Shown here: positions 1 to 32,000 of the stretch, one piece after another
Numbering within the stretch: position 1 is the first letter of the stretch
Layout of the letters: the number at the start of each line of letters is the position of its first letter
The notes under the pieces: generated by a model
Told to the model about the DNA's origin: nothing
What the model saw: only the letters and a program-made list of their open reading frames with translations
Database searches by the model: none
Assembly: GCF_029835735.1 (NCBI RefSeq)
Contig: NZ_JAOEAL010000001.1
Coordinates: forward strand, 2,470,530 to 2,502,529
Origin: Shewanella sp. GD04112
Lineage (GTDB): Bacteria > Pseudomonadota > Gammaproteobacteria > Enterobacterales > Shewanellaceae
Length of the DNA stretch: 32,000 bases
Direction of reading: 5' to 3'
Position numbers and translations under genes: made by a program

Positions 1-2089
1 ACACAAATCAGTCCATGTGAAGTTATCCCGTACTTGGACCAATAAAGGCACTGTCTCCGGCGATGTGACTGGTAGTTACCAACAGGGCGATGACAACCAA
101 ATCACCTTAATACTAGACAATTTAGGCACTTTTGAAGGCGTACTCGCCTGGCAATGGGATCCTGAGCAAAACAAACTCATGCCAACCTTTAGCGCCATTT
201 CTAATGATGGGGTGAGTATTTGGGGCGTGAAGCTCACCGATAAAACCACTGAGGAAATTTTATCGGCATCGGCAAATGGCATTAGCCTGCCGACCGAAGT
301 CACCGAAGGCACGCTCGCCTTACCGACACAAGGTACCCGTGGGTCAACTATCGAGTGGAAATCGAGCGACGAGTCAGTAATCAGAACCGATGGCACCATT
401 ATCCGACCCAACGTTGGCGAGGGCGATAAGGTCGTGACCTTAACCGCGACAATTATGGTCAACGGTAAGAAGGTGACTAAAACCTTCCAAATTACCGTAT
501 TTGCCCATAAAACCTATAACCGTATTGCCCACTACAGCTTCGAGAATAACCTCAAGGATTCCCTAGGCTTATTTGGTGATGGTCAACCCACTGGCGATAG
601 GATCTTCAAAGCGGGTGATGCCATTGGTTACGCCACAGGCTTTGAAGGACAAGCCCTATCATTAGATGGTGCCCACGGGGTGTTACTGCCATCGGGCATT
701 ATCTCCAGCTACGAGTACACAGTGTCTTTCTGGGCAAGTCCTGTGGTTATCACAGGATTTACCACGGCATTCTTCGGCGCAGTTAACGAGCAAACCGCTG
801 AAGATGGTAGCAAGTTCTCCAATACCTGGGTCAGCTTGCTGCCACAGGGCTGGGACGGTAATACCATGTTCTGGAGCCATAATATCGATACCAGTGGCAG
901 CTCAGTACTGGAGACCTGGTTTGATGGTGTAACGGGTGAGCGCATCGCTGAAAACACTTGGTCGCATCTGGCGTTCTCCGTCAATAAAGGGCTCGTTAAA
1001 GTCTTTATCAACGGGGTTGAGCGCTTTAGCAGCGGTAACCTTGCCAACTACTTTACGGGGGCTCAGGGCGTTTTCGGTCTTGGGGTTAACTACTGGGATG
1101 TTCCATACAACGGCCTTATCGATGAGCTAAAAGTATATGAAGCGGCATTAACGGCTGAAGAAGTCAAAGCCCTCGATATCGACAAGTTAGCCGATAGTGA
1201 ACTCTTGTCCTCAGCAACGGCCATTCTGGAGCTAGGCGACTTATCGGCGGTGCGTGAAAACATCGAACTGCCAGTAACGGGTCCTTATGCTTCGGCCATT
1301 TCATGGGAATCGTCAGATCCAACGACTATTGATACTCATGGTGGCGTAACGCAACCTGTTCGTGGTGAAGAAGACAAGGTTGTCACCTTAACGGCGACCT
1401 TAAAACTGGGTAATGCGACCCAAACCAAAGTCTTCACGGCAACCGTTAAAGCTAAGAATCCGCCAACACCGGTCGCAATCTATAGTTTTGAAGACAATCT
1501 TAACGACAGTACCGCTAACTTCGGCGCGGGCACTGTAGTGGGTAACCTGATTGGCGTTGAAGGCGGTAAAATCAGCTATGTGGATGGCGCGGTAGGCAAG
1601 GCGGCGGTCTTTGATGGTGCCTCTGGTATTGTATTGCCGAATAACCTTATCAAAGACTACACCTATTCAGTGTCAATGTGGCTCAACCCTGAGCAGCTGA
1701 ATAAGTACACTACAGCCTTGTTTGGTTATGCGACGGATTCCAGCTGGACCAGCGTCTTACCAGGCGGTCAAAATGATTATGAGCGCATGGTGTTATGGTC
1801 AGGCACAGCATGGTACGACGGTAGAACTGGTTTTGTGATGCCAAAATCCCAATGGACGCACCTTGCGTACACAGTGAATGGCGGCGAGGTGAAGGTCTAT
1901 ATCAATGGTGAATTGAAGTTTACCGGCGCGAACTTCCCGAACATATTCTCAGTACCGACCACTAAGTTTGCGGTCGGGGTTAACTTCTGGGATGTGCCTT
2001 TCAAAGGGGCAATCGATGAAATCAAGTTCTATGACGAAGCGATTACTGAACAAGATGTGGCTGATTTATTTGGCGAATCTAATCAATAA
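1..2089 (+). CDS. Extracellular repeat protein, 3' portion: two [bacterial Ig-like + LamG/concanavalin-A-like lectin] modules; 5' end lies outside the window
   Basis: The frame is open from base 2 to TAA at 2087-2089; the track ORF starts at an internal GTG at 17. There are two internal repeats. Each has an Ig-like segment (LPTEVTEGTLALPTQGTRGSTIEWKSSDESVI..GEGDKVVTLTATI and LPVTGPYASAISWESSDPTTI..GEEDKVVTLTATL) followed by a LamG-type segment (HYSFENNLKDS...IDELKVYEAALTAEEV and IYSFEDNLNDS...IDEIKFYDEAITEQDV). Confidence 0.7.
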   Translation, partial: HKSVHVKLSRTWTNKGTVSGDVTGSYQQGDDNQITLILDNLGTFEGVLAWQWDPEQNKLMPTFSAISNDGVSIWGVKLTDKTTEEILSASANGISLPTEVTEGTLALPTQGTRGSTIEWKSSDESVIRTDGTIIRPNVGEGDKVVTLTATIMVNGKKVTKTFQITVFAHKTYNRIAHYSFENNLKDSLGLFGDGQPTGDRIFKAGDAIGYATGFEGQALSLDGAHGVLLPSGIISSYEYTVSFWASPVVITGFTTAFFGAVNEQTAEDGSKFSNTWVSLLPQGWDGNTMFWSHNIDTSGSSVLETWFDGVTGERIAENTWSHLAFSVNKGLVKVFINGVERFSSGNLANYFTGAQGVFGLGVNYWDVPYNGLIDELKVYEAALTAEEVKALDIDKLADSELLSSATAILELGDLSAVRENIELPVTGPYASAISWESSDPTTIDTHGGVTQPVRGEEDKVVTLTATLKLGNATQTKVFTATVKAKNPPTPVAIYSFEDNLNDSTANFGAGTVVGNLIGVEGGKISYVDGAVGKAAVFDGASGIVLPNNLIKDYTYSVSMWLNPEQLNKYTTALFGYATDSSWTSVLPGGQNDYERMVLWSGTAWYDGRTGFVMPKSQWTHLAYTVNGGEVKVYINGELKFTGANFPNIFSVPTTKFAVGVNFWDVPFKGAIDEIKFYDEAITEQDVADLFGESNQ

Positions 2090-2114
2090 TCTAGATTAGC
2101 TGTCTATACTGAAA

Positions 2115-2136
2115 GCACCCATTCGGGTGCTTTTTT
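2115..2136 (+). terminator. Rho-independent terminator after the LamG-repeat gene
   Basis: Stem gcaccc (2115-2120), loop attc, stem gggtgc (2125-2130), then T6 (2131-2136). It lies 26 nt after the stop codon. Confidence 0.75.
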
Positions 2137-2187
2137 ATTGTCTGCAACATTGCAATTGAGTTTGGTTATCCGCGACTAAGGAATTTG

Positions 2188-3052
2188 ATGACTGTTTTTC
2201 GTCTATTTATGCTAACGACGCTTACCATGTTGGCCTTTGCCTGTAACTCGATACTTTGCCGGCTTGCGTTAAAGGATGGCAGTATCGATGCCTGCAGCTT
2301 TACCCTGATCCGCTTGTTGTCTGGGGCCATCATGCTCTTGCTATTAAGCCTTAACAAGCCTGCACCGGAGGCCAAGGGCCATTGGAGGCCAAGGGCCATT
2401 GGAGCTCAGCCTTGGCATTGTTTGTCTACGCAGCGGGGTTTTCCTACGCCTATATCAATATGACGGCCTCAATGGGGGCACTGCTACTCTTTGGCGCCGT
2501 TCAAGCCACCATGATTGGCTATGGGCTGTACCGAAAAGAACCCTTTAATACCAGACAATGGTTTGGGTTGGCCTGCGCAGCCGCGGGGTTGCTTTTTCTG
2601 TTGTTACCCGGGCTGTCGGCGCCGCCGCTTTTGAGCTCATTGCTGATGATAAGCGCCGGAGTCGCTTGGGGGATTTACTCGATTAAAGGCAAAGGGGCCC
2701 AGCATCCCATTCCAATCAGTGCGGGCAACTTTATCCGCACTGTGCCGATGGCACTGTTATTACTGCTATTAGTTCGAGATCCCTTAGCGGTAAGTCAGAT
2801 GGGAATTATCTATGCGTTAGTCTCAGGCGCCATCGCTTCAGGCTTAGGTTATGCAATTTGGTATTCTATATTACCTTTATTGTCATCTACTTACGCCGCT
2901 ACTGTACAATTGAGTGTGCCGTTAATTGCCGTGGGGGAGTGCTATTGCTGAGTGAACCCCTGAGCCTTCGATTATTGGCAGCTTCCTGTGCCATCCTCGG
3001 TGGCATTGCACTGGTTGTGCTCAGCAAATCTGCACCACAAAATAAAAGCTAA
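2188..3052 (+). pseudogene. EamA/DMT-family (drug/metabolite transporter) gene disrupted by two frameshifts
   Basis: One multi-TM protein is split over three frames (track ORFs 2185..2463, 2382..2951, 2858..3052). The ATG at 2188 follows aaggaa. Break 1 is the 17-bp tandem duplication at 2367-2400. Break 2 is at the G5 run 2934-2938, where one extra G would read ..LIAVGGVLLLSEPLSLRLL.., a typical EamA C-terminus. Confidence 0.75.
2367..2404 (+). repeat. Perfect 17-bp tandem duplication (ggaggccaagggccatt x2, plus ggag)
   Basis: 2367-2383 is identical to 2384-2400, and the next 4 nt repeat again. Removing one copy restores ..PEAKGHWSSALALFVYAAGFSYAY.. in a single frame. Confidence 0.95.
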
Positions 3053-3151
3053 ATAGAAAGAAACATTTATCTTTTCCTTTTGCCCTTGCGTCATCCAACG
3101 CCTTGTTTAAGAATAAGGCCATTCTGGGTAAAAGGATGTCTTGAGTAAATC

Positions 3152-4048
3152 ATGCAAACGGTCACGGTTGGCGAGCTGTTGATGACAATCCCTGTTGGCA
3201 ACCGCCTTGGTGAAGGTGTGTTATGGGATGAGTTACACCAATCCATTTGGTGGACCGACATTTTATCCGCTGTGATTTATCGTTTTCATCTCGACAACCG
3301 CACCTTAGATACTTTCCCCATGCCGCATCGCGTCGGCTCCTTTGGCCTCACGGTAATGCCTACAACACTTATCGTCGCATTCGATATCGGTATTGCATTC
3401 TATGATCTTGAAGATAAAAGCCTGACATGGCTGGCGCAGCCAGAGGCTCAGATTGAGGGAAATCGCTTTAACGATGGTCGCATCGATAGGCAAGGGCGTT
3501 TTTGGGCAGGCACTATGGTGGAACAACGTCAAAGTGCAGCACAACACGCCGCCCTGTATTGCATTGACGAGAAAGGGTATTGCCACCAACGCCTAACGTA
3601 TCTCGAAATCTCCAACGGCCTATGCTGGAGTCCAGATGGACGAACGCTCTACCATGCCGATTCGCCAACACATCAAATCCATCAATATGATGTTGATATC
3701 CAAACGGGTTTATTAAGTCGTAAGCGCCTTTTTGCGACCACCAGCCATCATATTTTCCCTGATGGTTCAGATGTCGATGCGGCGGGTTACCTCTGGAATG
3801 CCCAGTGGGGCGGTGGCCAAGTGGTGCGCTATCGTCCCAATGGTGAAGTCGATCTTATCCTCAAATTGCCCGTTACCCATCCAACCAGCATCGCCTTTGG
3901 CGGCGAAAGACGCGATCTGTTGATCGTCACCAGTGCCAAACACTCACTTGAGGCATCGCAATTAGAGCAAGAACCGCAAGCCGGCGATGTGTTTATCTAC
4001 CAATTAAATGGAATTTGTGGCTTAGACAGTCCGCGCTTTAACGGTTAG
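3152..4048 (+). CDS. SMP-30/gluconolactonase/LRE-like family protein (beta-propeller lactonase-type)
   Basis: 298-aa ORF. The N-terminal GEGVLWDELHQSIWWTDI motif, later NDGRIDRQGRFWAGTM, LYHADSPTHQI and IAFGG.....L.VTSA are the pattern I associate with this family. Confidence 0.7.
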   Translation: MQTVTVGELLMTIPVGNRLGEGVLWDELHQSIWWTDILSAVIYRFHLDNRTLDTFPMPHRVGSFGLTVMPTTLIVAFDIGIAFYDLEDKSLTWLAQPEAQIEGNRFNDGRIDRQGRFWAGTMVEQRQSAAQHAALYCIDEKGYCHQRLTYLEISNGLCWSPDGRTLYHADSPTHQIHQYDVDIQTGLLSRKRLFATTSHHIFPDGSDVDAAGYLWNAQWGGGQVVRYRPNGEVDLILKLPVTHPTSIAFGGERRDLLIVTSAKHSLEASQLEQEPQAGDVFIYQLNGICGLDSPRFNG

Positions 4049-4526
4049 TTTGCGATAAAAATCGCTAATACCTTTTATTGAATCAATTTATTGCTTACAA
4101 AACGCTCTGCACTGAGGATAGATAAGTGATTTTCTAAGGTGTTTTCATCACTCAAGTGGCAACTATTCGCTGCCGTTTATACCGCTTAACTCACTGCTAG
4201 CTACATTGATAGAGACCACTGTTAGCAACATCCATTGGAAAAACGGTTGTTTTCTGCCGATCATTTCTCTTAAATTGTGATCTTGCTCTAAAAGTGCCTA
4301 ATCGGTATTTTCATTCATATTTTGACCAATCGCCGTCACTTTTGTGATGCGCGTCAACAATAAGATTTACCCCAAATGGAACTTGGTACAAAGTGGACAA
4401 AATGGCTAATCAAAATGTCCATGTCGATAAAATCACTTAAATATCGCAATCTGCAATTTTTATAGATTTTAATTCCAGCGAACATCATATAAACAACTTA
4501 TTTTGGTTAAATATTCTTTTGAAGTC

Positions 4527-4548
4527 TTAATGTGATTTTGATCACCTG
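4527..4548 (+). promoter_or_regulatory. CRP-like binding site upstream of fdnG
   Basis: ttaaTGTGAttttgaTCACCtg matches TGTGA-N6-TCACA at 9/10 core positions and lies about 125 nt upstream of the fdnG ATG. Additional TGTGA half-sites occur at about 4278 and 4343. Confidence 0.4.
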
Positions 4549-4669
4549 TTAGAAATTGTCATTATTAGTCACTTTTTTATACTCGCACCATGAGTAGGGT
4601 TAAGTTCTCTACTCAAGCCTGCAGCGTACGCGCTGCAACTTAGTGAGCACATAAAAGAGAGTGTGTGAA

Positions 4670-7600
4670 ATGACAATGAATAGACGACAGTTTTTTAAAC
4701 TCTGTGCTGTGGGAGCCGCGACTTCTACTATTTCTGCACTGGGGTTGATGTCCGAAAAGGCATTTGCATCCGTCAGAGGTTTTAAATTGCTACGCGCAAA
4801 AGAGACGCGTAACAATTGTTGCTACTGCTCTGTGGGTTGTGGGTTGTTGATGTACAGCCAGAGCAGCAACGGGAAGAATGCGGAGCAGAGCATTTTTCAT
4901 ATTGAGGGCGATGCCGATAATCCAATTAACCGCGGTGCTCTGTGTCCTAAGGGTGCAGGCTTGGTTGACTATGTAAACAGCCCCCACCGTTTGAAATATC
5001 CTGAAGTGCGTTTACCCGGTTCGGATAAATGGCAGCGCATTAGCTGGCATGAGGCCTTTAAGCGTATCGCAAGACTCATCAAAGACGAGCGCGATGCCAA
5101 TCTGGTTGAAAAAAATGCCCAGGGTCAAACCGTTAACCGCTTAGTCAGCCTAGGCATGATGACCTCATCGGCCCAAGCAAACGAAGGCTGCTACATCACC
5201 CATAAGTTCGGCCGTGCCATTGGTATGCTAGGGATAGATAACATCGCCCGCGTTTGCCACGCCCCAACACCAGCCGCAATGGCGCCCACCTTTGGCCGCG
5301 GTGCTATGACGAGCCACTGGGCGGATATGAAAAATACCGATCTGGCCATTGTGATGGGTGGTAATGCAGCAGAAGCGCATCCCGTTGGTTTTGGTTGGGT
5401 GACAGAAGCGATGGAGCATAACAACGCCAAGTTGATTGTGGTCGATCCGCGCTTTAACCGCAGTGCTGCCGTCGCCGATTTATATGCGCCTATTCGTTCG
5501 GGCACTGATATTGCCTTCCTGCTCGGCATGATCCGCTACTTGCTCGAAACACAGCAAATCAACCTTAACTATGTCAAAGCCTATACCAACGCCACGTTTA
5601 TCGTGCGGGAAGACTTTGAATTTAACGACGGTTTATTCAGTGGCTACGATGAGGCTAACCATAAATACGACCAATCCACTTGGTTCTATGAGTTAGATGA
5701 AGAGGGCTACGCCAAGGTTGACCCTAGCTTAAGTCATCCACGCTGCGTGATTAACCTGTTGAAAAAACACGTTGATCGCTACGATCCTGACACAGTGTCC
5801 AGCATCACGGGTACGCCTAAAGACGCCTATCTTGAAGTATGTCAGCAAATTGGGGCGACCCATGTTGACCATAAAGCCGCAACCTTCCTGTATGCCCTCG
5901 GTTGGACACAGCACAGCGTCGGCGCGCAAAACATCCGCACCATGGCGATGATCCAATTGCTGCTTGGCAATATGGGGATCATGGGCGGCGGCGTGAATGC
6001 GCTGCGTGGTCACTCAAACGTTCAAGGCGCGACAGACTTAGGTTTATTGTGCCAAGGATTACCTGGCTACCTGAAACTGCCTCAAGATAGAGATGTTGAT
6101 TTACAAAACTATTTAGCCCATTACACCCCAAAAGCCTTAAGACCAAACCAAACCAACTATTGGCACAATTACCCAGCCTTTACCGTGTCGTTGTTAAAAG
6201 CGTTTTTCGGTGATCATGCCACCGCAGAAAACGATTATGGTTATGACTGGCTGCCAAAGTGGGACCAACAGTACGATATCAATAAGCAAATCGACATGAT
6301 GGTTCACGGTGAGGTCAATGGCTACTTTATCCAAGGTATCAACGCACTTAACTCCCAGCCCGATAAGCAAAAAGTGTCTAAGGGCTTATCTAATCTGAAG
6401 TTCTTAGTAGTGCTCGATGCACTGGCAAATGAAACTTCCAGCTTCTGGCGCAATGCGGGTCAGTTTAACGATGTGGATACCGCCAGCATTCAAACTGAAG
6501 TCTTCCGCTTACCCACAACCTGTTTTGCTGAGGAAAGTGGTTCAATTGCTAACTCGAGCCGTTGGTTACAATGGCACTTTAAGGGCGCCAATCCACCCGG
6601 CGAAGCCTTATCAGATCCGGCAATTCTTTCTGGCATCATGCTGGAATTAAAACGTTTATACCGTGAAGAGGGCGGCCGTTTACCTGAGCCGATTGAAGCC
6701 ATCAAGTGGGATTACGCGATGGAGCATGAACCCAGCTCCGAGGAAATCGCGCAGGAGATGAATGGTTATGATCTCACGACCGGTAAGCTACTCAATGGCT
6801 TCTCCGAGTTAAAAGCCGATGGCTCAACCTCATGCGGTATTTGGGTTTACTCGGGAATGTGGACCGAAGCGGGCAACCTCATGGCGCGTCGTGATAATAG
6901 CGATCCATCCGGTAAAGGCATTACCCCGAATTGGTCATTCGCTTGGCCTGCAAACCGCCGTATCTTGTATAACCGCGCTTCCTGCGACGTGCAAGGTAAG
7001 CCGCGCGATCCGAGCCGTGTACTGCTCGAATACAAGGACAACAAGTGGCAGGGCATTGATGTGCCAGACTTTAATGCCAAGTTGAATGCCGAAGATTCGG
7101 CCCATCCTTTCATCATGCAAGCCGATGGTGTTGGCCACTTATTTGCCCTGCGTGACTTAAAAGATGGTCCATTCCCAGAGCATTATGAGCCGTTCGAATC
7201 GCCACTGGCGAGTAACCCGCTGCATCCTAAAGTCACCAATAATCCGGTGGCGCGGATGTTCAAAGGCTTACGTGAAAGCTTTGGTACCAATGAAGAATTC
7301 CCCTATGTTGGCACCACTTACTCGATGACGGAGCACTTCAACAACTGGACCACGCATTGTCACCTAGCTGCGATTACCCAGCCACAACACTTTATCGAAA
7401 TCGATGAAACGTTAGCGGCGGAAAAGGGCATCAATAACGGTGATTGGGTCAAAGTAAGCTCCAAGCGCTCGCATATTGTCACTAAGGCCTATGTGACTAA
7501 ACGACTCCAACCCATGATGGTTCAGGGCAAAAAAGTCCACACCATTGGTATTCCACGCCATGGCAGTTACGAGGCCCTGACGCAAAAGAGTTATATCGTC

Positions 7601-7693
7601 AACGAGCTAACTTCATCTGTGGGCGATGCCAACACCCAAACCCCTGAATATAAAGCATTCCTTGTGAATATTGCCAAAGCGGAGGGCTTCTAA
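4670..7693 (+). CDS. fdnG: Formate dehydrogenase-N type, alpha (molybdopterin catalytic) subunit, Tat-exported, cysteine variant
   Basis: Twin-arginine signal MTMNRRQFFKLCAVGAATS...AFA. N-terminal Fe-S cysteines CCYCSVGCG. Active-site stretch ARVCHAPTPAAMAPTFGRGAMT, with TGC at 5255-5257 where E. coli FdnG has Sec. The ATG at 4670 follows aaagagag; the track start GTG 4661 is less likely. Confidence 0.9.
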   Translation: MTMNRRQFFKLCAVGAATSTISALGLMSEKAFASVRGFKLLRAKETRNNCCYCSVGCGLLMYSQSSNGKNAEQSIFHIEGDADNPINRGALCPKGAGLVDYVNSPHRLKYPEVRLPGSDKWQRISWHEAFKRIARLIKDERDANLVEKNAQGQTVNRLVSLGMMTSSAQANEGCYITHKFGRAIGMLGIDNIARVCHAPTPAAMAPTFGRGAMTSHWADMKNTDLAIVMGGNAAEAHPVGFGWVTEAMEHNNAKLIVVDPRFNRSAAVADLYAPIRSGTDIAFLLGMIRYLLETQQINLNYVKAYTNATFIVREDFEFNDGLFSGYDEANHKYDQSTWFYELDEEGYAKVDPSLSHPRCVINLLKKHVDRYDPDTVSSITGTPKDAYLEVCQQIGATHVDHKAATFLYALGWTQHSVGAQNIRTMAMIQLLLGNMGIMGGGVNALRGHSNVQGATDLGLLCQGLPGYLKLPQDRDVDLQNYLAHYTPKALRPNQTNYWHNYPAFTVSLLKAFFGDHATAENDYGYDWLPKWDQQYDINKQIDMMVHGEVNGYFIQGINALNSQPDKQKVSKGLSNLKFLVVLDALANETSSFWRNAGQFNDVDTASIQTEVFRLPTTCFAEESGSIANSSRWLQWHFKGANPPGEALSDPAILSGIMLELKRLYREEGGRLPEPIEAIKWDYAMEHEPSSEEIAQEMNGYDLTTGKLLNGFSELKADGSTSCGIWVYSGMWTEAGNLMARRDNSDPSGKGITPNWSFAWPANRRILYNRASCDVQGKPRDPSRVLLEYKDNKWQGIDVPDFNAKLNAEDSAHPFIMQADGVGHLFALRDLKDGPFPEHYEPFESPLASNPLHPKVTNNPVARMFKGLRESFGTNEEFPYVGTTYSMTEHFNNWTTHCHLAAITQPQHFIEIDETLAAEKGINNGDWVKVSSKRSHIVTKAYVTKRLQPMMVQGKKVHTIGIPRHGSYEALTQKSYIVNELTSSVGDANTQTPEYKAFLVNIAKAEGF

Positions 7694-7695
7694 TT

Positions 7696-8598
7696 ATGGC
7701 TTCTCAAGATATTATCCGCATCTCAGGCACCACGGACATCACCCCCGCGTCTCAAGCACGCATTGGTGCGGTCCAGCAGGTGACTAAGCTGTTTGATGCG
7801 ACCAAATGTACCGGCTGTAAGGCATGTCAGGTTGCCTGCTCCGAATGGAATGACCTTCGTGAAGATGTCGGCACTTTCCAAGGCAGTTACCAGAACCCGA
7901 TGATACTGTCTCCAGAAAGCTGGAACATAATGCAATATCACGAAGTGATGGATAACAATAAGTTGCGTTGGCAATTTACCCACACTGCCTGTATGCACTG
8001 CGCCGATCCAGCCTGCTTAAAAGCTTGTTCTACCAGCGGCGCGATTGTGCAACATGCCAATGGCACTGTGGATTTTGACTCGAACAAGTGTATTGGCTGT
8101 GGTTATTGCGCCAGTGCCTGTCCTTTCAACGTGCCTAAGATCAGTGCCAAAGATAACAAAGCCTATAAGTGCACCCTGTGCTCCGATAGGCTCGCCGTTG
8201 GCCTCGAGCCTTCCTGTGTTAAAACCTGCACCGTGGGAGCGCTGCGTTTTGGCACCCGCGAAGACATGTTGTTCTATGCCGAAAAACGCGTCGAGCAGTT
8301 AAAGGAACGCGGTTTTAGCAAGGCGGGACTTTATAACCCCGAGGGCGTTGGTGGTACGCATATGATGATGATCCTCCACGACATCACACAACCCGAAACC
8401 TATGGCATGCCAAAGGATCCGCAAATCCCCGCCGCCACCGAATGGCGTCAAGATTGGCTCAAACCTTTGGGCACCGCAGGCTTGCTCGCAACGGCGGCGT
8501 TCGCCCTGATGCACCGCATTGCGGTAGGGCGCAACATCGTCGAGGAAGATCAGCCCGGTTACATTGATGCCGGTGCCACAGAGGAGGAAAAGCAATGA
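7696..8598 (+). CDS. fdnH: Formate dehydrogenase iron-sulfur (beta) subunit
   Basis: Four ferredoxin-type Cys clusters (CTGCKACQVACSEWN; CMHCADPACLKAC; CIGCGYCASACP; CTLCSDR..EPSCVKTC) and a C-terminal TM helix. It is collinear with E. coli FdnH as I recall it and starts 3 nt after the fdnG stop. Confidence 0.9.
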   Translation: MASQDIIRISGTTDITPASQARIGAVQQVTKLFDATKCTGCKACQVACSEWNDLREDVGTFQGSYQNPMILSPESWNIMQYHEVMDNNKLRWQFTHTACMHCADPACLKACSTSGAIVQHANGTVDFDSNKCIGCGYCASACPFNVPKISAKDNKAYKCTLCSDRLAVGLEPSCVKTCTVGALRFGTREDMLFYAEKRVEQLKERGFSKAGLYNPEGVGGTHMMMILHDITQPETYGMPKDPQIPAATEWRQDWLKPLGTAGLLATAAFALMHRIAVGRNIVEEDQPGYIDAGATEEEKQ

Positions 8599-9218
8599 GT
8601 CATAAAGAGATGATAGTGCGCCATAAGCTCGTTGATCGTCTGTGTCACTGGACCATAGTCTTTGTGGGATTAGTGACCTTTTTAACGGGATTCTCGTTTT
8701 TTTACCCTTCGTTCCAGTGGCTGAGTGGCATTGTTGGCACACCACAACTGGCAAAAGTGATGCATCCATTCTTCGGGATCGCTATGTGTCTGCTGCTGGC
8801 GGTGATGCTGATCCGCTATTACCAGCACAATAAGTGGAATAAGTACGATTTGCCCTGGATGAAAGCCGTGGTGTGGGTGCTACTGCAAAAAGAAGAGAAC
8901 ATTCCGCCCGTGGGCCATTACAACCCAGGTCAGAAAATGTTATTCCGCGCCTTTGTGGTTTTTGTACTGGCGTTTCTGATCAGCGGCATCATGATGTGGC
9001 AACCTTATTTTGCCCCCATGTTCTCGGCAGAAGCCGTCAATTGGGCCACCTTAGTCCACTCGGCCTGCGGCATATTAATGCTGTTATCCCTGGTGGTACA
9101 CGTATGGATGGCCTGCTGGATTGAAGGATCTATCACTGGGATGCTCTACGGCAAAGTCTCTAAGGCTTGGGCTCGTAAGCACCACCCAGCCATGTTAGAA
9201 GAACACGAGGAAAAATAG
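8595..9218 (+). CDS. fdnI: Formate dehydrogenase cytochrome b556 (gamma) subunit
   Basis: 4-TM protein with MIVRHKLVDRLCHWT...HPFFGIAM...YNPGQKM...GKVSKAWARKHHP, matching the FdnI pattern. ATGA overlap with fdnH. Confidence 0.85.
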   Translation: MSHKEMIVRHKLVDRLCHWTIVFVGLVTFLTGFSFFYPSFQWLSGIVGTPQLAKVMHPFFGIAMCLLLAVMLIRYYQHNKWNKYDLPWMKAVVWVLLQKEENIPPVGHYNPGQKMLFRAFVVFVLAFLISGIMMWQPYFAPMFSAEAVNWATLVHSACGILMLLSLVVHVWMACWIEGSITGMLYGKVSKAWARKHHPAMLEEHEEK

Positions 9219-9220
9219 CG

Positions 9221-10120
9221 ATGAAGATGGCCAGCGATATCCCGTTAAGTTTTGTTGATAAATCCCCCTTAGCATTAAAACCGCTAAAAGCGGCACATCC
9301 TGAGAAAATTTATCAGCATAGAGCACGTCGTTTAGCACAATTAGCGCAGGATTCTCCGCTGGCGGATTATCTCAAGCTCTGCCAAATCCTAGTGTCGACG
9401 CAGCAAAAACTTGCGGCAACGGATATGGGCCCAGTACCAATGATTGACGCTGAGGTGCCATATCCGTTGTCCCTAAGCCAAACTCAAACGGCTCAGGATT
9501 GGTTAAAAGCATTGCAAGCATTGCTAACAAAATTGGTATCTCAAGTGCCCACGCATTTAGTGCCTGTTCTACAGGAGTTACAACAGCAGTCGCCAACTCA
9601 ATTGCTAGAGTGGGGCACTCAACTGAGGCAAGGGGAGTTTAGTGCCGTGCCTGCGCAGTACAGCCTATTTATTTGGGCGGGATTGTCCTTGTATTGGTCA
9701 CACTGGGCCCCCATGGTGATTGCACGAATGGATGTGAATAAGGTTAAACAGTCTAGCCTTTGCCCGGTGTGCGGCAGTCATCCCGTCGCCAGCATGATTG
9801 TCGATGAGCCACGGGAAGGGCTGCGCTATCTGCATTGCAGTCTGTGTGAAAGCGAGTGGCACTATGTGCGCGCCCATTGTACCTGCTGCGAGCAATCCCG
9901 GGAGATGTCAATTTGGTCGTTTGATGACCATAAGGCAGCCGTGCGGATTGAGAGCTGCGAGGCGTGCAAGGGATACACTAAGATGTTGTTTACCAACCGT
10001 TTGCCATTGTTAGATGCGGCAGCGGACGATATCGCATCGATGGGATTGGATGCCGAGCTCAATGCAAAGGGCTATGGTGCCACAACGGTAAATCCACTGT
10101 TACTTGCACATGAAGCCTAA
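9221..10120 (+). CDS. fdhE: Formate dehydrogenase accessory/maturation protein FdhE
   Basis: C-terminal rubredoxin-like cysteine pairs CPVCGS..LRYLHCSLCESEWHYVR..CTCCEQS...ESCEACKGYTK are typical of FdhE, and it sits in the conserved position after fdnI. Confidence 0.85.
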   Translation: MKMASDIPLSFVDKSPLALKPLKAAHPEKIYQHRARRLAQLAQDSPLADYLKLCQILVSTQQKLAATDMGPVPMIDAEVPYPLSLSQTQTAQDWLKALQALLTKLVSQVPTHLVPVLQELQQQSPTQLLEWGTQLRQGEFSAVPAQYSLFIWAGLSLYWSHWAPMVIARMDVNKVKQSSLCPVCGSHPVASMIVDEPREGLRYLHCSLCESEWHYVRAHCTCCEQSREMSIWSFDDHKAAVRIESCEACKGYTKMLFTNRLPLLDAAADDIASMGLDAELNAKGYGATTVNPLLLAHEA

Positions 10121-10173
10121 ATAGTAAAAAGGATTAATAAACAAGGCCATGGATGGTTTTGATACTGTATGTT

Positions 10174-10205
10174 CCATTCGGTCACCACTTAGTGTGACCG
10201 AATGG
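10174..10205 (+). terminator. Perfect 12-bp stem hairpin downstream of fdhE (terminator-like, no T tract)
   Basis: ccattcggtcac (10174-10185), 8-nt loop, gtgaccgaatgg (10194-10205). It is followed by tcatcg rather than a U run. Confidence 0.4.
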
Positions 10206-10430
10206 TCATCGACTGTGATATCAAACTAACTGATTCAAATCTTATTCGTGCGCTACGTGAAATCTGCAAAACTTGCAGGGGCAATCTTGCCAAATATTCA
10301 CGTAGGAACGCCTTGAAAATAGCGTAGAAGTAACCCATCAAATGTATCTATCCCTTGATTAAACAAAAATCAACGGTAAGCGCTAAACGAGGACAATCTT
10401 AACCCTTTATTGGGCGGACAATTAGACGCA

Positions 10431-10457
10431 TGAAAATTCTCACCGAGAATCAGAATG
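10431..10457 (+). repeat. Left terminal inverted repeat (IR-L) of the about 16.5-kb accessory segment
   Basis: TGAAAATTCTCACCGAGAATCAGAATG compared with the reverse complement of 26882-26908, TGACAATTCTCACTGAGAATCAGAATG, is 25/27 identical. It starts with TG and is preceded by CGCA (10427-10430). Confidence 0.8.
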
Positions 10458-10537
10458 AGCCTTCAATAAAATCAGATAGTTATACCTCTATTTCAGAATG
10501 CATCAAAACGAAGATTCTCACATAAATCAGAATGAGC
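10436..10537 (+). repeat. Sub-terminal direct repeats of an about 24-bp unit (ATTCTCAC-N4/5-ATCAGAATGAGC), plus partial copies
   Basis: Copy 1 is 10436-10460 (attctcaccgagaatcagaatgagc). Copy 2 is 10514-10537 (attctcacataaatcagaatgagc). Partial copies are aaaatcagatagt (about 10468) and tttcagaatgcat (about 10491). Confidence 0.8.
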
Positions 10538-11068
10538 TATATATTTATATTAACTATCTGAAATTTCTATATTTATTTTAAAAAGTGGTGCAGGCCGTTA
10601 TAGATAAACCCACATAGGTAACGTTTTCAATGAAGTGACTGACCACAAGATTGAGTAGATGCTATTGGCAATACCTTTCCATTATGCCCCCTTCATCCGT
10701 AAAAAAAACAACTGTCTGGACACCGACATTTTTATTACAAAATTTCTCCGTTTTTTTGTTAAATCAATGCAAAAGTTTCAGTATTTTTGTCCAAATATTG
10801 TTGGTTATTATCCAAAATTCATAAATGTAAGGTTAGTATCAGATTGATATTAACTTATTGTTTTAAATGGGTTCCTGAGCAATTTCGTACCCTTTGCTAA
10901 ATTCATATCCTGTTCGTCTTAGAGCATTGGAATCTAGAATGAGTGCCCAACCAAAATATGAATGGTCCATCTATGAAAATTAGCGACTGGCTGCCCGATT
11001 GATAGAACACTTATCCATGTCTTTTTCGTTGCTCTACACCGAACAGTGGCGATTCAAAGGAGGTTATT

Positions 11069-11239
11069 ATGGCTAAATCACTGAACGAACTTAGAAAGAG
11101 GCTTAAGCCACAAGTGCAATTGGCTGCTAGAGCTAAAGCAGAAGAAATTCTCGCTGAAATGAGCATGAAAGATGTGACTAAATCGCGTGGTCATAATGAG
11201 GCTACTGTCGAATTTCTGATTCCAGAAAGAAAAAATTAG
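11069..11239 (+). pseudogene. Short XRE/HigA-like antitoxin N-terminal fragment (56 codons)
   Basis: Strong SD aaggaggttattATG. MAKSLNELRKRLKPQVQLAARAKAEEILAEM resembles the N-terminal leader of HTH antitoxins, but the ORF stops before any HTH could be encoded. Confidence 0.35.
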
Positions 11240-11399
11240 TGGCAAAAGAAATGGATAAAACTAGGTAGCGAAGTAGTGGTGATTCAACCAACTTGAAATT
11301 AATTTGCCCCTTTCTTTGTTTCGCATGACCAAGTTAGCTCAGCTTGGTATTGAACCGTTGACCTAATTTTAGTAATGCTACAAGTGCCTACTGTTCTAG

Positions 11400-11812
11400 A
11401 GGCTAACCAGAGTCCCCGATAGAGGTCAATAAAATCGATCATTTCTGGGGTTTGCAATCTAGCACCGCGACTGCGAAAAAAGCCGCTGCCTTCTTCAAAA
11501 TTTCGTTAGCTTGTTTTAGCTCTCAGTTTTTACGTTTAAGCTCTTTAAGCCTGGTGGCCGTATCAGTTGTGACTCCAGTTTTCTCTCCAGAGGGCGGTTC
11601 CATTTTGTTAACCCATACTCGAAGGCTTTCTGGGGTACAACCGATCTTTGAAGCGATAGACTTGATAGCAGACCACCGAGATGGGTGCTCACGCTCTGCT
11701 GTTAAAACCATACGAACCGCACGTTCGCTGACTTCTGGGGAATAAGTAATTCTTTTTCTCATTGGCTAATTCTCTCAAGAAAGTTAGCCTCCGACAAACT
11801 AGGATCAATTCA
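11400..11812 (-). mobile_element. IS3-family remnant (left IR, orfA, first codons of orfB); inner (left-hand) boundary uncertain
   Basis: The minus-strand terminus TGAATTGATCC ends at 11812. It is followed by orfA and an ATGA-overlapping orfB start (MIDFIDLYRG..) at 11442. Recognisable transposase sequence fades near 11400. Confidence 0.6.
11436..11762 (-). pseudogene. IS3/IS911-type orfA (HTH transposase subunit) with an in-frame TGA
   Basis: MRKRITYSPEVSERAVRMVL...LKELKRKN-TGA(11520-11522)-ELKQANEILKKAAAFFA.. continues in the same frame, giving the typical IS3 OrfA leucine-zipper tail. Confidence 0.65.
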
Positions 11813-11866
11813 TCCTCCACGCTTTTTTACTCAGTTTGTTTTCACAAGCCGTAGTGGAGTTATGAA

Positions 11867-12733
11867 TCACAAGATCCACCGTTTTAAACTATGTGGCTGA
11901 GCGACCGTGAGCTGGTTAGCTTGAGGTGAAGATTTCAGCTTTTTTGTGTCAAGGCATATGTTTAGGCGTTTTACGTAATACTTAATCAAAGCTCTTCTGC
12001 AAGATACGAAAAACTGTGCTTCAAGCATCCCATAGTCTGCTTTTACAACCAGTTGCTGTTCTTGAGTAAGAAAGGGGTTCGTTGTGATTTCGAAAGTTTC
12101 TTCGATGTTCCAATCGTCATCATCTTCTTTGGTCAAAGAAGACTTATCGAGGATTTCAGGTTCATTCCTGAATCGGCTTAGAACAAAGTCTCGAAATCCC
12201 TTCTTCTCTTCACAGTAAGCTCGTACGTGCCATCTAAAACCATCGAAAACAAGGGTGTGCGGTGCAATGTTTCTTCCTCGCTCAGAAGGGTGCTCTAACG
12301 AAACATAGTCAACATCAACACATCGCTGCTCTCTTGCTGCTTGAAGCAAACGCCTAACGATAATTGGTGCAACATGGCGGTCAGGTACACTGAGCACGAT
12401 CGAGTTTGCTTGCCCTAGCCCTTGAAGGTCAAAACCATCAATATTTTCGTTAGTGTATTTGTTTAATAGAGACAGGTACTCGTTTGGCGTTCCCTGCGTA
12501 AAACGTGGTTTAAAGTCATTAGTGGGTCTATAGCCTTTAATCCCCCGGTCATGAACAAGCGGAGGTATTTCGAAAAGCTTCTGATAGTTAGCAATGTCTC
12601 TCGATGCTTGCTGCCGCCCGATGTTGAATGAATTGCAAAGATGATTGGTTGTGAGCCTGCCTTCCCAAAGGGCAACGATTTCAATGAGTCGAAATCTAAG
12701 AAGCTGCTCCCATTTAACGTCAGCGGTAACCAT
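11867..12733 (-). CDS. WYL-domain transcriptional regulator (N-terminal HTH + WYL), divergent from the muk/jet-like operon
   Basis: N-terminus: W.QLLRFRLIEIVALWEGRLTTNHLCNSFNIGRQQASRDIANY, an HTH. WYL core: RNIAPHTLVFDGFRWHVRAYCEEKKGFRDFVLSRF. The ATG at 12733 is preferred, because the 26-codon hydrophobic extension to 12811 would cover the promoter region. Confidence 0.75.
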   Translation of the reverse strand: MVTADVKWEQLLRFRLIEIVALWEGRLTTNHLCNSFNIGRQQASRDIANYQKLFEIPPLVHDRGIKGYRPTNDFKPRFTQGTPNEYLSLLNKYTNENIDGFDLQGLGQANSIVLSVPDRHVAPIIVRRLLQAAREQRCVDVDYVSLEHPSERGRNIAPHTLVFDGFRWHVRAYCEEKKGFRDFVLSRFRNEPEILDKSSLTKEDDDDWNIEETFEITTNPFLTQEQQLVVKADYGMLEAQFFVSCRRALIKYYVKRLNICLDTKKLKSSPQANQLTVAQPHSLKRWIL

Positions 12734-12759
12734 GTAATGCCTGTTTTTGCTACATGTTA

Positions 12760-12808
12760 ATGTATACAGACTATACATCAATAAAAACCACAAGTATATT
12801 GGGTATAC
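12760..12808. promoter_or_regulatory. Two GTATAC-containing palindromes in the divergent promoter region (candidate operators)
   Basis: ATGTATAcagacTATACAT (12760-12778) and GTATAttgggTATAC (12794-12808). Both lie between the WYL gene start (12733) and the operon start (12910). Confidence 0.4.
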
Positions 12809-12909
12809 CACTTACCAAACTCAACTTACTAAATTTGCGATAGAAAAATTGGTATTCGAGAAACATGGTAAAAATAGTGATCTAAAACGAGGAGCTTGCG
12901 CAGTTTCCT

Positions 12910-14241
12910 ATGTTCCAAACAGAAAGACTATCAGCTCTTTTAAACCAGGTTCGAATGAACGAGCCTGCATTACACATTGAGCCAAACGAATACCTTTATT
13001 TGGCAGCCATGAGCTTATGGAATGTAAACGACGATGACGATTACCGACTTGTCGACCCAGGATATAAGGAGGAACAGTGCAACGAAATATTCTCCTACGT
13101 TGACAGGTGGCTGGGTCAAGACGACATCACCTCATTCCGGACAAGTAATTTTCTAAAACGAGCTGTTGAACAGGGCCTCGTAATGCAGGCCGGAAGCTCG
13201 TTAAGAAACGCTGATGGCTTCTATCGACTTACTCAGCTGAGTCACGACCTCCTCAAGCCCTTTACCGGCGACACATTGATACAGAAAGAGTCACTTTCTC
13301 AGAGATATGTACGGTTGGAGATCTTGCTTGGGAACCTACTCGTCTTGAAGATAGAGGATGACGAAGAGTGGGCTAATGAGATTAAGGCTCAGCTACCTTC
13401 ATTTAGGGACCTTCTCGATGGTATTAACAAAAACCAGGAGGCCTTAATAAAAGGGTTTCAGCTTCAACGCAGCTCGATCCAGTCAGCAGCCAGCGGCTCT
13501 CTTGCGCAACAAATGCAGCACTTGATTGAGTTAATTGACGAGATTGCAGGCCAAATAAGGGACCTAAAATCGTTGATACTGAATGGGGCGGACAATGTGC
13601 TTTCTCTACTTCATGAAATCAAAGAGATGGCACATAACAGAAATGCTCCGATCAGACTTACCAATGCTATGGCTGATATTCATGACCAGCTGGATTCTAT
13701 TCGTCAGTTCTCTGGGCACTCTCTTCTGGAGCTAGCAGAGTTCTTTGAGCAAGTTTTATCCACTATCCGCCTAAAAATCACCCTAGATCCAAACGCGAAT
13801 CTCAATTTATTGATTGAAAAAGCAGTCCTGCAAATGGATCGGATGCCTTGGTCAATCTCTATTCTTGCGCCAGATCCTGTTGTGGAGCTCAGGGATTGGG
13901 AGGCTCCGCCTCCACCTTTGGAAAACGAACTGCCAAATGATGGCGACCCTGAAGTCATCCTTAGAAAGACCCCTAGCGACTACCTAGAAAAATTAGCTAA
14001 GGGACTCGTTGCGAGAATGTATGAGAGCGATAACGAGGTCGATATTTCAAAAGTTGCCGACCAGATCCTTTCCAATGAAGAGTTTCAATATAAAGACCGC
14101 CATCGGTTGCTGTTTTTCATCTTCGATGAGTTGATAAAAAACGGAGATTGGACACGCCCTGCCTATCACCCTGAGTGGGTACAATTAGCACACGATAATA
14201 ACGTTGAAATTGAACAACAGTGGTTCAAAAAATATGACTGA
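12910..14241 (+). CDS. jetA: MukF-like kleisin (JetA/MksF-class) subunit
   Basis: 443 aa; E. coli MukF is about 440 aa. The N-terminal winged-helix region ..FLKRAVEQGLVMQAGSSLRNADGFYRLTQLS.. resembles MukF ..[30 protein letters not shown]... There is an acidic/proline linker (WEAPPPPLENELPNDGDPE). The C-terminus EWVQLAHDNNVEIEQQWFKKYD resembles MukF [20 protein letters not shown]. The E. coli strings are from memory. Confidence 0.7.
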   Translation: MFQTERLSALLNQVRMNEPALHIEPNEYLYLAAMSLWNVNDDDDYRLVDPGYKEEQCNEIFSYVDRWLGQDDITSFRTSNFLKRAVEQGLVMQAGSSLRNADGFYRLTQLSHDLLKPFTGDTLIQKESLSQRYVRLEILLGNLLVLKIEDDEEWANEIKAQLPSFRDLLDGINKNQEALIKGFQLQRSSIQSAASGSLAQQMQHLIELIDEIAGQIRDLKSLILNGADNVLSLLHEIKEMAHNRNAPIRLTNAMADIHDQLDSIRQFSGHSLLELAEFFEQVLSTIRLKITLDPNANLNLLIEKAVLQMDRMPWSISILAPDPVVELRDWEAPPPPLENELPNDGDPEVILRKTPSDYLEKLAKGLVARMYESDNEVDISKVADQILSNEEFQYKDRHRLLFFIFDELIKNGDWTRPAYHPEWVQLAHDNNVEIEQQWFKKYD

Positions 14242-15016
14242 TCATCTATTTACACACGCTCAAGACTCAAAGAAACAGTACCTTACACTAGATGATGTAA
14301 TTGATGACCCCCTATTCGCGGATGTAGATTATCGCCTTAGGGGCGGGGTAAACATTACTAGTGAAGATGACCGGTTACATACCTTTCTAGGAGAGACGGA
14401 GAGTGTGCTTCGCAAGTTTTACGGCAAGTTACACCTGGCTCTAGAAGTCACGCCTGAGAAAGTTTATTACCTAAGGCCACAGCGTCGTTCAAATGTTCCT
14501 ACGACCCGATTGAACCAATTAGAAATGGTTATGGGTCTAACGATAGTTGCAATGCAATGGGAAAAAAATGCGACTGATTTCGAATGGATCCCCGTTGATT
14601 TTCTTATTGAACGATTGAAGTCTCAGCTGTCGGACGAACGGTTCGCTGAGTTGTATCGCCGTAAGCCGGGCATTCAGACAGACCATGATGTAGGGCGTGT
14701 GAGAGAGGAAACGTTGAAGAGACTCTCTAGACTGTCACGTCTGAGTTTTATTAGGCTCAACAGAGATGAGCAGACTTTCTGGGCAACTAATGCGATCTAC
14801 AGGTTTATCGAACCTTTGAAAGGCTTGAGCAGCGAAGACGAGTTGCCAGGCCGCATAAGTTCGTTAATCCAAGAGGGTTTTCTTACCGACTCACCTTCGC
14901 CCAGAGAAGAGTTAAGAGACACGCCAAGAACAGAGTCTGAACATTGGTCATCAGAAGGCCTAACTATCGAAGGTGATACTCGCGATATGTTTGATGCGGA
15001 GGAATATGATGCGTAA
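14234..15016 (+). CDS. jetB: MukE-like KITE (JetB/MksE-class) subunit
   Basis: DPLFADVDYRLRGG...FYGKLHLALEVTPEKVYYLRPQRRSNVPTTRLNQLEMVMG parallels E. coli MukE NPLFPALDSALRSG...[40 protein letters not shown] (from memory). It has an acidic C-terminal tail. ATG 14234 overlaps the upstream stop (ATGACTGA). Confidence 0.75.
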   Translation: MTDHLFTHAQDSKKQYLTLDDVIDDPLFADVDYRLRGGVNITSEDDRLHTFLGETESVLRKFYGKLHLALEVTPEKVYYLRPQRRSNVPTTRLNQLEMVMGLTIVAMQWEKNATDFEWIPVDFLIERLKSQLSDERFAELYRRKPGIQTDHDVGRVREETLKRLSRLSRLSFIRLNRDEQTFWATNAIYRFIEPLKGLSSEDELPGRISSLIQEGFLTDSPSPREELRDTPRTESEHWSSEGLTIEGDTRDMFDAEEYDA

Positions 15017-18000
15017 TTACCCATACATAAAGAGCCTGTCGCTTGTGGGCGTCAACGGAGTCTCTGCCAGAACCCTCGATTTAGTTAATCCTCATGAACA
15101 TCAGACTGATAGGCAATATGGCACCGTGGTTAGCCTTTTAGGCAAAAATGGTTCAGGGAAAACGACGCTACTTGGGACCTTTATGTTGGCTCTCTTACCC
15201 GATATTCGCTCGGTCAGTTTGGGAACATCGGATAATTTTACTCAGACGCAGAAGATGCAGGACGCAGAAATGTTTGAGCGCTTGGGTAATCCGTCTCTTA
15301 TTGGGTTAGAGGTTGTATCTCGTGCTGGTGAAAGAGCGCTGTTTATTGTTCGCTCTGAGCGAGAGACGGGGTCCCGCTTGAAGTTTGACACGTTCAGGGT
15401 TGGGTTGTTCGATAGTTTAGCACCACTTGATTTTCTTATCGTTCGTAACGGCAACATGGTTACGCCCAGAACTATAGATGGTATTCGAGATATAGCTGCC
15501 GAGCATGGCTGCCGACTACAAAGCTTCGACAAGATTGATAAATACATGCTGGCGTTGTTTAACGATGGTATTTTGCCCAGAACATTCAACCGTTCTAATG
15601 AGCGTTACCAATTAGGTCAGATTTTTCACAGCGCCATGTCAGGAAAAAGAGATCAAGCTATCGGCCGAGATCTAGCTGATTTCCTAATGACGCACTCAAG
15701 GACAAATATCAAAAGTGTGGTCGATGTGTTGTCTGGAACAATGCGAAAGCTTAGGCAGACAAGAGATGATCTGGCGCACAACTCCAAAGACTATGCGTTT
15801 TTCAAGGAGTTGTTAGAGAAGTCCTTCACTGTATCAGCTAAAGCATGGGCTCAAGCCGAGTACAATTTTTCTCGAGCAGATAAAGAAGCTACATCCTGTC
15901 GACAAGATGTTTCAGAGTGCAAAGTTTCTATTGAGAAGAGTGATCAGGATCTTACGGAGTGTCGTTCGAAACTAGATACAAGCGTTGAGAATAGAACATC
16001 ACTCGAGCAGGAAAGTGAACAGCTAAAGCCAAGACTTGCTTCTGCTGTTGAGGGCGAAATCTTCTACAAGCAGGGTAAACAAGCCTCTGTGAGTCTATTA
16101 AAGAAGGAAGCTCAACTTTACGAGAGTTTGAGTTTGTCCCAGTTGGCTGACGAAGGCGCTGACGCGTCGCGCAACAAAGTTGAACAAGCTAATCAAGATA
16201 TCTTGGATATCCAAGCACAGCTCGCAGATGTGCAAGAACGTTTTATCCTTCTTGAGAAAAAGGCGGGGCAATACCGAAATGCGAAGTCGTTATTAGATAG
16301 CGTCAAGAGCTGGTGTGGCGATAGCTTTGAACTAGCGAAGCTTAAGGGCATGATTGAAGAATACACTGCACAATCCAAACAGCTAGCGCTAGAGGCGGAC
16401 CAGCTGGGAAACAAGCTCAATAGTGCAGAGAATATCAATGAAATTCATGCTAAAGCTGCATCACTGATTCGACGCGCTGGCGATAGCATTGACCCAAACG
16501 TCGCAAAGAATTGGTTTATCTCTACAGAGCTTAGACTCGAAGAGGAACGCCCGCTAGCCGTTAGCCTTGAACAGATGAGAAATGGATTGAGTGCGTTGAA
16601 AAGGAATCATCGTACTGTGAACCGCATGCTTGATCGCTTTAAGCAAGCAAAGTTACCACGCATGCCTTCCAATGAATCTGAGTACCAACAGCTTACGGAA
16701 GACAGAGGAGAAGCTCTTGAGTCGGCGAAGGAGGTGAAAGCGAGTGTCGATGCTAGGTATGAGGACGAGCGACATATCCAGGAAGAGCTAAAGATCGAGG
16801 TTTCACGTCTCAAATCGCTGCGAACAGAGTGGCAAAATTATCAACCTGCGGTTGCACGTTTATATGAATGCTTCCCTGATACTCAATTCACGGCAGAGAT
16901 GTTAGATGGGTTGATTAAAAACACGCAGAGAGAACTCAGGTCATTACGAGAGAATAACTCCCGAATAGAGAGCAATATATTTTCTTTGAAAGAGAGGATC
17001 CTTTCACTCAGCAACAGGGAAACTGGGTCATTGGAAACCCTCCAACGTTTTGCCAGCGATGTTGGCGGAGTGGCCGTAGCGGACTTGTATAGCGATATAC
17101 CGTTAGAAGAAGCTGGATTCACCGAAGCGGCTTTAGGTCAGCTTATGTGCGCTATCGTAGTGAATGACCCGAGCGATGCGGCTAGAACGCTATTAGCTGA
17201 ATATGGTGATAACTGGCCATTACCTGACGTGATCTTAATGACTGTAAAAAACCACAGTCCTGATCAACTACGGAGTGGTGGCTATGACGCGGACCTGTTT
17301 TTTAAAGATCTTAGTCAAGAGTTTGTAGGTGCTGATCTAGACCTTAATCACAACGAAAATGATGTTCCTTGGGTAGTTCTCAGTGAACCCTTTGGCGGTA
17401 TACGTGTTAGCGGGGTGCCTACTGAACCAGTTTTGGGTAAAGAGGCTCGGGATAAGCTGATAGCAGATCTACAAATTGAGTTAAATTCAAAGCAAACTTT
17501 GTTTGACAGTAACGATGAGAATATATCGCTGCTGCAAAGTGGCCTAGAGCAAGCCAATCGAATCAACGTTAATCCCTCATTGGCTTTCGCTGTTGAGCCT
17601 AATGTTGAGCTCAAAAAACAGAAATTACAACAACAAGGTAATAAGGTAGCTGACCTGTACTCTCAAACGTTGCAAGCGACCAATCGCGTAAAAACCTTAG
17701 AACTACAATGCAGTTTGCTTGAACAGCATGCGGATTCAAGTGATTTGCTAGACGTTAACTTCGACAAGGAGATTATGGAAGCAGAGGAACAAATCATACG
17801 TTCTGAAAAGGCTAAAAAGTATGTCGATAGGTACGGCGGTACCTTCTCGCAGATAAAGCAGCAATACCCGAAGATTCGAGAAGATTATCAATCTGACATA
17901 GACACGCTAAAGCGACAACATCAACTCGCTGAACAAGATCTTAGCAATACCAACAACCGCAAGCGCGATTTAACCTCGCTTAACCAAGTGGCGAATCATC

Positions 18001-19562
18001 TCGCTGACGATTACGAGCAAGCACAAAACGATCTTGCGAAAGAAGATGGAAACGTAAGTTCATTGCGTGAGAGGCACAAACAGAAACGTGTCATGCTCGA
18101 TGAGTTGAAGGTTCAGTTGAGAGAAAGCGAAGATAAAGCACGCAAAAACAAAGAGGTACATCTTAAGCTTCAATCGGAATATTCTGTGTTAGAAGAGCAG
18201 GTTGCGGAATCAAAACGTAGTTTGTCAAAGCTGACTTACCCTTATTGCGAAGGACTCGAAAAACAACTTTCACTCGATAGCGAAACGATATCTAAACGAT
18301 TGAGAGCGGCTCAAGAGCAATGTGAATCACTCCAACTTAAGCAAGTATCATTAACCGAACGCCATAACACCCTACTCAAGCAAGTAGAATCCCTACAGAG
18401 TACATCAGTGATTGCAGAAGAGGCGCGTGAAAATGCAAATGGTATAAAGCAAAAGGTGCTGGATGCTCTGCCTGCCGGAGCCACAAAACATAAGCTAGAG
18501 CAAGAAATGGACGTCTATTTTAAACTGATGCATGAAGGTGAGGCCGTCCAATACACTAATGGGATTTACGCAATATCTGGATTGGTCAATCGCTATGGTT
18601 TGAGTCGAGATGATGAGTTCTCCCAAAAAATAAATAGTTTTAATCTAGAGGGAGGGACCACCCTGCCTAGTCTTTGCCAGCTGCATAGTGACGCTATTTC
18701 TTTGTTTCGTCGGCAAGCCCGAGGGGACATTATTCGTAGTTCCGAGCCGACAGAGATGCTTACACAATTGGATAGTGCGTGTAGTCTCGCTAGGAGAACA
18801 CTTGAAAGCGCCGAAGAGCAGTTTCTCACAGATAGAAATGAACTAGGAAATGCCATTGCCCGTCGTGTACAGGATGAGCAGAAAGCCATAAGAAGGCTAA
18901 GTGCTGAAATGATAGGAATAAGCTTTGGGCAAGTTGCGGCTATTCGTCTAGTACCTAAAAGCGTCCCTCATTTCGAAGCTACTTTGAAGGCTTTGAGAGG
19001 AAGCGACGATGTCATGGACGATCTCTTCAATAATGCTGAAGATGTAGAAGAAGCGCTCGCAACACTATATCAAAAAACCACTGGTGGCCGGATCGAGGGA
19101 GAAAAGCTGCTTGACCATAAGAACTACATCAATGTGGTAACAGAAATCCAGAGAGTTGGTAGTGAAGAATTTGAGTTATTGGATGACAAAACACTTTCAA
19201 CAGGAGAGCGAATTGGCTCTGGATTGGTTGTCTTAATAGCAATTCTAAAAAACTGGGGACGGGTCTCACATGAAAAACAACCTTTCTTAATCCCGTTAGT
19301 AATGGATGAAGCATCACGTTTGGACTCCGACGCTCAGAGAACGGTGCACCAGTTGGCGGTAAAGACCGGAAGTCAGATTGTAATTGCCGCACCTGAGTCG
19401 CAAGGAAAGATATCAGGTGTTGGCTATCAACTTGTCAGAAGTGCTTCTAAAGCAGGTAACAAAGAGAGCCGTGTAATCATTAGTGGGATCCGGGATGCTG
19501 ACAGTTTAGGGATTGATGAAGAAGCATTTATCGATTCGGTTGTGAGTGGGGCGGCGCATTGA
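15006..19562 (+). CDS. jetC: MukB-like SMC ATPase (JetC/MksB-class), 1518 aa
   Basis: - SD GGAGGA precedes ATGATG at 15006.
- N-terminal head: IKSLSLVGVNGVSARTLDL, Walker A GKNGSGKTT (15141-15167), ALLPD.
- Very long coiled coils.
- Hinge-like VADLYSDIPLEEAGFTEAALGQLMCAIVVNDPS.
- C-terminal head: SFGQVAAIRL...LSTGERIGSG...LVMDEASRLD (D-E at 19305-19310)...QIVIAAPE...GYQLVR.
- Each motif matches MukB motifs as I recall them. Confidence 0.85.
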   Translation: MMRNYPYIKSLSLVGVNGVSARTLDLVNPHEHQTDRQYGTVVSLLGKNGSGKTTLLGTFMLALLPDIRSVSLGTSDNFTQTQKMQDAEMFERLGNPSLIGLEVVSRAGERALFIVRSERETGSRLKFDTFRVGLFDSLAPLDFLIVRNGNMVTPRTIDGIRDIAAEHGCRLQSFDKIDKYMLALFNDGILPRTFNRSNERYQLGQIFHSAMSGKRDQAIGRDLADFLMTHSRTNIKSVVDVLSGTMRKLRQTRDDLAHNSKDYAFFKELLEKSFTVSAKAWAQAEYNFSRADKEATSCRQDVSECKVSIEKSDQDLTECRSKLDTSVENRTSLEQESEQLKPRLASAVEGEIFYKQGKQASVSLLKKEAQLYESLSLSQLADEGADASRNKVEQANQDILDIQAQLADVQERFILLEKKAGQYRNAKSLLDSVKSWCGDSFELAKLKGMIEEYTAQSKQLALEADQLGNKLNSAENINEIHAKAASLIRRAGDSIDPNVAKNWFISTELRLEEERPLAVSLEQMRNGLSALKRNHRTVNRMLDRFKQAKLPRMPSNESEYQQLTEDRGEALESAKEVKASVDARYEDERHIQEELKIEVSRLKSLRTEWQNYQPAVARLYECFPDTQFTAEMLDGLIKNTQRELRSLRENNSRIESNIFSLKERILSLSNRETGSLETLQRFASDVGGVAVADLYSDIPLEEAGFTEAALGQLMCAIVVNDPSDAARTLLAEYGDNWPLPDVILMTVKNHSPDQLRSGGYDADLFFKDLSQEFVGADLDLNHNENDVPWVVLSEPFGGIRVSGVPTEPVLGKEARDKLIADLQIELNSKQTLFDSNDENISLLQSGLEQANRINVNPSLAFAVEPNVELKKQKLQQQGNKVADLYSQTLQATNRVKTLELQCSLLEQHADSSDLLDVNFDKEIMEAEEQIIRSEKAKKYVDRYGGTFSQIKQQYPKIREDYQSDIDTLKRQHQLAEQDLSNTNNRKRDLTSLNQVANHLADDYEQAQNDLAKEDGNVSSLRERHKQKRVMLDELKVQLRESEDKARKNKEVHLKLQSEYSVLEEQVAESKRSLSKLTYPYCEGLEKQLSLDSETISKRLRAAQEQCESLQLKQVSLTERHNTLLKQVESLQSTSVIAEEARENANGIKQKVLDALPAGATKHKLEQEMDVYFKLMHEGEAVQYTNGIYAISGLVNRYGLSRDDEFSQKINSFNLEGGTTLPSLCQLHSDAISLFRRQARGDIIRSSEPTEMLTQLDSACSLARRTLESAEEQFLTDRNELGNAIARRVQDEQKAIRRLSAEMIGISFGQVAAIRLVPKSVPHFEATLKALRGSDDVMDDLFNNAEDVEEALATLYQKTTGGRIEGEKLLDHKNYINVVTEIQRVGSEEFELLDDKTLSTGERIGSGLVVLIAILKNWGRVSHEKQPFLIPLVMDEASRLDSDAQRTVHQLAVKTGSQIVIAAPESQGKISGVGYQLVRSASKAGNKESRVIISGIRDADSLGIDEEAFIDSVVSGAAH

Positions 19563-20509
19563 TGCATGGACTACTGGAGGATGTAAAGTTAACACCTAAG
19601 CAGGCACTGGCACTTATTGATAAGCTTATTGAGCGCGGGAAAGTGTTGCCCAACCAGAGAGATAGTTTACTGATTGAGCGCCTTGAGCAACTTGGCATAG
19701 TGAAACGAGTGGGGAGTTACTGGCAGCTGTGTGAGCCCCAACGCATTGAGAGTGTTCGTAACCAAATAACGCAATATACTTTGCAAAAAAACAGGCCTGG
19801 TATCTTACGAAAGATGCCCGTTGTACATCATAAAAGTGCTGCTGCCTGGCGAGGACATAGCAAAAGTGGGCAAGGCGAGGCTCTTCAGAAAGGTCAACTG
19901 ATAAGTACAGACGATGTAGTACGGGTCCGCACTCAGAAGACCGGGTTCGTAATATACAGCGATAACGCCACGATTGATACTGACTTGGAGACTCTGCAAA
20001 GGACTGAAGTCAGCTTACCAGAACGGTTGTACAAAGACGCTCATGCGCCCTGTGTCGCTGGGGTAAAGTTGGTGTTGACTGTCGAAAACTTGGGCACATT
20101 TGTTGACTTCCCCATGGTGGATGGACTCGTATTGGTTTACTCATCAGGGAATAACTTTGCATCATCGGTTTGTTTTATCAAGCGCTTCTTGGAAGAGGTG
20201 ACCTGGGCACACTTCCCGGACCTTGATCCCAATGGTCTGATCATATCAACGCAAATGGCAGATACCCTCAACAAACCTTGCAATGTTTGGATTCCACCTC
20301 ATTGGGATAGGGTCCGAGCTCAGCCGCTGGTTTCTGGTAAAGGAAAAAAGGTATGGGGGGAAGCCCCTGCCTGCCCTGAAATCGCAAGTTTGCAGGAAAC
20401 AAGCCATTGGGTTGAGCAAGAGGTTCTCGTCTTAGATCAACGAAGCGTCAAAGCCGTCAGTGAGCTTGTTAGTGAGCCTAAGCTCCGGCTAATAACTCTT
20501 CAATACTAA
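19562..20509 (+). CDS. jetD: JetD/MksG-type Toprim (topoisomerase-VI-like) nuclease subunit, 315 aa
   Basis: The start overlaps the jetC stop (TGATG). Toprim signature: VLTVENLGTFVDF (Glu codon 20084-20086), WAHFPDLDPNGLII (DxD 20228-20236), then HWVEQEVL. The N-terminus looks winged-helix-like (LIDKLIERGKVL..LEQLGIVKRVGSYWQL). Confidence 0.7.
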   Translation: MHGLLEDVKLTPKQALALIDKLIERGKVLPNQRDSLLIERLEQLGIVKRVGSYWQLCEPQRIESVRNQITQYTLQKNRPGILRKMPVVHHKSAAAWRGHSKSGQGEALQKGQLISTDDVVRVRTQKTGFVIYSDNATIDTDLETLQRTEVSLPERLYKDAHAPCVAGVKLVLTVENLGTFVDFPMVDGLVLVYSSGNNFASSVCFIKRFLEEVTWAHFPDLDPNGLIISTQMADTLNKPCNVWIPPHWDRVRAQPLVSGKGKKVWGEAPACPEIASLQETSHWVEQEVLVLDQRSVKAVSELVSEPKLRLITLQY

Positions 20510-20699
20510 AGATTTTACGATTGACAGTTCAGGCGGCAGTTAATCAAACATTGTACTCGGCGAAGCTGATGTTCGTGCAGTGTGTCGACAATTCCGCTAC
20601 AGGGAAAGTCTCAATTCATTGCCTGGCGAACAATAGCCTAGCTATGCCCATAAGAAGCAGTTATCTGACTAGTTTACTTCTTAAGAATAAGGATACTTA

Positions 20700-22010
20700 A
20701 TGAGTATTGAGAAGTTTAGAAGCGTGGAGGAACTAAAACAGTTCTTCGAAGAAGGAGGTAACCCTTGGTTTGATGCAGAATTTTCTCCTCAGACTCAGAG
20801 TATCGTCGAAGCATTGGATGCAAAAGGAGCCTTTCTCAATAAGTGGTGGGTAAGGACCGCCATGGATTGGAAGTGTCCCGCCTGTAAAAGGACTAAGCCC
20901 CAAATAGCCAAACTAGATAATCGTAGATATGCCTCCTGCAAACTGGAGGAGCATCACGATCACATGAAGGATACGGTGCGCACGTTGTTCGAAGAAATAT
21001 CTTCGAACAGAGAAGTCGTTGTTGCAACTGAGCTAGCTAAGCGGTTTGCAATCAGGACGTCCTTTGCAATTTCCGCTTACGATAACACGGTGATTTGCGC
21101 GGATTGTAATAAAGCAGACGGTATTGCAAAACGGATGGTCAAAACTCACAGTGACTTTTCATACTCTCCAGCAGAAATTGGGCGATTTGTAAAACCATCA
21201 GATAATCGAGAGCATGAAATTGACGCGGATATCGCCAAGGAAATTTGGAACGAGAATCTGGAAACGTTCAATAAGCGTATGCAGTTGGCAAAAGTTATAG
21301 CGGAGTTGGCTGCCAGCGATTCACATTGGTATCAACCCTCAGAACCAACAGCCAAGCAAGTCAATGATTCTGCCAATTACAAGTTTAACTTGCGTGGATT
21401 AAGAGACCTTCACGATGATCCTGAAAAGCTTCTATACAATACAACGCCTTTCAAGGGAAACCACTCATCATGGAGATTGAATCCCAAGCCTTTCACAAGT
21501 ACGAGACCAACTGATGGACAAATAGCACATTTATCTAACACCAGGGGGCGGTACTGGAACAGGTACGACGACAGCTGGCAATGCCCATGTTGTGGTCGTT
21601 TAAAGCGGGAATGTCTTAAGCCGTCTAAAAATAACCCTTGGGTGTTTGAAGTAAAGGCCATTCTAGCTCATGATTCTGAGCATCAGTCTTTTGCTGAAGA
21701 AATTAAGGTGTGCAACGAATGTTTCAATGCTGCAAACCATCTTGGCCAGGAAGCAATAAAAGAAGCCAAAGAACAAGATGAGACGGTAGATGTATATTTT
21801 CCACATAGCTTGATACAACTGGAAGAGTTGAAGTCTGTTATAACGCCGAGATTACACTCCTCACATATCATTGATAATGACTTGGCTGAAAACGTGGTTC
21901 GCAATGCCATCAGGCGCATTATTGATGAAGACTATAACCAATCCCCAAAGCACAAGATGAAGCTGCAAGAACAGTTCAGTACAATGCTTTATGGTGGAAG
22001 TTGTGAATAG
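20700..22010 (+). CDS. Protein with two endonuclease-VII/HNH-like zinc modules (436 aa), otherwise unassigned
   Basis: SD aaggatacttaATG. Module 1: WKCPACKRTK...KLEEHHDHMKD...(about 47 aa)...VICADCNKADGIAKR. Module 2: WQCPCCGRLKREC...ILAHDSEHQSFAEEIKVCNECFNAANHLGQ. The layout CxxC...H.DH...CxxCN..(D/E)G is that of the T4 endonuclease VII branch of the HNH fold. Confidence 0.55.
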   Translation: MSIEKFRSVEELKQFFEEGGNPWFDAEFSPQTQSIVEALDAKGAFLNKWWVRTAMDWKCPACKRTKPQIAKLDNRRYASCKLEEHHDHMKDTVRTLFEEISSNREVVVATELAKRFAIRTSFAISAYDNTVICADCNKADGIAKRMVKTHSDFSYSPAEIGRFVKPSDNREHEIDADIAKEIWNENLETFNKRMQLAKVIAELAASDSHWYQPSEPTAKQVNDSANYKFNLRGLRDLHDDPEKLLYNTTPFKGNHSSWRLNPKPFTSTRPTDGQIAHLSNTRGRYWNRYDDSWQCPCCGRLKRECLKPSKNNPWVFEVKAILAHDSEHQSFAEEIKVCNECFNAANHLGQEAIKEAKEQDETVDVYFPHSLIQLEELKSVITPRLHSSHIIDNDLAENVVRNAIRRIIDEDYNQSPKHKMKLQEQFSTMLYGGSCE

Positions 22011-22164
22011 TTCAGCCTTCGCTAGACACGAATGCAGCGACTCCACTGTCTAATTTGATCAAATATTGTGAAGGTCCACTAGAACCGACTTTAAAAAAAA
22101 TCAGTGATTTATATGGGGATTACTAAAATTGGCCTTCTTTTGAGAATTACATGAGGGGAATGAA

Positions 22165-22530
<366 letters not shown>

Positions 22531-22857
22531 CTATGCCACTACACTCATATATTAGAACGTGAGAGCGTGGAGCGGATCGCTGCTCATCCTGGAAATCCGA
22601 TTGGCAATATTGTCGAACTCTGGGAAGAACAGGAAATCGGTGTGACTAAAGAAGCAAAGTTATTGAAGGTAATTGACCGCTTATTGCCATTCTTACATAA
22701 CATGACTAGCGAAGGCCAAGCTTGGAGGGATAATGGAATACATAAAGCCCAAGTGTTGAATATGCACCAATTTATCGAGAAGGAAAGTCCTGAAATTTTT
22801 TCATGGTTTGTTATACAGCTCGAATATGCCGTTGAACAAGGTTGGCTTAAAGCATGA
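22531..22857 (+). pseudogene. 3' fragment of an HD-domain (HD_3-type metal-dependent phosphohydrolase) gene
   Basis: ..IVELWEEQEIGVTKEAKLLKVIDRLLPFLHNMTSEGQAWRDNGIHKAQVLNMHQFIEKESPEIFSWFVIQLEYAVEQGWL matches the C-terminal half pattern of HD_3 proteins. The catalytic HD part is missing, and the frame is open right up to the IS3 terminus at 22530. Confidence 0.55.
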
Positions 22858-23065
22858 TCTTTCATTGGTTGTTTCTTGTCTATCCAGACTAGGCCCGTAA
22901 CTTGTCGATGCCCCATTCAAAGTTATCAACACGACTTGAGATGAGCATCACTAGCCTAATGTTGACCCAAACTAAGTAATGCGACAAAGTCCCCCTGTGT
23001 CAGGATTGTTGTCACCCCTAAATAATCATTATGTTTAAAGACAGGGTGCGGCAAAAGAGAACGAT

Positions 23066-23566
23066 ATGGCTCGGTATTCACCAGAACGTAAAGAAGCGAT
23101 CCTTAAAAAATTATTACCTCCTCACAACTTAACGGTCGCAGAGGTCGCTCGGGAAGAAGGCATCGCGGTGCAAACCTTGTATCATTGGCGAGATATTGCC
23201 AGAAAAGAAGGTCGCCCCGTGCCAGGTAAAACATTAACAGCCGATGATTGGTCGGCTGAAGCAAAACTTGCCGTGATTATTGAAACAGCGCCGCTGTCGG
23301 AAGCGGAGATAAACCAGTATTGCCGTGAAAAGGGCTTGTTCCGCGAGCAAGTACAGCAGTGGAAACAGGATTGTTTAGCTGGTTTTCAAACCTCAGAAGT
23401 ACAAACTAAAACCATTAAACAGCAGGCTAAGGCTGACAAAGCCGAAATCAAATCGCTGCAACGGGAATTGCGCTATAAGGAGAAAGCGCTGGCTGAAGCT
23501 GCTGCGTTACTGGTGCTCAGAAAAAAGCTCAATGCGCTCTGGGGGGACGACAGCGAGGAGAGCTAA
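23066..23566 (+). CDS. IS3-family transposase OrfA (HTH + leucine zipper)
   Basis: MARYSPERKEAILKKLL..LTVAEVAREEGIAVQTLYHWR is an HTH, followed by a coiled-coil tail KAEIKSLQRELRYKEKALAEAAALLVLRKKL. Confidence 0.8.
   Translation: MARYSPERKEAILKKLLPPHNLTVAEVAREEGIAVQTLYHWRDIARKEGRPVPGKTLTADDWSAEAKLAVIIETAPLSEAEINQYCREKGLFREQVQQWKQDCLAGFQTSEVQTKTIKQQAKADKAEIKSLQRELRYKEKALAEAAALLVLRKKLNALWGDDSEES
23521..23527 (+). promoter_or_regulatory. Programmed -1 ribosomal frameshift heptamer A AAA AAG
   Basis: The heptamer is in the X XXY YYZ register of orfA (codons AGA AAA AAG). The -1 frame is open from here into orfB (..AQCALGGRQRGELTPLPERIALI..). Confidence 0.7.
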
Positions 23567-23571
23567 CCCCC

Positions 23572-24621
23572 TTGCCTGAGCGCATAGCATTGATTGCCTT
23601 AATCCAAGAGGCCTATACCAATGGTGCTCGCCTTTATAAGGCTTGTGCTGAAACGGGCCTCAGTAAGCGTACCTATCGACGTTGGTATCGAGAAGGTCAA
23701 GTGCAAGCTGATTTAAGGCCAACAGCAGCTCGACCAGAGCCAGCAAATAAACTCGAAGAACATGAGCGACAACAGATATTAAGTGTGTGCAATCAAGCGG
23801 AGTACGCCAGCTTACCCCCGTCGCAAATTGTGCCAACATTATTAGATAACGGGATTTATATCGCCTCGGAATCCAGCTTCTACAGAGTGTTAAATGCTCA
23901 TGGTCAACTTAACCATCGTGGCCGCACTCAGGCTGCGGTCAATCGAAGCAAACCGTTGAGTTATCGGGCAGATGGGCCGAATCAAGTGTGGTCATGGGAC
24001 ATCACTTATTTAGCCTCAATCGTCAAAGGCCAGTTCTACTATTTGTACCTGTTTGAAGATATTTACAGTAGAAAAATAGTGGGTTACGAAGTTCATGAGC
24101 AAGAAAGTGGGGAATATGCCGCTGCGCTAATCCAACGCTGTCTGTTACGCGAGCAATGCTTTAACACGCCATTAGTGCTGCATTCTGATAATGGGGCGCC
24201 GATGAAGTCACTGACCATGAAAGCCAAGCTGGAAGAGCTTGGTATTACGGCATCATTAAGTCGGCCGCGGGTGAGTAATGACAACCCCTTTTCAGAGTCG
24301 TTATTTAAAACGTTGAAATACCGCCCACAGTGGCCGGCATCAGGTTTTAGCTGCTTAGCAACAGCAAGAGAATGGGTGGAAAAGTTTGTAACCTGGTACA
24401 ACGATGAGCATAAACACAGCCAGCTAAATTTTGTCTCACCAGGGCAACGTCATGCACTGCAAGATGGCGCTATTTTAGCGAAGCGCAAGAAAGTGCTTGA
24501 GGCGGCGAAGGAAAGAAAACCGATGCGTTGGTCTACAGAGATCAGAAATTGTGAAGCGGTTGGCGCTGTAACACTCAACCCAGATAAGGCACCAGAAGAA
24601 GGCGTAATAAATGCAGCTTAA
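23572..24621 (+). CDS. IS3-family transposase OrfB (DDE integrase core; expressed as an OrfAB fusion)
   Basis: WSWDITYL (D), LVLHSDNGAPM (D), SNDNPFSESLFKTLKYR (E); rve-type core. The frame is -1 relative to orfA. Confidence 0.8.
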   Translation: MPERIALIALIQEAYTNGARLYKACAETGLSKRTYRRWYREGQVQADLRPTAARPEPANKLEEHERQQILSVCNQAEYASLPPSQIVPTLLDNGIYIASESSFYRVLNAHGQLNHRGRTQAAVNRSKPLSYRADGPNQVWSWDITYLASIVKGQFYYLYLFEDIYSRKIVGYEVHEQESGEYAAALIQRCLLREQCFNTPLVLHSDNGAPMKSLTMKAKLEELGITASLSRPRVSNDNPFSESLFKTLKYRPQWPASGFSCLATAREWVEKFVTWYNDEHKHSQLNFVSPGQRHALQDGAILAKRKKVLEAAKERKPMRWSTEIRNCEAVGAVTLNPDKAPEEGVINAA

Positions 24622-24764
24622 TATTTAAACAAAGAGTGACAACTATCTTGAAAAACACCGAAGTCGCCGACTCTAACTATGGCGATTCTGCGCCGCTTAC
24701 TACTAATAATCATTAAGTTAATTATTCTTAAATATCTGAAAGGAAGCACCTATGATAGGCATTA

Positions 24765-25106
24765 TTGCCGATTGTCTTGGTTTACCTGGGCGTCCTACTC
24801 TTTTTAAGCCAGATTCTGCTATGGAAAATGCCTGCTGGGGGCAAGAAAACAATGGTTTCTCTGCTGCTGTTGCCGCTGCTGGCAGGCCTAAGCTTTATTG
24901 ATGAAATATGGGCCAGGCACCAGTTTCAGGCCTTATGCGCAGAAGATAATTTACTAAGCTACCAGGCGGATAAGGTCAGGGGGCAAGCGGTCAGCACCAA
25001 AGCGCTGATCCGGAACAATATCAGCGCAGCCGTGCCTATCGTTGAGCATACCCGGTACTGGTTTGTAGCTGGCACTGATGACATCGTGATCACCAGCAAA
25101 AGTTAG
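24765..25106 (+). CDS. Hypothetical small membrane protein (2 predicted TM helices); doubtful start (TTG)
   Basis: Hydrophobic N-terminus IVLVYLGVLLFLSQILLW and LLLLPLLAGLSF. It is more GC-rich than the DNA downstream. A competing ATG at 24752 with a good SD lies in another frame. The ORF ends at a TAG that is in frame with the next ORF. Confidence 0.25.
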   Translation: MPIVLVYLGVLLFLSQILLWKMPAGGKKTMVSLLLLPLLAGLSFIDEIWARHQFQALCAEDNLLSYQADKVRGQAVSTKALIRNNISAAVPIVEHTRYWFVAGTDDIVITSKS

Positions 25107-26018
25107 TTAGAAAATGGAAATTTATCTCCTCAAGATGCTGAGAAGCAATTAAGCGACATCTTAGTTCCGTTATTAAATGAAGATGGGTATAACATTGTTC
25201 AGACTCCTTTTCGCGGTGACATTGGAGTAGATTTTATTGCTGAGAAGCAACTTTCCACTAACCTAGAGCAAGTGGGAATCGAATATAAGCACTATAAATC
25301 TGCTGTAGGTGTCGATGCTGTTCGCCGGTTACTGGGAACAACATTTACTCACAACTTTGACCGTTTAATTTTAGTAACCAAATCTCGTTTTACTAAAGCT
25401 GCCCTTGAGCTTGCGAATTCGGCTTTACCAGTCAAGCTTGAACTAATTGACTTAGATGCTCTAAGAGCGTGGGTGCAGAGAGCAGAAAAAACTGAAGACT
25501 ATGACTTCGAACTAGTAAATATTATTCGTTCCAATATTAGCGAGCGGTTAGCAGTGCTAATAGCTAAAAATCCGCGATATCTAATGGATATTGAATGGAG
25601 AGAGCTTGAGTATGTTATTCAAACCGTTTTTGAAGAGCTAGGGTTCAGCGCAGAACTTACCCCAGGAAGCAAAGATGGCGGTAAAGATTTAGTGCTTACC
25701 TGTAGGATTTCTGGGCAAGATCATACATATTACGTAGAGCTGAAGCACTGGAGATCCCAACAAAAAGTAGGTGGACAAGCTGCTAGAGGTTTCCTGAAAG
25801 TGATTGTTAATGAAGAAGTGAATGGTGGGTTATTTCTTTCTTCATATGGTTATTGTGAGAATGCGTTTGAAATGTTGACTGAAATTGACAGAAAACATTT
25901 AAAGTTCGGCGATCAGAAAAAAATCGTTACATTATGTACACAATACGTTAAGTCTAAATCTGGTATTTGGTCTCCTACTAGCGGTTTATCGGAAGTATTG
26001 TTTGAACAAACTATATAA
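25107..26018 (+). pseudogene. Tandem Mrr-like (PD-(D/E)xK restriction-endonuclease fold) domain protein with no credible start for domain 1
   Basis: Domain 1: GYNIVQTPFRGDIGVDFIAEK...VGIEYKHYKS..VGVDAVRRLLG...LILVTKSRFTKAA. Domain 2: LGFSAELTPGSKDGGKDLVLT...YYVELKHWRS..VGGQAARGFL..GGLFLSSYGY. The frame is open from 25107, immediately after TAG 25104-25106. The first in-frame start (GTG 25272) falls inside the E-x-K motif of domain 1. Confidence 0.5.
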
Positions 26019-26046
26019 ATTCGCCTAACAAGGCGCTCAAGAATGA

Positions 26047-26069
26047 CAAAAAACGCTTGGCGTTTTTTG
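26047..26069. terminator. Bidirectional terminator-like palindrome (A6-stem-loop-T6)
   Basis: caaaaaacgc ttg gcgttttttg, 29 nt after the Mrr-like stop codon. The GC core of the stem is short. Confidence 0.4.
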
Positions 26070-26277
26070 CATCTTAGCTTTGCGTTAACCCATAGAAATT
26101 TTTATCCGAAAATGTCGAGTTAGAGTTAAGGCTTTAACTCGGAATTGTCCAATTACTTGATAGAGCATTTAATACAAATGAAAGAATAGGGCGGAATAAA
26201 AGTAGTCACAAAATTAGTGTTTTAAGATGCTTATTACATTGACAAATGCCATACATTTTTTACAAGGAAGCATCTTC

Positions 26278-26748
26278 ATGATATCAGTAACTTTTCACGA
26301 AAACTCGAGGCGTACACGTCAATTCAAGTCTGAAAATGGAGCTTTGAAGGCCGTATGGAAATGGCTTAAAGCAACAGAAGACGATAACGCCTATGCAGTG
26401 ATTATTGGTCCTATGTATTCTGAGCCAAGAGTCATCAAAGGCTGGCAAGAACTTCCATTCAGTGAACCTGAAAATTTAGACTTTTTGCAGACTAAGGAAT
26501 GGCGTCGACTGAGACAACAGGCCTTTGAGTTATATGGAAACTTTTGTGCCTGCTGTGGTAGAGGTCCAAAAGATGGCGTAGTGCTTCATGTAGATCATAA
26601 AAAACCTCGTTCGAAATATCCAAAACTTCAAGATGACATCAACAATCTTCAGATTCTTTGTGAAGAACACAACCAAATGAAATCCAATACATCTGAGCGC
26701 GATTGGGCTCAGTGGTGCCAAGCCAACTCTGTACGTGGCACTAAATAG
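26278..26748 (+). CDS. HNH endonuclease (small, stand-alone)
   Basis: Classical motif CACCGRGPKDGVVLHVDHKKPRSKYP....NLQILCEEHNQMKSN. The ATG at 26278 follows aaggaag; the track start at 26227 is less likely. Confidence 0.8.
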   Translation: MISVTFHENSRRTRQFKSENGALKAVWKWLKATEDDNAYAVIIGPMYSEPRVIKGWQELPFSEPENLDFLQTKEWRRLRQQAFELYGNFCACCGRGPKDGVVLHVDHKKPRSKYPKLQDDINNLQILCEEHNQMKSNTSERDWAQWCQANSVRGTK

Positions 26749-26834
26749 TCCAACACAAGGGTTAGTGAGGCACGGGCACGTGTCGAAGTATTCATAAATC
26801 AGAGCGACTGTTGTTATAAACACTCAGACACAAA

Positions 26835-26904
26835 ATTCTCACGTATTTCAGAATAGAGCACCTAAATCAGAATAGTGAGAACATTCTGATTCTCAGTGAG
26901 AATT
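26835..26904. repeat. Cluster of the same about 24-bp units as at 10436-10537, here in opposed orientations (mini-palindromic block)
   Basis: attctcacgtatttcagaatagagc (26835-26859, + orientation). atcagaatagtgagaac is a partial copy. cattctgattctcagtgagaat (26882-26903) is in inverted orientation and is part of IR-R. Confidence 0.8.
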
Positions 26905-26908
26905 GTCA
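26882..26908 (-). repeat. Right terminal inverted repeat (IR-R) of the accessory segment
   Basis: Its reverse complement, TGACAATTCTCACTGAGAATCAGAATG, matches 10431-10457 at 25/27. It ends ..CA at 26907-26908 and is followed by CGCA (26909-26912), the same tetranucleotide that precedes IR-L. Confidence 0.8.
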
Positions 26909-26944
26909 CGCATAGGGAATAGTGCTTTCCATATTTACTCACAT

Positions 26945-27178
26945 TCAATTTAACATAATATACATTGTGCGCATCCTTTTTTTTGAGGAATGTTCACACA
27001 GCCTTTTTGAGTCGGCCAGTATTAAGAGAACGTGCCATATAGGGAACATGATCACGATTGAGACATAGAACTCAGCCATAGATTTAAACTCAATTTCAGA
27101 TTCAATAGGAACCCAAAGAGTAACTTTAGTTAGACCAGAGGCGCGCTTCTTAGCTTCATACTTAGAGTTGCGACTCAT
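26945..27178 (-). CDS. Small ORF with a ribbon-helix-helix-like N-terminus whose 3' end reads through dif
   Basis: MSRNSKYEAKKRASGLTKVTLWVPIESEIEFKSMAEF resembles RHH/DUF3018-type small regulators. The last about 10 codons (..KKRMRTMYIMLN) are encoded by the dif sequence itself. Confidence 0.4.
   Translation of the reverse strand: MSRNSKYEAKKRASGLTKVTLWVPIESEIEFKSMAEFYVSIVIMFPIWHVLLILADSKRLCEHSSKKRMRTMYIMLN
26948..26975 (-). other. dif: dif site (XerC/XerD chromosome-dimer resolution site), doubling as the prophage junction
   Basis: The plus strand reads ATTTAACATAA TATACA TTGTGCGCATC. The reverse complement of E. coli dif (GGTGCGCATAATGTATATTATGTTAAAT, from memory) is ATTTAACATAATATACATTATGCGCACC, giving 26/28 identity. 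Confidence 0.8.
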
Positions 27179-27348
27179 GGCGTCACCAGTGACGGGGCAT
27201 TCTTAGCACCTTCAACAGGTATCAACTCGCAAAAGGAATTAATAAAATCGAAATAAGTGTTATGAGTATAGATAACACCGAGAGCAAAACCTAAGAAAAC
27301 AAAAACAAGTAAAACAAAAACAACAAAAAGTATTTCTTGAATATCCAT
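27175..27348 (-). CDS. Small phage membrane protein (57 aa)
   Basis: One strongly hydrophobic helix (ILFVVFVLLVFVFLGFALGVIY). ATG 27348 follows ggag. It overlaps the next ORF start (ATGA-type). Confidence 0.35.
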   Translation of the reverse strand: MDIQEILFVVFVLLVFVFLGFALGVIYTHNTYFDFINSFCELIPVEGAKNAPSLVTP

Positions 27349-27368
27349 AAATATAATCTCCAATTATT

Positions 27369-27400
27369 GGGAGGGGGCGCTCCGCTTGCCTCCCCCTCCC
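27369..27400 (-). terminator. GC-rich hairpin immediately after the zot-like stop codon
   Basis: gggaggggg (27369-27377) pairs with ccccctccc (27392-27400) across a 14-nt loop. There is no clean U tract on the minus strand, so a terminator or attenuator role is tentative. Confidence 0.35.
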
Positions 27401-28740
27401 TACCTATTTGCAAGCGAGTATTCACGGTCAGATTGATTAGTTTCAGGTTTGACCTTAATCAAGGGCTGACAAGTGATAAAAGTAGTAAAGTCATTAAATT
27501 TAAGTCTGGCTAAACATTCAGTTATAGGTGAGACAACAAATCCAACCGAACTAGGTAAAAAAACCTCATCAGTAACGGGATTGTAAAAGGAATAATCATA
27601 ATGAACTAAGCCATTGGATTTTTTTACATACTGGGAACCTGAAATATAAACATCCTTTGTAGCATCAGAAACGAACTTAGTTAAAAGCTGTGTTTCAGCA
27701 TCATCAAGTAAAGATGATGATTTAGGCAAAAGAGAAACTTTTGACTTGGGCTCATTAGGGGATGCAGTCTCAGGCGTTTGGAGAACTGAGTCAGGGACAG
27801 CAGAGGTTTTATCAAAAAACAATGTATTGGCAAATGAGTAAACAGAAAAAACAACAACAAAAATAAGAATAATCAAAATATAAAATATCTTGGGCATCTT
27901 AAATTTATGGGTATGCAGTTCAGCACTAAAATAAGAGCCATAGAAATTCGTTGGCCTCTTAATTAATGACTTTTGGCAATTTTTGACATCGTGATAATCA
28001 TCAACATCAAAACTTTTTGAGTTCTGATAACGAGCGACACGGTTAGAGTTAAACGCATTATGATAGTGAACATGGCGATTGACTAAACGCCTTACGTTAC
28101 TATCTAAAAGCATTCTATCCTGTGTAATTAAATGTATATCGTAACCATCATGGCGGTGAGTCTCAAATTTTGAAATATGAGGTGGAACTGTAGAACCCAC
28201 AGGACGAGGCGGGAAAAATTGCTGACACTCATCAATTAGGATAATGCTCTGCTTTGGTAGATTGAACCAATCCTTAGGGTTAGCAAAATGAGTAAAATGT
28301 AAATTCAAGTGCTCAAGGTGTGAGAACTCAACCTTATCGTAAGGCATATTGCTTAGGAACTCATCAAGCAGAGCCGTCTGCTTTGATGAATAAAGTTTTT
28401 TAACCCAAAACAGCCAAGTGTCTAGATGGTTGGCCGTATTGTAATAAGGCTCAAGCCAAGGAACGTCAGACAGTTGAATCAAATCACCGTTATCGTGAAC
28501 CCGTTTGATAATTTTACGAATGCGCTTTAGTGCCTGTTTGTTCTTCAAACGGTACATATAAAGACCGTAGAACCAGCCAGAAAAACTAGAGGCAACCTCA
28601 AAATCAAGCATCAACAACTTGATGTTATTATAAAAAATTGGCCTAGTGCCATTATTAGCGCCAACAAGATAAGCAATGGTATTCAGCGATTTAGACGCGC
28701 CCGGCTTCCCTGTAACTAACTCTAACATTATGCGCTCCAA
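27400..28740 (-). CDS. Zot/pI-like phage assembly ATPase
   Basis: N-terminal P-loop ELVTGKPGASKS, a Walker-B-like IILIDECQQFF, a single central TM helix (IFYILIILIFVVVFSVYSF), then a periplasmic C-terminal domain. This is the architecture of filamentous-phage gene I/Zot proteins. Confidence 0.8.
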   Translation of the reverse strand: MERIMLELVTGKPGASKSLNTIAYLVGANNGTRPIFYNNIKLLMLDFEVASSFSGWFYGLYMYRLKNKQALKRIRKIIKRVHDNGDLIQLSDVPWLEPYYNTANHLDTWLFWVKKLYSSKQTALLDEFLSNMPYDKVEFSHLEHLNLHFTHFANPKDWFNLPKQSIILIDECQQFFPPRPVGSTVPPHISKFETHRHDGYDIHLITQDRMLLDSNVRRLVNRHVHYHNAFNSNRVARYQNSKSFDVDDYHDVKNCQKSLIKRPTNFYGSYFSAELHTHKFKMPKIFYILIILIFVVVFSVYSFANTLFFDKTSAVPDSVLQTPETASPNEPKSKVSLLPKSSSLLDDAETQLLTKFVSDATKDVYISGSQYVKKSNGLVHYDYSFYNPVTDEVFLPSSVGFVVSPITECLARLKFNDFTTFITCQPLIKVKPETNQSDREYSLANR

Positions 28741-29078
28741 TCAACAGGTGATTTGTCGCCCGGCTTACGCCAAACAAGCTGCCTAGAGTAGCCGCTTTTG
28801 GAGACTCCTTTTAATACCATAAGCGCAACGCCGCTAGACATTGCAATATTTAAAGCCGTATCAATCCCAAGTAGGTGAATAAAAGTGGCTATATGAGGAA
28901 ATATAATTGAAGATGCAGAAGCATTTAAACGGTTAATTATTTCGTCAAAAATAAAACCTACTCCCGCATAAGTAACTGTACCAAAGCCAATAGCAACACC
29001 AATACGAGCAACAGAAGCGGTAATAAATTGACCAAGGAAAGGAAAAATAGAAGCAAGTAATAAAGGTATGAATTGCAT
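28728..29078 (-). CDS. pVI-like minor coat/membrane protein
   Basis: 116-aa polytopic hydrophobic protein located between the pIII-like and Zot-like genes, with overlapping stop/start. Assignment is positional only. Confidence 0.5.
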   Translation of the reverse strand: MQFIPLLLASIFPFLGQFITASVARIGVAIGFGTVTYAGVGFIFDEIINRLNASASSIIFPHIATFIHLLGIDTALNIAMSSGVALMVLKGVSKSGYSRQLVWRKPGDKSPVDWSA

Positions 29079-29087
29079 ATTTACCCC

Positions 29088-30659
29088 TTAGTGATATTTG
29101 ACAATCATTAAACCAGAAGCAACAGAAGCAAACGCAATTAAGAAGAACTTAATAACAGTTGCCAAGTCACAGAATGGTGATAAGTCGATAGTAAAGGTGG
29201 TAATTTTGGCATCAACAACATAAGGAGGTGGACAGGTATCAGAACCACCAAAATTAACACCGTTAGAAGAATTGTAATGCTCAGTAAATTGTTTTATGTC
29301 TACAGTGCCAGCATCTAAATTTTTAATATCAGAATCTTCACTATTTATAAAATCAGTAAGTGAATTTGTGGCAGCATTAACAGATTCAGAGGCAGAAAGT
29401 TCATCGGCAATAGTTTTACAACGGGACTCCCACTCCTTACGAGCGATATAGCATTGTGGGCTATTGGTAGAGCATACAAAAGTTTCGCAACCGTTCTCAG
29501 TAATAGCATCAGGGTCAGAGCCAGAGCCATCGCCAATCTTTCCAATGGCATCGACAATACTTTGCTCGGATTTACCAATAGCGCCTTCAATATCACGCAT
29601 ACGAACAGCAATATCTGTAAGGTTACTGTTTGCATCTAAAAGCTGCTCGACAACATCGGAATTATCAGAAGATGCACCACCAACAGAGCCTTTAATATCG
29701 GACAGAGTACTATTTACTTTCATTAACTCATTATATTGAGCCATCATCATTTCTAGCTTCTGCATTTCGAGTTGTAAGTCACCACCACCACCTCCACCTC
29801 CACCTTGAGCAATACGGCCTAATAAATCAGTAATAGTATTTGAAAGAGTATTATTTATAGCAGGGATTGAGGCAGAATTATTATTTATATTAGAAGAATC
29901 GGAGCTAATTTGACCTAACTTGTCTGCCATATAACCCAAAACTTGCATATATTCACCAGTAGAAGATGAACCGCCGCCAGATTGGGCTTTAATAGAATCT
30001 CGAATTTCAGCTAGGATAACTTGATTCTGTGAAACCCATTGCGTTTGGTATTGAATATCCGAGCGAACGCCACTCACACCACTGGCAAGAGCATTGCCTA
30101 AACCATCGGTACGATTAATTAAATCAGTGAACTGGTTAAAGTTCTGCCATCTTAATTGGTCAATAGATGTTTTAGTGTAAGAGGATTGTCTCGCACCCTT
30201 TAAAAGTGCGTCATAAATAACGCCTAAATCCGTGTGAATATCCTTAAGTTCAGTTGTAAAAGTAGTTGGCACCCAAGGATAAGGCGATAAGTTATCAGAA
30301 CTAGGGTCGGGAAAATTTGGGTTAGGATTTAGGTCAGGGTCTGGATTAGTACCACCGCCTCCGTCTTGACAGTTGTTAACGTCAGTTTCAAAGTAAACCA
30401 TCCAAACAGTGCAAAATGGGTTTTGCGGGTCGCCAGTTGCACAAACTAAATTTGTGCCCTTCCATGAAAAATCGTTTGAATCACATTGGGTATGGAAAAA
30501 AGCATTAGCGTCAGACTCAGCAGTAGCGCCAGTAAAATCAAAGGAAATTTCAACGCCAGGAGTTGCAGGTGGGGAATAAGCGAACGCAGGAGAACTTAAA
30601 CAAGCTAAAAGAAGATACGCCGCACGCAATCTGTAAGAACGAGAAGGACTAAAAGCCAT
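29088..30659 (-). CDS. pIII-like adsorption/minor coat protein
   Basis: Signal peptide ..LLACLSSPAFA. Cys-containing N-terminal domain. Pro/Asn/Asp-rich linker (GGGTNPDPDLNPNPNFPDPS). A Gly8 run. C-terminal membrane anchor (FFLIAFASVASGLMIVKY). It sits directly after the major coat gene. Confidence 0.65.
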   Translation of the reverse strand: MAFSPSRSYRLRAAYLLLACLSSPAFAYSPPATPGVEISFDFTGATAESDANAFFHTQCDSNDFSWKGTNLVCATGDPQNPFCTVWMVYFETDVNNCQDGGGGTNPDPDLNPNPNFPDPSSDNLSPYPWVPTTFTTELKDIHTDLGVIYDALLKGARQSSYTKTSIDQLRWQNFNQFTDLINRTDGLGNALASGVSGVRSDIQYQTQWVSQNQVILAEIRDSIKAQSGGGSSSTGEYMQVLGYMADKLGQISSDSSNINNNSASIPAINNTLSNTITDLLGRIAQGGGGGGGGDLQLEMQKLEMMMAQYNELMKVNSTLSDIKGSVGGASSDNSDVVEQLLDANSNLTDIAVRMRDIEGAIGKSEQSIVDAIGKIGDGSGSDPDAITENGCETFVCSTNSPQCYIARKEWESRCKTIADELSASESVNAATNSLTDFINSEDSDIKNLDAGTVDIKQFTEHYNSSNGVNFGGSDTCPPPYVVDAKITTFTIDLSPFCDLATVIKFFLIAFASVASGLMIVKYH

Positions 30660-30729
30660 ATTAAATCCTGTAATGTGATAAGCATAAAACCCCTAAGGAG
30701 GGGCAAGCCCCTCACAGAGAAAACGACTA

Positions 30730-30933
30730 TTAGCCGAAGATTGCGCCTTTAGCCCATTTAAAAACGACCGCGATAGCAGCAAGGCCAAGCATGGCACCAC
30801 CGACAGCAGTTAACGCAGCAGAACCATCGGTAGTAATCGCTGTTGTAGCAGCAGTCACATCGATAGCAGCACTAGCAGAAGAAGCAGCAACGGCAGAACC
30901 TAAAGCCACAGCGGATACAAGGTACTTTTTCAT
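30730..30933 (-). CDS. Major coat protein (pVIII/Cep-like)
   Basis: 67 aa. Signal peptide MKKYLVSAVALGSAVAASSASA. The mature part of about 45 aa has an acidic/neutral N-terminus, a hydrophobic core and a basic C-terminus (..VVFKWAKGAIFG). Confidence 0.8.
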   Translation of the reverse strand: MKKYLVSAVALGSAVAASSASAAIDVTAATTAITTDGSAALTAVGGAMLGLAAIAVVFKWAKGAIFG

Positions 30934-30948
30934 AAATCACCTATTTAG

Positions 30949-31164
30949 TTAGAAGCCGATTTGACGGCGGACGAGTTTTATAACAAATGCAATTGCGTAG
31001 AGTCCCGCAATAGCACTAAACAAAGCAAAGACCTCGGGCTGAGTGATTTGATTATCAAGCTGTTTAGCTTCAACAAGTAGATAACCGTCACAAGGGTCAG
31101 CGGTAGATACCTGTAAAAGAGTACCGCTTAGGCCGTTGGGAACCTCAACAACACAGAGAGCCAT
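30949..31164 (-). CDS. Small hydrophobic phage protein (pVII/pIX-position minor coat candidate)
   Basis: 71 aa with a C-terminal TM helix (VFALFSAIAGLYAIAFVIKLV). Assignment is positional only. Confidence 0.4.
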   Translation of the reverse strand: MALCVVEVPNGLSGTLLQVSTADPCDGYLLVEAKQLDNQITQPEVFALFSAIAGLYAIAFVIKLVRRQIGF

Positions 31165-31176
31165 TGCTTTGAATCC

Positions 31177-31497
31177 TTACGCCTTGCGAACAGCAGTAGG
31201 CGCTTCAAAAAGATGGAAGCCGTTAATAGAAACGTGCTTGCCTTCAGCATTAGCAAAAGACAATTCTTTATATTCGATTGAAAGAGTAATCCGCTGGTCA
31301 ACGGAAGCCTTCAAAGTCTCAATAGTTTTATTATCTTTTACAAGAGCCTCTGAAACATGAACATCTAATATCTGTGAAGGTGAAGATGCTAAAAAACGGA
31401 AAACACCAACATCAACAGATTCACCAGTCTGGTAATTTTTGATTTTTGGTTTAATTTGAATATCAGTTAAATCGGGGATTCTGCCTTCAATTTTCAT
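31177..31497 (-). CDS. Candidate ssDNA-binding protein (gene V position)
   Basis: 106-aa soluble, beta-rich-looking ORF immediately downstream of the replication gene, with SD aaaggaaatacaaaATG. Assigned by size and position only. Confidence 0.45.
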   Translation of the reverse strand: MKIEGRIPDLTDIQIKPKIKNYQTGESVDVGVFRFLASSPSQILDVHVSEALVKDNKTIETLKASVDQRITLSIEYKELSFANAEGKHVSINGFHLFEAPTAVRKA

Positions 31498-31556
31498 TTT
31501 GTATTTCCTTTCAGTTAAAAAAATGGGTCGGGACAGTTATTGACACGAGTCCAAGG

Positions 31557-32000
31557 CTAATGTCGAAACACCATAGCGCTCGCTTCGCTCGCTGGTGTTT
31601 CATCATTAGCTAAAGCATCAAGCCATAAAGCTTGCATTTCTTCATACTCCTGCACATGGCGCTCATATTCGGCATAGTCCTGTTCGGCCATACGTTGATA
31701 TTCGCGCTCCATTTCGAGAATGTCGAAAATATCAACAACGCCAGACATGACTTGCTTACGGGCTGCTATGTACTCCTCTTTGTTGACAAGCTTCCAATTT
31801 TTGAAGCGGGTAGCCTTGAAAACGCCGTGAAAAAGAACGCCATTAACGCGAGCGTGAGCAGCATCGCCATAGCGGGTTTTTGCATGTTCTGGCGCATCAA
31901 AAAGTTTGGAGATAACCGCGGGAACGGCATAATGGGTTTTTACAGTTTGGTCGGCGCGGCGAACAAAAATACCGCCCATGGCCATGCAGAAAGCGCCCCA
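31557..32000 (-). CDS. Phage replication-initiation protein (gene II/RstA-like), C-terminal part only; 5' end lies outside the window
   Basis: The minus-strand frame is open from the window edge (..WGAFCMAMGGIFVRRADQ..) to the stop at 31557. It is the first gene of the phage module. Assignment is mostly positional. Confidence 0.45.
   Translation of the reverse strand, partial: WGAFCMAMGGIFVRRADQTVKTHYAVPAVISKLFDAPEHAKTRYGDAAHARVNGVLFHGVFKATRFKNWKLVNKEEYIAARKQVMSGVVDIFDILEMEREYQRMAEQDYAEYERHVQEYEEMQALWLDALANDETPASEASAMVFRH

Follow-up and report, generated by a model that had tools for sequence, protein, structure and literature searches.

A 16.5-kb defence island beside dif in Shewanella, bounded by transposon-like ends whose right-hand member recurs 36-40 bp from the XerD arm in related lineages

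Almost all bacterial chromosomes contain a dif site, a 28-bp sequence beside which DNA can be inserted harmlessly; being both near-universal and safe to insert beside, it constitutes an ideal landing pad. To our knowledge, the only transposable elements recognized to date as targeting it are small insertion sequences (ISs), which abut its XerC arm. The Tn5053/Tn402 'res-site hunters' home in one orientation to the res sites of serine resolvases on plasmids and transposons, carry tniABQR, generate 5-bp duplications and end in 25-bp inverted repeats with repeated transposase-binding motifs. The known dif-targeting DDE elements belong to the IS1202 family, ISAba32/ISAjo2 subgroup, and have been termed 'dif/pdif site hunters' (Harmer, Pong & Hall 2023, PMC10132070; Siguier et al. 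2022, bioRxiv 10.1101/2022.12.17.520857). They are 1.3-2.5 kb in length, with a single TnsB-like transposase gene, TGT...ACA tips, inverted repeats of 24-29 bp whose inner repeat is present once more inside each end, and duplications of 3-5 bp (4 bp in ISLad2); their insertions share one orientation and a constant spacing of 3-5 bp from the XerC arm of XerCD sites, chromosomal dif among them (PMC10132070). Tn7 and Tn7-like elements, which encode TnsABC and TnsD/TniQ selectors, insert in a specific orientation and with a defined spacing relative to a conserved 'safe' chromosomal landmark, have two structurally different ends with several subterminal repeats each, and bear large defence-rich cargo; dif is absent among the targets in a published survey of Tn7 selectors (PMC10293859). 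Finally, IMEX (CTXphi, TLC and the gonococcal genetic island) occupy the dif region by entering dif itself via XerCD, and have dif-like flanks.

Here we analyze a block beside dif in a window of 32,000 nucleotides (the whole stretch of Shewanella sp. GD04112 DNA under study; Table 1). An earlier note had described the block as bracketed by 27-bp inverted repeats with TG...CA tips and flanking CGCA, and the sequence bears out every part of this: the block spans 16,478 bp (10431-26908), and its left end, TGAAAATTCTCACCGAGAATCAGAATG, agrees with the reverse complement of its right end, TGACAATTCTCACTGAGAATCAGAATG, at 25 of 27 positions, making this terminal pair the longest found in an inverted-repeat search of 10300-27100. 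A 22-nt core of the repeat, with up to three mismatches allowed, is found in the window just at the two block ends, and 100 shuffles of the sequence gave no match. A motif scan further recovered four full copies of an inner motif, TTCTCAC-N5/6-TCAGAAT, all confined to the block ends, which differ in layout: the left end has direct copies over ~105 bp, whereas the right end has inverted, nested copies within ~75 bp. At the latter, a subterminal full site (26836-26854, plus strand) is oriented opposite to the terminal site, and together with the half-sites AATCAGAAT (26865-26873) and GTGAGAA (26875-26881) it forms nested palindromes. Such a repeated motif, arranged differently at each end, resembles the multiple transposase-binding sites in the ends of Mu, Tn7 and IS21. 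Joining of the two ends generates a possible promoter (TTGTCA, 18 bp, GAGAAT), which is too weak to be taken as evidence.

Table 1. Features of the block and its surroundings (window coordinates; empty cells, nothing assigned)
Feature	Coordinates	Strand	Basis
Left target-duplication copy, CGCA	10427-10430		Single CGCA in empty sites L015/L016
Left terminal inverted repeat, first bases TG; full site TTCTCAC-N6-TCAGAAT at 10437-10456	10431-10457	+	Repeat search and motif scan
Two half-sites, AATCAGATAG (10470-10479) and ATTTCAGAATG (10490-10500), oriented as the terminal site	10470-10500	+	Direct reading
Left subterminal full site TTCTCAC-N5-TCAGAAT, same orientation as the terminal site	10515-10533	+	Motif scan
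IS3-family fragment; 79-aa orfA remnant at 11523-11762	11426-11800	-	
Cargo module	11787-22296		Pfam, PADLOC, NCBIfam
BrxR/WYL regulator	11867-12733	-	Pfam, PADLOC, NCBIfam
MukF-like (in cargo module)	12910-14241		Pfam, PADLOC, NCBIfam
MukE-like (in cargo module)	14204-15016		Pfam, PADLOC, NCBIfam
MukB-like (in cargo module)	14973-19562		Pfam, PADLOC, NCBIfam
JetD-like (in cargo module)	19559-20509		Pfam, PADLOC, NCBIfam
436-aa protein with two CxxC...HH motifs (in cargo module)	20700-22010		
IS3 orfA fragment (22270-22470, minus) and HD-domain gene fragment (22567-22857)	22270-22857		
Intact ISSpu6 (IS3 family), later insertion	22990-24661	+	99.7-100% identical to plasmid copies
Mrr-type restriction endonuclease, cargo	25272-26018	+	Pfam Mrr_cat, E = 1e-29
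HNH endonuclease gene	26227-26748	+	Pfam; homologue comparison
Right-end subterminal conserved part	26814-26881		Cross-lineage comparison and motif scan
Right terminal inverted repeat, last bases CA	26882-26908	-	Repeat search; terminal 43 bp near-invariant in five lineages
Right target-duplication copy, CGCA	26909-26912		Window and empty sites
Native spacer, insertion point to dif; present in empty sites	26913-26947		Empty-site comparison
dif, XerD arm ATTTAACATAA toward the block; presumed targeting landmark	26948-26975	-	dif scan and cross-lineage comparison

The expectation that related strains would show an empty site with a single CGCA proved right. Two Logan contigs (L015 and L016), from two samples, read ...ACAATTAAACGCATAGGGAAT... 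and then dif, with CGCA present once (junction ...GGACAATTAAACGCATAGGGAAT...-dif), in strains whose FdhE is 99% identical, and whose left flank is 96.8% identical, to those of the window; therefore, the block is a precise insertion with a 4-bp target duplication. The occupied junction recurs identically in at least seven further Logan contigs. The spacer of the empty-site strain is only ~75% identical to that of the window, and on this account the occupied allele may have reached this lineage by homologous recombination rather than by transposition. The dif site itself, ATTTAACATAA-TATACA-TTGTGCGCATC, begins 39 bp past the right tip; we take ATTTAACATAA to be the XerD arm because E. coli dif has an identical XerD arm and central region. 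Across dif from the block lies a filamentous prophage of the IMEX type. No known RNA family or tRNA target was recognized in the window.

The right end also occurs in four other lineages, namely S. mangrovi, the metagenome-assembled genome ES07-05, strain A3A and a metagenome contig (L006), with tip-to-dif spacers of 36, 40, 38 and 39 bp, respectively. Thus, in all five lineages it lies in one orientation, 36-40 bp from the XerD arm, a spread of 5 bp; what had been a hint of terminus-proximal preference in the earlier note is thereby sharpened to a positional rule. That ends of the same type recur at this distance in several Shewanella suggests a mobile element with dif as its homing target. 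In S. mangrovi, ES07-05 and A3A, the sequence across dif from the end is conserved and free of other elements. Spacer sequences are unrelated and cannot be aligned between species, from which we infer that the S. mangrovi, A3A and ES07-05 copies were probably inserted independently. The terminal 43 bp are near-invariant, as against 75-88% identity for the neighboring HNH gene. The HNH of the window is 86-88% identical to the A3A copy, while the FdhE of the window is only 63% identical to that of S. mangrovi, a member of the same clade as A3A; this disparity implies horizontal transfer, apparently followed by dif-directed insertion with the same landing geometry. Beyond the end itself, S. mangrovi, A3A and L006 displayed HNH remnants and nothing more; a left end was undetected in the 8-10 kb read from S. 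mangrovi and A3A, and the ES07-05 contig begins only ~440 bp inside the element. The module is absent from S. avicenniae and the DNRA4 lineage.

These comparisons also bear on the length of the duplication. Since the element begins with T and finishes with A, the junction identity is formally 6 bp (ACGCAT). As the five right ends from different lineages all read ...TCA and then diverge (CGCA, GCAT, ATCA, AACA, CAAC), the final A is assigned to the element, which leaves 4 bp as the preferred length of the duplication; such variation is in keeping with a target duplication, not with an invariant core for recombination. Both the duplication length and the left-end architecture are drawn from the single copy that has both ends (n=1).

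In wider searches with the 22-nt core, one genome per species from 185,579 species yielded two Shewanella and one chance match, the latter in Oceanispirochaeta (L004), apparently in coding sequence and with neither dif nor a second motif; among metagenome contigs one matched, and IMG/VR gave no match. Every real match elsewhere is a right end beside dif, which disposes of the possibility that the repeat is a dispersed one. Searches with blastn found no similar ends in the >72,000 plasmids of PLSDB (both ends queried) and no match in phage records (right end queried). Following HNH homologues into other genomes for an autonomous copy led to the A3A relic only, the others not being at dif, and S. 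avicenniae and other relatives, sampled at dif via the dif-flanking gene, presented empty sites or unrelated contexts.

The interior of the block, which the earlier note had judged accessory in appearance, is a mosaic of defence cargo (BrxR/WYL, MukFEB-like proteins with JetD, Mrr and HNH) and IS3 debris, with a GC content of 37-46% versus 49-52% in core genes. A counterpart of the cargo module, matching it at 99% identity across 10.5 kb, is found in another genome, CP080417.1, where it adjoins gcvTHP and has neither the inverted repeat nor dif. The HNH gene or its remnants adjoin the right end in every end-bearing lineage; since its homologues in S. fidelis and strain Koi 1 lie away from dif, we consider it cargo. 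Homing by this HNH was rejected as the origin of the insertion, as homing leaves no duplication and the gene is cargo elsewhere. The sole intact IS in the block is ISSpu6, and the ends of both this element and the IS3 fragments are unrelated to the block repeats, as had been claimed.

That the block carries no matching transposase likewise held up. Its DDE genes are those of ISSpu6 and IS3 fragments only, with no cognate transposase between the ends; Pfam, NCBIfam and PADLOC gave no matches to tnsA, tnsB, tnsC, tniQ or tnsD-type genes among block ORFs of at least 80 aa and selected shorter ones. Visual examination of the stop-to-stop translation of 10458-11430 revealed apparent toxin-antitoxin remnants and nothing transposase-like, and the block contains no integrase or recombinase gene. 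Neither the window nor any of the loci retrieved contained a transposase, AAA+ regulator or selector matching the ends. The transposon reading of the earlier note is supported by the precise insertion, the empty site and the ends, whereas the intact copy flanking a transposase that it anticipated was not found.

Taken together, we regard it as probable that the block is a non-autonomous DDE-type transposable element carrying a mosaic defence island. The element, extending from TG (10431) to CA (26908), entered a site 35-39 bp from dif and thereby produced the CGCA duplication. The repeated motifs may serve a multi-subunit transpososome as binding sites, and the orientation of insertion may be set by how the left and right ends differ. 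A target selector would read dif, or XerD/XerCD bound to it, by analogy with TnsD/TnsC in Tn7 or with the proposed transposase-XerC contact of ISAjo2-type ISs, and would fix how far from dif, on the XerD side, strand transfer takes place. The transposase may have acted in trans, or its genes may have disappeared as cargo was replaced and IS3-associated rearrangement proceeded. In other species, relics of the right end would persist because a deletion has only the 36-40 bp spacer in which to stop before harming dif.

Two other origins deserve consideration, though each appears unlikely. In the first, a tyrosine recombinase would have integrated the block, with ACGCAT or CGCA as the att core and the 27-mers as binding arms of an attP made from the joined ends. 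The 6-bp junction identity, the arm-core-arm symmetry of the joined ends, the nested palindromes at the right end and the 415-430-aa tyrosine recombinase family genes that adjoin dif in relatives are in keeping with such a scheme. However, the lineage-specific bases after ...TCA leave no conserved core, the block itself lacks a recombinase gene, and the empty-site target has no arm-like sequence besides the core. Moreover, the integrases adjoining dif are located across it from the block, on the XerC side, and are found alike in module-bearing species and in the module-free S. avicenniae. The second, for which we would likewise allow only a small chance, takes the ends to be those of an ordinary IS3- or IS21-type IS that has lost its transposase, its position reflecting survival in a permissive terminus hotspot rather than targeting. 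TGA...TCA tips with a 4-bp duplication are features of the IS3 (IS407 group) and IS21 families in ISfinder descriptions; the block fits these and contains IS3 debris. Yet random insertion followed by selection would not yield one orientation and a 5-bp spread in five of five lineages, none of the >72,000 plasmids has similar ends, and the resident IS3 ends do not help, as TGAMAATTCTCAC differs both from the ends of ISSpu6 and from the inverted repeat that the IS3 fragment bears.

Much less probable is vertical inheritance, either of one ancient insertion or of a conserved dif-accessory module, with the left repeat of the window a product of later rearrangement and the block not mobile. The strong conservation of the right-end module, and its reduction to the end and HNH remnants in S. 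mangrovi, A3A and L006, might be read this way; it is largely refuted by the precise single-CGCA empty site in strains with near-identical FdhE, and the non-homologous spacers, the far greater similarity between clades of HNH than of FdhE, and the module-free S. avicenniae and DNRA4 lineage also speak against it. Integration of an IMEX at dif by XerCD, despite the location beside dif and the prophage across it, has almost no probability left, as the junction structure refutes it: a target duplication is present, the insertion point lies 39 bp from dif and not inside it, and no second dif-like site occurs in the window, including at or near the left boundary, even with 10 mismatches allowed in 27 bp. 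A matS-like site was also discounted (GTGAGAATTGTCAC has the wrong length and its flanking C is unconserved), as were IS200/IS605-type ends (the four bases after TCA are unconserved and a duplication is present).

Viewed as a DDE-type element, the block finds its closest precedent in the IS1202/ISAjo2 group, with which it shares a single orientation at a fixed distance from an XerCD site, a short duplication, and inverted repeats with further internal motif copies. Its geometry differs: the ends lie 36-40 bp from the XerD arm rather than next to the XerC arm, the tips are TGA...TCA, and 16,478 bp are carried with no TnsB-like gene. With Tn7-like elements it shares the set distance from a safe landmark (here in five lineages), the two unlike ends and the defence-rich cargo, but it has none of tnsA, tnsB, tnsC and tniQ and, in contrast to Tn7 ends, has one right-end site in the orientation opposite to that of the terminal site. 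Its 4-bp duplication and TGA...TCA tips also set it apart from Tn7-like elements, Mu and Tn5053, all with 5-bp duplications and TGT...ACA. The Tn5053/Tn402 elements resemble it in homing in one orientation to a dimer/multimer-resolution site and in their repeats and binding motifs; res targets and tniABQR are absent here.

We see an even chance that the block represents a hitherto undescribed family of transposons that carry cargo and target the XerD flank of chromosomal dif, landing ~38 bp away, that may read the dif sequence, dif-bound XerD or stalled FtsK, and that build defence islands at the replication terminus. A cargo element with a single orientation and a distance of ~38 bp to the XerD arm would imply a second, mechanistically different reading of the dimer-resolution site, since an AAA+ 'ruler', or else a contact with XerD or FtsK, produces offsets of this kind. 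If true, this would help explain the variable XerD-side flank of dif in Shewanella and the gathering of defence islands at the terminus, and the transposase and selector, if found, could provide a natural system for insertion directed by a near-universal sequence.

Close relatives of the window were reached via FdhE homologues, and two of the contigs, from different samples (L015, DRR294018; L016, DRR293975), encode an FdhE that is 99% identical to that of the window and share its left flank at 96.8% identity. In both, the site is empty and reads ...TTATTGGGCGGACAATTAAACGCATAGGGAATGATAGC...-dif, with the two window flanks fused via one CGCA, as the earlier note had anticipated for strains lacking the island. 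At least seven further Logan contigs show the same occupied junction, GGACAATTAGACGCA/TGAAAATTC; thus, occupied and empty alleles are both found in nature. The length difference between them is exactly 16,478 bp plus 4 bp, and the block is a precise insertion. The 27-mers at its ends, read directly in the sequence, lie where that note had placed them, agree at 25 of 27 positions and form the longest inverted repeat across 10300-27100; their 22-nt core, with up to three mismatches allowed, has no further occurrence in the window and was not recovered in 100 shuffles. The TG at the start of the block, the CA at its end and the CGCA outside either tip are likewise as previously noted. The dif site, ATTTAACATAA-TATACA-TTGTGCGCATC, starts 39 bp beyond the right tip, with its XerD arm, the same in sequence as that of E. 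coli dif, facing the block. In DNRA4-like relatives the gene order is fdhE, fdhD, dif (L012 10901-12042, compared with window 10121-10430); fdhD is absent from the window and the empty-site strains, where about 310 bp of unrelated sequence separates fdhE from the insertion point.

Because the element starts with T and ends with A, the identity at its junctions is formally 6 bp (ACGCAT). However the five right ends recovered from different lineages all finish in ...TCA and differ in the bases that follow, so the final A is part of the element; the inverted-repeat symmetry assigns the initial T to it as well, and a target duplication of 4 bp is therefore the best reading. The 6-bp identity might instead be the recombination core of a tyrosine-recombinase att site, given that the joined ends show arm-core-arm symmetry and that relatives encode a family of 415-430-aa integrases beside dif. 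We regard this as improbable: the junction bases vary rather than being conserved, the block contains no recombinase gene, and the integrases of the relatives sit on the XerC side whether the right-end sequence is present or absent.

A motif scan found four copies of TTCTCA(C/T)-N5/6-TCAGAAT in the window, all at the block ends and accompanied there by half-sites (see table). Compared with shuffled sequence, the right end folds much better as single-stranded DNA (z = -4.3), unlike the left end; together with the site layout this indicates that the two ends are structurally different. Repeated subterminal motifs are the transposase-binding sites of Mu, Tn7 and IS21. The same holds for IS1202-type elements (PMC10132070). 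By analogy, we infer that the repeated end motifs of the block are putative transposase-binding sites. In a hypothetical circle or tandem junction, with 26902-26908 joined via 4 bp to 10431-10456, the -35-like hexamer TTGTCA of the right tip would lie 18 bp from GAGAAT inside the left repeat, weakly resembling the junction promoters of IS that use circular intermediates.

Features of the block ends, its cargo and the dif region (window coordinates unless a fetched contig is named)
Feature	Position	Remarks
Left terminal site	10437-10456	
Left second full site	10515-10533	direct orientation, 78 bp inward of terminal site
Two left half-sites	between left terminal and second full site	
Right second full site	26836-26854	orientation opposite to terminal site
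Right half-sites	26865-26873 and 26875-26881	form nested palindromes
Right terminal site	26883-26902	minus strand
IS3 fragment	~11426-11800	
Muk/Jet genes	12910-20509	
MukB-like protein		1529 aa; 1527 bits against NCBIfam MukB equivalog, cut-off 699
436-aa protein	20700-22010	two CxxC...HH(D)H...CxxC modules
orfA fragment	22270-22470	
ISSpu6, intact	~22990-24661	99.7-100% identical to plasmid copies (Shewanella, Klebsiella, Citrobacter)
dif	26948-26975	
Filamentous prophage	26976-32000	runs past window end
Zot-like protein	27400-28740	in prophage
Tyrosine recombinase gene	L007 11787-13052	
Tyrosine recombinase gene	L005 1274-2656	
Tyrosine recombinase gene	L017 10001-11263	
Tyrosine recombinase gene	L012 12106-13401	

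The right end also recurs beside dif in other Shewanella. Scanning one genome per species (185,579 species) with the core recovered Shewanella mangrovi, the Shewanella MAG ES07-05 and Oceanispirochaeta, the last of which was set aside as a chance match, apparently within coding sequence. One contig matched in a metagenome scan, and a search for HNH homologues added Shewanella sp. A3A. All carriers share a module of about 95 bp ending ...GAGAATT(G/A)TCA, in the same orientation and separated from dif by a 36-40 bp spacer. Its last 43 bp hardly vary (53-60 identities over the final 60 bp), whereas the HNH gene adjoining it is 75-88% identical; the spacers are unalignable between species, but S. 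mangrovi, ES07-05 and A3A agree at about 90% in the sequence past dif. No such module is present at the dif of the L015 lineage, of the DNRA4-like lineage (fdhE-fdhD-dif) or of S. avicenniae. The dif-flanking integrases of S. mangrovi and A3A are 93% identical, placing these two in one clade. HNH of the window and A3A is 86-88% identical, whereas FdhE of the window and S. mangrovi is only 63% identical, indicating that the element has crossed between clades. As judged from these sequences, it appears to have landed in each clade with the same geometry in an unrelated flank, and this recurrence is what chiefly favours insertion directed by dif over homologous recombination or chance. That the module is the end of an ordinary IS that survived in a hotspot seems doubtful, as it leaves the fixed orientation and offset unexplained. 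The window has a single dif, which excludes an IMEX, and the empty site excludes a fixed structure inherited vertically.

Searches against Pfam, PADLOC and NCBIfam, along with comparison of the IS ends, revealed no transposase matching the block ends inside the block; the ends of the IS3 fragment, the orfA fragment and ISSpu6 are unrelated to them. The same databases identified BrxR/WYL, MukF/MukE/MukB-like, JetD-like, Mrr-type and HNH genes and an HD-domain fragment. The BrxR/WYL gene is transcribed divergently from the Muk/Jet genes, in which the MukF/MukE/MukB-like trio precedes the JetD-like gene; the MukF and MukE partners of the MukB-like protein score far under cut-off, and the operon resembles a Wadjet-like system derived from MukBEF. 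The 436-aa protein, which has no match in Pfam, NCBIfam or PADLOC, accompanies this module in both genomes that carry it, namely the window and the complete genome CP080417.1, whose locus (L020 441-10947) is 99% identical to window 11787-22296 (10.5 kb). The CP080417.1 copy adjoins gcvTHP, has an OLD-family nuclease gene in place of the IS3 fragment, and shows neither the inverted repeat nor dif at its locus. Hence, the interior of the block is exchangeable cargo; what characterizes the family is its pair of ends, perhaps along with the HNH gene by the right end. S. fidelis and strain Koi 1 also have HNH homologues, which lie away from dif. The initial 870 bp within the left end, on inspection of the translation by eye, contain apparent decayed toxin-antitoxin remnants. 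The GC content of the block is 37-46%, versus 49-52% in the fdh genes, and the similarity of ISSpu6 to plasmid copies suggests that it reached the island very recently.

On the other side of this dif, next to its XerC arm, a filamentous prophage is integrated; in addition to the Zot-like protein it encodes a DUF2523 protein and a 523-aa protein, and 79% of its length aligns with Shewanella phage Dolos (OP867012.1) at about 77% identity. In several Shewanella, genes for 415-430-aa tyrosine recombinases lie immediately XerC-side of dif, at about 1 kb in S. mangrovi, A3A, ES07-05 and S. avicenniae; a 27%-identical homologue in the DNRA4-like lineage ends 37 bp from dif. Homologues number more than 2,500, those listed being mainly from marine Gammaproteobacteria, and these recombinases may represent a second, integrase-based means of occupying dif. 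The XerC arm itself reads TTGTACGCAG or TTGTGCGCAG in the dif of the contigs L006, L014 and L015, versus TTGTGCGCAT in the window, L003, L005 and L007. The variant tracks what occupies that side, be it an integrase island starting GTT(N)TGTGTGAGAGGGATTT, the prophage or the native flank, as would fit hybrid dif sites arising from Xer-dependent integration.

Among described elements, the ISAba32/ISAjo2 subgroup of the IS1202 family comes closest; no other transposable elements are known to target dif or pdif (PMC10132070). The block, however, lacks the size and transposase gene of that family, its TGT tips and its position 3-5 bp from the XerC arm, being offset instead by 36-40 bp from the XerD arm. 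It differs from Tn7-like elements in having no tns genes, a 4-bp rather than a 5-bp duplication, and other tips; dif goes unmentioned in a published survey of Tn7 target selectors (PMC10293859). Literature searches found no transposon targeting the XerD side of dif.

The earlier note had proposed a transposon without a matching transposase; the empty site bears out the insertion, the ends and the duplication, while mobilization in trans, or a loss of the transposition genes, is what we infer. The element combines TG...CA tips, a 27-bp inverted repeat, a 4-bp duplication and two dissimilar multi-site ends with a constant orientation and an offset of 36-40 bp from the XerD arm of dif. A DDE transposase, either supplied in trans or lost since, would assemble on the repeated end sites, and a selector reading dif, or dif-bound XerD or XerCD, would direct strand transfer to the XerD side. 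An AAA+ adaptor between selector and insertion point creates an offset of similar order in Tn7 and CRISPR-associated transposons. Right-end relics are probably kept because any deletion removing them would have to end within the 36-40 bp spacer or else damage dif. One complete copy, bearing both ends, is known, and we rate the element as a probable site-directed transposon that uses the resolution site as its landing pad.

What the first reader, a model, noticed from the sequence alone, without database searches (positions are those of the whole stretch)
11867..12909. WYL-domain regulator divergently paired with the Muk/Jet-like operon, with two GTATAC palindromes in the 176-bp control region
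Seen:
- A 288-aa HTH + WYL protein (..RNIAPHTLVFDGFRWHVRAYC..) is transcribed away from the operon.
- The shared intergenic region holds ATGTATAcagacTATACAT (12760-12778) and GTATAttgggTATAC (12794-12808).

Established: WYL regulators such as BrxR, CapW and PafBC-like proteins gate defence or DNA-damage operons, often de-repressing on a nucleic-acid or damage signal.

Inference: the SMC-nuclease operon may be kept repressed and induced on a signal. That would make sense for a potentially self-toxic condensin-nuclease. I am not aware of WYL control being an established feature of Wadjet loci.
Basis: partly seen in the sequence, partly recalled or inferred. Interest (0 to 1): 0.55.

Follow-up and report, generated by a model that had tools for sequence, protein, structure and literature searches.

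The report
BrxR-type repressor beside a Wadjet-like operon
A Shewanella defence island carries a BrxR/CapW-family WYL regulator with two matching operator palindromes next to a MukBEF-like DNA-cutting condensin operon; this is a clear new example of a known type of defence-gene switch, not a new kind of system.

Summary
The gene at 11867-12733 (-) encodes a 288-aa wHTH-WYL-WCX protein. It is about 40% identical to Acinetobacter BrxR (E 6e-59) and also matches CapW. GTATA-N5-TATAC occurs twice in 32 kb, both times in the 176-bp intergenic region (0.03 expected).

The proximal site is a 10-5-10 inverted repeat (12757-12781). It has the geometry and the GTA core register of the crystallised BrxR operator, and the RQQ DNA-contact residues are kept.

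The consensus ATGTATA-N5-TATACAT lies upstream of 11 of 12 related WYL genes, about 165-fold enriched, whatever the divergent cargo. The cargoes are this MukFEB-JetD family, type III Wadjet, a DUF3584/DUF7281 SMC operon, DndFGH and PADLOC candidate systems.

The operon family keeps a BrxR-type neighbour in the Shewanella/Pseudoalteromonas and Vibrio clades. The Enterobacteriaceae clade has none.

Most likely the protein is an autoregulated repressor that occludes divergent promoters and is released by ssDNA. That step is inferred from CapW/BrxR.

BrxR co-localisation with Wadjet is already published, but no experiment on it turned up in the searched papers. The cargo is unusual: a Wadjet-like operon closest to MukBEF that PADLOC does not recognise.

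Verdict: new member of a known kind, moderate interest.

The parts
11867..12733 (-). BrxR/CapW-family transcriptional regulator gene (288 aa; wHTH-WYL-WCX)
   Evidence: Pfam WYL 1.5e-13. The identical protein P0011 carries precomputed WHD_BrxR, WYL and BrxR_CTD domains. PDB sequence matches: BrxR 7T8K 6.4e-59, CapW 7TB6 4.8e-38, BrxR 7QFZ 3e-20.
12608..12619 (-). G39-R40-Q41-Q42, the counterpart of the S37-R38-Q39-Q40 base-contacting motif in the BrxR recognition helix
   Evidence: Alignment to 7T8K. Motif positions. GRQQ is present in 103 of the 120 nearest homologues. The role of SRQQ comes from PMC9122589.
12167..12358 (-). WYL domain (residues 126-189), including RWHVR at 12221-12235
   Evidence: Pfam stretch 126-189. 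RWHVR and the Arg of LSRFR are kept. The Ser equivalent to E. coli CapW S158 is Ala157 here.
12757..12781 (.). Operator O1: TTAATGTATA-cagac-TATACATCAA (10-5-10 inverted repeat, 9 of 10 symmetric); core 12760-12778
   Evidence: (pair I3). It is conserved upstream of WYL genes of the clade in 11 of 12 loci. Same geometry and GTA register as the BrxR_Acin operator ATACCGTAAA-AATAA-TTTACTGTAT.
12789..12813 (.). Operator O2: core GTATA-ttggg-TATAC (12794-12808). The outer arm positions are poorly symmetric (6 of 10). Its centre is 32 bp from the centre of O1.
   Evidence: (pair I1). A second site is also present in L001, L032, L029, L030, L036 and L037, there at 17-bp centre spacing.
12772..12800 (+). 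Sigma-70-like promoter candidate facing the operon: TATACA-17 nt-TATATT. The -35 lies in the O1 arm and the -10 in the O2 arm.
   Evidence: It is the only + strand match in the region. The same layout occurs on the cargo strand in L001, L032, L014, L033 and L034. This is a consensus match only; the start site is not mapped.
12770..12798 (-). Weak mirror-image promoter candidate for the WYL gene: TATACT (12798-12793), 17 nt, TATAGT (12775-12770). It scores 8 of 12, below the scan threshold.
   Evidence: Read from the sequence. Inference only.
12910..14241 (+). Kleisin, MukF-like (443 aa)
   Evidence: Pfam KicB and MukF_M hits are weak and below cut-off. NCBIfam MukF scores 71 bits against a cut-off of 407. 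In the PDB it matches only MukF, at 6e-06. It is conserved in 24 related loci.
14204..15016 (+). KITE subunit, MksE/MukE-like (270 aa as an ORF; the true start may be further downstream)
   Evidence: Pfam MksE 4.5e-23 and MukE 3.1e-18. Homologue alignments begin at about residues 18-26.
14973..19562 (+). SMC subunit, MukB-like (1529 aa)
   Evidence: NCBIfam MukB equivalog scores 1527 bits against a cut-off of 699. Pfam MukB_N and MukB_hinge match. In the PDB it matches only MukB, 8.4e-53, and no JetC.
19559..20509 (+). Short JetD-like Toprim nuclease (316 aa)
   Evidence: Pfam JetD_C 2e-06, 27.7 bits against a cut-off of 22. PADLOC JetD1 8e-07. The Toprim Glu (TVENLG) and DxD (FPDLDPNG) are invariant in the family and align with a JetD3.

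Best explanation
**What it is.** The gene encodes a homodimeric wHTH-WYL-WCX repressor of the BrxR/CapW family.

**How it most likely works.**
- Its winged-helix domains bind two 5-bp-spaced inverted repeats, O1 (12757-12781) and O2 (core 12794-12808).
- These sit in the 176-bp region between its own gene and a four-gene Wadjet-like operon (MukF-like, MukE-like, MukB-like SMC, JetD-like Toprim nuclease).
- The operators overlap the best promoter candidates on both strands. A bound repressor would therefore hold down its own expression and that of the SMC-nuclease operon.
- By analogy with CapW and BrxR, single-stranded DNA binds the WYL pocket, spreads the wHTH domains and releases the repressor, raising operon expression. 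Such ssDNA is produced when damaged or restricted foreign DNA is resected.
- The regulator, its operator and probably an outward-facing promoter form a portable cassette. The same cassette is found in front of several different defence cargoes.

**Shown here:** family membership, operator statistics, operator conservation and synteny.

**Inferred:** DNA binding, repression of the operon, and the ssDNA signal.
For: **Family.**
- Full-length matches to BrxR 7T8K (6.4e-59; about 40% identity overall, 52% in the wHTH), CapW 7TB6 (4.8e-38) and BrxR 7QFZ.
- WHD_BrxR, WYL and BrxR_CTD domains on the identical protein.

**DNA reading head.**
- R40, Q41 and Q42 correspond to R38, Q39 and Q40 of BrxR_Acin. 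The counterparts of H59, K64 and Y66 are also kept.

**Operators.**
- GTATA-N5-TATAC occurs twice, only in the intergenic region, against 0.03 expected.
- O1 is 10-5-10 with 9 of 10 symmetry, the same description as the BrxR_Acin site. The GTA triplet is at the same distance from the dyad.
- ATGTATA-N5-TATACAT with up to 3 mismatches gives 17 hits in 2.8 kb of WYL-upstream regions, in 11 of 12 loci. Elsewhere it gives 7 hits in 190 kb. It is also present in V. cholerae L037.
- The site stays 25-45 bp from the WYL start whatever the cargo is.

**Cargo control.**
- The only operon-strand sigma-70 match has its -35 in O1 and its -10 in O2. The same layout recurs in 5 other loci carrying other cargoes.
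- In L029 and L030 the whole divergent intergenic region is only 98-113 bp and is filled by two operators.

**Synteny.**
- An orthologous WYL gene accompanies the operon in L001, L032 and L015.
- The Vibrio clade of the operon carries a different BrxR-type WYL gene (7QFZ, 4.7e-24) with GTATC-N5-GATAC-type palindromes.

**Mechanism in homologues.** CapW and BrxR are repressors released by ssDNA (PMC11662680, PMC13622015).
Against: - No binding or expression data exist for this locus.
- One of the four conserved ssDNA-contact residues differs. The Ser equivalent to E. coli CapW S158 is Ala here, and it is Val or Ala in 101 of the 120 nearest homologues. The ligand could therefore differ.
- O2 is only weakly symmetric outside its GTATA core.
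- O2 ends 100 bp before the operon ATG, which leaves room for an independent promoter.
- The promoter matches are at chance frequency for the region (2 found, 2.1 expected). They are also favoured by the TATA-rich operator sequence itself.
- The operon family functions without any WYL neighbour in Enterobacteriaceae.
- In Acinetobacter, the phenotypes of a brxR deletion and of a brxR stop mutant differed. Regulation by this family is therefore not always simple repression (PMC9122589).
Confidence: 0.68

Rival explanations
1. The WYL protein only autoregulates. O1 and O2 control the WYL gene's own promoter, and the Wadjet-like operon is transcribed constitutively from a separate promoter in 12810-12909.
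For: - There are 100 bp between O2 and the operon ATG.
- A weak extended -10-like TGgTAAAAA lies at 12866-12874 (read).
- PMC11662680 argues that Wadjet should be constitutively expressed.
- The operon family exists without a WYL gene in 18 enterobacterial loci.
Against: - No sigma-70 match passes the scan threshold in 12810-12909.
- The divergent pairing with defence cargo is kept in 12 of 13 sampled loci of the clade, and L029 and L030 have only 98-113 bp between the genes.
- Characterised BrxR and CapW proteins do control their neighbouring operons.
Confidence: 0.15
2. The WYL protein is an activator, in the manner of DriD or PafBC. Bound upstream of an operon promoter at about 12850-12880, it would switch the operon on when ssDNA appears.
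For: - WYL activators that sense ssDNA exist (DriD and PafBC papers listed).
- If the promoter lay near 12870, O2 would be centred about 60-75 bp upstream of the start site, a typical activator position (inference).
Against: - The protein has the wHTH-WYL-WCX (BrxR_CTD) build of the repressor family. It matches PafBC only weakly (3e-04, WYL domain only).
- O1 lies 27 bp from the WYL start codon, where binding would block transcription rather than help it.
- All characterised BrxR and CapW proteins repress.
Confidence: 0.08
3. The adjacency and the palindromes are incidental. The island is a mosaic, and the repeats are leftovers of a mobile-element end or a recombination site.
For: - The island is flanked by a transposase fragment (11523-11762) and an IS3-type element (23066-24621).
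- The conserved block ends about 60-75 bp upstream of the WYL start, like a module junction.
Against: - The motif is about 165-fold enriched upstream of related WYL genes.
- It matches the geometry of the BrxR operator.
- The WYL-operon pairing recurs in Pseudoalteromonas and in two metagenome contigs.
- The region does not fold better than shuffled sequence as a single strand (z -0.54).
Confidence: 0.03

Closest known systems
Acinetobacter sp. NEB394 BrxR (PDB 7T8K/7T8L; Luyten et al. 2022, PMC9122589)
   Same: - wHTH-WYL-WCX build, and the best PDB match (6.4e-59; about 40% identity).
- RQQ base-contact residues are kept.
- The operator is a 10-bp, 9-of-10 symmetric inverted repeat with a 5-bp spacer and a GTA core in the same register. 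It overlaps promoter elements just upstream of the regulator gene.
   Different: - BrxR is the first gene of, and co-directional with, a type I BREX operon. Here the regulator is divergent from an SMC-nuclease operon.
- The half-site sequence differs (TTAATGTATA against ATACCGTAAA).
- K46 and R47 are not conserved, and the pocket Ser is Ala.
- There are two operators here.
CapW (CBASS-associated; Blankenchip et al. 2022 and 2024; PDB 7TB5, 7TB6, 9C5G)
   Same: - Same protein family (4.8e-38).
- Transcribed divergently from the defence operon, with a palindromic site in a bidirectional promoter region.
- RWHVR motif conserved.
- ssDNA-triggered derepression is the working model.
   Different: - The cargo is CBASS (abortive infection), not an SMC nuclease.
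- S158, needed for the ssDNA response in E. coli CapW, is Ala here.
V. cholerae WYL repressors of BREX (BrxR) and of the anti-plasmid system DdmDE (Oshiro et al. preprint, PMC13622015)
   Same: - A WYL repressor gates a defence system, including an anti-plasmid one, in a marine gammaproteobacterium.
- The cue is restricted infection, sensed through ssDNA.
   Different: - The cargoes differ (BREX, DdmDE).
- Those regulators were tested experimentally; this one was not.
Wadjet / JetABCD / MksBEFG plasmid-restriction systems, types I-III
   Same: - Four-gene build: kleisin, KITE, SMC and Toprim nuclease.
- Subunit sizes resemble type III (JetC3 about 1450-1480 aa, JetD3 about 345 aa).
- The Toprim Glu and DxD motifs are kept.
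- BrxR homologues are reported to co-localise with Wadjet (PMC9122601).
- The same WYL clade is paired with a PADLOC-recognised type III Wadjet in V. hyugaensis (L036).
   Different: - PADLOC JetA, JetB and JetC models do not match (best JetC3 hit 0.0026).
- The SMC subunit matches MukB rather than JetC, both in NCBIfam and in the PDB.
MukBEF chromosomal condensin
   Same: - The SMC subunit passes the NCBIfam MukB equivalog cut-off and has MukB_N and MukB_hinge domains.
- The kleisin and KITE subunits match MukF and MukE best.
   Different: - MukF and MukE scores are far below the equivalog cut-offs.
- The operon carries a JetD-like nuclease, which MukBEF lacks (PMC7617805).
- It sits in a defence island with a dedicated repressor.

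Membership tests
BrxR/CapW wHTH-WYL-WCX defence-associated repressors | Three-domain build (winged HTH, WYL, WCX/BrxR_CTD) of about 290 aa | tested here: met
   The identical protein P0011 carries PF26109 WHD_BrxR, PF13280 WYL and PF26107 BrxR_CTD. It aligns over its full length to 7T8K and 7TB6. The local Pfam copy reports only the WYL domain.
BrxR/CapW wHTH-WYL-WCX defence-associated repressors | Recognition-helix residues that contact bases (SRQQ in BrxR_Acin) | tested here: met
   G39-R40-Q41-Q42. The R, Q, Q residues are identical and Ser is replaced by Gly. K46 and R47 of BrxR_Acin are not conserved.
BrxR/CapW wHTH-WYL-WCX defence-associated repressors | Inverted-repeat operator with 10-11-bp half-sites and a 5-bp spacer at the regulator's promoter | tested here: met
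   O1 at 12757-12781 is 10-5-10 with 9 of 10 symmetry. The motif is significant and conserved in 11 of 12 related loci. Reference operators are described.
BrxR/CapW wHTH-WYL-WCX defence-associated repressors | Encoded next to a defence system | tested here: met
   The neighbour is a Wadjet-like operon. Clade relatives sit next to type III Wadjet, DndFGH, PDC-M40 and a DUF3584/DUF7281 operon.
BrxR/CapW wHTH-WYL-WCX defence-associated repressors | Conserved ssDNA-binding pocket (E. coli CapW S158, R180, R184, R200; RWHVR motif) | tested here: inconclusive
   RWHVR and the distal Arg are kept, but the Ser position is Ala157. It is Val or Ala in 101 of the 120 nearest homologues.
BrxR/CapW wHTH-WYL-WCX defence-associated repressors | Sequence-specific DNA binding and repression of the neighbouring operon | not testable with these tools
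   This needs EMSA or footprinting and reporter or transcript assays.
Wadjet (JetABCD/MksBEFG) | Operon of kleisin, KITE, SMC ATPase and Toprim nuclease | tested here: met
   MksE 4.5e-23; MukB_N and MukB_hinge; JetD_C 27.7 bits against a cut-off of 22; the kleisin matches only weakly. The gene order is conserved in 24 loci.
Wadjet (JetABCD/MksBEFG) | Match to type I, II or III subunit profiles (PADLOC) | tested here: not met
   There are no JetA or JetB hits. JetC3 reaches only 0.0026, and JetD1 gives a partial hit at 8e-07. A true type III operon (L036) scores JetC3 1e-109 and JetD3 5e-61.
Wadjet (JetABCD/MksBEFG) | Toprim catalytic Glu and DxD in the nuclease subunit | tested here: met
   TVENLG and FPDLDPNG are invariant in 9 family members and align with TFEDIG and FGDLDPEG of JetD3.
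Wadjet (JetABCD/MksBEFG) | Restriction of circular plasmids by loop extrusion and cleavage | not testable with these tools
   This needs transformation or conjugation assays and in vitro cleavage.
MukBEF chromosomal condensin | All three subunits reach the equivalog score | tested here: not met
   MukB scores 1527 bits against a cut-off of 699. MukF scores 71 against 407, and MukE 63 against 250.
MukBEF chromosomal condensin | No associated MksG/JetD nuclease | tested here: not met
   A JetD-like Toprim gene overlaps the end of the SMC gene (19559-20509). The published statement that MukBEF lacks MksG/JetD is in PMC7617805.

The most novel reading that the evidence does not exclude
A sub-clade of BrxR-type WYL repressors, together with its ATGTATA-N5-TATACAT operators and an outward-facing promoter, is a portable switch that has been recruited again and again to SMC-nuclease (Wadjet-like) operons. 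The three distinct operon families are the MukBEF-proximal family seen here, type III Wadjet, and a DUF3584/MksE/DUF7281 family. This would make these plasmid-restriction machines inducible rather than constitutive. ssDNA released when a cleaved plasmid is degraded would feed back to raise nuclease levels.
Probability: 0.35. Interest if true: 0.55.

Novelty: new member of a known kind. Interest (0 to 1): 0.36.

Why it matters
**The open question.** Wadjet-type systems are usually discussed as constitutive sentinels. Why many of them sit next to WYL repressors is an open point raised in the literature (PMC11662680).

**What this locus offers.**
- It is a clean, testable case: one regulator, two defined operators with a derived consensus, and a compact divergent promoter region.
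- Natural comparison sets are available: the same cassette on four other cargo types, an operon clade with a different BrxR branch, a clade with no regulator, and one locus with a truncated regulator.

**If repression and ssDNA-triggered induction are confirmed,** inducible control would extend to SMC-nuclease defence, and plasmid cleavage might reinforce its own defence.

**The cargo itself.** It is a MukBEF-proximal operon with a nuclease. That bears on how the chromosomal condensin MukBEF relates to Wadjet. It is also a practical annotation trap, because its SMC subunit passes the MukB equivalog threshold.

Tried and rejected
- **GTATAC as the repeated unit.** Rejected. The hexamer is not enriched (3 found, 3.8 expected). 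The 5-bp-spaced inverted repeat is the real signal.
- **Hairpin or RNA element in the intergenic region.** The single-strand fold is not better than shuffles (z -0.54). There is no Rfam family in the window and no tRNA or tmRNA.
- **The longer 314-aa GTG ORF (to 12811).** Rejected, because it would read through the conserved operator block, and homologues start at the ATG form.
- **Canonical Wadjet typing.** PADLOC JetA, JetB and JetC models do not match.
- **The conserved 332-aa protein upstream of the enterobacterial operons as a hidden WYL or HTH regulator.** No Pfam, NCBIfam, PADLOC or PDB match. hhalign against the WYL profile gives a probability of 0.05%.
- **The 436-aa ORF at 20700-22010 as a fifth subunit.** It has no family hits and is absent from all related loci.
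- **Alignment of the operon-proximal half of the intergenic region across the four nearest loci.** Nothing is conserved beyond the operators and a Shine-Dalgarno-like AGGAG. The operon promoter could therefore not be footprinted phylogenetically.
- **Other operator copies in the window that would suggest a wider regulon.** Only one 3-mismatch hit, inside the WYL gene.
- **The pattern GTATA-N5-TATAC in the first 10 operon loci.** No exact match. The relaxed consensus was needed.
Full report
**1. The observation**

The sequence is as described. On the minus strand an ORF runs from the ATG at 12733 to the stop at 11867. It encodes 288 aa and contains RNIAPHTLVFDGFRWHVRAYC.

The mechanical ORF list also gives a longer 314-aa form starting at a GTG at 12811. 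That form would read through a non-coding block conserved in relatives. Homologues align from residues 1-5 of the ATG form, so the ATG is taken as the start.

The intergenic region 12734-12909 is 176 bp. ATGTATAcagacTATACAT lies at 12760-12778 and GTATAttgggTATAC at 12794-12808. The pattern GTATA-N5-TATAC occurs exactly twice in the 32-kb window, both times here. Dinucleotide-preserving shuffles give 0.03 expected, and none of 100 shuffles reaches two.

The proximal site extends to 10-nt arms, 9 of 10 complementary, separated by 5 nt (12757-12781). The meaningful unit is the 5-bp-spaced inverted repeat. As single-stranded DNA the region folds no better than shuffled sequence (z -0.54). This fits a protein-binding duplex site rather than a hairpin.

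**2. The regulator**

Pfam finds a WYL domain (1.5e-13). The identical database protein, from Shewanella, carries three precomputed domains: WHD_BrxR, WYL and BrxR_CTD.

Against solved structures the matches are:
- Acinetobacter BrxR 7T8K, 6.4e-59 over residues 3-261. Identity is about 40% overall and 52% in the first 75 residues.
- CapW proteins, 4.8e-38 to 3.8e-36.
- E. fergusonii BrxR 7QFZ, 3e-20.
- PafBC, only weakly and only in the WYL domain.

Luyten et al. (PMC9122589) showed that BrxR_Acin reads its operator through S37-R38-Q39-Q40, with R38 contacting a G and a T in each half-site. Here the motif is G39-R40-Q41-Q42. GRQQ is present in 103 of the 120 nearest homologues. The counterparts of H59, K64 and Y66 are kept; K46 and R47 are not.

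In the WYL domain the RWHVR motif and the distal Arg are kept. These are the positions equivalent to E. coli CapW R180, R184 and R200. The Ser equivalent to CapW S158 is Ala157, and that position is Val or Ala in 101 of the 120 nearest homologues. The ligand pocket is therefore only partly conserved.

**3. The operators**

The crystallised BrxR_Acin target is ATACCGTAAA-AATAA-TTTACTGTAT: 10-bp half-sites, 9 of 10 symmetric, 5-bp spacer. E. fergusonii BrxR binds 11-bp repeats, also with a 5-bp spacer. O1 here is TTAATGTATA-CAGAC-TATACATCAA. It has the same geometry, and the GTA triplet sits at the same distance from the dyad.

I fetched loci for nine close WYL homologues (54-72% identity) and added the loci found through the operon. 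The last 60 bp or so before the WYL start is a conserved block. It reads yATGTAtA-nnCTG-TATACAT-n4-ATGTAnCAttTTCAGGCA and then the start codon.

Scanning with ATGTATA-N5-TATACAT and up to 3 mismatches gave:
- 17 hits in 2.8 kb of WYL-upstream intergenic DNA, in 11 of 12 loci.
- 7 hits in 190 kb elsewhere, which is about 165-fold enrichment.
- Two further sites in a V. cholerae locus fetched later.

Six of the twelve loci, and the V. cholerae locus as well, have two sites. These are usually 17 bp apart centre to centre; in the window they are 32 bp apart. A 47%-identical Aeromonas homologue lacks both the motif and a divergent cargo.

**4. Promoters (weak evidence)**

The only sigma-70-type match on the operon strand in the intergenic region is TATACA-17-TATATT at 12772-12800. 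Its -35 is the right arm of O1 and its -10 is the left arm of O2.

My re-implementation of the same rule finds the same layout on the cargo strand in L001, L032, L014, L033 and L034, which carry three different cargo types. In that layout the -35 lies in an operator arm and a -10-like hexamer lies 17-18 nt further toward the cargo.

A mirror-image candidate for the WYL gene scores 8 of 12 and is below the scan threshold: TATACT at 12798-12793, 17 nt, TATAGT at 12775-12770.

Such matches occur at chance frequency in this AT-rich region (2 found, 2.1 expected) and are favoured by the operator sequence itself. I treat them as a hypothesis about occlusion, not as evidence. More telling is that the whole divergent intergenic region in L029 and L030 is only 98-113 bp and is occupied by two operators.

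**5. The cargo**

| Gene (window) | Product | Best evidence |
|---|---|---|
| 12910-14241 | MukF-like kleisin | Pfam hits below cut-off; NCBIfam MukF 71 bits against 407; only MukF in the PDB |
| 14204-15016 | MksE/MukE-like | Pfam 4.5e-23 |
| 14973-19562 | 1529-aa SMC | NCBIfam MukB equivalog 1527 bits against 699; MukB_N and MukB_hinge; only MukB in the PDB (8.4e-53), no JetC |
| 19559-20509 | 316-aa JetD_C protein | 27.7 bits against a cut-off of 22 |

PADLOC's JetA, JetB and JetC models do not match. The JetD-like family keeps an invariant Toprim Glu (TVENLG) and DxD (FPDLDPNG), which align with those of a bona fide JetD3.

The operon is therefore a Wadjet-like SMC nuclease that sits closer to MukBEF than to the typed Wadjet systems. 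Burmann et al. state that MukBEF lacks MksG/JetD (PMC7617805).

The window is a Shewanella chromosome segment. The island lies between a formate dehydrogenase operon and an IS3 element, followed by Mrr and HNH genes and a filamentous prophage.

**6. Synteny**

Scans of species-representative genomes and of metagenomes with a profile of the kleisin returned 24 loci with the same gene order: kleisin, KITE, SMC, JetD. One more came from a look-up. They fall into three groups.

| Group | Loci | Kleisin identity | Upstream neighbour |
|---|---|---|---|
| a | window, Pseudoalteromonas L001, metagenome L032 and L015 | 48-53% | Orthologous WYL gene, divergent, in all four (55-63% identity) |
| b | Vibrio L008-L010 | 37-40% | A different BrxR-family protein, divergent, in all three |
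| c | Enterobacteriaceae, 19 loci, 18 with upstream sequence | about 40% | No WYL gene; a conserved co-directional 332-aa protein |

- In group a, the L015 copy is truncated after about 95 residues by an inserted gene pair, and its operator is degenerate.
- In group b, the regulator is about 22% identical to the window protein. Its closest structure is E. fergusonii BrxR (4.7e-24). Its intergenic regions hold GTATC-N5-GATAC-type palindromes.
- In group c, the 332-aa protein has no recognisable family and no similarity to WYL proteins.

The regulator is still dispensable for the operon family as a whole.

**7. The cassette is portable**

Sampling driven by the WYL protein (nine look-ups) found that the same clade, with the same operator, faces these cargoes:
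- DndFGH (L011, L012; PADLOC DndF and DndH).
- The candidate system PDC-M40 (L014).
- A pair of large proteins of unknown function (L030).
- A PADLOC-recognised type III Wadjet (L036, V. hyugaensis: JetC3 1e-109, JetD3 5e-61).
- A DUF3584/MksE-like/unknown/DUF7281 operon, four times (L029, L033, L034 from V. vulnificus CMCP6, and L037 from V. cholerae inside a Tn7-like element).

The DUF7281 proteins carry Toprim-like IVENYEAF and FDTDPxG motifs.

So five of the nine sampled relatives face an SMC-type operon. With the window's family, that makes three distinct Wadjet-like operon families. The sample is small and not random.

**8. Mechanism**

Shown here:
- Family membership.
- Conserved DNA-reading residues.
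- Operators that are statistically and comparatively supported and have the family's geometry.
- Recurrent divergent pairing with defence cargo.

Inferred from characterised homologues:
- The dimer binds O1 and O2 and represses both promoters.
- ssDNA binding in the WYL pocket spreads the wHTH domains and releases the protein. This is the model for CapW (PMC11662680) and for V. cholerae BrxR and the DdmDE-linked WYL protein (PMC13622015).

For an SMC nuclease that linearises plasmids, degradation of the cleaved DNA would be a natural source of ssDNA. That would give a priming or feedback loop. This last step is my speculation.

**9. Comparison with what is known, and verdict**

BrxR-family regulators were already reported to co-localise with Wadjet, among many other systems (PMC9122601). 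The association is discussed as puzzling in PMC11662680. Twelve papers in the searchable library mention both WYL and Wadjet. I read only the two above, and none of the other titles or abstracts points to an experimental test.

The finding is therefore a well-supported new member of a known kind of regulatory module. Its value lies in three things:
- A defined operator consensus.
- The repeated pairing of the cassette with SMC nucleases.
- An unusual cargo, close to MukBEF, that current defence-finder models miss.

Noticed in passing
window 12910-20509; related loci L001-L010, L015-L028, L032: The cargo operon is a MukBEF-proximal Wadjet-like family. Its SMC subunit passes the NCBIfam MukB equivalog cut-off (1527 bits against 699) and matches only MukB among solved structures. 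The operon nevertheless ends in a JetD-like Toprim gene, and PADLOC's Jet models miss it. It is likely to be mis-annotated as a chromosome partition protein. It was found in Shewanella, Pseudoalteromonas, Vibrio and several Enterobacteriaceae.
   Followed up: partly
L002-L007 and L016-L028, e.g. L003 8830-9828 (+): In the enterobacterial clade of the operon, the position of the WYL gene is taken by a conserved co-directional 332-aa protein. It has no Pfam, NCBIfam, PADLOC or PDB match and no profile similarity to WYL proteins. It is frameshifted in L004, L017 and L027. Its role (fifth subunit, or another kind of regulator) is unknown.
   Followed up: partly
L008 9716-10000; L009 9602-10000; L010 2880-3245: Vibrio-clade copies of the operon carry a different branch of the BrxR family (closest to E. 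fergusonii BrxR). Their intergenic regions hold their own 5-bp-spaced palindromes, for example ATGTATC-aaaac-GATACGT and TATATC-atttt-GATATA.
   Followed up: partly
L034 2308-8794 (V. vulnificus CMCP6), L037 2332-8781 (V. cholerae, inside a Tn7-like element next to a CBASS gene), L033, L029: This is a four-gene operon: DUF3584 SMC-like (about 1220 aa), MksE-like (212 aa), an unknown protein of about 430 aa, and DUF7281 (about 290 aa). It is divergently paired with the same WYL clade and operator. The DUF7281 proteins have Toprim-like VEN and DTDP motifs. It looks like another Wadjet-like system in C-B-A-D gene order that PADLOC v2 does not recognise.
   Followed up: partly
L015 1040-1369 (-) and 174-981 (-): In one metagenome copy of the nearest operon clade, the WYL gene is cut off after about 95 homologous residues, so only the wHTH remains. 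Two inserted ORFs follow it, and the operator is degenerate. This is a natural case of regulator decay.
   Followed up: partly
window 12890-12912: The Shine-Dalgarno-like GAGGAG lies about 14-15 nt before the ATG at 12910, which is unusually far. No in-frame alternative start lies between them. The starts of the MukE-like (TTG 14204) and MukB-like (GTG 14973) ORFs are also uncertain, since homologue alignments begin 3-26 residues in.
   Followed up: no
window 20700-22010 (+): A 436-aa ORF directly after the operon has no Pfam, NCBIfam or PADLOC match and no counterpart in any related locus.
   Followed up: partly
window 10121-11866 and 22011-32000: Island context:
- A stretch of about 1.3 kb (10121-11450) has no ORF of 90 aa or more.
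- A transposase HTH fragment lies at 11523-11762 (-).
- An IS3-type element lies at 23066-24621.
- An Mrr-type restriction enzyme lies at 25272-26018 and an HNH protein at 26227-26748.
- Filamentous-phage genes follow (Zot at 27400-28740, DUF2523 at 28728-29078).
   Followed up: no
L003 17764-19566 (+), also L016, L018, L023: Some enterobacterial copies of the operon are followed by a 600-aa protein that matches the PADLOC candidate defence system PDC-S71 (6.7e-131).
   Followed up: no

Follow-up and report, generated by a model that had tools for sequence, protein, structure and literature searches.

A mobile MukFEB-like operon coupled to a short MksG/JetD-like Toprim gene in Shewanella is a probable Wadjet-group defence module

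Published work shows that type I Wadjet and C. glutamicum MksBEFG act against circular plasmids, which they cleave in an extrusion-dependent manner. Both systems, the former represented by JetABCD of E. coli GF4-3 and P. aeruginosa PA14, have the same four components as the Shewanella operon described here, and their nuclease adopts the Topo VI-A/Spo11-like fold found for its fourth gene product. The Shewanella SMC protein exceeds theirs in length by about 400 aa and has the N-terminal and hinge domains of MukB; the nuclease has 315 aa and is matched by JetD profiles in its Toprim half only. Canonical E. coli MukBEF has in common with the operon the F-E-B gene order, overlapping genes, near-identical subunit sizes and collinear motifs; in contrast to it, the Shewanella operon includes a fourth, nuclease gene, shows 20-33% identity and is accessory, mobile and putatively BrxR-regulated. 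The dimer geometries of MukBEF and type I Wadjet differ (review PMC10586767).

The operon lies in a window of 32,000 nucleotides from Shewanella sp. GD04112, the whole stretch of DNA analysed (Table 1). ORF calling placed four same-strand genes with overlapping stop and start signals exactly where the original prediction had them, with product sizes of 443, 260 and 1518 aa for the first three, as claimed. Sequence reading of the junctions shows that the mukE-like start overlaps the mukF-like stop (ATGACTGA at 14234-14241) and that the mukB-like start, ATGATG at 15006-15011, is preceded by GGAGGA at 14998-15003 and lies inside the mukE-like gene, whose TAA occupies 15014-15016; at 19560-19564 a TGATG overlaps the gene 4 start with the mukB-like stop. 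An AGGAG at 12890-12894 precedes the mukF-like ATG at 12910. The F, E, B and G genes thus form an intact operon with translational coupling. Values of pN/pS against the copy in Shewanella halotolerans FJAT-53555 are 0.07 (F), 0.00 (E), 0.27 (B) and 0.07 (G), which shows purifying selection.

Table 1. Features of the operon and its surroundings, in window coordinates.
Feature	Position	Strand	Basis or remark
Two unrelated transposase-orfA remnants flanking the cassette	11523-11762 and 22270-22470		Window
Mobile cassette (10.5 kb), brxR + F + E + B + G + C436	11787..22296	.	Common to S. halotolerans FJAT-53555
BrxR-family WYL regulator, divergent from operon	11867..12811 (longest ORF)	-	Pfam/PADLOC WYL
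Divergent intergenic/promoter region	12762..12909	.	Imperfect inverted repeat 12762-12776 / 12794-12808
MukF-like kleisin (MksF/JetA equivalent), 443 aa	12910-14241	+	ORF call
MukE/MksE-like KITE subunit, 260 aa counted from ATG	14234-15016	+	ORF call
MukB-type SMC ATPase, 1518 aa	15006-19562	+	ORF call
Walker A GKNGSGKTT	15141-15167	+	MukB-like SMC, collinear with E. coli MukB
Signature LSTGERIGSG	19194-19223	+	MukB-like SMC, collinear with E. coli MukB
Walker B LVMDEASRLD (D1434, E1435)	19296-19325	+	MukB-like SMC, collinear with E. coli MukB
Short MksG/JetD-like Toprim nuclease (gene 4), 315/316 aa	Start 19562/19559, end 20509	+	ORF call
Catalytic Glu in TVENLG	20078-20095	+	Gene 4 Toprim domain
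DxD in FPDLDPNG	20213-20236	+	Gene 4 Toprim domain
C436, 436-aa Cys/His-rich protein	20700..22010	+	Travels with cassette
dif-like site	26948-26975		6.4 kb from cassette

All three SMC-complex subunits are distantly related to their MukBEF counterparts. The MukF-like protein, 20.5% identical to E. coli MukF, aligns end to end with the NCBIfam MukF model (6-436 versus 7-434 of 440, E 9e-20), with a score of 71 bits that lies under the cut-off of 407; its Pfam KicB and MukF_M matches are likewise below their cut-offs, and its significant relatives in a PDB sequence search are MukF chains only (E 6e-6). The MukE-like protein (29% identical to E. coli MukE) matches Pfam MksE (4.1e-23) and MukE (2.8e-18), scores 63.5 bits against the NCBIfam MukE cut-off of 250 and finds MukE only among PDB sequences (1.7e-14). 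The SMC protein, named 'MukB' in public annotation, matches the Pfam MukB N-terminal (3e-19) and hinge (1e-14) domains and reaches 1527 bits with the NCBIfam MukB model (cut-off 699) over 1-1484 of 1486; PDB sequence matches are MukB only (9e-53). Its identity is 20-33% with MukB of E. coli and 22-24% with that of Vibrio. The same model also accepts paralogues from E. coli DETEC-P881 (1447 bits) and Bradymonas (889 bits), so it does not discriminate and passing it does not imply orthology. The Walker A, signature and Walker B motifs are all intact, the Walker B D-E being encoded by GATGAA at 19305-19310 as had been proposed, and every motif string that the prediction quoted is present and collinear in the window proteins and in E. 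coli K-12 MukF, MukE and MukB.

The claim that the fourth gene encodes a Toprim protein was borne out by structure prediction. Its AF2 model is confident (pLDDT 86.5), with an N-terminal winged-helix/CAP-like part and a C-terminal Toprim domain, and the best PDB folds retrieved by Foldseek are C. glutamicum MksG (8b7f), Spo11, P. aeruginosa JetD (7til) and Topo VI-A, all with probability 1.0, although the global TM-scores to MksG/JetD are low (0.35-0.39). At the sequence level the protein reaches 27.7 bits with Pfam JetD_C (cut-off 22), covering positions 38-106 of 179; PADLOC JetD1 and JetD3 match the Toprim segment only (residues ~150-236; best E 8e-7, JetD1), whereas a full-length JetD match would span DUF3322 plus DUF2220, and 8b7f is the sole PDB match. 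Residues E176, D221 and D223 are invariant among 11 family members, and the Glu of TVENLG is encoded by GAA at 20084-20086, as expected. The gene 4 product is an MksG/JetD-fold Toprim protein whose predicted E...DxD metal site is intact. It is ~80 residues shorter than typical JetD and its N-terminal half is divergent; its docking onto the SMC complex may differ from that of JetD. Clustered at 50% identity, the relatives of gene 4 account for no more than 164 of 1.84 billion clusters, and in RefSeq the gene 4 product of one relative is named 'Wadjet anti-phage system protein JetD domain-containing protein'.

The operon travels within a cassette that shows 98.99% DNA identity over 10,510 bp with S. 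halotolerans FJAT-53555, with unrelated flanks on both sides (blastn). The FJAT-53555 copy lies at 0.96 Mb of 4.66 Mb, and a 99% identical block in another chromosomal context means that the cassette is mobile: it moves horizontally, in agreement with the earlier reading of a horizontally carried set. IS remnants and an IS3 insertion surround it in the window. The proposed accessory island near dif was recovered as well, with a dif-like site at 26948-26975 (Table 1), and the cassette adjoins an inovirus prophage. Considering that its position in FJAT-53555 is unrelated and that contexts elsewhere are different again, the proximity to dif looks incidental.

Upstream of the operon, at a distance of 98-132 bp and in divergent orientation, is the WYL regulator that had been noticed before (Pfam WYL 3.8e-14, PADLOC WYL 1.3e-24); the NCBI gene call in strain ANA-3 begins at ~12778. 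Precomputed domains on the identical ANA-3 and FJAT-53555 genes comprise WHD_BrxR, WYL and BrxR_CTD, which places it in the BrxR family, documented to co-localise with defence systems including Wadjet (PMC9122601). A homologous regulator also precedes the operon in Pseudoalteromonas sp. G4. The inverted repeat of the intergenic region is, by inference only, a candidate BrxR operator. One weak sigma-70-like match was found there (12772-12800), promoter-like sites were not enriched over shuffles, and no promoter or operator could be demonstrated for the operon. Downstream, C436 carries the invariant motifs CPxC..HHDH..CxDCN and CxxC..CxxC and has a confident structure model, yet no PDB match. 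It is 99% identical in FJAT-53555, where it directly follows gene 4, and 66% identical to the last gene of an F-E-B-G-HD-C436 string on Tara contig L002, a relative whose operon has taken in the HD and C436 genes. Homologues of C436 occur widely in other contexts, and C436 is probably an independent neighbouring module.

The F-E-B-G order is not peculiar to Shewanella. Of 80 loci retrieved from among 185,579 species genomes, most have it, and Tara metagenome contigs, Duganella and Bradymonas have it too; the four-gene observation is confirmed as real and far beyond chance, the order recurring in dozens of unrelated genomes. Among 5,426 E. coli genomes, all of which have canonical mukFEB, a relative is present in one (DETEC-P881), where it adjoins a UvrD-helicase/ATP-dependent-nuclease pair and its MukF-like gene is annotated as two ORFs; coexistence with canonical mukFEB was seen only for this relative. 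The relatives found in E. coli, Kluyvera, Duganella and Bradymonas lie in genomic contexts other than that of the window. Across 5.8 billion clusters, MukB-like homologues were absent from the range between 43% and 89% identity. FEBG operons of Myxococcota, Planctomycetota, Burkholderiales and Pseudomonas have the architecture and short-MksG family of the window operon. Examples of this second FEBG clade are Bradymonas sediminis, Duganella and Sorangium; identity of gene 4 to that of the window is 26-30%, SMC phmmer scores are 145-167 bits and, unlike the window cassette, these operons lack BrxR and C436.

Families and fold both support the Wadjet/MksBEFG-class reading, a MukFEB-like set coupled to a JetD-type Toprim gene, and the operon has the co-directional genes for a kleisin, a KITE protein, an SMC ATPase and a Toprim nuclease that are expected of the Wadjet group in the broad sense. 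As to subtype, which the original prediction had left undecided, the system lies outside the HMM-defined types I-III but within the Wadjet group of a published tree. In Data S1 of Bürmann et al. (2025, Cell; PMC7617805) the FJAT-53555 operon (CP080417.1, 961103-968657) is entered as Wadjet-group 'FEBG'. With protein identities to the window of 99.3, 100, 98.7 and 99.4% for F, E, B and G, and with brxR and C436 inside the shared 10.5 kb, it is essentially the same element at a different location among different flanking genes; in that work it figures as one row of the catalogue and one leaf of the tree, and no description of it or experiment on it was found in the main text (PMC7617805). Its SMC protein, QYJ90828.1, is a leaf inside the Wadjet group next to MukB (PMC7617805). 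The system is real, and its implied novelty was overstated: an operon of 99-100% identity was already catalogued, and what is seen here is a further, uncharacterised representative of a known kind. The published tree shows the window's clade as sister to the group containing canonical MukBEF, with a support of 100 for the grouping with MukB (PMC7617805), and the Myxococcota/Burkholderiales-type clade is the sister of canonical MukBEF itself, the window's clade standing one step further out. Its lineage is one of those with a nuclease that stand nearest to MukBEF, which folds the E. coli chromosome.

Taken together, we consider it probable (roughly 0.8) that the system is a Wadjet-group (MksFEBG/JetABCD-like) defence module whose core is an SMC complex of MukBEF type. 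That the operon is instead the housekeeping condensin of this Shewanella, a true MukBEF orthologue with gene 4 as an unrelated neighbour, is extremely improbable. The 'MukB' annotation and the SMC score above the equivalog cut-off would fit it, as would the facts that no other mukFEB was located in this genome and that S. frigidimarina is without mukF in the orthologue table of one paper (PMC2912659); but the MukB model passes the E. coli and Bradymonas paralogues too, the MukF and MukE scores fall far under their own equivalog cut-offs, and the SMC protein shares little identity with MukB of E. coli or Vibrio. Vertical inheritance across a large genus should moreover supply the homologues of intermediate identity that are absent, and another species has a 99% identical block at a different locus. 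Translational coupling links gene 4 to F-E-B, with which it is conserved in different phyla, a defence-type regulator lies upstream and the DETEC-P881 relative lives alongside canonical mukFEB. Canonical MukBEF has no coupled nuclease gene and is core and vertically inherited, whereas this locus is accessory. Assignment as a divergent member of Wadjet type I, II or III is very unlikely despite the common four-component architecture, the JetD1 match on the Toprim part of gene 4 and a JetC1 match in the Bradymonas relative. No PADLOC JetA or JetB model of any type matched the MukF-like or MukE-like protein, the SMC protein matched JetC3 only (E 0.0025, on the coiled coil), so that no single type is matched by JetA, JetB and JetC profiles together, and the type I-III models fail in the same way on the Kluyvera relative. 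They also fail on the Bradymonas relative, whose JetC1 match is confined to the C-terminal head of its SMC protein (1.7e-12); its kleisin gives weak, sub-threshold-looking matches (JetB1, E 0.0017; JetA3, E 0.009) and its KITE protein none in PADLOC. PDB sequence searches retrieved no solved JetA, JetB or JetC chain, and the clade groups with MukB in the published tree.

A MukBEF-like complex with a nuclease could also have a target or role other than plasmid restriction, for example phage or filamentous-phage replicative forms, dif-integrating elements or chromosome processing at the terminus. The nearby dif-like site and inovirus prophage point in this direction, as do the MukB-type hinge, the short MksG with its divergent N-terminal half and the HD and C436 genes fused into the operon of one relative. 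We regard such a role as unlikely, given the unrelated position in FJAT-53555 and the varied contexts elsewhere; filamentous-phage replicative forms, being small circles, would be covered by an ordinary Wadjet mechanism anyway. The IS remnants, the IS3 insertion and the split MukF-like annotation in DETEC-P881 might suggest that this is what is left of a defence system in decay and no longer functional, but four intact ORFs, complete catalytic motifs and the pN/pS values of 0.00-0.27 make this scarcely credible.

For the Wadjet-group module, the best explanation, carried over from its homologues type I Wadjet and MksBEFG of C. glutamicum, is a loop-extruding sensor that would cleave small circular DNA. 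The kleisin would link two MukB dimers into a dimer-of-dimers, which would load on DNA and extrude loops with ATP. Where the DNA is a small closed circle, its motors would take up the whole molecule and then stall, and the stalled state would recruit or activate a short MksG dimer to make a Mg2+-dependent DNA cut; the chromosome would escape, being too long for full extrusion. BrxR probably holds the operon repressed until a signal arrives. Since the JetA, JetB and JetC models of types I-III fail here, this transfer of mechanism from type I spans a large sequence distance.

The gammaproteobacterial FEBG clade and the second clade of Myxococcota, Burkholderiales and others share the same short MksG family. 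Given that both branch next to canonical MukBEF, MukBEF is most simply a derivative that lost its nuclease. A further, speculative proposal, which we consider unlikely, is that the gammaproteobacterial clade is a fourth Wadjet type, distinct in function, and at the same time a living relative, equipped with a nuclease, of the lineage from which MukBEF arose. If true, such a type would combine a MukB-type motor, with the MukB hinge and perhaps the I-shaped dimer geometry of MukBEF, with a truncated MksG whose docking is unlike that of JetD, and the complex would need to be insulated from the MukBEF that its host cell also has. It could then show directly how an SMC complex that cuts plasmids turned into one that organises the chromosome, or have a target range unlike that of type I, for example filamentous-phage replicative forms.

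The analysis supports the reading of this operon as a MukFEB-like set joined to a JetD-type nuclease gene, a module of the Wadjet/MksBEFG class, and the finding of the original prediction is real. All three gene junctions are present as claimed: ATGACTGA at 14234-14241 between genes 1 and 2, GGAGGA followed by ATGATG at 15006, within the end of gene 2, and TGATG at 19560-19564 between genes 3 and 4. The motif strings quoted for the window proteins were all found and are collinear, and their quoted E. coli counterparts agree with the K-12 mukFEB sequence. The positions assigned to the Walker B D-E pair (19305-19310) and to the Toprim Glu (20084-20086) are also correct. A scan for promoters and terminators gave none above shuffled expectation.

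Features of the cassette and its surroundings (window coordinates)
Feature	Coordinates	Strand	Remarks
Formate dehydrogenase operon	4661-10120		Molybdopterin subunit, 4Fe-4S subunit, cytochrome b, FdhE; conserved left flank of island
Transposase-orfA (HTH_Tnp_1) remnants	11523-11762 and 22270-22470	-	Mutually unrelated, bracketing the cassette; matching terminal repeats not found
Gene 1 (MukF-like)	12910-14241	+	ORF call
Gene 2 (MukE/MksE-like)	14234-15016	+	ORF call
Gene 3 (MukB-type SMC)	15006-19562	+	ORF call
Gene 4 (MksG/JetD-like)	19559/19562-20509	+	ORF call
C436, 436-aa Cys/His-rich protein	20700-22010	+	Invariant CPxC..HHDH..CxDCN (HNH-like) and CxxC..CxxC
HD_3 domain fragment	22567-22857		Defence-island type, downstream
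IS3-family element	22992-24660		orfA 23066-23566, orfB 23572-24621; missing from ANA-3
Mrr-family restriction endonuclease	25272-26018		Defence-island type, downstream
HNH endonuclease	26227-26748		Defence-island type, downstream
dif-like site	26948-26975		Differs from E. coli dif at 2 positions (mismatches); chance expectation 0
CTXphi/Zot-type filamentous (inovirus) prophage	27400-31985		Right of dif-like site; Zot-like, minor coat and ssDNA-binding proteins, replication-nicking protein fragment

Profile searches related gene 2 to Pfam MksE (4e-23) and MukE (3e-18), and gene 3 to the MukB N-terminal (3e-19) and hinge (1e-14) families. Against the NCBIfam models, gene 1 aligned end to end with MukF (E 9e-20) yet at 71 bits fell short of the cut-off of 407, gene 2 scored 63.5 bits with MukE, under the cut-off of 250, and gene 3 scored 1527 bits with MukB, spanning positions 1-1484 of 1486. 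When all PDB chains were searched by sequence, the solved chains matched by genes 1-3 were MukF, MukE and MukB, and no Wadjet JetA, JetB or JetC chain was matched. Identity to the E. coli K-12 proteins is 20.5% for MukF and 29% for MukE; MukB aligns in pieces, at 20-33%. The 1527-bit score could be taken as closeness to housekeeping MukB, a reading that we rejected given this low identity and the behavior of the model itself (NF003422, an 'equivalog' with a cut-off of 699): E. coli MukB scores 2646 bits, and nuclease-associated paralogues also pass, the E. coli one of the same type with 1447 bits (L087, the strain DETEC-P881 locus, 10420-15003) and the Bradymonas version with 889 (L005, 5553-10001). 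The score is thus no evidence of orthology, and the acceptance of such paralogues explains why RefSeq calls them 'chromosome partition protein MukB'.

Gene 4 passed the Pfam JetD_C model weakly (27.7 bits, cut-off 22), and its match to the PADLOC JetD1 models was confined to the Toprim segment. In an alignment of 11 family members the Glu of TVENLG and the DxD of FPDLDPNG are invariant, and the profile built from it matched one solved structure, C. glutamicum MksG (8b7f). AlphaFold modelled the protein with confidence (pLDDT 86.5); the best Foldseek matches of this model, each with probability 1.0 but TM-scores of only 0.35-0.39, were MksG, Spo11, P. aeruginosa JetD and Topo VI-A. Taken together, alignment, profile, model and structural matches identify the product as a predicted MksG/JetD-type nuclease of about 315 aa with a divergent N-terminal half, in agreement with the Toprim assignment made originally.

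We then consider the named Wadjet types. None of the PADLOC JetA or JetB models for types I-III matched gene 1 or gene 2, and the JetC models matched gene 3 in the coiled coil only (E 0.0025), which by this membership test places the system, as judged from sequence, outside types I, II and III. A relative from Kluyvera gave the same outcome; in the Bradymonas relative the JetC1 match was limited to the SMC C-terminal head, and the kleisin matched JetB1 and JetA3 weakly (E 0.0017 and 0.009).

For the phylogenetic placement of the SMC we relied on the published tree of Bürmann et al. (2025, Cell; PMC7617805), whose compilation covers operons of the Wadjet group both with MksG and lacking it. Data S1 of that paper contains the entry 'Shewanella sp. 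FJAT-53555 ... FEBG ... 961103-968657', an operon that is 99-100% identical to that of the window, and lists FEBG operons also in Salmonella Paratyphi B SPB7, V. parahaemolyticus and V. natriegens (PMC7617805). The system is an uncharacterised member of a known, catalogued kind. In the deposited tree the Salmonella, V. parahaemolyticus and V. natriegens SMCs join that of Shewanella with supports of 100 and 91, and the sister of this clade is a two-part group, comprising a long-branch pair and a pairing, with 100% support, of canonical MukB (E. coli, Endozoicomonas; operon type FEB) with a Bradymonas/Massilia/Plasticicumulans FEBG clade; the whole assemblage has a support of 100 (PMC7617805). 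The cassette is a member of one of two nuclease-bearing clades that branch beside canonical MukBEF. The origin of MukBEF is not settled, and descent from a Wadjet-type defence system has been speculated (PMC10586767, a 2023 review). Searches with gene 4 revealed one short-MksG family common to both FEBG clades, which favours an ancestor that carried the nuclease, with MukBEF having lost it.

Across the locus the window matches Shewanella sp. ANA-3 (CP000469.1) at 99.99% identity, apart from an IS insertion and the sequence past dif; the match stops exactly at the dif-like site. The segment 11787-22296 is shared with S. halotolerans FJAT-53555 at 98.99% identity over 10,510 bp among unrelated flanking genes, which shows that brxR, the four operon genes and C436 travel as one cassette and bears out the proposal that the set is horizontally carried. 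Between these copies pN/pS is 0.07 for F, 0.00 for E, 0.27 for B and 0.07 for G. A homology search retrieved no SMC homologues at 43-89% identity, a gap that cannot be reconciled with vertical descent of a housekeeping gene in such a species-rich genus. No convincing direct or inverted repeats bound the 10.5-kb cassette, whose right boundary (22296) lies inside a transposase-orfA remnant. The alignments flanking the IS3-family element overlap by 5 nt, suggestive of a target-site duplication.

The WYL regulator noted beside the operon is a divergent, upstream gene of the BrxR family, whose members are common in Shewanella and are documented upstream of many defence systems, Wadjet among them (PMC9122601). 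The island also carries Mrr-type and HNH nuclease genes and IS elements, and an AT-rich gap (10100-13000, 37-42% GC) lies between the formate dehydrogenase operon and the cassette. The dif-proximal position described originally holds, and is probably incidental, since the cassette is located elsewhere in FJAT-53555. C436 has been transferred with the cassette in Shewanella; in other hosts it follows an HD/dGTPase-like gene (Tara contig L002 and Paraglaciecola), lies beside nSTAND3 in Dickeya, or belongs to a cassette array in V. campbellii. Its AF2 model is confident (pLDDT 85), yet no fold in the PDB matched it.

Relatives of gene 4 make up 10 of 5.8 billion clusters at 90% identity and 164 of 1.84 billion at 50% identity, of which only 4 reach E < 1e-30. 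A scan of 185,579 species genomes gave 92 relatives, with Myxococcota, Planctomycetota, Burkholderiales and Pseudomonas among the hosts. At nearly all of the loci fetched, MukF-, MukE- and MukB-like genes precede gene 4 and the SMC is about 1470 aa long, and every full contig inspected (Tara metagenome contigs, Duganella, Bradymonas) has the F-E-B-G order. A closer subclade comprises Pseudoalteromonas and several Enterobacteriaceae, with full-length gene-4 matches at 35-39% and SMCs of 1515-1527 aa. A lone short MksG-like gene, with SMC, kleisin and KITE genes all missing from its neighbourhood, was observed in Motilimonas cestriensis (L020, 9638-10594) and likewise in three more Motilimonas loci (L029, L030, L046). 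Loci L017 and L020, which hold orphan or rearranged gene-4 relatives, yielded no JetC-like SMC usable as a tree outgroup.

One complete genome of 5,426 from E. coli, DETEC-P881, carries a relative of the system, which lies behind yeeN in the locus NZ_CP116100.1, 158535-186475. The annotation splits its MukF-like gene into two ORFs, the RefSeq labels are MukE, MukB and 'Wadjet anti-phage system protein JetD domain-containing protein', and downstream lie a 600-aa hypothetical, a UvrD-helicase and ATP-dependent nuclease pair (Gabija-like) and a 1468-aa hypothetical. All 5,426 genomes have canonical mukFEB, so paralogue and housekeeping MukFEB coexist in this strain. For a canonical mukFEB in the Shewanella genome the literature offered nothing decisive, and S. 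frigidimarina lacks mukF according to one paper (PMC2912659); the indirect evidence that this operon is a second set consists of the identity gap, the mobility of the cassette and the coexistence in E. coli.

Homology is the source of each step of the mechanism we propose; the analysis itself documents the parts list, motif integrity, predicted fold, mobility and selection. As in type I Wadjet and MksBEFG, the FEB complex would most likely use ATP to extrude loops of incoming DNA; once a small circle had been extruded completely, a dimer of the MksG-like nuclease would be triggered to cut it, and BrxR would control operon expression. As both concept and catalogue entry are already published, the specialist will be interested rather than surprised. 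The system stands out mainly as a MukBEF-proximal, nuclease-bearing lineage that PADLOC's Wadjet models overlook and whose SMC the NCBI equivalog model names as MukB, leaving the clade slightly wrong in both defence-system censuses and condensin annotations. Because this clade is adjacent to MukBEF and the hosts of the cassette are bacteria of MukBEF-bearing orders, it is a convenient system for asking by experiment how the nuclease was lost from MukBEF and what keeps two MukBEF-like machines from cross-assembling in the same cell.

Follow-up and report, generated by a model that had tools for sequence, protein, structure and literature searches.

The closest described relatives of the locus analysed here are the MukBEF condensin and the Wadjet group of SMC nucleases. 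MukBEF is found in Enterobacterales, Vibrionales and Alteromonadales, and Shewanella has it. Wadjet systems, such as the type I JetABCD systems of E. coli GF4-3 and P. aeruginosa PA14 and MksBEFG of C. glutamicum, combine a kleisin, a KITE subunit, an SMC ATPase and a Toprim nuclease in a four-gene layout. Characterised Wadjet cuts circular DNA of up to ~100 kb regardless of its sequence. Some Wadjet systems are accompanied by BrxR-type regulators, and BrxR and CapW, which have been noted as Wadjet-associated, are repressors of defence operons that are released by single-stranded DNA (PMC11662680). We analysed a window of 32,000 nt from Shewanella sp. GD04112, to whose positions all coordinates refer, in which a cassette of this kind lies close to a filamentous prophage.

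The cassette (11867-20509) consists of a divergent BrxR-type WYL gene and four overlapping genes, F, E, B and a nuclease gene (G), which presumably form one operon. The first gene (12910-14241, plus strand) encodes a 443-aa MukF-like kleisin of the MksF/JetA type with weak matches to both Pfam KicB and Pfam MukF_M. The NCBIfam MukF model aligns along its full length at 71 bits (cut-off 407), its PDB match is the MukF chain 7nyw_C (E 6e-6), and its word-index homologues number only 10, each within the same type of cassette. The MukE-like KITE subunit of the MksE/JetB type (14204/14234-15016, plus strand; the start annotated in Shewanella sp. ANA-3 corresponds to 14234) is 260-270 aa long and matches PF21980 MksE (4.5e-23), PF04288 MukE (3.1e-18) and MukE in the PDB (1.8e-14), with an NCBIfam MukE score of 63 bits against a cut-off of 250. 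The SMC ATPase, MukB-like and of the MksB/JetC type (15009-19562, plus strand; 1517 aa), carries the MukB N-terminal (2.8e-19) and MukB_hinge (1.1e-14) domains of Pfam, and the Walker A (GKNGSGKT), signature (LSTGE) and Walker B (VMDEA) motifs are all found in its alignment. Its PDB matches are to MukB only (9gm6, 183 bits over residues 20-1494; also 7nyw), with no JetC among them, and it scores 1527 bits against the NCBIfam MukB equivalog (cut-off 699). The genes overlap by 8 nt at the E/B junction and by 4 nt at the B/G junction, and all four open reading frames are intact.

The fourth gene (19559-20509, plus strand) encodes a short form of the JetD/MksG-type Toprim nuclease, 316 aa in length, with an N-terminal winged helix followed by the Toprim domain. 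It is labelled 'JetD domain-containing protein' by PGAP and matches PF09983 JetD_C (2e-6), PADLOC JetD (8e-7) and, in a profile search, MksG 8b7f (1.5e-5). Its AlphaFold model (pLDDT 86.5) gives MksG, Spo11, JetD and Topo VI-A as the best Foldseek matches. The catalytic E...DxD motif is intact, and E176, D221, D223, E286 and E288 do not vary across the alignment of the nuclease family. Both the ATPase and the Toprim motifs are kept between lineages with identities of only 36-43%.

Every part of the Wadjet group is therefore present, with the Toprim nuclease gene beside that of a motif-bearing SMC ATPase, and the fold of the nuclease matches both MksG (8b7f) and JetD (7til). The gene layout is that of characterised Wadjet, and the cassette likewise lies within a defence island. 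The three structural subunits, however, are Muk-like in sequence, and their PDB searches return Muk chains only. The SMC protein, at ~1517 aa with a MukB-type hinge, differs from JetC of ~1100 aa, and the nuclease lacks about 80 residues relative to characterised JetD (~400 aa). No PADLOC model of JetA, JetB or JetC matches within the cassette at E <= 1e-3, the only PADLOC Jet matches being weak ones to type I JetD, which places the cassette outside the three standard Wadjet types, so that no type can be assigned. Within the Wadjet (MksFEBG/JetABCD) group, the cassette belongs to a rare, Muk-like clade and is not a typical type I-III Wadjet. The preliminary description had proposed a Muk/Jet-like SMC nuclease with a WYL gene, which agrees with the domain, PDB and fold matches; the label is made more precise by the Muk-like clade and the missing PADLOC matches to JetA, JetB and JetC. 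Since the clade is known from sequence, escapes those models and carries a nuclease shorter than JetD, we infer only by extrapolation from characterised Wadjet that it would cut circles. By that analogy, the Muk-like complex would load onto DNA and extrude it, and cutting would occur once extrusion had travelled round a small closed circle.

It could be argued instead that the operon encodes this strain's own housekeeping MukBEF condensin, with an unrelated gene downstream. The subunit sizes, the F-E-B order and the MukB N-terminal and hinge domains are indeed those of MukBEF, the MukB equivalog score lies well above its cut-off, and in E. coli the homologues are annotated by PGAP as MukB and MukE. 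MukB alone passes its threshold, however, the MukF and MukE scores (71 of 407 bits and 63 of 250 bits) being far below theirs, and against genuine MukB phmmer yields only 183 bits. The locus is absent from S. xiamenensis, and the cassette, unlike MukBEF, is accessory and horizontally spread, with a BrxR regulator upstream and a nuclease partner whose gene begins within the last 4 nt of the mukB-like gene. In the one E. coli strain that bears it, the cassette adjoins Gabija-like genes and is presumably a second set beside canonical mukFEB. A canonical mukFEB elsewhere in the genome of GD04112 is likewise presumed, from the accessory distribution of the cassette and the presence of MukBEF in Shewanella. 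The sub-threshold MukF and MukE scores, the accessory locus and the nuclease and BrxR genes already contradict a housekeeping identity, which we regard as hardly credible.

Related four-gene FEBG cores were found in Pseudoalteromonas, Vibrio fluvialis, Photorhabdus (with mukB split), Duganella and TARA metagenomes, as well as in six Enterobacteriaceae and the E. coli strain. The cassette is very rare, occurring in one of 5426 complete E. coli genomes and at 92 loci in 185,579 species. A BrxR gene lies upstream of it in Pseudoalteromonas, V. fluvialis and a Logan contig, and its neighbours are often other defence genes (AbiE, Gabija-like, HEPN).

The divergent gene of the Shewanella cassette (11867-12778, minus strand) encodes a predicted repressor of the BrxR/CapW family with wHTH, WYL and WCX domains (Pfam WYL 3.8e-14; PADLOC WYL 1.3e-24). 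Its start codon is uncertain, at 12778 or 12733, and the longest open reading frame extends to 12811. The protein closely matches Acinetobacter BrxR (7T8K, E 5.6e-59) and also CapW (7TB6, 4.8e-38), contains the RWHVR motif and occupies the divergent upstream position of such repressors. A candidate operator palindrome, TTAATGTATA-N5-TATACATCAA (12757-12781, plus strand), overlaps a candidate sigma-70-like promoter, TATACA-17-TATATT (12772-12800, plus strand), both being matches at the level of consensus, and the BrxR homologue may bind this palindrome. The WYL protein presumably controls the operon, and by analogy with its family it would hold expression low until released by its ligand, which in the BrxR/CapW family is single-stranded DNA. 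Given the BrxR homology, the repressor nature of the family and a palindrome over a promoter-like site in the divergent intergenic region, an earlier suggestion that the operon is repressed appears plausible.

The cassette is carried on an accessory island of ~16.8 kb (10120-26945) between fdhE and dif. Homology to S. xiamenensis, which lacks the cassette at this locus, stops at 10119 and resumes at 26946, and the island stands in place of fdhD and a 270-bp spacer of that species. In Shewanella sp. ANA-3 the island is 100% identical except for an IS3-family insertion sequence with two open reading frames (22992-24660, plus strand; HTH_Tnp_1 and rve), which appears as a gap in the ANA-3 alignment; IS remnants are also present in the island. 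A gene at 20700-22010 (plus strand) encodes a Cys-rich protein of 436 aa that has no match in Pfam, NCBIfam or PADLOC and is 66% identical to the product of a gene downstream of a TARA cassette. We considered it as a fifth subunit and rejected this, the family being wide (98 clusters), with many genera outside those in which the cassette was found; the gene is probably a separate module. Genes for an Mrr-type restriction endonuclease (25272-26018, plus strand; PF04471 1e-29, PADLOC mREase_IV) and an HNH endonuclease (26227-26748, plus strand; PF01844 3.2e-8, PADLOC PtuB-like) are further defence-type cargo of the island.

The right edge of the island lies within 2 nt of dif. The possibility that the island is itself a Xer-integrated element with a second dif at its left edge yielded no convincing site: the left-edge search returned an 11-mer with one mismatch at 10754, where 1.24 such matches are expected by chance. 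A degenerate stretch resembling a XerD arm, seen by eye near 10358, is likewise not convincing. A 22-nt inverted repeat flanks the island, and its left copy is preceded by GGGCGGACAA, a sequence of Tn7 ends; there are no tns genes in the island, so the Tn7-like reading was set aside.

Immediately beyond the island, the dif site ATGCGCACAATGTATATTATGTTAAAT (26948-26974, minus strand) forms the left junction of the prophage. It has two mismatches to E. coli dif, and no dif-like match arose in any of 100 shuffles. At the junction, the XerD arm and the central region are chromosomal and the XerC arm comes from the phage. In ANA-3, whose identity to the window ends at 26973, within dif, the site is empty and differs from the junction at the outermost base of the XerC arm. 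ANA-3 has the homologous locus at 2.51-2.53 Mb of its 4.97 Mb, and S. xiamenensis at 2.34-2.36 Mb of 4.69 Mb. The dif site and these positions bear out the preliminary description in placing both elements near the terminus, and the inovirus morphogenesis genes, the dif junction and the empty site in ANA-3 confirm its filamentous prophage in dif.

The prophage (26975-32000, minus strand) is a Dolos-like inovirus integrated exactly in dif, of which the window holds the left 5 kb of about 8.3 kb, the element continuing past the window end, with its right junction and any tandem copies beyond it. All of its genes listed here lie on the minus strand: Zot/pI (27400-28740; Pfam Zot), a pVI-like DUF2523 protein (28728-29078; Pfam DUF2523), a pIII-like protein (29088-30659), a major coat protein (30730-30933), an ssDNA-binding protein (31177-31497) and the C-terminus of Rep (31557-31985). 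Small open reading frames and a small coat-like protein are also encoded. The prophage shares 77% nucleotide identity with Shewanella phage Dolos over 78% of the query. The full phage gene set, including a 714-aa Phage_GPA Rep and a Phage_Coat_B coat protein, is found on contigs L013 and L014, and no integrase is among the genes called on the full-length 8.26 kb contig L013.

The lack of an integrase gene and the insertion exactly within dif are features shared with CTXphi-type IMEX, although the present phage, unlike CTXphi, has no toxin cargo. As in CTXphi-type elements, the attP of the related phage Dolos comprises two inverted dif-like sites, and the region 6548-6705 folds as a forked hairpin (-27 kcal/mol, z -3.2) when the packaged strand is assumed from gene orientation. 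The second dif-like site is present in our phage as well (L013, 36-62). The attP junction would read ATGCGCACAA-TGTG. The phage, which lacks an integrase, has been inserted exactly at dif by XerCD recombination, probably with its single-stranded DNA folded into a hairpin attP like that of CTXphi. Lysogeny through such an attP need not pass through a double-stranded circle, and an earlier scenario in which the phage escapes recognition is plausible. For Dolos itself, a lack of integration in S. oneidensis MR-1 has been reported.

The stop codon of the JetD-like gene (20509) lies 6.4 kb from dif (26948) and 6.9 kb from zot, in accordance with the original observation that an SMC nuclease and a prophage stand about 7 kb apart in one region. 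This spacing is not evidence of functional coupling. The distance of ~6.5 kb follows from an island that borders directly on dif and a phage for which dif is obligatory. In a tblastn screen of 80 related cassettes in other species, with the Zot and pIII of this phage as the only queries, no cassette had a homologue of either protein within 10 kb; divergent inoviruses would escape such a screen. Some link between the cassette and dif regions is nevertheless conceivable, given the island edge within 2 nt of dif and a Duganella cassette 7.3 kb from a dif-like site. The island is found with an empty dif in at least ten assemblies (ANA-3 and at least nine others). From the fully identical ANA-3 island beside an empty site, with identity ending inside dif, it is most likely, on parsimony, that the phage entered a genome already holding the island, in which case the system did not prevent this lysogeny. 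We probably see, then, two independent mobile elements at one recombination hot spot, their spacing set by the shared dif.

An unlikely but not negligible reading is that the system restricts the double-stranded replicative form (RF) of Dolos-like phages and other small circles that integrate at dif, the resident prophage persisting through integration as single-stranded DNA, through repression by BrxR, or both. An RF of 8.3 kb falls within the ~100 kb range of characterised Wadjet, the catalytic residues of the nuclease are intact, filamentous phages supply the single-stranded DNA that releases BrxR/CapW, and a hairpin attP permits integration without RF. Against functional antagonism stand the apparent settling of the phage beside an island that was there before it and the lack of recurrence of the co-location (0/80). 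Moreover, the Logan contig L013 breaks off precisely at the crossover point, and its source sample contains the island as well. Such an end is consistent with a branch of the assembly graph between attL and attP and suggests a second junction tolerated in that culture, stemming from RF or from a tandem copy, two sources that it does not separate. Our literature search found no paper in which Wadjet was tested against a filamentous phage, M13 or a replicative form. An earlier scenario, in which the system limits competing dif elements, finds no support. It is very unlikely that the cassette has decayed or fallen silent and, as an inactive passenger, leaves the phage unaffected: the IS remnants and IS insertion in the island and the rarity of the system could be read in this way, but the four overlapping frames are intact, the insertion lies outside the operon, and divergent lineages retain the ATPase and Toprim motifs.

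The Muk-like branch has been catalogued before, the S. halotolerans copy being entered as a Wadjet-group 'FEBG' operon (PMC7617805, Data S1). In standard pipelines its subunits appear as 'chromosome partition protein MukB/MukE', and only one of the four proteins is picked up by PADLOC, so that the branch is probably under-counted in surveys of defence systems. The identical island with the phage in GD04112 and without it in ANA-3 offers a clean comparison, and the cultivable phage Dolos and its rolling-circle satellite plasmid, both of which infect S. oneidensis MR-1, offer a convenient system, at a time when the regulator family is known to sense ssDNA. There is a slim chance that the BrxR-gated, Muk-like Wadjet acts as an alarm triggered by ssDNA, the induced MksFEBG destroying the small double-stranded circles that come after. 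If this is true, ssDNA from filamentous phages, from satellite plasmids such as pDolos or from conjugation would release the repressor, and an island set against dif would police the circles that integrate there, so that passage would be open only to phages whose folded ssDNA integrates directly, as with the resident one.

The preliminary description had placed a Wadjet-type SMC nuclease close to a filamentous prophage integrated at dif, and both are present (cassette, 12910-20509; prophage, from 26975). The cassette consists of four consecutive, co-directional genes, with overlaps of 8 and 4 nt at the last two junctions at least. They encode a MukF-like kleisin (12910-14241), a MukE/MksE protein ending at 15016, a MukB-sized ATPase with Pfam MukB N-terminal and MukB hinge domains (15009-19562) and a 316-aa JetD-like protein (19559-20509), whose JetD C-terminal match is weak yet significant. 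Against solved structures, the only chains that the first three proteins matched were those of MukF, MukE and MukB, and scores were low (the ATPase aligned with MukB along its whole length at 183 bits); none of them matched JetA, JetB or JetC chains, and the PADLOC JetA/B/C models found no match in the cassette. The Walker A, signature and Walker B motifs of the ATPase are all intact. In an alignment of relatives of the 316-aa protein, E176 (TVENLG) and D221/D223 (FPDLDPNG) are invariant and form the Toprim E...DxD signature. A profile from this alignment reached Corynebacterium glutamicum MksG (8b7f; E 1.5e-5), the AlphaFold model derived from it has a pLDDT of 86.5, and Foldseek ranked MksG, Spo11, Pseudomonas aeruginosa JetD and Topo VI-A at the top. 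Given the four subunit types and the intact ATPase motifs, the cassette is a member of the Wadjet group by its parts, with structural subunits on the Muk side of that group.

The same genes could be read as a housekeeping MukBEF set, since the NCBIfam MukB equivalog model (NF003422) scores the cassette SMC (14973-19562) at 1527 bits, over its cut-off; this value is at odds with the 183 bits against genuine MukB. We reject that reading: the NCBIfam MukF and MukE models gave 71 and 63 bits against cut-offs of 407 and 250, Shewanella xiamenensis has no such locus, its fdhE-fdhD running straight into dif, and in Escherichia coli the cassette is an additional set, found in one of 5426 complete genomes and adjoining Gabija-like genes.

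Divergent from the Wadjet-group operon lies the gene for a close BrxR homologue (11867-12778; E 5.6e-59 to Acinetobacter BrxR, with an RWHVR motif), and a gene of this type is kept upstream of the cassette in Pseudoalteromonas, Vibrio fluvialis and one Logan contig. BrxR/CapW proteins repress defence operons, CapW is released by single-stranded DNA, and the association of the family with Wadjet has been remarked by the same authors (PMC11662680, PMC9122601). A palindrome with 10-nt arms (12757-12781), overlapping a promoter-like site (12772-12800), is a candidate operator.

By exact protein matches, the window belongs to Shewanella sp. GD04112 or a strain almost identical to it. The stretch 1-10119 holds core genes for a GH43-type protein, a transporter, a gluconolactonase and formate dehydrogenase subunits, together with fdhE, and is followed by the accessory island (10120-26945), dif (26948-26974) and the prophage, which extends from 26975 beyond the window end. 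Mrr-type and HNH endonuclease genes (25272-26748) lie between the cassette and dif, and an HD-domain fragment (22567-22857) together with IS3-type OrfA remnants (approximately 11524-11763 and 22270-22470, both on the minus strand) makes the island a patchwork. A 436-aa Cys-rich protein with several CxxC pairs (20700-22010), which received no family assignment, is 66% identical to the product of a gene downstream of a TARA cassette; some homologues are labelled rubredoxin, and the family is common by itself in Marinomonas, Idiomarina, Dickeya, Pectobacterium, Klebsiella, Vibrio and others. Nearly the whole island is enclosed by a 22-nt inverted repeat, ATTCTCAC[C/T]GAGAATCAGAATG, at 10436-10457 (+) and 26882-26903 (-), the right copy lying 45 nt from dif. 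The copies agree at 21 of 22 positions (0 expected by chance) and lengthen to 30 nt at 90%, with sub-repeats besides (AATCAGAATGAG recurs at 10525). The arrangement looks like transposon-type ends, and the island holds no transposase gene that matches them.

The prophage has integrated at dif in the manner of CTXphi and is a relative of Shewanella phage Dolos, with which it shares 77% nucleotide identity and gene order (Rep, ssDNA-binding protein, small protein, coat, pIII-like, pVI-like, Zot). In CTXphi, two inverted dif-like sites form a forked hairpin as ssDNA. Dolos is alike in carrying two inverted dif-like sites approximately 120 nt apart, which fold as ssDNA into a forked hairpin (-27 kcal/mol, z -3.2; none of 200 shuffles folds as well), and the second of these sites is also found on L013, a Logan contig with the full-length phage. 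Shewanella sp. ANA-3 matches the window at 100% identity in two blocks, 10702-22991 and 24661-26973. The gap is an IS3-family insertion relative to ANA-3 (22992-24660), outside the cassette operon, and the five bases common to both flanking alignment blocks may be a target duplication. Identity stops within dif, which in ANA-3 is intact and followed by chromosomal genes, with no phage; at least nine further assemblies likewise have the island and an empty dif. In the window dif, the chromosome has supplied the XerD arm and the central region, and the XerC arm departs from ANA-3 at its outermost base, the outcome to be expected of an exchange with a phage site on the XerC side.

Beside the attachment site, a small ORF (26945-27178, minus strand; N-terminus MSRNSKYEAKKRASGLTKVTLWVP) appears by eye to be set apart from the corresponding Dolos ORF by an indel of one base, through which its frame continues across dif without a stop. 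A 431-aa tyrosine-recombinase gene adjoins the XerC-arm side of dif in both ANA-3 (L005 14638-15933) and S. xiamenensis (L100 12107-13402), in a flank that is 87% identical between the former, with the island, and the latter, without it.

The proximity of cassette and prophage has a simple structural explanation and is a by-product. Compared with S. xiamenensis (L100 10900-12043), the island fills the stretch from the fdhE stop codon to 2 nt short of the dif XerD arm, in place of fdhD and a 270-bp spacer whose sole trace is a 19/21-nt match at 10291-10311. The spacing of 6.5 kb thus follows from an island that reaches dif and a phage obliged to use dif. Among 80 related loci, a screen blind to divergent inoviruses found no homologue of the window phage's Zot or pIII within 10 kb. 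Since ANA-3 carries the identical island and the match to it breaks off inside dif, the most parsimonious history would have the island in place before the phage and IS were acquired, in which case the cassette did not prevent lysogeny by the resident phage. Duganella guangzhouensis FT80W is a second lineage with a cassette within a few kb of a dif-like site (ACTTCGCATAATTTATATTATGTAAAAT, L004 18303-18330, 7.3 kb downstream of the JetD-like gene; approximately 0.001 such matches expected by chance in the searched DNA), which adjoins a Tn3-family transposase gene.

Characterised Wadjet complexes are described as restricting circles of up to approximately 100 kb, so the 8.3 kb replicative form (RF) would formally be a substrate; our literature searches found no paper testing Wadjet against a filamentous-phage RF. 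Contig L013, assembled from a run in which the island is present too (L008), begins within the spacer that separates the two inverted dif-like sites (L013 1-62) and ends exactly at ...ATGCGCACAATGT (window 26962), the last base common to the integrated junction (TGT-ATA) and a Dolos-type attP (TGT-G). A de Bruijn graph would branch there if both junctions were in the reads, which suggests that the reads include phage ends joined to one another, as in free RF or a tandem prophage, either of which would give the same branch. P. aeruginosa PA14 carries the Pf5 filamentous prophage besides Wadjet, and such co-residence is therefore not exceptional. The PA14 Wadjet system is of type I (PMC11878078). 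Of the scenarios raised in the preliminary description, repression of the cassette and escape of the phage via ssDNA integration have each gained some plausibility, and exclusion of dif competitors has gained none. It seems to us improbable that the repressor, by sensing ssDNA from filamentous phages or rolling circles, switches on the circle-cutting complex.

The cassette is rare. A word index returned only 10 nuclease homologues among 5.8 billion proteins, and a full HMM search of 1.84 billion gave 130 representatives at E <= 1e-30, rising to 496 at E <= 1e-3. When 185,579 species were scanned with a single genome each, 92 loci emerged; 80 were fetched, nearly all with a MukB-like head directly upstream of the nuclease. 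The close clade (F, E and B full-length, 36-53% identity) comprises Pseudoalteromonas and six Enterobacteriaceae, and the copies in V. fluvialis, Photorhabdus bodei, Duganella and TARA metagenomes often adjoin further defence or mobile-element genes. The clade is already known: Data S1 of Burmann et al. 2025 (PMC7617805) lists the S. halotolerans copy among Wadjet-group operons, as 'FEBG', and at 90% identity the MukF-like protein of that copy clusters with the one in the window. In E. coli, PGAP names the genes 'MukE', 'mukB' and 'Wadjet anti-phage system protein JetD domain-containing protein'; it is the 1527-bit score of NF003422 on a defence-type SMC that leads to 'chromosome partition protein MukB' with a partner 'MukE' (strain DETEC-P881, L114 7222-11805). 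Such naming is an annotation trap. A more fitting description of the cassette is that of a rare Muk-like member of the Wadjet group, presumably under BrxR control, in a defence island that abuts dif.

Follow-up and report, generated by a model that had tools for sequence, protein, structure and literature searches.

A predicted compact Toprim nuclease of the MksG/JetD family encoded with MukBEF-like motor genes in a Shewanella defence island

The window analysed here, a 32,000-nucleotide stretch of Shewanella sp. GD04112, contains a reading frame for 315 aa immediately behind three genes that resemble mukF, mukE and mukB, which raises the question of whether its product serves a chromosome-organising complex, acts by itself or is the effector of a defence system. 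The sequence and predicted structures examined below indicate that its product is very probably the subunit that cuts DNA in an accessory relative of MukBEF, one that restricts plasmids and is housed in a Shewanella defence island. The four-gene system itself is real and intact.

A four-gene operon with MukBEF-like motor genes

The nuclease frame lies on the plus strand, from an ATG at 19562 to a stop codon at 20507-20509, and its ATG overlaps the TGA of the preceding SMC gene by 1 nt (TGATG). The operon and the gene divergent from it comprise:

11867-12811, minus strand: BrxR-family WYL regulator, divergently transcribed (288 aa from the gene caller's start)
12910-14241, plus strand: MukF-like kleisin, 443 aa (NCBIfam MukF, Pfam, PDB MukF chains)
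14234-15016, plus strand: MukE-like KITE, 260 aa from the gene callers' ATG (Pfam MksE/MukE, PDB MukE chains)
15009-19562, plus strand: MukB-like SMC ATPase, 1517 aa by the gene caller (NCBIfam MukB, Pfam, PDB MukB chains)
19562-20509, plus strand: predicted MksG/JetD-family Toprim nuclease, 315 aa (JetD_C, family alignment, fold matches)

The four genes follow the order F-E-B-G with overlaps of 8, 8 and 1 nt. Calls for the MukE-like gene were taken from identical contigs; mechanical ORF delimitation started this gene at a TTG (14204) and the SMC gene at a GTG (14973). A scan of the region gave fewer promoter-like sites, and no more terminator-like ones, than shuffled sequence. A downstream gene of 436 aa was considered as a fifth subunit and rejected, since in other genera it does not follow the system. 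Among 81 related loci from several phyla, 72 have a large SMC-like ORF (median 1473 aa) with the G gene next to it downstream, the two in most cases overlapping by 4 nt, and kleisin- and kite-like genes, where detectable or gene-called, lie upstream in F-E-B-G order.

Among solved structures, the kleisin, the KITE and the SMC protein matched only MukF, MukE and MukB, respectively. The kleisin matched the NCBIfam MukF model over its full length at 71 bits, below the cut-off of 407, gave weak Pfam matches to the MukF winged-helix and middle domains, had MukF chains as its only significant PDB sequence matches (E 6e-6) and shares 21% identity with E. coli MukF. The KITE scored 82.8 bits with Pfam MksE and 66 bits with Pfam MukE, stayed below the NCBIfam MukE cut-off (63 against 250) and matched only MukE chains in the PDB (E 2e-14; 29% identity to E. 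coli MukE). The SMC protein, alone of the three, exceeded its MukBEF equivalog cut-off (NCBIfam MukB, 1527 bits against 699, full length); it carries the Pfam MukB N-terminal and MukB_hinge domains, and MukB chains were its only PDB sequence matches (E 8e-53, full length). Its Walker A, LSTGE signature and Walker B DEA align with those of E. coli MukB (20-33% identity), and the ATPase motifs are intact.

The locus has the arrangement of the broad Wadjet group, in which MksF, MksE and MksB genes read in one direction and an MksG gene flanks them. PADLOC profiles for JetA, JetB and JetC gave no match to the kleisin or the KITE and only a chance-level match of the SMC protein to JetC3 (E 0.0026, 13.6 bits). 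The motor subunits of the Kluyvera and Sorangium relatives likewise went unrecognised, whereas a Bacillus type II JetD scores 318 bits with PADLOC. Type III identity was considered because the JetC3 profile is 1473 positions long and JetD3 measures about 345, and was rejected, the window, Sorangium and Kluyvera proteins scoring on no type III model. By these sequence comparisons the motor (kleisin, KITE and SMC) would belong to the MukBEF clade and not to Wadjet types I, II or III as set out in Doron et al. 2018 and in the PADLOC models.

Catalytic core and N-terminal module of the predicted nuclease

The following elements, all on the plus strand, were located in the nuclease frame:

19589-19789: N-terminal CAP-like winged helix and one long helix, aa 10-76 (AlphaFold, Foldseek sub-matches)
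19820-19867: family-conserved motif VVHHKSAAAWRGHSKS, aa 87-102 (family consensus NRRTAAAL..HSK, K101 invariant)
20072-20101: Toprim strand 1 motif VLTVENLGTF, aa 171-180, with the metal-binding Glu E175 at 20084-20086
20210-20245: DxD motif HFPDLDPNGLII, aa 217-228, with D220 at 20219-20221 and D222 at 20225-20227
20405-20428: WxExE motif HWVEQEVL, aa 282-289, with E285 and E287

The nuclease family was aligned as 125 sequences, most of them 27-32% identical to the window protein. E175, D220, D222, E285 and E287 are invariant throughout, as are N176 and G178 near the Toprim Glu, F218, P223 and G225 in the DxD region and W283 in the WxExE region; the first-pass annotation, which had called the Toprim signature (Glu, DxD and EQE) complete, was borne out on all five acidic residues. 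The distance from the Glu to the ExE pair is 110 residues, against 113 in Corynebacterium glutamicum MksG (E236 to E349/E351), the equivalence of the two pairs being drawn from spacing and conservation and not from a residue-level alignment. The counterpart of the MksG E349/E351 pair has been proposed to supply alternative nucleophiles in JetD, and the mutants MksG E236A and JetD E248A are inactive. No tyrosine is invariant or nearly so in the 125 sequences, the six of the window protein being unconserved, so that a hydrolytic nuclease is expected and not a religating topoisomerase. Matches to the PADLOC JetD models were weak, as might be the case for a decaying or catalytically dead remnant; the probability of this is negligible, given a full-length frame that is identical on many independent contigs, catalytic residues invariant family-wide and the preserved coupling to the SMC gene.

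The Pfam JetD_C domain (PF09983) was detected in the window nuclease at 27.7 bits (E 2e-6; gathering cut-off 22) and in all 125 family members, and NCBI names the protein (WP_041412634.1) 'Wadjet anti-phage system protein JetD domain-containing protein'. With the single sequence as query, phmmer found nothing relevant in the PDB, its best hit being a chance match to DNA polymerase epsilon (E 1). The family profile aligned ENLG and GDLD with VENL and GDLDLDG of C. glutamicum MksG (8B7F, E 0.004) and with IETSG and DGDPYG of Topo VI-A (1D3Y, E 0.009). Foldseek searches with the AlphaFold model of the window nuclease recovered MksG (4e-6), Topo VI-A (1e-5) and JetD (4e-3), and those with the model of a family member (pLDDT 92.6) recovered MksG 8B7F (5e-8), JetD 7TIL (2e-7) and Topo VI-A 1D3Y (2e-7), the TM-scores of these three top PDB matches being only 0.3-0.5. 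In this comparison with published JetD and MksG structures the core two-module plan is retained, namely a CAP-like winged helix and a Topo VI-A-type Toprim domain. Four features of the MksG/JetD family are found here: the Toprim Glu and DxD, the Glu-x-Glu pair, a CAP-like and Toprim fold lacking the tyrosine, and an operon with SMC, kleisin and KITE genes.

The N-terminal part was modelled by AlphaFold as helices 12-25 and 32-43, strands 47-50 and 53-56 (hairpin 47-56) and a helix 59-76, with pLDDT of about 90, in agreement with the earlier description of the first 60 or so residues as winged-helix-like. Taken alone, it matched MarR and CRP/FNR winged helices with weak E values (0.03-0.5) and Foldseek probabilities of 0.7-0.99. 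Residues 77-150 were modelled with low confidence. These include the aa 87-102 motif, in which the flanks of K101 reach 90% family consensus, the Shewanella protein deviating at about five positions (V89, H90, S92, W96 and G98); in the Sorangium model the motif forms a strand and a helix with pLDDT of about 88. This motif may be a docking or DNA-contact element.

The Toprim Glu, at position 175, lies well before its counterparts in type I (226/248), type II (295) and type III (298) JetD and in MksG (236), and is thus outside the range of about 226-298 seen with the type-specific JetD arm-CAP architecture. The first-pass annotation was right that the protein is shorter than the JetD proteins so far studied, but its yardstick of about 400 aa fits only the characterised types I-III: about 315-340 aa is the usual length across the family, and MksG proteins of 264-303 aa occur in published Wadjet-group operons, so the compactness is not unusual. 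The suspicion of a reduced N-terminal part was likewise supported. The N-terminus had no sequence match in the N-terminal JetD families of Pfam, in PADLOC or by hhalign, and two helices present in other family members are absent from it. To map the missing elements, the family was compared by hhalign with type II JetD (Bacillus pBb) and compact BEFG-type MksG (Acinetobacter pB18-1), and only the Toprim core was aligned in both cases. In type I JetD, a rigid arm-CAP binds the JetC larynx (F919) and the JetB IFDR peptide, whereas the N-terminal module of the window nuclease measures only about 80 aa and does not resemble JetD N-domains in sequence, so that the docking contacts known from JetD are not to be assumed. 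With such a minimal winged-helix N-terminus, docking is probably unlike that of type I JetD, and an activation or docking geometry different from type I is plausible.

The missing type I docking arm also fits a free-standing nuclease that needs no SMC activation and whose gene linkage reflects co-regulation or localisation only. C. glutamicum MksG at high concentration did cut plasmid DNA in vitro without its partners, so that motor dependence of the nuclease is not certain. We nevertheless regard a free-standing enzyme as very improbable, because a nuclease free of regulation would harm the cell, the gene keeps its translational coupling to, and strict synteny with, the SMC gene across phyla, and JetD proteins of types I and II are inactive alone and not interchangeable between types. 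The intact metal site, the Glu-x-Glu pair and the three Muk-like genes upstream instead support as very probable the earlier proposal of a DNA-cleaving subunit.

Relation to Wadjet systems and to housekeeping MukBEF

The best structural match of the window nuclease is C. glutamicum MksG (8B7F; Weiss et al. 2023), with which its Toprim Glu and the first Asp of its DxD align, with the Glu-x-Glu pair at the same spacing and with the gene likewise last in an F-E-B-G operon. MksG differs in its elongated N-terminal domain (Glu at 236 versus 175), in a candidate catalytic Tyr258 that is unconserved in the window family and in its partner MksB, which has about 1100 aa and does not resemble MukB. Type I JetD (E. 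coli GF4-3; P. aeruginosa PA14, 7TIL) shares the CAP-like module and Toprim domain, the E and DxD metal site, the lack of a catalytic tyrosine and, as predicted here, the role of effector of an SMC-kleisin-KITE motor, but the window motor subunits are unrecognised by type I models. The extended Toprim fold of Topo VI-A/Spo11 superposes on the family member model over about 230 residues at about 5 Å, with the metal-binding E and DxD kept and a winged helix N-terminal to Toprim; unlike Topo VI-A/Spo11, the window family has neither a conserved catalytic Tyr in the CAP domain nor a B subunit.

The system is not new, given its NCBI JetD-like name and its presence in the catalogue of Bürmann et al. 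(Cell 2025, PMC7617805), where the FEBG operon of Shewanella sp. FJAT-53555 (S. halotolerans) is cluster 636 of Data S1. Its MksG (QYJ90829.1, 315 aa) falls in the 90%-identity cluster of the window nuclease, its order is F-E-B-G and its MksB has 1518 aa; we found no material difference and consider it the same system as the window operon. These authors list the operon and place it in their tree, with clade mates in Salmonella Paratyphi B SPB7, Vibrio parahaemolyticus and V. natriegens, without describing the architecture of the nuclease or testing its function (PMC7617805). Literature searches brought up nothing relevant on either 'type IV Wadjet' or 'MukBEFG' as a named system.

In the same tree, the only one published, E. 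coli MukB is nested with bootstrap 100 among nuclease-bearing operons of this kind, and the nuclease-bearing clade of the window operon surrounds the nuclease-free MukBEF (Bürmann et al. 2025, PMC7617805). The window SMC has the length, head and hinge of MukB. MukBEF, however, has no nuclease gene and occupies a conserved core locus (cmoM-mukFEB), whereas the window operon is island-borne and accessory, with a fourth gene, and its SMC, kleisin and KITE are only 20-33%, 21% and 29% identical to their MukBEF counterparts; instead of a nuclease-free core locus we found a Toprim gene coupled to the SMC gene in a low-GC island.

The island around the operon contains the BrxR regulator, Mrr and HNH genes and an IS element, and has a lower GC content. 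The regulator scored 52.9 bits with Pfam WYL and E 1e-24 with PADLOC WYL, and WHD_BrxR, WYL and BrxR_CTD domains are recorded for it on identical contigs; it probably regulates the island or the system. An inovirus-like Zot gene also lies near the operon. In our reading the operon is an accessory copy that reached this low-GC Shewanella defence island by horizontal transfer. In E. coli DETEC-P881, an operon of the same clade adjoins UvrD-helicase and ATP-dependent nuclease genes and coexists with real MukBEF in one cell, as shown directly. Of 5,426 E. coli genomes, only 1 has a member of this clade, while the real mukB is found in every one of them. Beyond this case from the Enterobacteriaceae, coexistence with real MukBEF is expected in Vibrio and Shewanella.

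This distribution bears on whether the operon could be an additional condensin that organises the chromosome, as MksBEF does in Pseudomonas, its Toprim protein acting in chromosome metabolism, for instance in the processing of entangled DNA. The SMC protein does exceed the NCBI MukB equivalog cut-off and is named MukB by PGAP, and nuclease-free Wadjet-group complexes organise chromosomes. We nonetheless consider such a role improbable: the system is accessory and rare in E. coli, where it stands beside the real mukB, its surroundings are low-GC islands that also contain defence genes, its kleisin and KITE fall far under the MukF and MukE cut-offs, and the lack of a conserved Tyr excludes topoisomerase-like religation. 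A defence function remains our preferred reading.

Probable target, proposed mechanism and implications

Wadjet systems of types I and II cleave circular DNA in a manner dependent on ATP, the SMC protein and the JetD Glu. On our analysis, the frame at 19562-20509 is likely to encode an MksG/JetD-family nuclease that serves as effector in a Wadjet-group system of four genes with a MukBEF-clade motor, an accessory, horizontally acquired island copy that acts on small circular DNA. The target could be other than plasmids. The same complex might defend against circularised phage genomes, phage-plasmids or excised integrative elements, or cause abortive infection by cutting the chromosome, and to this correspond the other nucleases typical of anti-phage islands, the BrxR-type regulator, a companion of many phage-defence systems, the nearby Zot gene and the MukB-length arms (1517 aa), which are unlike type I JetC, arm length having been linked to what the ring threads. 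A different target or outcome appears unlikely, however, because characterised Wadjet had no effect on the phages tested and acts on circular plasmids, our analysis gave no pointer to another substrate, and plasmids hardly ever carry the nuclease family, as would suit a system directed against them.

For the favoured plasmid-restricting system, a mechanism can be proposed by homology only, from type I and type II Wadjet. The MukB/F/E-like dimer of motors would load on DNA and extrude loops with ATP. On a small closed circle, extrusion would run to completion and the two motors would converge on the remaining segment, a state that would recruit the compact nuclease dimer and relieve its inhibition. 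The dimer would then cut both strands at its Mg2+-dependent Toprim site (E175 and D220/D222, aided by E285/E287), without a covalent tyrosine intermediate. The large chromosome would be spared because extrusion is never completed there.

Novelty is limited, the gene being already named JetD-like and the operon already catalogued. PADLOC-type models miss the system, and the PGAP label 'MukB' on its SMC protein is apt to lead annotators astray. Work with plasmids in Shewanella sp. ANA-3 and relatives may also be made harder by the system. Reviews and preprints have speculated that MukBEF, which organises the chromosome in E. coli and related bacteria, descends from a plasmid-restricting Wadjet that lost its nuclease. 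We tentatively suggest, as a possible though doubtful extension, that the compact nuclease may dock on a motor of MukBEF geometry (long, elbow-folded arms) by a non-type-I interface, for which it could use the winged helix and the NRRTAAAL..HSK motif (aa 87-102) and not an arm-CAP pocket, and that MukBEF may also have arisen, by loss of G, from a nuclease-bearing form of which this clade is the survivor. If true, the conversion of a defence motor into a chromosome organiser would become directly accessible to experiment. The operon is a natural system for studying how a nuclease is coupled to a MukB-type motor and how two Muk-like machines are kept apart in one cell.

A MukFEB-like operon with a coupled Toprim gene

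The 315-aa protein that the first-pass annotation took to be the probable DNA-cleaving subunit is encoded by the frame listed below, and the three motifs cited there as a complete Toprim signature are all present.

19562-20509, + strand: nuclease ORF, 315 aa, ATG at 19562, stop at 20507-20509
aa 171-180 of the protein: Toprim motif VLTVENLGTF
aa 217-228 of the protein: motif HFPDLDPNGLII
aa 282-289 of the protein: motif HWVEQEVL

Pfam JetD_C matched the protein with 27.7 bits (E 2e-6; gathering cut-off 22). An initial database search retrieved eight relatives only, the profile built from them recovered >540 proteins, and an exhaustive profile search yielded 167 clusters (E < 1e-30), nearly all of 315-340 aa and matched over their full length. 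In a family alignment of 125 sequences, most of them 27-32% identical to the window protein, E175, N176, G178, D220, D222, P223, G225, W283, E285 and E287 were invariant; no tyrosine was, the six of the window protein being unconserved. The family profile aligned ENLG and GDLD with Corynebacterium glutamicum MksG (PDB 8B7F, E 0.004) and with topoisomerase VI-A of M. jannaschii (1D3Y, E 0.009). E236 and D279 of this MksG bind metal and are required for cleavage, and its E349/E351 Glu-x-Glu pair is the counterpart of two JetD glutamates proposed as nucleophiles; the distance from the Toprim Glu to this pair is 110 residues in the window protein and 113 in MksG. The assignment of all the acidic residues, checked for possible error, is therefore sound, with equivalence of the Glu-x-Glu pair judged from spacing and conservation.

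The nuclease ATG and the TGA that terminates the 1517-aa gene before it have one A in common (TGATG), a classic translational-coupling arrangement. That gene encodes the SMC subunit and follows genes for a 443-aa kleisin and a 260-aa kite, all on the + strand and with overlaps of 8, 8 and 1 nt along the operon. Among solved structures, the three proteins matched MukF (E 6e-6), MukE (2e-14) and MukB (8e-53), and the sole other row, for the kleisin, was at chance level (E 0.57). The SMC carries the MukB N-terminal and hinge domains (Pfam), has intact Walker A, signature and Walker B motifs and scored 1527 bits on the NCBI MukB equivalog model (cut-off 699), while kleisin and kite fell far under the NCBI cut-offs for MukF and MukE. 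Pairwise identities to the E. coli proteins were 20-33% for MukB, 21% for MukF and 29% for MukE. The MukB "equivalog" NF003422 (NCBIfam) gave 1380-1530 bits on defence-island SMCs, that of the window (14973-19562) among them, at only ~20-33% identity to E. coli MukB, so this model evidently reaches beyond housekeeping MukB. Against the PADLOC models for Wadjet types I-III, the characterised plasmid-restricting SMC systems, kleisin and kite were unmatched and the SMC hit only JetC3 at chance level; two relatives that were tested gave the same outcome.

N-terminal reduction and predicted structure of the nuclease

The Toprim Glu is residue 175 of the window protein but residue 236 of MksG; in JetD it is residue 226 or 248 (type I), 295 (type II) or 298 (type III). 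In the PADLOC JetD1 profiles, the same motif is ~70-100 positions farther from the N-terminus and the C-terminal part is similar in length; the shortening is therefore N-terminal. Profile alignment with a type II JetD and with a compact Acinetobacter MksG covered the Toprim core only, and no Pfam or PADLOC model matched the N-terminal part of any of the 125 family members. The initial impression of a protein shorter than the usual ~400-aa JetD was thus correct as to the missing N-terminal sequence, but the ~400-aa yardstick holds for the characterised types only. Compactness is the rule within this family, real yet ordinary for its clade, and among the Wadjet-group operons catalogued in the literature are some with MksG genes of 264-303 aa, from Anaeromyxobacter, Acinetobacter, Vibrio breoganii and Psychrobacter. 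The Shewanella protein is further reduced relative to its own family, with alignment gaps for two helices after the winged helix that correspond to residues 69-78 and 85-98 of a Sorangium model.

The AlphaFold2 model of the window protein (mean pLDDT 78) contains a confident winged helix, composed of helices 12-25 and 32-43 and a hairpin at 47-56, in agreement with the winged-helix-like segment proposed from the sequence. It is followed by a long helix (59-76), a poorly predicted region (77-150) and a confident Toprim domain. In Foldseek searches of the PDB with this model, the top match was MksG (E 4e-6), ahead of topoisomerase VI-A, Spo11 and P. aeruginosa JetD. Taken by itself, the N-terminal portion retrieved winged helices of MarR and CRP/FNR proteins, which are CAP-like folds, with weak E-values (0.03-0.5) and Foldseek probabilities of 0.7-0.99. 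The far more confident model of the Sorangium family member (pLDDT 92.6) matched MksG (5e-8), JetD (2e-7) and topoisomerase VI-A (2e-7), superposing on the latter over ~230 residues at ~5 Å. On these models, residues ~86-305 of the Shewanella protein would form an extended topoisomerase VI-A-type Toprim domain, leaving only the N-terminal ~80 residues for a separate CAP-like module. Global TM-scores for these fold matches were just 0.3-0.5, which we attribute to flexible orientation of the two domains. Taken with the JetD_C match, the invariant metal site and the motor operon, the MksG/JetD fold makes identification of the product as the nuclease subunit well supported.

In type I JetD, a rigid arm-CAP module binds both the "larynx" of the SMC head (JetC F919) and a kite-derived peptide; this contact cannot simply be assumed for the Shewanella nuclease. 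The segment at aa 87-102, conserved in the family (consensus NRRTAAAL..HSK, K101 invariant), is our guess at a candidate contact element for docking.

Phylogenetic position and genomic setting

When one genome per species was scanned, a relative turned out to be encoded at 117 loci. A close full-length subfamily (35-41% identity), from Pseudoalteromonas, Vibrio, Kluyvera, Phytobacter, Klebsiella indica, Tatumella and others, shows the order kleisin, kite, SMC, nuclease (FEBG) throughout, with SMCs of 1515-1538 aa. In more distant members, from Oxalobacteraceae, Myxococcota, Planctomycetota and further phyla, the gene again comes after an SMC, here of ~1470 aa, mostly with a 4-nt overlap. At eight loci, distant relatives follow an SMC-like ORF of ~1010-1090 aa instead, and these may be a further subclass.

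The catalogue of Bürmann et al. (Cell 2025, PMC7617805), in which MukBEF, like several other members, has no MksG/JetD nuclease, includes in its Data S1 an FEBG operon of Shewanella sp. FJAT-53555 (MksB 1518 aa; MksG QYJ90829.1, 315 aa), whose nuclease shares a 90%-identity cluster with the window protein, as well as Sorangium and Massilia operons of the wider family. In its Newick tree, the nuclease-free FEB operons of E. coli MukB and Endozoicomonas are sister, with support 100, to FEBG operons of Sorangium, Massilia and Plasticicumulans; the next branch holds those of Salmonella SPB7, V. parahaemolyticus, Shewanella and V. natriegens, and the enclosing clade also has support 100. Neither this clade nor its nuclease is taken up in the main text, and no system named "type IV" or "MukBEFG" surfaced in our literature search.

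Of 5,426 complete E. coli genomes, a single one, DETEC-P881, carried the Kluyvera-type operon (NZ_CP116100.1, 170466-178218; 92.6% nucleotide identity), next to UvrD-helicase and ATP-dependent nuclease genes. Genuine mukB occurs in all 5,426, and DETEC-P881 has genuine mukFEB as well, which makes the island operon an accessory second copy. PGAP nevertheless names its SMC "mukB, chromosome partition protein MukB", its kite "MukE" and its last gene "JetD domain-containing", an annotation trap, and its kleisin is split into two "hypothetical" genes (309 and 167 aa), possibly by a frameshift. The nuclease family is practically missing from plasmids.

In the window, the products of the core genes beside the island (formate dehydrogenase, FdhE) are identical to proteins of Shewanella, and the nuclease (WP_041412634.1) is also found in strain ANA-3 (Shewana3_2098). 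GC content falls from ~0.49-0.52 in the core genes (fdh, fdhE; 1-10120) to 0.37-0.46 from ~10,100 to 32000, so the left island boundary was placed just after fdhE. The island contains a divergent BrxR-family WYL regulator, of a kind common in Shewanella and known to accompany defence systems including Wadjet, along with an IS3 element and nucleases of the Mrr and HNH types. Downstream of the nuclease gene lie:

20700-22010, + strand: 436-aa ORF starting 190 nt past the nuclease gene
22992-24660: IS3-family insertion, 1,669 bp (orfA 23066-23566, orfB 23572-24621)
25272-26748, + strand: Mrr_cat restriction-endonuclease-fold and HNH proteins, same island
27400-32000, - strand: Zot-like protein (27400-28740) and unannotated ORFs

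The 436-aa ORF accompanies the system in Shewanella only, not following the operon in other genera, and sequence searches of Pfam, PADLOC, NCBIfam and the PDB gave it no significant match; by eye, it contains two HNH-like CxxC...HH.H...CxxC-N modules. The Mrr_cat and HNH proteins are further defence-gene candidates. The IS3 insertion is missing from a metagenomic contig otherwise 99.99-100% identical, the alignments overlapping by 5 bp at the junction. Past 26973 the two sequences diverge, the contig having a tyrosine integrase; among contigs, the island ends in an integrase or a Zot-like gene. The Zot-like protein and neighbouring ORFs suggest a filamentous-phage-like element.

Proposed mode of action

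In type I and II Wadjet, a SMC-kleisin-kite dimer extrudes DNA until its motors converge on small circles, whereupon a JetD dimer docks, kinks the leftover DNA and cuts it. Cleavage depends on the Toprim Glu as well as on ATP and the SMC ATPase; JetD alone is inactive and not interchangeable between types. Because the ATPase and Toprim sites are intact, the two genes strictly coupled, a conserved tyrosine lacking and the setting an island, the window system would by analogy follow the same logic of extrusion, convergence and nuclease cutting on a MukB-type motor. Docking of the nuclease is the least secure step of this proposal, since the arm is missing and the contact role of aa 87-102 is only guessed. 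One alternative considered is that the system acts on other targets, for instance phage or excised elements. The accessory distribution, the invariance of the catalytic residues and the conservation of gene coupling speak against three more: a nuclease working on its own, which is how C. glutamicum MksG acts in vitro, a chromosome-maintenance role and a dead remnant. MukBEF may derive from Wadjet through nuclease loss, as reviews and preprints speculate; the Shewanella system itself is most aptly regarded as a Wadjet variant of the MukBEF clade, catalogued but uncharacterised.

Follow-up and report, generated by a model that had tools for sequence, protein, structure and literature searches.

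The closest described counterpart of the protein considered here appears to be T4 endonuclease VII (gp49; PDB 1EN7/1E7D; Pfam PF02945, Endonuclease_7), which belongs to group 13 of the His-Me finger nucleases. The same Endonuclease_7 group contains Hpy99I, a type II restriction endonuclease (PMC5714182), and degenerate His-Me fingers are found in the MH1 domain of Smad proteins and the nuclease-like domain of ENPP, where they are kept for DNA or substrate binding and for stability (PMC5714182). A further point of reference is Wadjet, whose canonical form is complete with four genes, one of them encoding the system's nuclease, MksG/JetD (PMC10123090).

The gene that we compare with these systems lies in a 32,000-nucleotide stretch of DNA from Shewanella sp. 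GD04112 (assembly GCF_029835735.1, contig NZ_JAOEAL010000001.1, positions 2,470,530 to 2,502,529), hereafter called the window, whose relevant features are listed in table 1. We read its product, with a probability of about 55%, as a DNA endonuclease of the His-Me finger (HNH or ββα-metal) superfamily, nearest to the endonuclease VII group, that is horizontally mobile and probably acts on its own. The 436-aa ORF and its position 190 bp downstream of the stop of a jetD-like gene, both noted in a first-pass annotation of this DNA, were confirmed, and a ribosome-binding site precedes the start codon. No terminator-like or promoter-like site was found in the 190-bp spacer, nor any remnant of the HD gene that occupies the same place in the orthologous operon of a TARA scaffold. 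The JetD_C-like gene is the last of a MukF/MukE/MukB-like operon, and we treat these genes solely as context for the target. The downstream remnant of a DUF3800 gene is 61% identical over 44 aa to the DUF3800 protein of a homologous locus (L075). (A 30-nt inverted repeat flanking the island was considered as the end of an element and rejected, since it does not continue past ~30 nt and both arms are palindromes in their own right.)

Table 1. Position of the target gene, its motifs and its neighbours within the window (coordinates count from the first nucleotide of the window; residues are those of the target protein).
Feature	Position	Strand	Remarks
WYL regulator of the MukF/MukE/MukB-like operon	11867-12811	-	Divergent
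MukF/MukE/MukB-like operon	12910-19562		
JetD_C (Toprim)-like gene	19559-20509	+	Upstream neighbour; Pfam, PADLOC, NCBIfam
Spacer	20510-20699	+	190 bp, from JetD_C-like gene stop to target start
Shine-Dalgarno-like AAGGA	20689-20693	+	6 nt upstream of target ATG; read from sequence
Target ORF	20700-22010	+	Complete, 436 aa, ATG start; two-module endonuclease-VII-like zinc protein (ORF list; homologous clusters; AF2 model)
Module 1 zinc knuckle, W57-x-C59-P60-x-C62	20868-20885	+	Rubredoxin-like; invariant in homologue alignment
H85-H86-D87-H88	20952-20963	+	Putative catalytic His/Asp cluster at end of first β strand; invariant
Two-helix insert, ~40 residues (89-127)	20964-21080	+	Between two β strands of module 1; AF2
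C133-x-x-C136-N137-x-A-D140-G141	21096-21122	+	Second zinc pair and putative metal-binding Asn/Asp; helix start
Tail 1 (residues 153-175), FS-x-SP-x-EI..F....N.EH.I	21156-21224	+	Homologue alignment
Module 2 (residues 293-351), W293-x-C295-P-x-C298 ... C338-x-x-C341 ... E351	21576-21752	+	Cys4-only copy of module 1
Tail 2 (residues 366-392), FP.S.I.LEEL...I.PR.HS.H	21795-21875	+	E376 and H389 invariant
DUF3800 gene, N-terminal remnant	22165-22326	+	Downstream neighbour; interrupted by IS3 debris
IS3 HTH fragment	22270-22470	-	

The strings from which two zinc modules had originally been recognized are all present in the protein: WKCPACKRTK (residues 57-66), KLEEHHDH (81-88) and VICADCNKADG (131-141) in module 1, where the interval between H88 and C133 measures 44 residues instead of the ~47 first estimated, and WQCPCCGRLK (293-302) and VCNECFNAANH (337-347) in module 2. 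Within an alignment of diverse homologues, W57, C59, P60, C62, H85-H88, C133, C136, N137, W293, C295, C298, C338 and C341 are invariant in 30 of 30 sequences and D140 is kept in at least 90%, a conservation far beyond chance. The long interval of module 1 is occupied by the insert, modelled by AF2 as two helices (residues 89-102 and 111-124), which is missing from single-module relatives of the family. The tail that follows, with invariant F153, S154, I160, F163 and H172, aligns both with the second tail and with the tail of these single-module proteins. (An alternative reading of HEHHDH as the HxHxDH motif of metallo-β-lactamases was rejected, since the first His, position 83, is not conserved and is Glu in the window protein, and the domain is far too small.)

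Profiles of the N-terminal and C-terminal halves of the family match each other strongly (hhalign 98.4%, E 5e-15), and by this measure the two halves are an internal duplication, of which module 2 is the catalytically degenerate copy, its four cysteines being the sole set retained from module 1. Exactly one HHDH motif is present in 237 of 243 family representatives, none of which has a second, and exactly four CxxC pairs, two per module, are present in 217; the asymmetry between the putatively active and the degenerate copy is thus fixed across the family. The loss of catalytic residues from module 2 alone, with zinc ligands kept, is the pattern expected of an enzyme paired with a pseudo-enzyme. 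Hence the proposal of an active-plus-degenerate pseudo-dimer in one chain fits the duplication, its family-wide asymmetry and the connection with T4 endonuclease VII described below. The remnants of catalytic residues that the first-pass annotation saw in module 2, HDSEH and C-x-x-C-F-N, show no conservation across the family and are, on this comparison, chance look-alikes that selection has not retained.

Direct searches do not connect the target with endonuclease VII. Pfam returned no Endonuclease_7 or HNH match even at E ≤ 10, HMMER searches of the PDB with the target protein, the family profile or a core profile from which the insert had been excised recovered rubredoxin knuckles and His-tag artefacts but no endonuclease VII, and Foldseek with the predicted structure gave nothing significant and no nuclease fold. 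What connects the two is hence a transitive chain of profiles, together with identical motifs and the predicted topology. The chain passes through the single-module relatives, proteins of 141-160 aa with T4-like spacing and no helical insert, one of which carries a precomputed PF02945 hit. Their profile, aligned by hhalign with default parameters, matches T4 endonuclease VII at 91% (E 1e-6), module 1 at 99.9% and module 2 at 98.8%; when used for hmmsearch of the PDB, it ranks endonuclease VII second (E 0.1), the sole nuclease among the top hits. Native module 1 aligned to endonuclease VII with relaxed gap penalties scores 48.0, against a shuffle maximum of 25.2, and module 1 with the insert excised reaches 67.6% (score 30.6 versus 16.3). 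With regard to the motifs, H85-H86-D87-H88 aligns with H38-L-D40-H41-D-H43 of the T4 enzyme, in a register that places either D87-H88 or H85-H86 opposite D40-H41, and C133-x-x-C136-N137-x-A-D140-G141 has a spacing identical to that of T4 C58-x-x-C61-N62-x-A-E65-G. The AF2 model (mean pLDDT 85.9) shows the same order of elements in both halves, namely knuckle, β, β, (insert), β, α, while its pTM, 0.52, is too low to define how the halves pack against each other. The early description of module 1 as endonuclease-VII/HNH-like is thereby sustained in the form endonuclease-VII/His-Me-finger-like, by way of the single-module relatives.

The failure of Foldseek to turn up a nuclease fold could also be read in another manner, namely that the target is a non-catalytic zinc or iron protein in which both modules are ordinary treble-clef or rubredoxin-like fingers that bind DNA or protein or take part in redox chemistry, and HHDH is structural or provides an extra metal site. 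Direct HMMER searches indeed recover no family other than Rubredoxin, which under permissive thresholds is hit by 28 of 30 members (best E 4e-7), the rest of this Pfam scan being assorted zinc-finger noise. However, the match spans the WxCPxC knuckle alone, the window protein reaches 12.4 bits, below the 23-bit cut-off, and the two knuckles in a ~50-aa fold of a whole Rubredoxin domain are not found at the Pfam threshold. Moreover, HHDH, N137 and D140 are invariant or nearly so, stand at the catalytic positions of endonuclease VII with its spacing and have been lost from module 2 even though the zinc ligands persist there. We thus consider a non-catalytic protein very improbable.

The protein, first taken for an orphan, proved to have homologues in 98 clusters at 90% identity, and module 1 matches 642 clusters at 50% identity, distributed across Proteobacteria; a 99%-identical protein is recorded from Shewanella halotolerans. 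It nonetheless belongs to no named family, as had been surmised, for it has no name in Pfam, NCBIfam, PADLOC or the PDB. Direct scans of the target against Pfam, NCBIfam, PADLOC and PHROGs gave nothing useful, no family of the PADLOC-DB v2 defence-protein models was matched at E ≤ 0.1, and we found no description of the family in the literature on endonuclease VII, rubredoxin or HNH proteins in defence or integron settings. The family is rare on viral contigs, with three weak matches among 2.9 million, and almost absent from phages, with a match to one phage record. No complete E. coli genome contains a detectable DNA relative of the Klebsiella homologue.

Homologues of the target reside in integrase islands, ICEs, a Tn7-like element and a Vibrio integron, where the gene forms a single-gene cassette bounded by attC-type repeats. 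Their loci contain Gabija, TerB and BrxC-like genes with an integrase in one case, nSTAND3, ParE and T4SS in another, and elsewhere RT-SLATT with PIN, type II CBASS, or dGTPase, GmrSD and RM genes; further loci contain integrases, AlpA and an ICE. A scan of 91 immediate neighbours identified GajB, LmuB, Ppl, AbiL, AriA, DRT, dGTPase, SAVED and HipA, and no neighbour is conserved throughout the 47 genome loci of the family. (Four co-occurring neighbour clusters, 1, 2, 4 and 6, were discarded as antisense or alternate-frame ORFs within the conserved gene itself in GC-rich genomes.) The family thus recurs beside known defence genes, in mobile elements and in diverse taxa, which is the operational sense of a defence island adopted here, defined by recurrence of context. 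That the gene travels on integrase islands, ICEs, Tn7-like elements and integron cassettes, in the vicinity of known defence systems, suggests that the protein restricts phages or plasmids and makes the gene a plausible candidate for a DNA-cutting immunity gene.

Since every context observed is a mobile element, a role in the housekeeping of such elements, or that of a selfish nuclease, has also to be weighed, be it as a junction or multimer resolvase for plasmids, ICEs or integrons, as a homing-type endonuclease or as an addiction toxin. T4 endonuclease VII itself is a junction resolvase, and single-module relatives are found on small plasmids near resolvase and toxin-antitoxin genes. Yet the neighbours of the family are mainly genes of defence and not of replication or transfer, no conserved immunity or antitoxin gene is adjacent, a single active site would be ill suited to symmetric junction resolution, and the near absence from phages also speaks against this role, which we rate as quite unlikely in comparison with host immunity.

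The proximity of the JetD_C-like gene had led to the suggestion that the target might be either a stand-alone nuclease or an accessory to the neighbouring SMC system. The former is better supported, because a homologue sits alone in the Vibrio integron cassette; the latter is for the most part unsupported. Relatives of the window's Muk/JetD genes occur in none of the 47 genome loci of the family and, conversely, the family occurs in none of 73 loci with relatives of the window's JetD-like gene, in 14 of which MukB immediately precedes that gene and the sequence continues for 3 kb or more beyond it. (The 73 loci come from a metagenome scan with an alignment; a scan using the JetD-like protein alone had given no match.) The target has no homology to JetA, JetB, JetC or JetD by PADLOC or Pfam, no conserved co-occurrence of the family with JetC/MksB, kleisin, KITE and JetD was observed, and the protein does not belong to the core of the adjacent Muk-type Wadjet-like operon.

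Wadjet linkage of the family is confined to the window's own clade, in which the association that had been put forward as a check recurs, with no general link beyond it. The TARA scaffold (L072/73) has an orthologous Muk-type operon (identities with the window of 52% for MukF, 54% for MukE, 43% for MukB and 38% for JetD) that ends with a homologue of the target (66% identity) in a compact array on one strand. In Photobacterium (L003) a Wadjet-like operon of another type is directly adjacent, 66 bp upstream, and in Alteromonas (L001) an operon of this second type lies a few kb upstream. No further SMC operon turned up in the 47 loci, of which the immediate neighbours were profile-scanned. Together with the spacer in the window, in which no terminator was detected, these arrangements would accord with a model in which the target serves the Muk-type Wadjet-like system of this lineage as an optional fifth component or as a second effector: foreign circular DNA would be detected or extruded by the SMC complex, and the endonuclease-VII-like nuclease would process the resulting branched or cleaved DNA alongside JetD. 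We consider this unlikely in view of the two null counts, the scarcity of SMC operons in the other loci, the solitary integron cassette and the fact that canonical Wadjet is complete at four genes, nuclease included. A facultative Wadjet link may nevertheless exist in the window's lineage.

Members of this clade repeatedly carry the gene at the 3' end of a Wadjet-like operon, and in most cases closely linked with an HD (dGTPase-like) gene, which speaks for some functional coupling in that lineage. The HD gene is immediately upstream (overlap or gap ≤ 15 bp) in L001, L002, L066, L072-74 and L075-76, and its products are 73-93% identical to each other. The target might consequently be viewed as the effector half of a two-gene system of HD protein and nuclease, its copy in the window being a remnant, or sub-optimal, after loss of the partner. 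This is again decidedly unlikely, for the two genes are paired in a single marine clade only, most members of the family have no HD neighbour, the ORF in the window is intact with every invariant residue in place and has its near-identical counterpart in S. halotolerans, and the HD protein matches the PADLOC model for a dGTPase defence protein.

We therefore return to a self-sufficient endonuclease of the endonuclease VII group, for which the following mechanism can be envisaged. The protein derives from an ancient internal duplication of a ~140-aa unit comprising a zinc knuckle, a β hairpin, a CxxC helix and an 'FSxSPxEI...H' tail. Its N-terminal copy keeps the full putative catalytic set (H85-H86-D87-H88, N137 and D140) with a structural zinc site formed by C59, C62, C133 and C136, while the C-terminal copy, keeping the zinc site alone (C295, C298, C338 and C341), would most likely serve as a DNA-binding or structural partner. 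If the halves pack like the subunits of the endonuclease VII homodimer, the product would be a monomer with one active site, expected to nick DNA or, upon further dimerization, to cut both strands. Its target DNA would be recognized by structure (branched or distorted) or by modification and not through a partner protein. More tentatively, and we would not put it higher than a possibility worth pursuing, the family may be an unrecognized and widespread single-gene anti-phage or anti-plasmid system, a fusion of enzyme and pseudo-enzyme derived from endonuclease VII that, as an intramolecular pseudo-dimer with one active site, would read structures of invading DNA such as replication or recombination intermediates, or DNA processed by systems such as Wadjet, and that in some marine lineages might be an add-on effector following Muk-type Wadjet or dGTPase genes.

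If these predictions hold, a biochemical identity would be given to an unannotated family of at least 640 clusters at 50% identity, now labelled 'hypothetical' or wrongly 'rubredoxin', and a candidate single-gene immunity system would be added to those recognized by Pfam, NCBIfam and PADLOC v2. The family would also be a natural case of a homodimeric junction-type nuclease turned into a fused active/inactive pseudo-dimer, and a compact nuclease with a single active site might find use as a nickase with structural specificity. That the gene is repeatedly found 3' of Wadjet-like operons within one clade further raises the question whether SMC plasmid defences recruit auxiliary nucleases.

Compared with known systems, the target shares with Rubredoxin (PF00301) the W-x-C-P-x-C knuckle and, for some family members, the automatic label, but aligns over one knuckle with a score under the Pfam cut-off, is 8 times larger and has the HHDH/CxxCN nuclease signature. 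Wadjet (MksBEFG or JetABCD) genes lie near it in the window and likewise at three related loci from its clade, whereas its sequence is unrelated to JetA-D, 73 of 73 related JetD loci are without it, and the Wadjet nuclease is the Toprim protein JetD/MksG. Smad MH1 and ENPP offer examples of a retained degenerate His-Me finger, as proposed here for module 2, in proteins that are unrelated and eukaryotic; in the target the dead copy would be fused in cis to its active paralogue. Hpy99I, a host restriction enzyme of the same His-Me finger group, gives a precedent for a role in defence, although no direct sequence similarity was found and the target family has no adjoining methyltransferase partner. 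The closest resemblance is with T4 endonuclease VII, in the Cys4 zinc site built from a CxxC knuckle and a CxxC at the N-terminus of a helix, the His/Asp cluster following the first strand, the equally spaced C-x-x-C-N-x-A-[D/E]-G motif, the profile link through single-module relatives and the assembly of two modules, which form a homodimer in T4 and are two fused copies here. In contrast to the T4 enzyme, the target escapes detection by the Pfam model, has its β hairpin split by the helical insert, combines the WxCPxC knuckle with the conserved 'FSxSP' tail in place of the C-terminal helical domain of T4, would possess one active site per chain instead of two per dimer, its second module being catalytically dead as judged from its residues, and is carried on bacterial islands and not by lytic phages.

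The target protein (436 aa), whose gene starts 190 bp 3' of the stop of the JetD_C (Toprim) domain gene, has exactly the coordinates given by the first-pass annotation and contains every peptide string listed there. On an alignment of 30 diverse family members, the N-terminal Cys4 unit (module 1) has invariant W57, C59, P60, C62, R64, K66, H85, H86, D87, H88, C133, C136 and N137, with D140 conserved in at least 90%, and the C-terminal unit (module 2) has invariant W293, C295, C298, C338, C341 and E351. The HDSEH and CxxCFN strings of module 2, previously taken for degenerate catalytic residues, fall in variable columns and are coincidental, and the module 1 insert, put at about 47 aa, corresponds to an H88-to-C133 distance of 44 residues. 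Homology of the two halves is shown by hhalign: residues 40-215 align with 276-415 at a probability of 98.4% (E 5e-15), the knuckles, the CxxC helices and the trailing FSxSPxEI...H.I segments each pairing with their counterparts. Exactly one HHDH is present in 237 of 243 representatives and two in none, and exactly four CxxC pairs occur in 217; on these counts, the layout of one catalytic-looking copy and one Cys4-only copy is ancient and fixed. The AlphaFold2 model (mean pLDDT 85.9, confident) has knuckle, beta hairpin, beta strand and helix in this order in both halves, with a two-helix insert (residues 89-127) within the module 1 hairpin; since pTM is 0.52, it does not fix the mutual placement of the halves.

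A Pfam scan of all 30 members retrieved only Rubredoxin, through the WxCPxC knuckle, even at E<=10; family profiles found nothing but rubredoxin knuckles in PDB, and Foldseek searches of PDB and BFVD with full and isolated-module models gave no significant match. In an unbiased hmmsearch of 177,635 PDB sequences with the profile of the single-module relatives described below, endonuclease VII was the sole non-rubredoxin family near the top, with a sub-threshold E of 0.1 and an alignment covering HxDH...CxxCNaa[DE]G. Against a family alignment built from T4 gp49, the reference sequence of which is identical to PDB 1E7D/1EN7, native module 1 matched only locally, over CxxC...HxDH (23%); once the insert was cut out, the whole core aligned (67.6%, score 30.6; maximum 16.3 in 30 column shuffles), and under relaxed gap penalties the native module bridged the insert with a score of 48.0 (maximum 25.2 in 40 shuffles; reversed profile 19.0).

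The natural intermediate, and judging from sequence the apparently decisive piece for the link to endonuclease VII, is provided by a separate subfamily of about 80 clusters, the single-module proteins (141-160 aa; encoded on plasmids and in metagenomes). They share with the target the knuckle, CxxCN..DG and the FSFSP tail; their His cluster, H-K-H-H-D-H, lies only 14-17 residues from CxxCN (14 residues in T4), and one of them has a precomputed match to PF02945 (Endonuclease_7). With default hhalign parameters, this subfamily aligns with T4 endonuclease VII at 91% (E 1e-6, 54 columns), with target module 1 at 99.9% (E 3e-37) and with module 2 at 98.8% (E 4e-17). T4 endonuclease VII and the restriction enzyme Hpy99I form one Endonuclease_7 group in the superfamily classification, which also describes the zinc-knuckle/treble-clef relationship and records inactive His-Me fingers with retained DNA or substrate binding (PMC5714182). 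At a probability that we put at about 85%, module 1 belongs to the endonuclease-VII-like His-Me fingers and module 2 is its degenerate paralogue. The active-plus-degenerate pseudo-dimer proposed from the sequence fits this and is probably right in essence, the duplication resting on the 98.4% alignment and the endonuclease VII link on the single-module relatives. The latter presumably are enzymes like endonuclease VII that work as homodimers, and the two-module family presumably evolved from them; in small plasmids their genes were seen close to those of resolvases and toxin-antitoxin systems.

The target would then perform Mg2+-dependent phosphodiester cleavage with a His general base and Asp/Asn/Asp metal ligands (H85-H88 cluster, N137, D140), its active site probably standing on a zinc-stabilised beta-beta-alpha scaffold. 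The endonuclease VII homodimer has two active sites. In a fused active/dead pair only one would be present, and therefore nicking or asymmetric cleavage is predicted, with module 2 and the tails contributing putative DNA binding.

The target is not the orphan it was initially called. A search of 5.8 billion proteins found homologues of 400-450 aa in 98 clusters from Gamma- and Betaproteobacteria and some Alphaproteobacteria, all labelled 'hypothetical' or, automatically, 'rubredoxin', and exhaustive HMMER with the module-1 profile retrieved 642 clusters at 50% identity (E<=1e-3; 181 at E<=1e-30), most with two or three matched stretches per protein. The target matched nothing in Pfam, NCBIfam, PADLOC, PHROGs or PDB sequences, and a literature search found no publication on the role of its family. 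A subgroup of about 500 aa (P0233-P0335; lengths of 470-560 aa in 58 of the 243 representatives) shares the one-HHDH/four-CxxC pattern and has roughly 80 extra residues.

Among 47 genome loci of the family, no neighbour family recurs in more than 6; larger apparent clusters were rejected as antisense ORFs within the homologue gene itself. The 91 immediate neighbours include dGTPase, GajB, LmuB, Ppl, AbiL, AriA, DRT-type RT, SAVED, HipA and one MksE. The Klebsiella oxytoca homologue lies in an integrase island adjoining smpB with Gabija-like, TerB and BrxC-like genes, that of Dickeya with T4SS and ParE genes, that of Herbaspirillum with RT-SLATT and PIN genes and that of Acinetobacter 160 bp 3' of a type II CBASS operon; those of Azospirillum, Salmonella, Pantoea and Idiomarina are found at integrase, AlpA or ICE borders. 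The Vibrio campbellii homologue is part of a chromosomal integron with 24-30 attC-type repeats and, lying between consecutive repeats, forms a complete single-gene cassette. Phage records hardly contain the family (1 of 50,697); 2.9 million viral contigs gave 3 weak single-module matches, and 16 records of a plasmid collection match, mostly partially or through single-module relatives. An nSTAND3 NTPase gene adjoins the homologue in two unrelated genomes, a possible sensor-effector pairing. Because these contexts are mobile and defence-rich, a putative anti-phage or anti-plasmid role is the most economical reading. The family has no conserved immunity, methyltransferase or antitoxin partner, and self-sparing would then have to rest on selectivity for the substrate (DNA structure or modification) or on controlled expression. 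A defence phenotype or structure-specific nickase activity, if shown, would make the family of greater interest.

In the window's own clade (homologues at >=64% identity), the homologue is usually tightly coupled to an upstream HD-domain gene (overlap or gap <=15 bp) whose product matches the PADLOC dGTPase model; in the window this gene is absent and no remnant was found. A 185-aa resolvase lies 5' of the pair in loci L066 and L075, and a conserved 267-aa gene 3' of it in L001, L002 and L075. This neighbourhood could be a mobile two- to four-gene module.

Upstream of the target lies a Muk-type Wadjet-like operon. Its MukB-like protein reaches 1527 bits with the MukB equivalog of NCBIfam (cut-off 699), and the MukF-like (71 vs 407) and MukE-like (63 vs 250) proteins score far below their cut-offs; PADLOC Jet models give a bare match only. 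Operons of this four-gene type, present in at least 14 metagenome loci and a TARA scaffold, may be a Wadjet variant nearer MukBEF than the catalogued types. Our initial reading of the adjacency as pure coincidence was revised after the clade's loci. In L072/L073 (the TARA scaffold and a second metagenome contig), MukF (partial), MukE, MukB (1515 aa), JetD_C, HD protein and homologue follow on a single strand with overlaps or gaps <=15 bp, and the operon is orthologous to that of the window (identities: MukF 52%, MukE 54%, MukB 43%, JetD 38%, target 66%). Photobacterium L003, within a Tn7-like element, has a homologue of the window's WYL regulator and a different Wadjet-like operon (JetD_C, 972 aa, 480 aa, MksE) ending 66 bp upstream of the homologue; an operon of this type lies a few kb upstream in Alteromonas L001. 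Other clade loci have resolvase, HD gene and homologue (L002, L066, L075) or integrase and homologue (L067). This linkage may reflect a facultative, lineage-restricted association or co-migration within one island gene pool. Conversely, the target family, its single-module relatives and the HD partner occur in 0 of 73 metagenome loci with relatives of the window's JetD-like gene (44 with >=3 kb of downstream sequence, 14 of these also with MukB directly upstream), and relatives of the window's MukF/E/B-like or JetD-like genes in 0 of the 47 genome loci. Canonical MksBEFG/Wadjet is a four-gene system with its own executing nuclease, MksG/JetD (PMC10123090); given this and the metagenome result, the target is not a core Wadjet component. 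The suggested accessory role is thus largely excluded, and what stands of it is the linkage in L072/L073, L003 and L001; functional coupling with the SMC operon appears unlikely.

The window fits the family's mobile, defence-rich pattern: GC, about 50% in the formate-dehydrogenase flank, drops to 38-46% beyond the 10 kb mark, and the low-GC block also carries a filamentous prophage next to a dif site, genes for an Mrr-type REase and an HNH protein, and IS3 debris. The DUF3800 gene is cut short by IS3-family debris, beyond which lie an HD_3 domain fragment and a complete IS3 pair; this arrangement points to IS-mediated erosion immediately downstream of the target. The dif-like site GATGCGCACAATGTATATTATGTTAAAT has 2 mismatches to the E. 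coli dif consensus (0/100 shuffles matched); cumulative GC skew flattens here and phage genes begin just past it, a picture resembling that of a prophage inserted at dif, in the replication terminus. The near-palindromic motif ATTCTCACYGAGAATCAGAAT flanks the entire low-GC block (WYL, Muk-type operon, target, IS3, Mrr, HNH), with no similarity around its two copies past about 30 nt; an operator, an island boundary and an ancestral dif flank are all conceivable readings of it.

Coordinates of features in the window and in homologue loci
Feature	Record	Position	Strand	Remarks
SEQ2 motif, 21 nt	window	10436-10456; 26883-26903	+; -	exactly two copies, inverted
Muk-type operon	window	11867-20509		divergent WYL regulator (-), MukF-like, MukE-like, MukB-like, short JetD_C/Toprim gene
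Ribosome-binding site AAGGA	window	ends 6 nt 5' of start codon	+	read from sequence
Target ORF	window	20700-22010	+	436 aa, ATG start
Tail 1	window	21156-21224	+	H172 at 21213-21215
Tail 2	window	21795-21875	+	H389 at 21864-21866
DUF3800 gene N-terminus	window	22165-22326	+	truncated by IS3-family debris; intact L075 counterpart 61% identical over 44 aa
IS3-family debris and HD_3 fragment region	window	22270-22470; 22567-22857	-; +	
Complete IS3 orfA/orfB pair	window	23066-24621	+	
Mrr_cat restriction endonuclease	window	25272-26018	+	NA-iREase1 N-terminal region
Classical PF01844 HNH protein	window	26227-26748	+	
dif-like XerCD site	window	26948-26975	-	
Zot	window	27400-28740		filamentous-phage gene
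DUF2523	window	28728-29078		filamentous-phage gene
HD gene + homologue	L001	8506-11275		
HD gene + homologue	L002			
HD gene + homologue	L066	8518-11293		
HD gene + homologue	L072	7281-10093		
HD gene + homologue	L075	3394-6169		
nSTAND3	Dickeya L054	7749-11218		same strand as homologue, 39 bp upstream
nSTAND3	Photobacterium L003	11451-15257	-	convergent, 173 bp downstream of homologue
Single-module protein	L059	5977-6435		P0336-P0415 subfamily
Single-module protein	L058	5938-6384		P0336-P0415 subfamily
Homologue	Vibrio campbellii	10001-11299		repeats 9838-9990 and 11280-11424

Each module is followed by a conserved tail with an invariant terminal histidine (H172, H389), and the single-module proteins have tail histidines H125 and H128; these tails could bind metal at a second site, contact DNA or mediate dimerisation. 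T4 endonuclease VII has no counterpart to the His-ended tails of the target. The target family is probably an as yet uncharacterised variant within a known nuclease superfamily, and its apparent enzyme/pseudo-enzyme architecture is unusual.

What the first reader, a model, noticed from the sequence alone, without database searches (positions are those of the whole stretch)
24765..26018. Two Mrr-type nuclease domains in one frame, separated from an upstream membrane ORF by a single in-frame TAG
Seen:
- 25107-26018 encodes two consecutive PD-(D/E)xK modules (GDIGVDFIAE..IEYKHY and DGGKDLVLT..VELKHW).
- The frame opens right after TAG 25104-25106, and the 113-codon ORF upstream (24765-25106, 2 TM helices) is in the same frame.
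- Base composition changes at the junction; the upstream part looks more GC-rich.

Inference: there are two readings. One is a nonsense-mutated membrane-anchored double nuclease. The other, which I favour, is a recombination junction that decapitated a tandem-Mrr gene. Tandem Mrr-cat domains in one polypeptide would be an unusual pseudo-dimeric architecture in either case.
Basis: partly seen in the sequence, partly recalled or inferred. Interest (0 to 1): 0.4.

Follow-up and report, generated by a model that had tools for sequence, protein, structure and literature searches.

The report
Beheaded tandem-Mrr nuclease gene remnant
This is the scar of an old DNA rearrangement in Shewanella sp. ANA-3 that joined the front of a small membrane-protein gene to a two-domain restriction-type nuclease gene lacking its first nine codons and its start signals; it is an ordinary dead gene, but the intact nuclease family is widespread, mobile and untested.

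Summary
Window 25107-26015 encodes two Pfam Mrr_cat domains, both with their D…(E/Q)xK residues. A TAG at 25104-25106 separates them in frame from a 113-codon, two-helix membrane ORF. GC drops from about 52% to 36% at that point.

Homology to a 169-aa Shewanella membrane-protein gene ends at 25105. Homology to intact 312-aa tandem-Mrr genes begins at 25106. The TAG is a hybrid codon: TA from a Tyr codon on the left, G from a Leu codon on the right. It is not a nonsense mutation.

The nuclease has lost only nine poorly conserved codons, but also its ATG, ribosome-binding site and 5' cassette boundary. The next in-frame start, GTG 25272, lies inside domain 1. The membrane gene is also dead: a 5-nt frameshift, a lost 3' third, and ISSpu6 upstream. 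A contig with the same joint but no IS shows the joint is older.

The tandem architecture is not rare. About 90 of the best 150 50%-identity cluster representatives span both domains. In Vibrio parahaemolyticus the gene is a single-gene integron cassette, and the window keeps an attC-like site at 26023-26090.

An apparent open "fusion" protein in the database is a gene-calling artefact. Interest is low.

The parts
22909..22989 (+). Left-parent DNA upstream of the IS. It is the intergenic leader of the 169-aa membrane-protein gene.
   Evidence: 95.3% identical to S. electrica L020 9758-9842. Contiguous with 24661 onward in the IS-free contig L012.
22990..24660 (+). ISSpu6 (IS3 family), with orfA 23066-23566 and orfB 23572-24621. 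It is flanked by a 3-bp target duplication AAG (22987-22989 and 24661-24663).
   Evidence: 99.5-100% identical to annotated ISSpu6 copies on Shewanella, Klebsiella and Citrobacter plasmids. Pfam HTH_Tnp_1 and rve. Empty site in L012.
24664..25105 (+). 5' two-thirds of a 169-aa small membrane-protein gene (left parent). The native ATG is at 24752. A 5-nt deletion after 24769 shifts the frame, and the annotated 113-codon ORF Shewana3_2102 then runs 24765-25106.
   Evidence: Homologues P0122 (169 aa) and P0123 (142 aa) continue ...ITSKS-YYAQGGW.... DNA alignments. Frameshift shown.
25104..25106 (+). Hybrid TAG stop codon spanning the joint 25105|25106. TA comes from a Tyr codon (TAT) of the left parent and G from a Leu codon (TTG) of the right parent. 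There is no overlapping microhomology.
   Evidence: Five-way alignment of the window with both pairs of parents. TAG is present in 5 independent contigs.
25106..26018 (+). 5'-truncated tandem-Mrr endonuclease gene (right parent), codons 10-312 plus the stop. The ATG, RBS and 5' cassette boundary are missing.
   Evidence: 91% nt identity to L001 5159-6084 and 85% to V. parahaemolyticus cassettes. 93% aa identity to the 312-aa P0001. The window lacks MELDSRINL.
25143..25472 (+). Mrr_cat domain 1, the more variable one. D42 is at 25230-25232, E59 at 25281-25283 and K61 at 25287-25289.
   Evidence: Pfam stretch at residues 13-122. Conservation.
25272..25274 (+). GTG, the first in-frame start codon after the TAG and the start of the GenBank 248-aa CDS ABK48333.1. 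It lies between the D and the ExK of domain 1.
   Evidence: Start-codon scan. Cluster look-up.
25590..25964 (+). Mrr_cat domain 2, the highly conserved effector module. D194 is at 25686-25688, E211 at 25737-25739 and K213 at 25743-25745.
   Evidence: Second Pfam stretch. 107/107 invariance of D, E, K, H, W and R. The same module sits behind other N-terminal regions in other proteins.
26023..26090 (+). attC-like recombination site ending the cassette. R'' is GCCTAAC, L'' is GCTCAAG, then a central hairpin, L' is CTTAGC (one base shorter than L'') and R' is GTTAACC.
   Evidence: Read from the sequence. The bottom strand folds at -17.1 kcal/mol, z = -4.1. The 5' half aligns with the V. parahaemolyticus attC that follows the same gene.

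Best explanation
The feature is a non-homologous joint between two unrelated, co-oriented genes in a defence and mobile-element island of Shewanella sp. ANA-3.

The left side is the first 119 of 169 codons of a small two-helix membrane protein gene. In S. electrica this gene sits next to Tn7-like transposition genes and a type I-F CRISPR locus. The right side is a single-gene, integron-type cassette for a 312-aa nuclease made of two Mrr-type PD-(D/E)xK domains.

The break removed the cassette's 5' boundary, its leader and ribosome-binding site, the ATG and codons 1-9. The two reading frames happened to coincide. The codon straddling the joint (TA + G) became a stop.

The nuclease body is otherwise intact, with no internal stops and all family-invariant residues present. 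It has no in-frame start before GTG 25272, which is inside domain 1, so it is most likely a silent pseudogene. The membrane gene is also dead (5-nt frameshift, 3' truncation). ISSpu6 later inserted 92 bp upstream of its ATG.

Inferred function of the intact family: a stand-alone defence nuclease. An invariant C-terminal Mrr_cat effector is preceded by a more variable second Mrr_cat domain. The pair may act as a single-chain pseudo-dimer able to cut both DNA strands, with no partner methyltransferase, so it resembles type IV enzymes or a regulated suicide nuclease. Losing the start signals is a simple way to silence such a potentially toxic gene.
For: Shown:
- Both Mrr_cat domains and their catalytic residues are present.
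- Homology switches parents between 25105 and 25106.
- Intact membrane-protein homologues are 169 aa and diverge exactly after ...ITSKS.
- Intact nuclease homologues are 312-325 aa and start 9 codons upstream of 25107. The alignment median is 15 residues N-terminal to the joint.
- There is a 5-nt deletion in the membrane ORF.
- ISSpu6 has a 3-bp duplication, and an empty site occurs in a contig that already carries the joint.
- TAG is present in 5 independent assemblies.
- There is no in-frame ATG, GTG or TTG between 25107 and 25272, and no sigma-70-like promoter on the + strand in 24600-26300.
- The cassette nature is supported. In V. parahaemolyticus the same gene lies between about 125-nt attC repeats with different neighbours in different strains. 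The window has an attC-like site after the stop.
- No methyltransferase neighbour and no conserved partner gene appears in the eight loci examined.
- Domain 2 is far more conserved than domain 1 (entropy 1.11 against 2.00 bits). It also recurs behind other N-terminal regions.
- The nearest solved folds are single catalytic domains of MspJI, AspBHI, AF1548, FokI and LlaBIII.
- The window context is a defence island: a Wadjet JetABCD operon, a WYL regulator, an HNH nuclease gene and a filamentous prophage.
Against: - No expression data exist. The 303 remaining codons carry no stop, frameshift or loss of an invariant residue. The event is therefore recent, or a shorter product is still selected: 248 aa from GTG 25272, or the 144-aa domain 2 from ATG 25584 that NCBI annotates in Shewanella sp. 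GD04112.
- The pre-rearrangement arrangement was not found. In S. electrica the membrane gene has no tandem-Mrr gene within 10 kb. A simple deletion cannot be told apart from a joining of imported DNA.
- The biochemical role of the intact family is inference only. AlphaFold pTM is 0.57, so the inter-domain geometry is uncertain and the pseudo-dimer idea is untested.
Confidence: 0.9

Rival explanations
1. A once-functional membrane-anchored double nuclease (2 TM helices plus 2 Mrr_cat domains) was knocked out by a point nonsense mutation at 25104-25106.
For: The two ORFs share a frame. A real precedent exists for a 2-TM domain fused to Mrr_cat: 'Epona', in a V. cholerae integron cassette (10.1101/2024.07.02.601686). 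A database protein, P0128, reads ...ITSKSQLENG... with Q in place of the stop.
Against: The DNA behind P0128 reads TAG in all five retrievable contigs, and the tool flags 'translates_to_query: no'. The Q therefore comes from gene calling with a TAG=Gln code. The membrane ORF's homologues continue with an unrelated 56-aa tail. The nuclease homologues have their own ATG 9 codons upstream, and the longest ones show no obvious hydrophobic N-terminal segment. GC steps at the joint. The TA of TAG matches the left parent's Tyr codon and the G matches the right parent's Leu codon.
Confidence: 0.02
2. The remnant is still a working gene. A shortened nuclease is made from an internal start, either 248 aa from GTG 25272 or the 144-aa domain 2 from ATG 25584. 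It acts as a homodimer, like single-domain Mrr-type nucleases.
For: Domain 2 is complete and every invariant residue is retained. There are no disabling mutations in 303 codons. GenBank and NCBI annotate the 248-aa and 144-aa products. Domain 2 occurs with other N-terminal regions elsewhere, so it is a self-contained module.
Against: Neither start has a recognisable Shine-Dalgarno sequence within 20 nt. No + strand promoter-like site was found. The annotated starts are simply the first available start codons. The intactness is equally explained by a recent event, since the other carriers are 99.7-100% identical.
Confidence: 0.1
3. The joint was made by the integron integrase acting at secondary sites, because both parents carry GTTA at the break, rather than by generic illegitimate recombination or deletion.
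For: The right parent is an integron cassette. The sequences at the break are AAAGTTA|TTACG on the left and CTT|GTTAGAA on the right, which resemble the GTTRRRY core.
Against: IntI exchanges strands between G and TT (established knowledge of integron recombination). That would leave a single GTTAG, but the window has GTTAGTTAG, with the right-parent G retained. No intI gene is in the window.
Confidence: 0.07
4. Sequencing or assembly artefact: a chimeric join or a miscalled base in the ANA-3 assembly.
For: None beyond the abrupt composition change.
Against: Five contigs from five separate sequencing runs reproduce the joint and the TAG exactly. One of them lacks the IS.
Confidence: 0.01

Closest known systems
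Uncharacterised tandem-Mrr_cat 'restriction endonuclease' family (e.g. V. parahaemolyticus P0002, Pseudoalteromonas WP_099029331.1, Rubrivivax gelatinosus P0025; 312-325 aa)
   Same: The window copy is 93% identical over all 303 remaining residues to the 312-aa member P0001. It has the same two domains, linker and C-terminal tail, and all invariant residues.
   Different: The window copy lacks codons 1-9, the start codon, the RBS and the 5' cassette end. It is a truncated member, most likely a pseudogene.
E. coli Mrr and Type IV modification-dependent restriction enzymes (MspJI, AspBHI)
   Same: The Mrr_cat catalytic fold and the D…(E/Q)xK motif are shared. The best structural matches of the model are the catalytic domains of MspJI (4f0q, 4f0p) and AspBHI (4oc8). 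The gene is solitary, with no methyltransferase partner.
   Different: There is no N-terminal winged-helix or SRA-like DNA-recognition domain. A second Mrr_cat domain stands in its place. Modification dependence is untested.
Epona (V. cholerae chromosomal-integron defence cassette: 2-TM holin-like domain fused to Mrr_cat; 10.1101/2024.07.02.601686)
   Same: It is integron-cassette borne and has an Mrr_cat effector. The window superficially shows the same order, 2 TM helices followed by Mrr_cat.
   Different: Here the TM part belongs to an unrelated, truncated and frameshifted gene and is cut off by a stop. It is a scar, not a fusion protein. Homology to Epona itself was not tested, because no sequence was available.
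Integron gene cassettes (Vibrio superintegron type)
   Same: It is a single promoterless ORF followed by an attC with R''/L''/L'/R' boxes. In V. parahaemolyticus the same gene lies between attC repeats with different neighbours in different strains.
   Different: The window copy is not in a visible cassette array, no intI is in the window, and the 5' cassette boundary is deleted.
Single-chain pseudo-dimeric restriction enzymes such as Sau3AI (recalled from the literature, not tested here)
   Same: The concept is shared: two nuclease-fold domains in one polypeptide, one strongly conserved and catalytic, the other more relaxed.
   Different: No sequence or structural match to these was found. 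In the tandem-Mrr family the less conserved domain mostly keeps its catalytic triad.

Membership tests
Pfam Mrr_cat (PF04471) PD-(D/E)xK nuclease domain, present twice | Profile match above the gathering score, in two separate stretches | tested here: met
   130.7 bits against a cut-off of 21, with 2 stretches. The same holds in homologues.
Pfam Mrr_cat (PF04471) PD-(D/E)xK nuclease domain, present twice | Catalytic D…(D/E/Q)xK residues in each domain | tested here: met
   D42/E59/K61 and D194/E211/K213 are present. Family frequencies are 99%, 92% (E+Q) and 95% for domain 1, and 100% at each position for domain 2.
Tandem-Mrr 312-325 aa family | End-to-end collinear alignment over both domains and the linker | tested here: met
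   100% of the 303 residues align, with 93% identity to P0001.
Tandem-Mrr 312-325 aa family | Own start codon and N-terminal helix (an intact gene) | tested here: not met
   The first 9 codons and the ATG are replaced by foreign DNA at 25105|25106. The next in-frame start is GTG 25272.
Type IV (Mrr-like) restriction enzyme | N-terminal DNA-recognition domain (Mrr_N winged helix, SRA, etc.) | tested here: not met
   There are no Pfam or NCBIfam hits other than nuclease-domain families.
Type IV (Mrr-like) restriction enzyme | Cleavage dependent on modified DNA | not testable with these tools
   This needs biochemistry.
Type II restriction-modification system | Adjacent cognate DNA methyltransferase | tested here: not met
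   No methyltransferase domain is among the neighbours in L001-L005, L013, L014 or L017, or in the window.
Integron gene cassette | 3' attC with R''-L''…L'-R' boxes, an extrahelical base and a foldable bottom strand | tested here: met
   26023-26090 reads GCCTAAC/GCTCAAG…CTTAGC/GTTAACC. The fold z-score is -4.1. This is pattern reading only; no attC covariance model was available.
Integron gene cassette | Same gene found between attC sites with different neighbours (mobility) | tested here: met
   V. parahaemolyticus L002, L004 and L005 share only about 1.23 kb: the roughly 1.1-kb cassette plus the similar upstream attC repeat.
Integron gene cassette | Intact 5' boundary (G|TTRRRY) and a neighbouring intI or cassette array in this genome | tested here: not met
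   The 5' boundary is deleted. No integrase domain appears among the window ORFs of at least 90 aa that were scanned. The rest of the genome was not searched.
Epona-like membrane-anchored Mrr_cat effector | One continuous ORF joining the TM domain to Mrr_cat, conserved among homologues | tested here: not met
   A stop sits at the joint in all 6 sequences. The homologues of each half are separate genes.
ISSpu6 (IS3 family) | Near-identity to named copies, orfA/orfB with a DDE (rve) domain, 3-bp target duplication | tested here: met
   99.5-100% identity over 1.67 kb. HTH_Tnp_1 and rve. AAG duplication and an empty site.

The most novel reading that the evidence does not exclude
The intact tandem-Mrr protein may be a previously unrecognised class of single-chain, self-sufficient anti-phage nuclease that travels as an integron cassette. 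Its invariant C-terminal Mrr_cat module would be a swappable effector and the N-terminal Mrr_cat a second active site or a sensor. The ANA-3 remnant might still yield a domain-2-only product with residual activity.
Probability: 0.12. Interest if true: 0.45.

Novelty: new member of a known kind. Interest (0 to 1): 0.15.

Why it matters
For this locus, very little. It is a well-resolved example of how defence genes decay in genomic islands: an illegitimate joint, then an IS insertion.

It is also a caution for annotation. GenBank lists the two halves as a 113-aa 'hypothetical protein' and a 248-aa 'restriction endonuclease'. One public gene catalogue even contains a 388-aa 'fusion' created by calling TAG as glutamine.

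The broader point worth keeping is that the intact tandem-Mrr gene is a widespread, mobile, single-gene nuclease with no solved structure and no characterised member. It is found in Vibrio integron cassettes, beside TIR and SIR2 genes in rhizobia, and next to IS elements in Rubrivivax. It would be a reasonable candidate for a phage-defence screen.

Tried and rejected
- The database protein P0128 (388 aa, Q at the stop position) first looked like an open fusion allele. The contig DNA shows TAG, so it is a genetic-code artefact of the gene caller.
- I checked whether the longer nuclease homologues (P0053, P0081, P0094) carry TM helices. Their extensions are Arg-rich or low-complexity and look like over-called starts (read by eye).
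- NCBIfam has no model for the nuclease or the membrane protein. PADLOC gives only domain-level hits (PDC-S02, ZorD, mREase_IV).
- A PDB sequence search with the family profile found nothing significant (best E 0.62). Foldseek found only single-domain matches, with TM-score normalised to the query at most 0.35.
- The phage collection has no match to the region. Plasmids match only the IS.
- I tested whether the region is the cargo of the known ANA-3 I-F3 CAST. That element lies at Shewana3_3847-3864, far from Shewana3_2099-2103.
- I looked for a genome with the membrane gene and the nuclease as neighbours. The only species representative with the membrane gene, S. electrica C32, has no tandem-Mrr gene within 10 kb.
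- IntI secondary-site recombination was considered as the origin of the joint and judged unlikely, because GTTAG is duplicated rather than single.
- Literature searches for 'tandem Mrr', 'two Mrr' and 'Mrr_cat' found no paper on this architecture. The V. parahaemolyticus integron-defence paper cited by others is not in the searchable library.
- The sequence after the HNH gene (26749 onward) was read for a second attC. Only an R''-like GTCCAAC was seen, with no convincing L'/R' boxes.
Full report
**What is in the sequence**

A 113-codon ORF (TTG start) ends at TAG 25104-25106, and 303 further sense codons follow in the same frame up to TAA 26016-26018.

The 303-residue part matches Pfam Mrr_cat in two separate stretches (E 3.5e-38). 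The first stretch also matches NA-iREase1 and Mrr_cat_2. The 113-residue part has no Pfam hit. It has two hydrophobic segments, whereas the nuclease part has none. GC falls from 0.50-0.525 (24800-25099) to 0.36-0.405 (25100-25399).

**Source**

The 113-aa ORF is identical to Shewana3_2102. The 248-aa product from GTG 25272 is ABK48333.1, 'restriction endonuclease [Shewanella sp. ANA-3]'. The window is therefore part of the ANA-3 chromosome.

The surroundings are as follows:
- a formate dehydrogenase operon (4661-10120);
- a defence island with a WYL regulator (11867-12811, minus strand) and a Wadjet JetABCD operon (12910-20509);
- an uncharacterised 436-aa protein (20700-22010);
- a patchwork of gene fragments and IS debris (22100-22990);
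- ISSpu6;
- the feature itself;
- a PtuB-like HNH gene (26227-26748);
- filamentous-prophage genes, including Zot and DUF2523 (27400-30659, minus strand).

**The right-hand parent**

A search with the 303 residues returns 251 proteins. The best 120 are nearly all 290-340 aa and share the two-domain make-up. They come from Vibrio, Photobacterium, Pseudoalteromonas, Shewanella algae, Rubrivivax, Chromobacterium, rhizobia, Burkholderia and cyanobacteria.

Aligned with 13 of them, the window protein is collinear from its first residue. It lacks only the first nine residues of its closest relative (MELDSRINL in P0001, 93% identical). At the DNA level, homology to the contig carrying P0001 starts at window 25106 and runs to 26031 at 91% identity.

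In a 107-sequence alignment, the domain-2 motif residues D, E, K, H, W and R are invariant. Domain 1 keeps D in 106/107, E or Q in 98/107 and K in 102/107.

**The left-hand parent**

The 113-aa ORF has only three relatives. Apart from the ANA-3 protein itself, the two that extend past the joint are a 169-aa protein (P0122) and a 142-aa protein (P0123). Both continue ...ITSKS-YYAQGGWISRLIGFP... for 56 more residues after the point where the window has its stop.

With the IS removed in silico, window 22956-25105 aligns to the P0122 contig at 89% identity. Window 22909-25105 aligns to Shewanella electrica C32 at 95-96%. In both cases homology ends at exactly 25105.

A five-way alignment shows the switch between 25105 and 25106. 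The left parents read AAAAGTTA|TTACGCC. The right parents read AACTT|GTTAGAAAATGG. The window reads AAAAGTTA|GTTAGAAAATGG.

The TAG is therefore a hybrid codon: TA from a Tyr codon, G from the third base of a Leu codon. There is no overlapping microhomology. The matching reading frames are a one-in-three accident.

The membrane gene carries a second lesion. A 5-nt deletion after 24769 breaks the frame that starts at its native ATG (24752, preceded by AAAGGAAG). This is why annotation falls back on TTG 24765.

**The IS and the order of events**

ISSpu6 occupies 22990-24660. It is 99.5-100% identical to named copies and has an AAG target duplication. Public contig L012 carries the same joint but an uninterrupted GCGACAAAGTCGCCG at the IS site. 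The joint therefore predates the IS insertion, and the IS did not create it.

Five contigs from different sequencing runs are 99.7-100% identical to the window across the joint, and all read TAG.

**An artefact worth recording**

The protein cluster containing the ANA-3 product includes a 388-aa entry, P0128, that reads straight through the joint with Q in place of the stop. It looked like an open fusion allele. The contigs said to encode it contain TAG, and the look-up tool reports that they do not translate to the query. The Q comes from a gene caller using a code in which TAG is glutamine.

**Consequences for expression**

The truncation removes the cassette's 5' boundary, about 30 nt of leader with the GAGGAAA ribosome-binding site seen in Vibrio and in L001, the ATG and nine codons.

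The nine residues lie in the least conserved part of the family (entropy 2.67 bits; one annotated homologue starts even later). The loss that matters is therefore translation initiation.

No in-frame ATG, GTG or TTG occurs until GTG 25272. That start falls between the catalytic D and the ExK of domain 1 and has no clear Shine-Dalgarno sequence. The next ATG (25584) would give domain 2 alone. No sigma-70-like promoter was found on the + strand.

I conclude that the gene is most likely silent. Its body has no other defect, so a short residual product cannot be excluded.

**What the intact gene is**

In four V. parahaemolyticus genome contexts the gene lies between about 125-nt attC repeats. Its neighbours differ from strain to strain. 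All genes run in one direction, among acetyltransferase-type cassettes. This is the signature of a superintegron cassette.

The window retains an attC-like site directly after the stop (26023-26090). It has R'' GCCTAAC, L'' GCTCAAG, a strong central hairpin, L' CTTAGC (one base shorter than L'', as in classical attC sites) and R' GTTAACC. Its 5' half aligns with the Vibrio attC.

Elsewhere the gene sits next to IS110 elements (Rubrivivax), next to a resolvase and upstream of TIR and SIR2 genes (Sinorhizobium), or in an array of small unidirectional ORFs (S. algae). It never has a methyltransferase or any other recurring partner.

**Size and modularity of the family**

An exhaustive profile search of 1.84 billion cluster representatives finds 411 at E<=1e-30. 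About 90 of the best 150 cover both domains. About 50 match only profile positions from about 145 to 322 (linker plus domain 2), behind unrelated N-terminal regions, one of which is an AAA ATPase. Domain 2 is also much better conserved than domain 1.

An AlphaFold model is confident per residue (pLDDT 88.8) but not in domain arrangement (pTM 0.57). Its nearest solved folds are single catalytic domains of MspJI, AspBHI, AF1548, FokI, LlaBIII and EcoT38I. No solved structure shares the tandem layout. The two domains are about 21% identical to each other.

**Mechanism**

The parts shown are the joint, its parents, the order of events and the loss of start signals.

The function of the family is inferred. 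The intact protein is probably a stand-alone defence nuclease in which an invariant Mrr_cat effector is paired in one chain with a second, more variable Mrr_cat domain. This plausibly lets a monomer present two active sites to duplex DNA. It has no protecting methylase, so it would either target modified or foreign DNA or be kept in check some other way. Beheading such a gene is a simple route to tolerance.

**Comparison with known systems**

It is a truncated member of an annotated but uncharacterised 'restriction endonuclease' family. It shares the catalytic domain with Mrr and other Type IV enzymes but lacks their recognition domain. It resembles integron-borne single-gene defence cassettes. 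One of these, Epona, is a true 2-TM plus Mrr_cat fusion (10.1101/2024.07.02.601686). The ANA-3 locus only mimics that layout by accident.

**Verdict**

The membrane-anchored-nuclease reading is rejected. The 'unusual architecture' claim is downgraded to 'common but unstudied'. This is a new, broken member of a known kind, and its interest is low.

Noticed in passing
window 11867-20509: A complete Wadjet-type operon is present: MukF-like 12910-14241, MksE/MukE-like 14204-15016, MukB-like 1529 aa at 14973-19562, and JetD_C at 19559-20509. A divergently transcribed WYL-domain regulator lies at 11867-12811.
   Followed up: partly
window 20700-22010: A 436-aa Cys/His-rich protein (Shewana3_2099) lies directly after JetD. 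It has no Pfam, NCBIfam or PADLOC hit. Its cluster includes a 436-aa S. halotolerans protein. It may be an unrecognised defence gene.
   Followed up: partly
window 22100-22990: This stretch is a patchwork of fragments: a 53-codon ORF start (22165-22326) cut by an IS3-family orfA fragment on the minus strand (about 22297-22550); the C-terminal 96 codons of an HD_3 phosphohydrolase (22567-22857); then the membrane-gene leader from 22909. There are several further rearrangement joints here.
   Followed up: partly
L020 (Shewanella electrica C32) 6874-16074: The intact 169-aa membrane-protein gene sits immediately after rve-type (615 aa) and AAA-type (342 aa) ORFs that I read as Tn7-like TnsB and TnsC. 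It also lies beside an apparent CRISPR array and ORFs that I read as cas6f and cas7f. That would place it inside or at the edge of a type I-F3 CRISPR-associated transposon. In ANA-3 the homology starts just after the position of the tnsC-like stop codon. These ORFs were read from translations, not scanned against Pfam.
   Followed up: partly
protein P0128; loci L008-L012: A public gene catalogue holds a 388-aa 'protein' that reads through the TAG as Gln. The contigs contain TAG, so short-contig gene calling with an alternative genetic code manufactures a false fusion protein.
   Followed up: yes
window 26227-26748: A solitary HNH endonuclease gene lies right after the attC-like site. Its weak hits to PtuB and retron-type HNH models fall well below the NCBIfam cut-offs. 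Other assemblies call it as 195, 174 or 156 aa. No convincing attC was seen after it.
   Followed up: partly
window 26900-32000 (minus strand): Filamentous (Inovirus-like) prophage genes are present: a Zot-family assembly ATPase at 27400-28740, DUF2523 at 28728-29078, and a 523-aa protein at 29088-30659. The prophage abuts the defence island.
   Followed up: no
family-wide (alignment A5; proteins P0202-P0292): The linker plus domain 2 module (SKDGGKD…ExKHWR) recurs behind unrelated N-terminal regions, including an 885-aa AAA-ATPase protein. This suggests a swappable nuclease effector module.
   Followed up: partly
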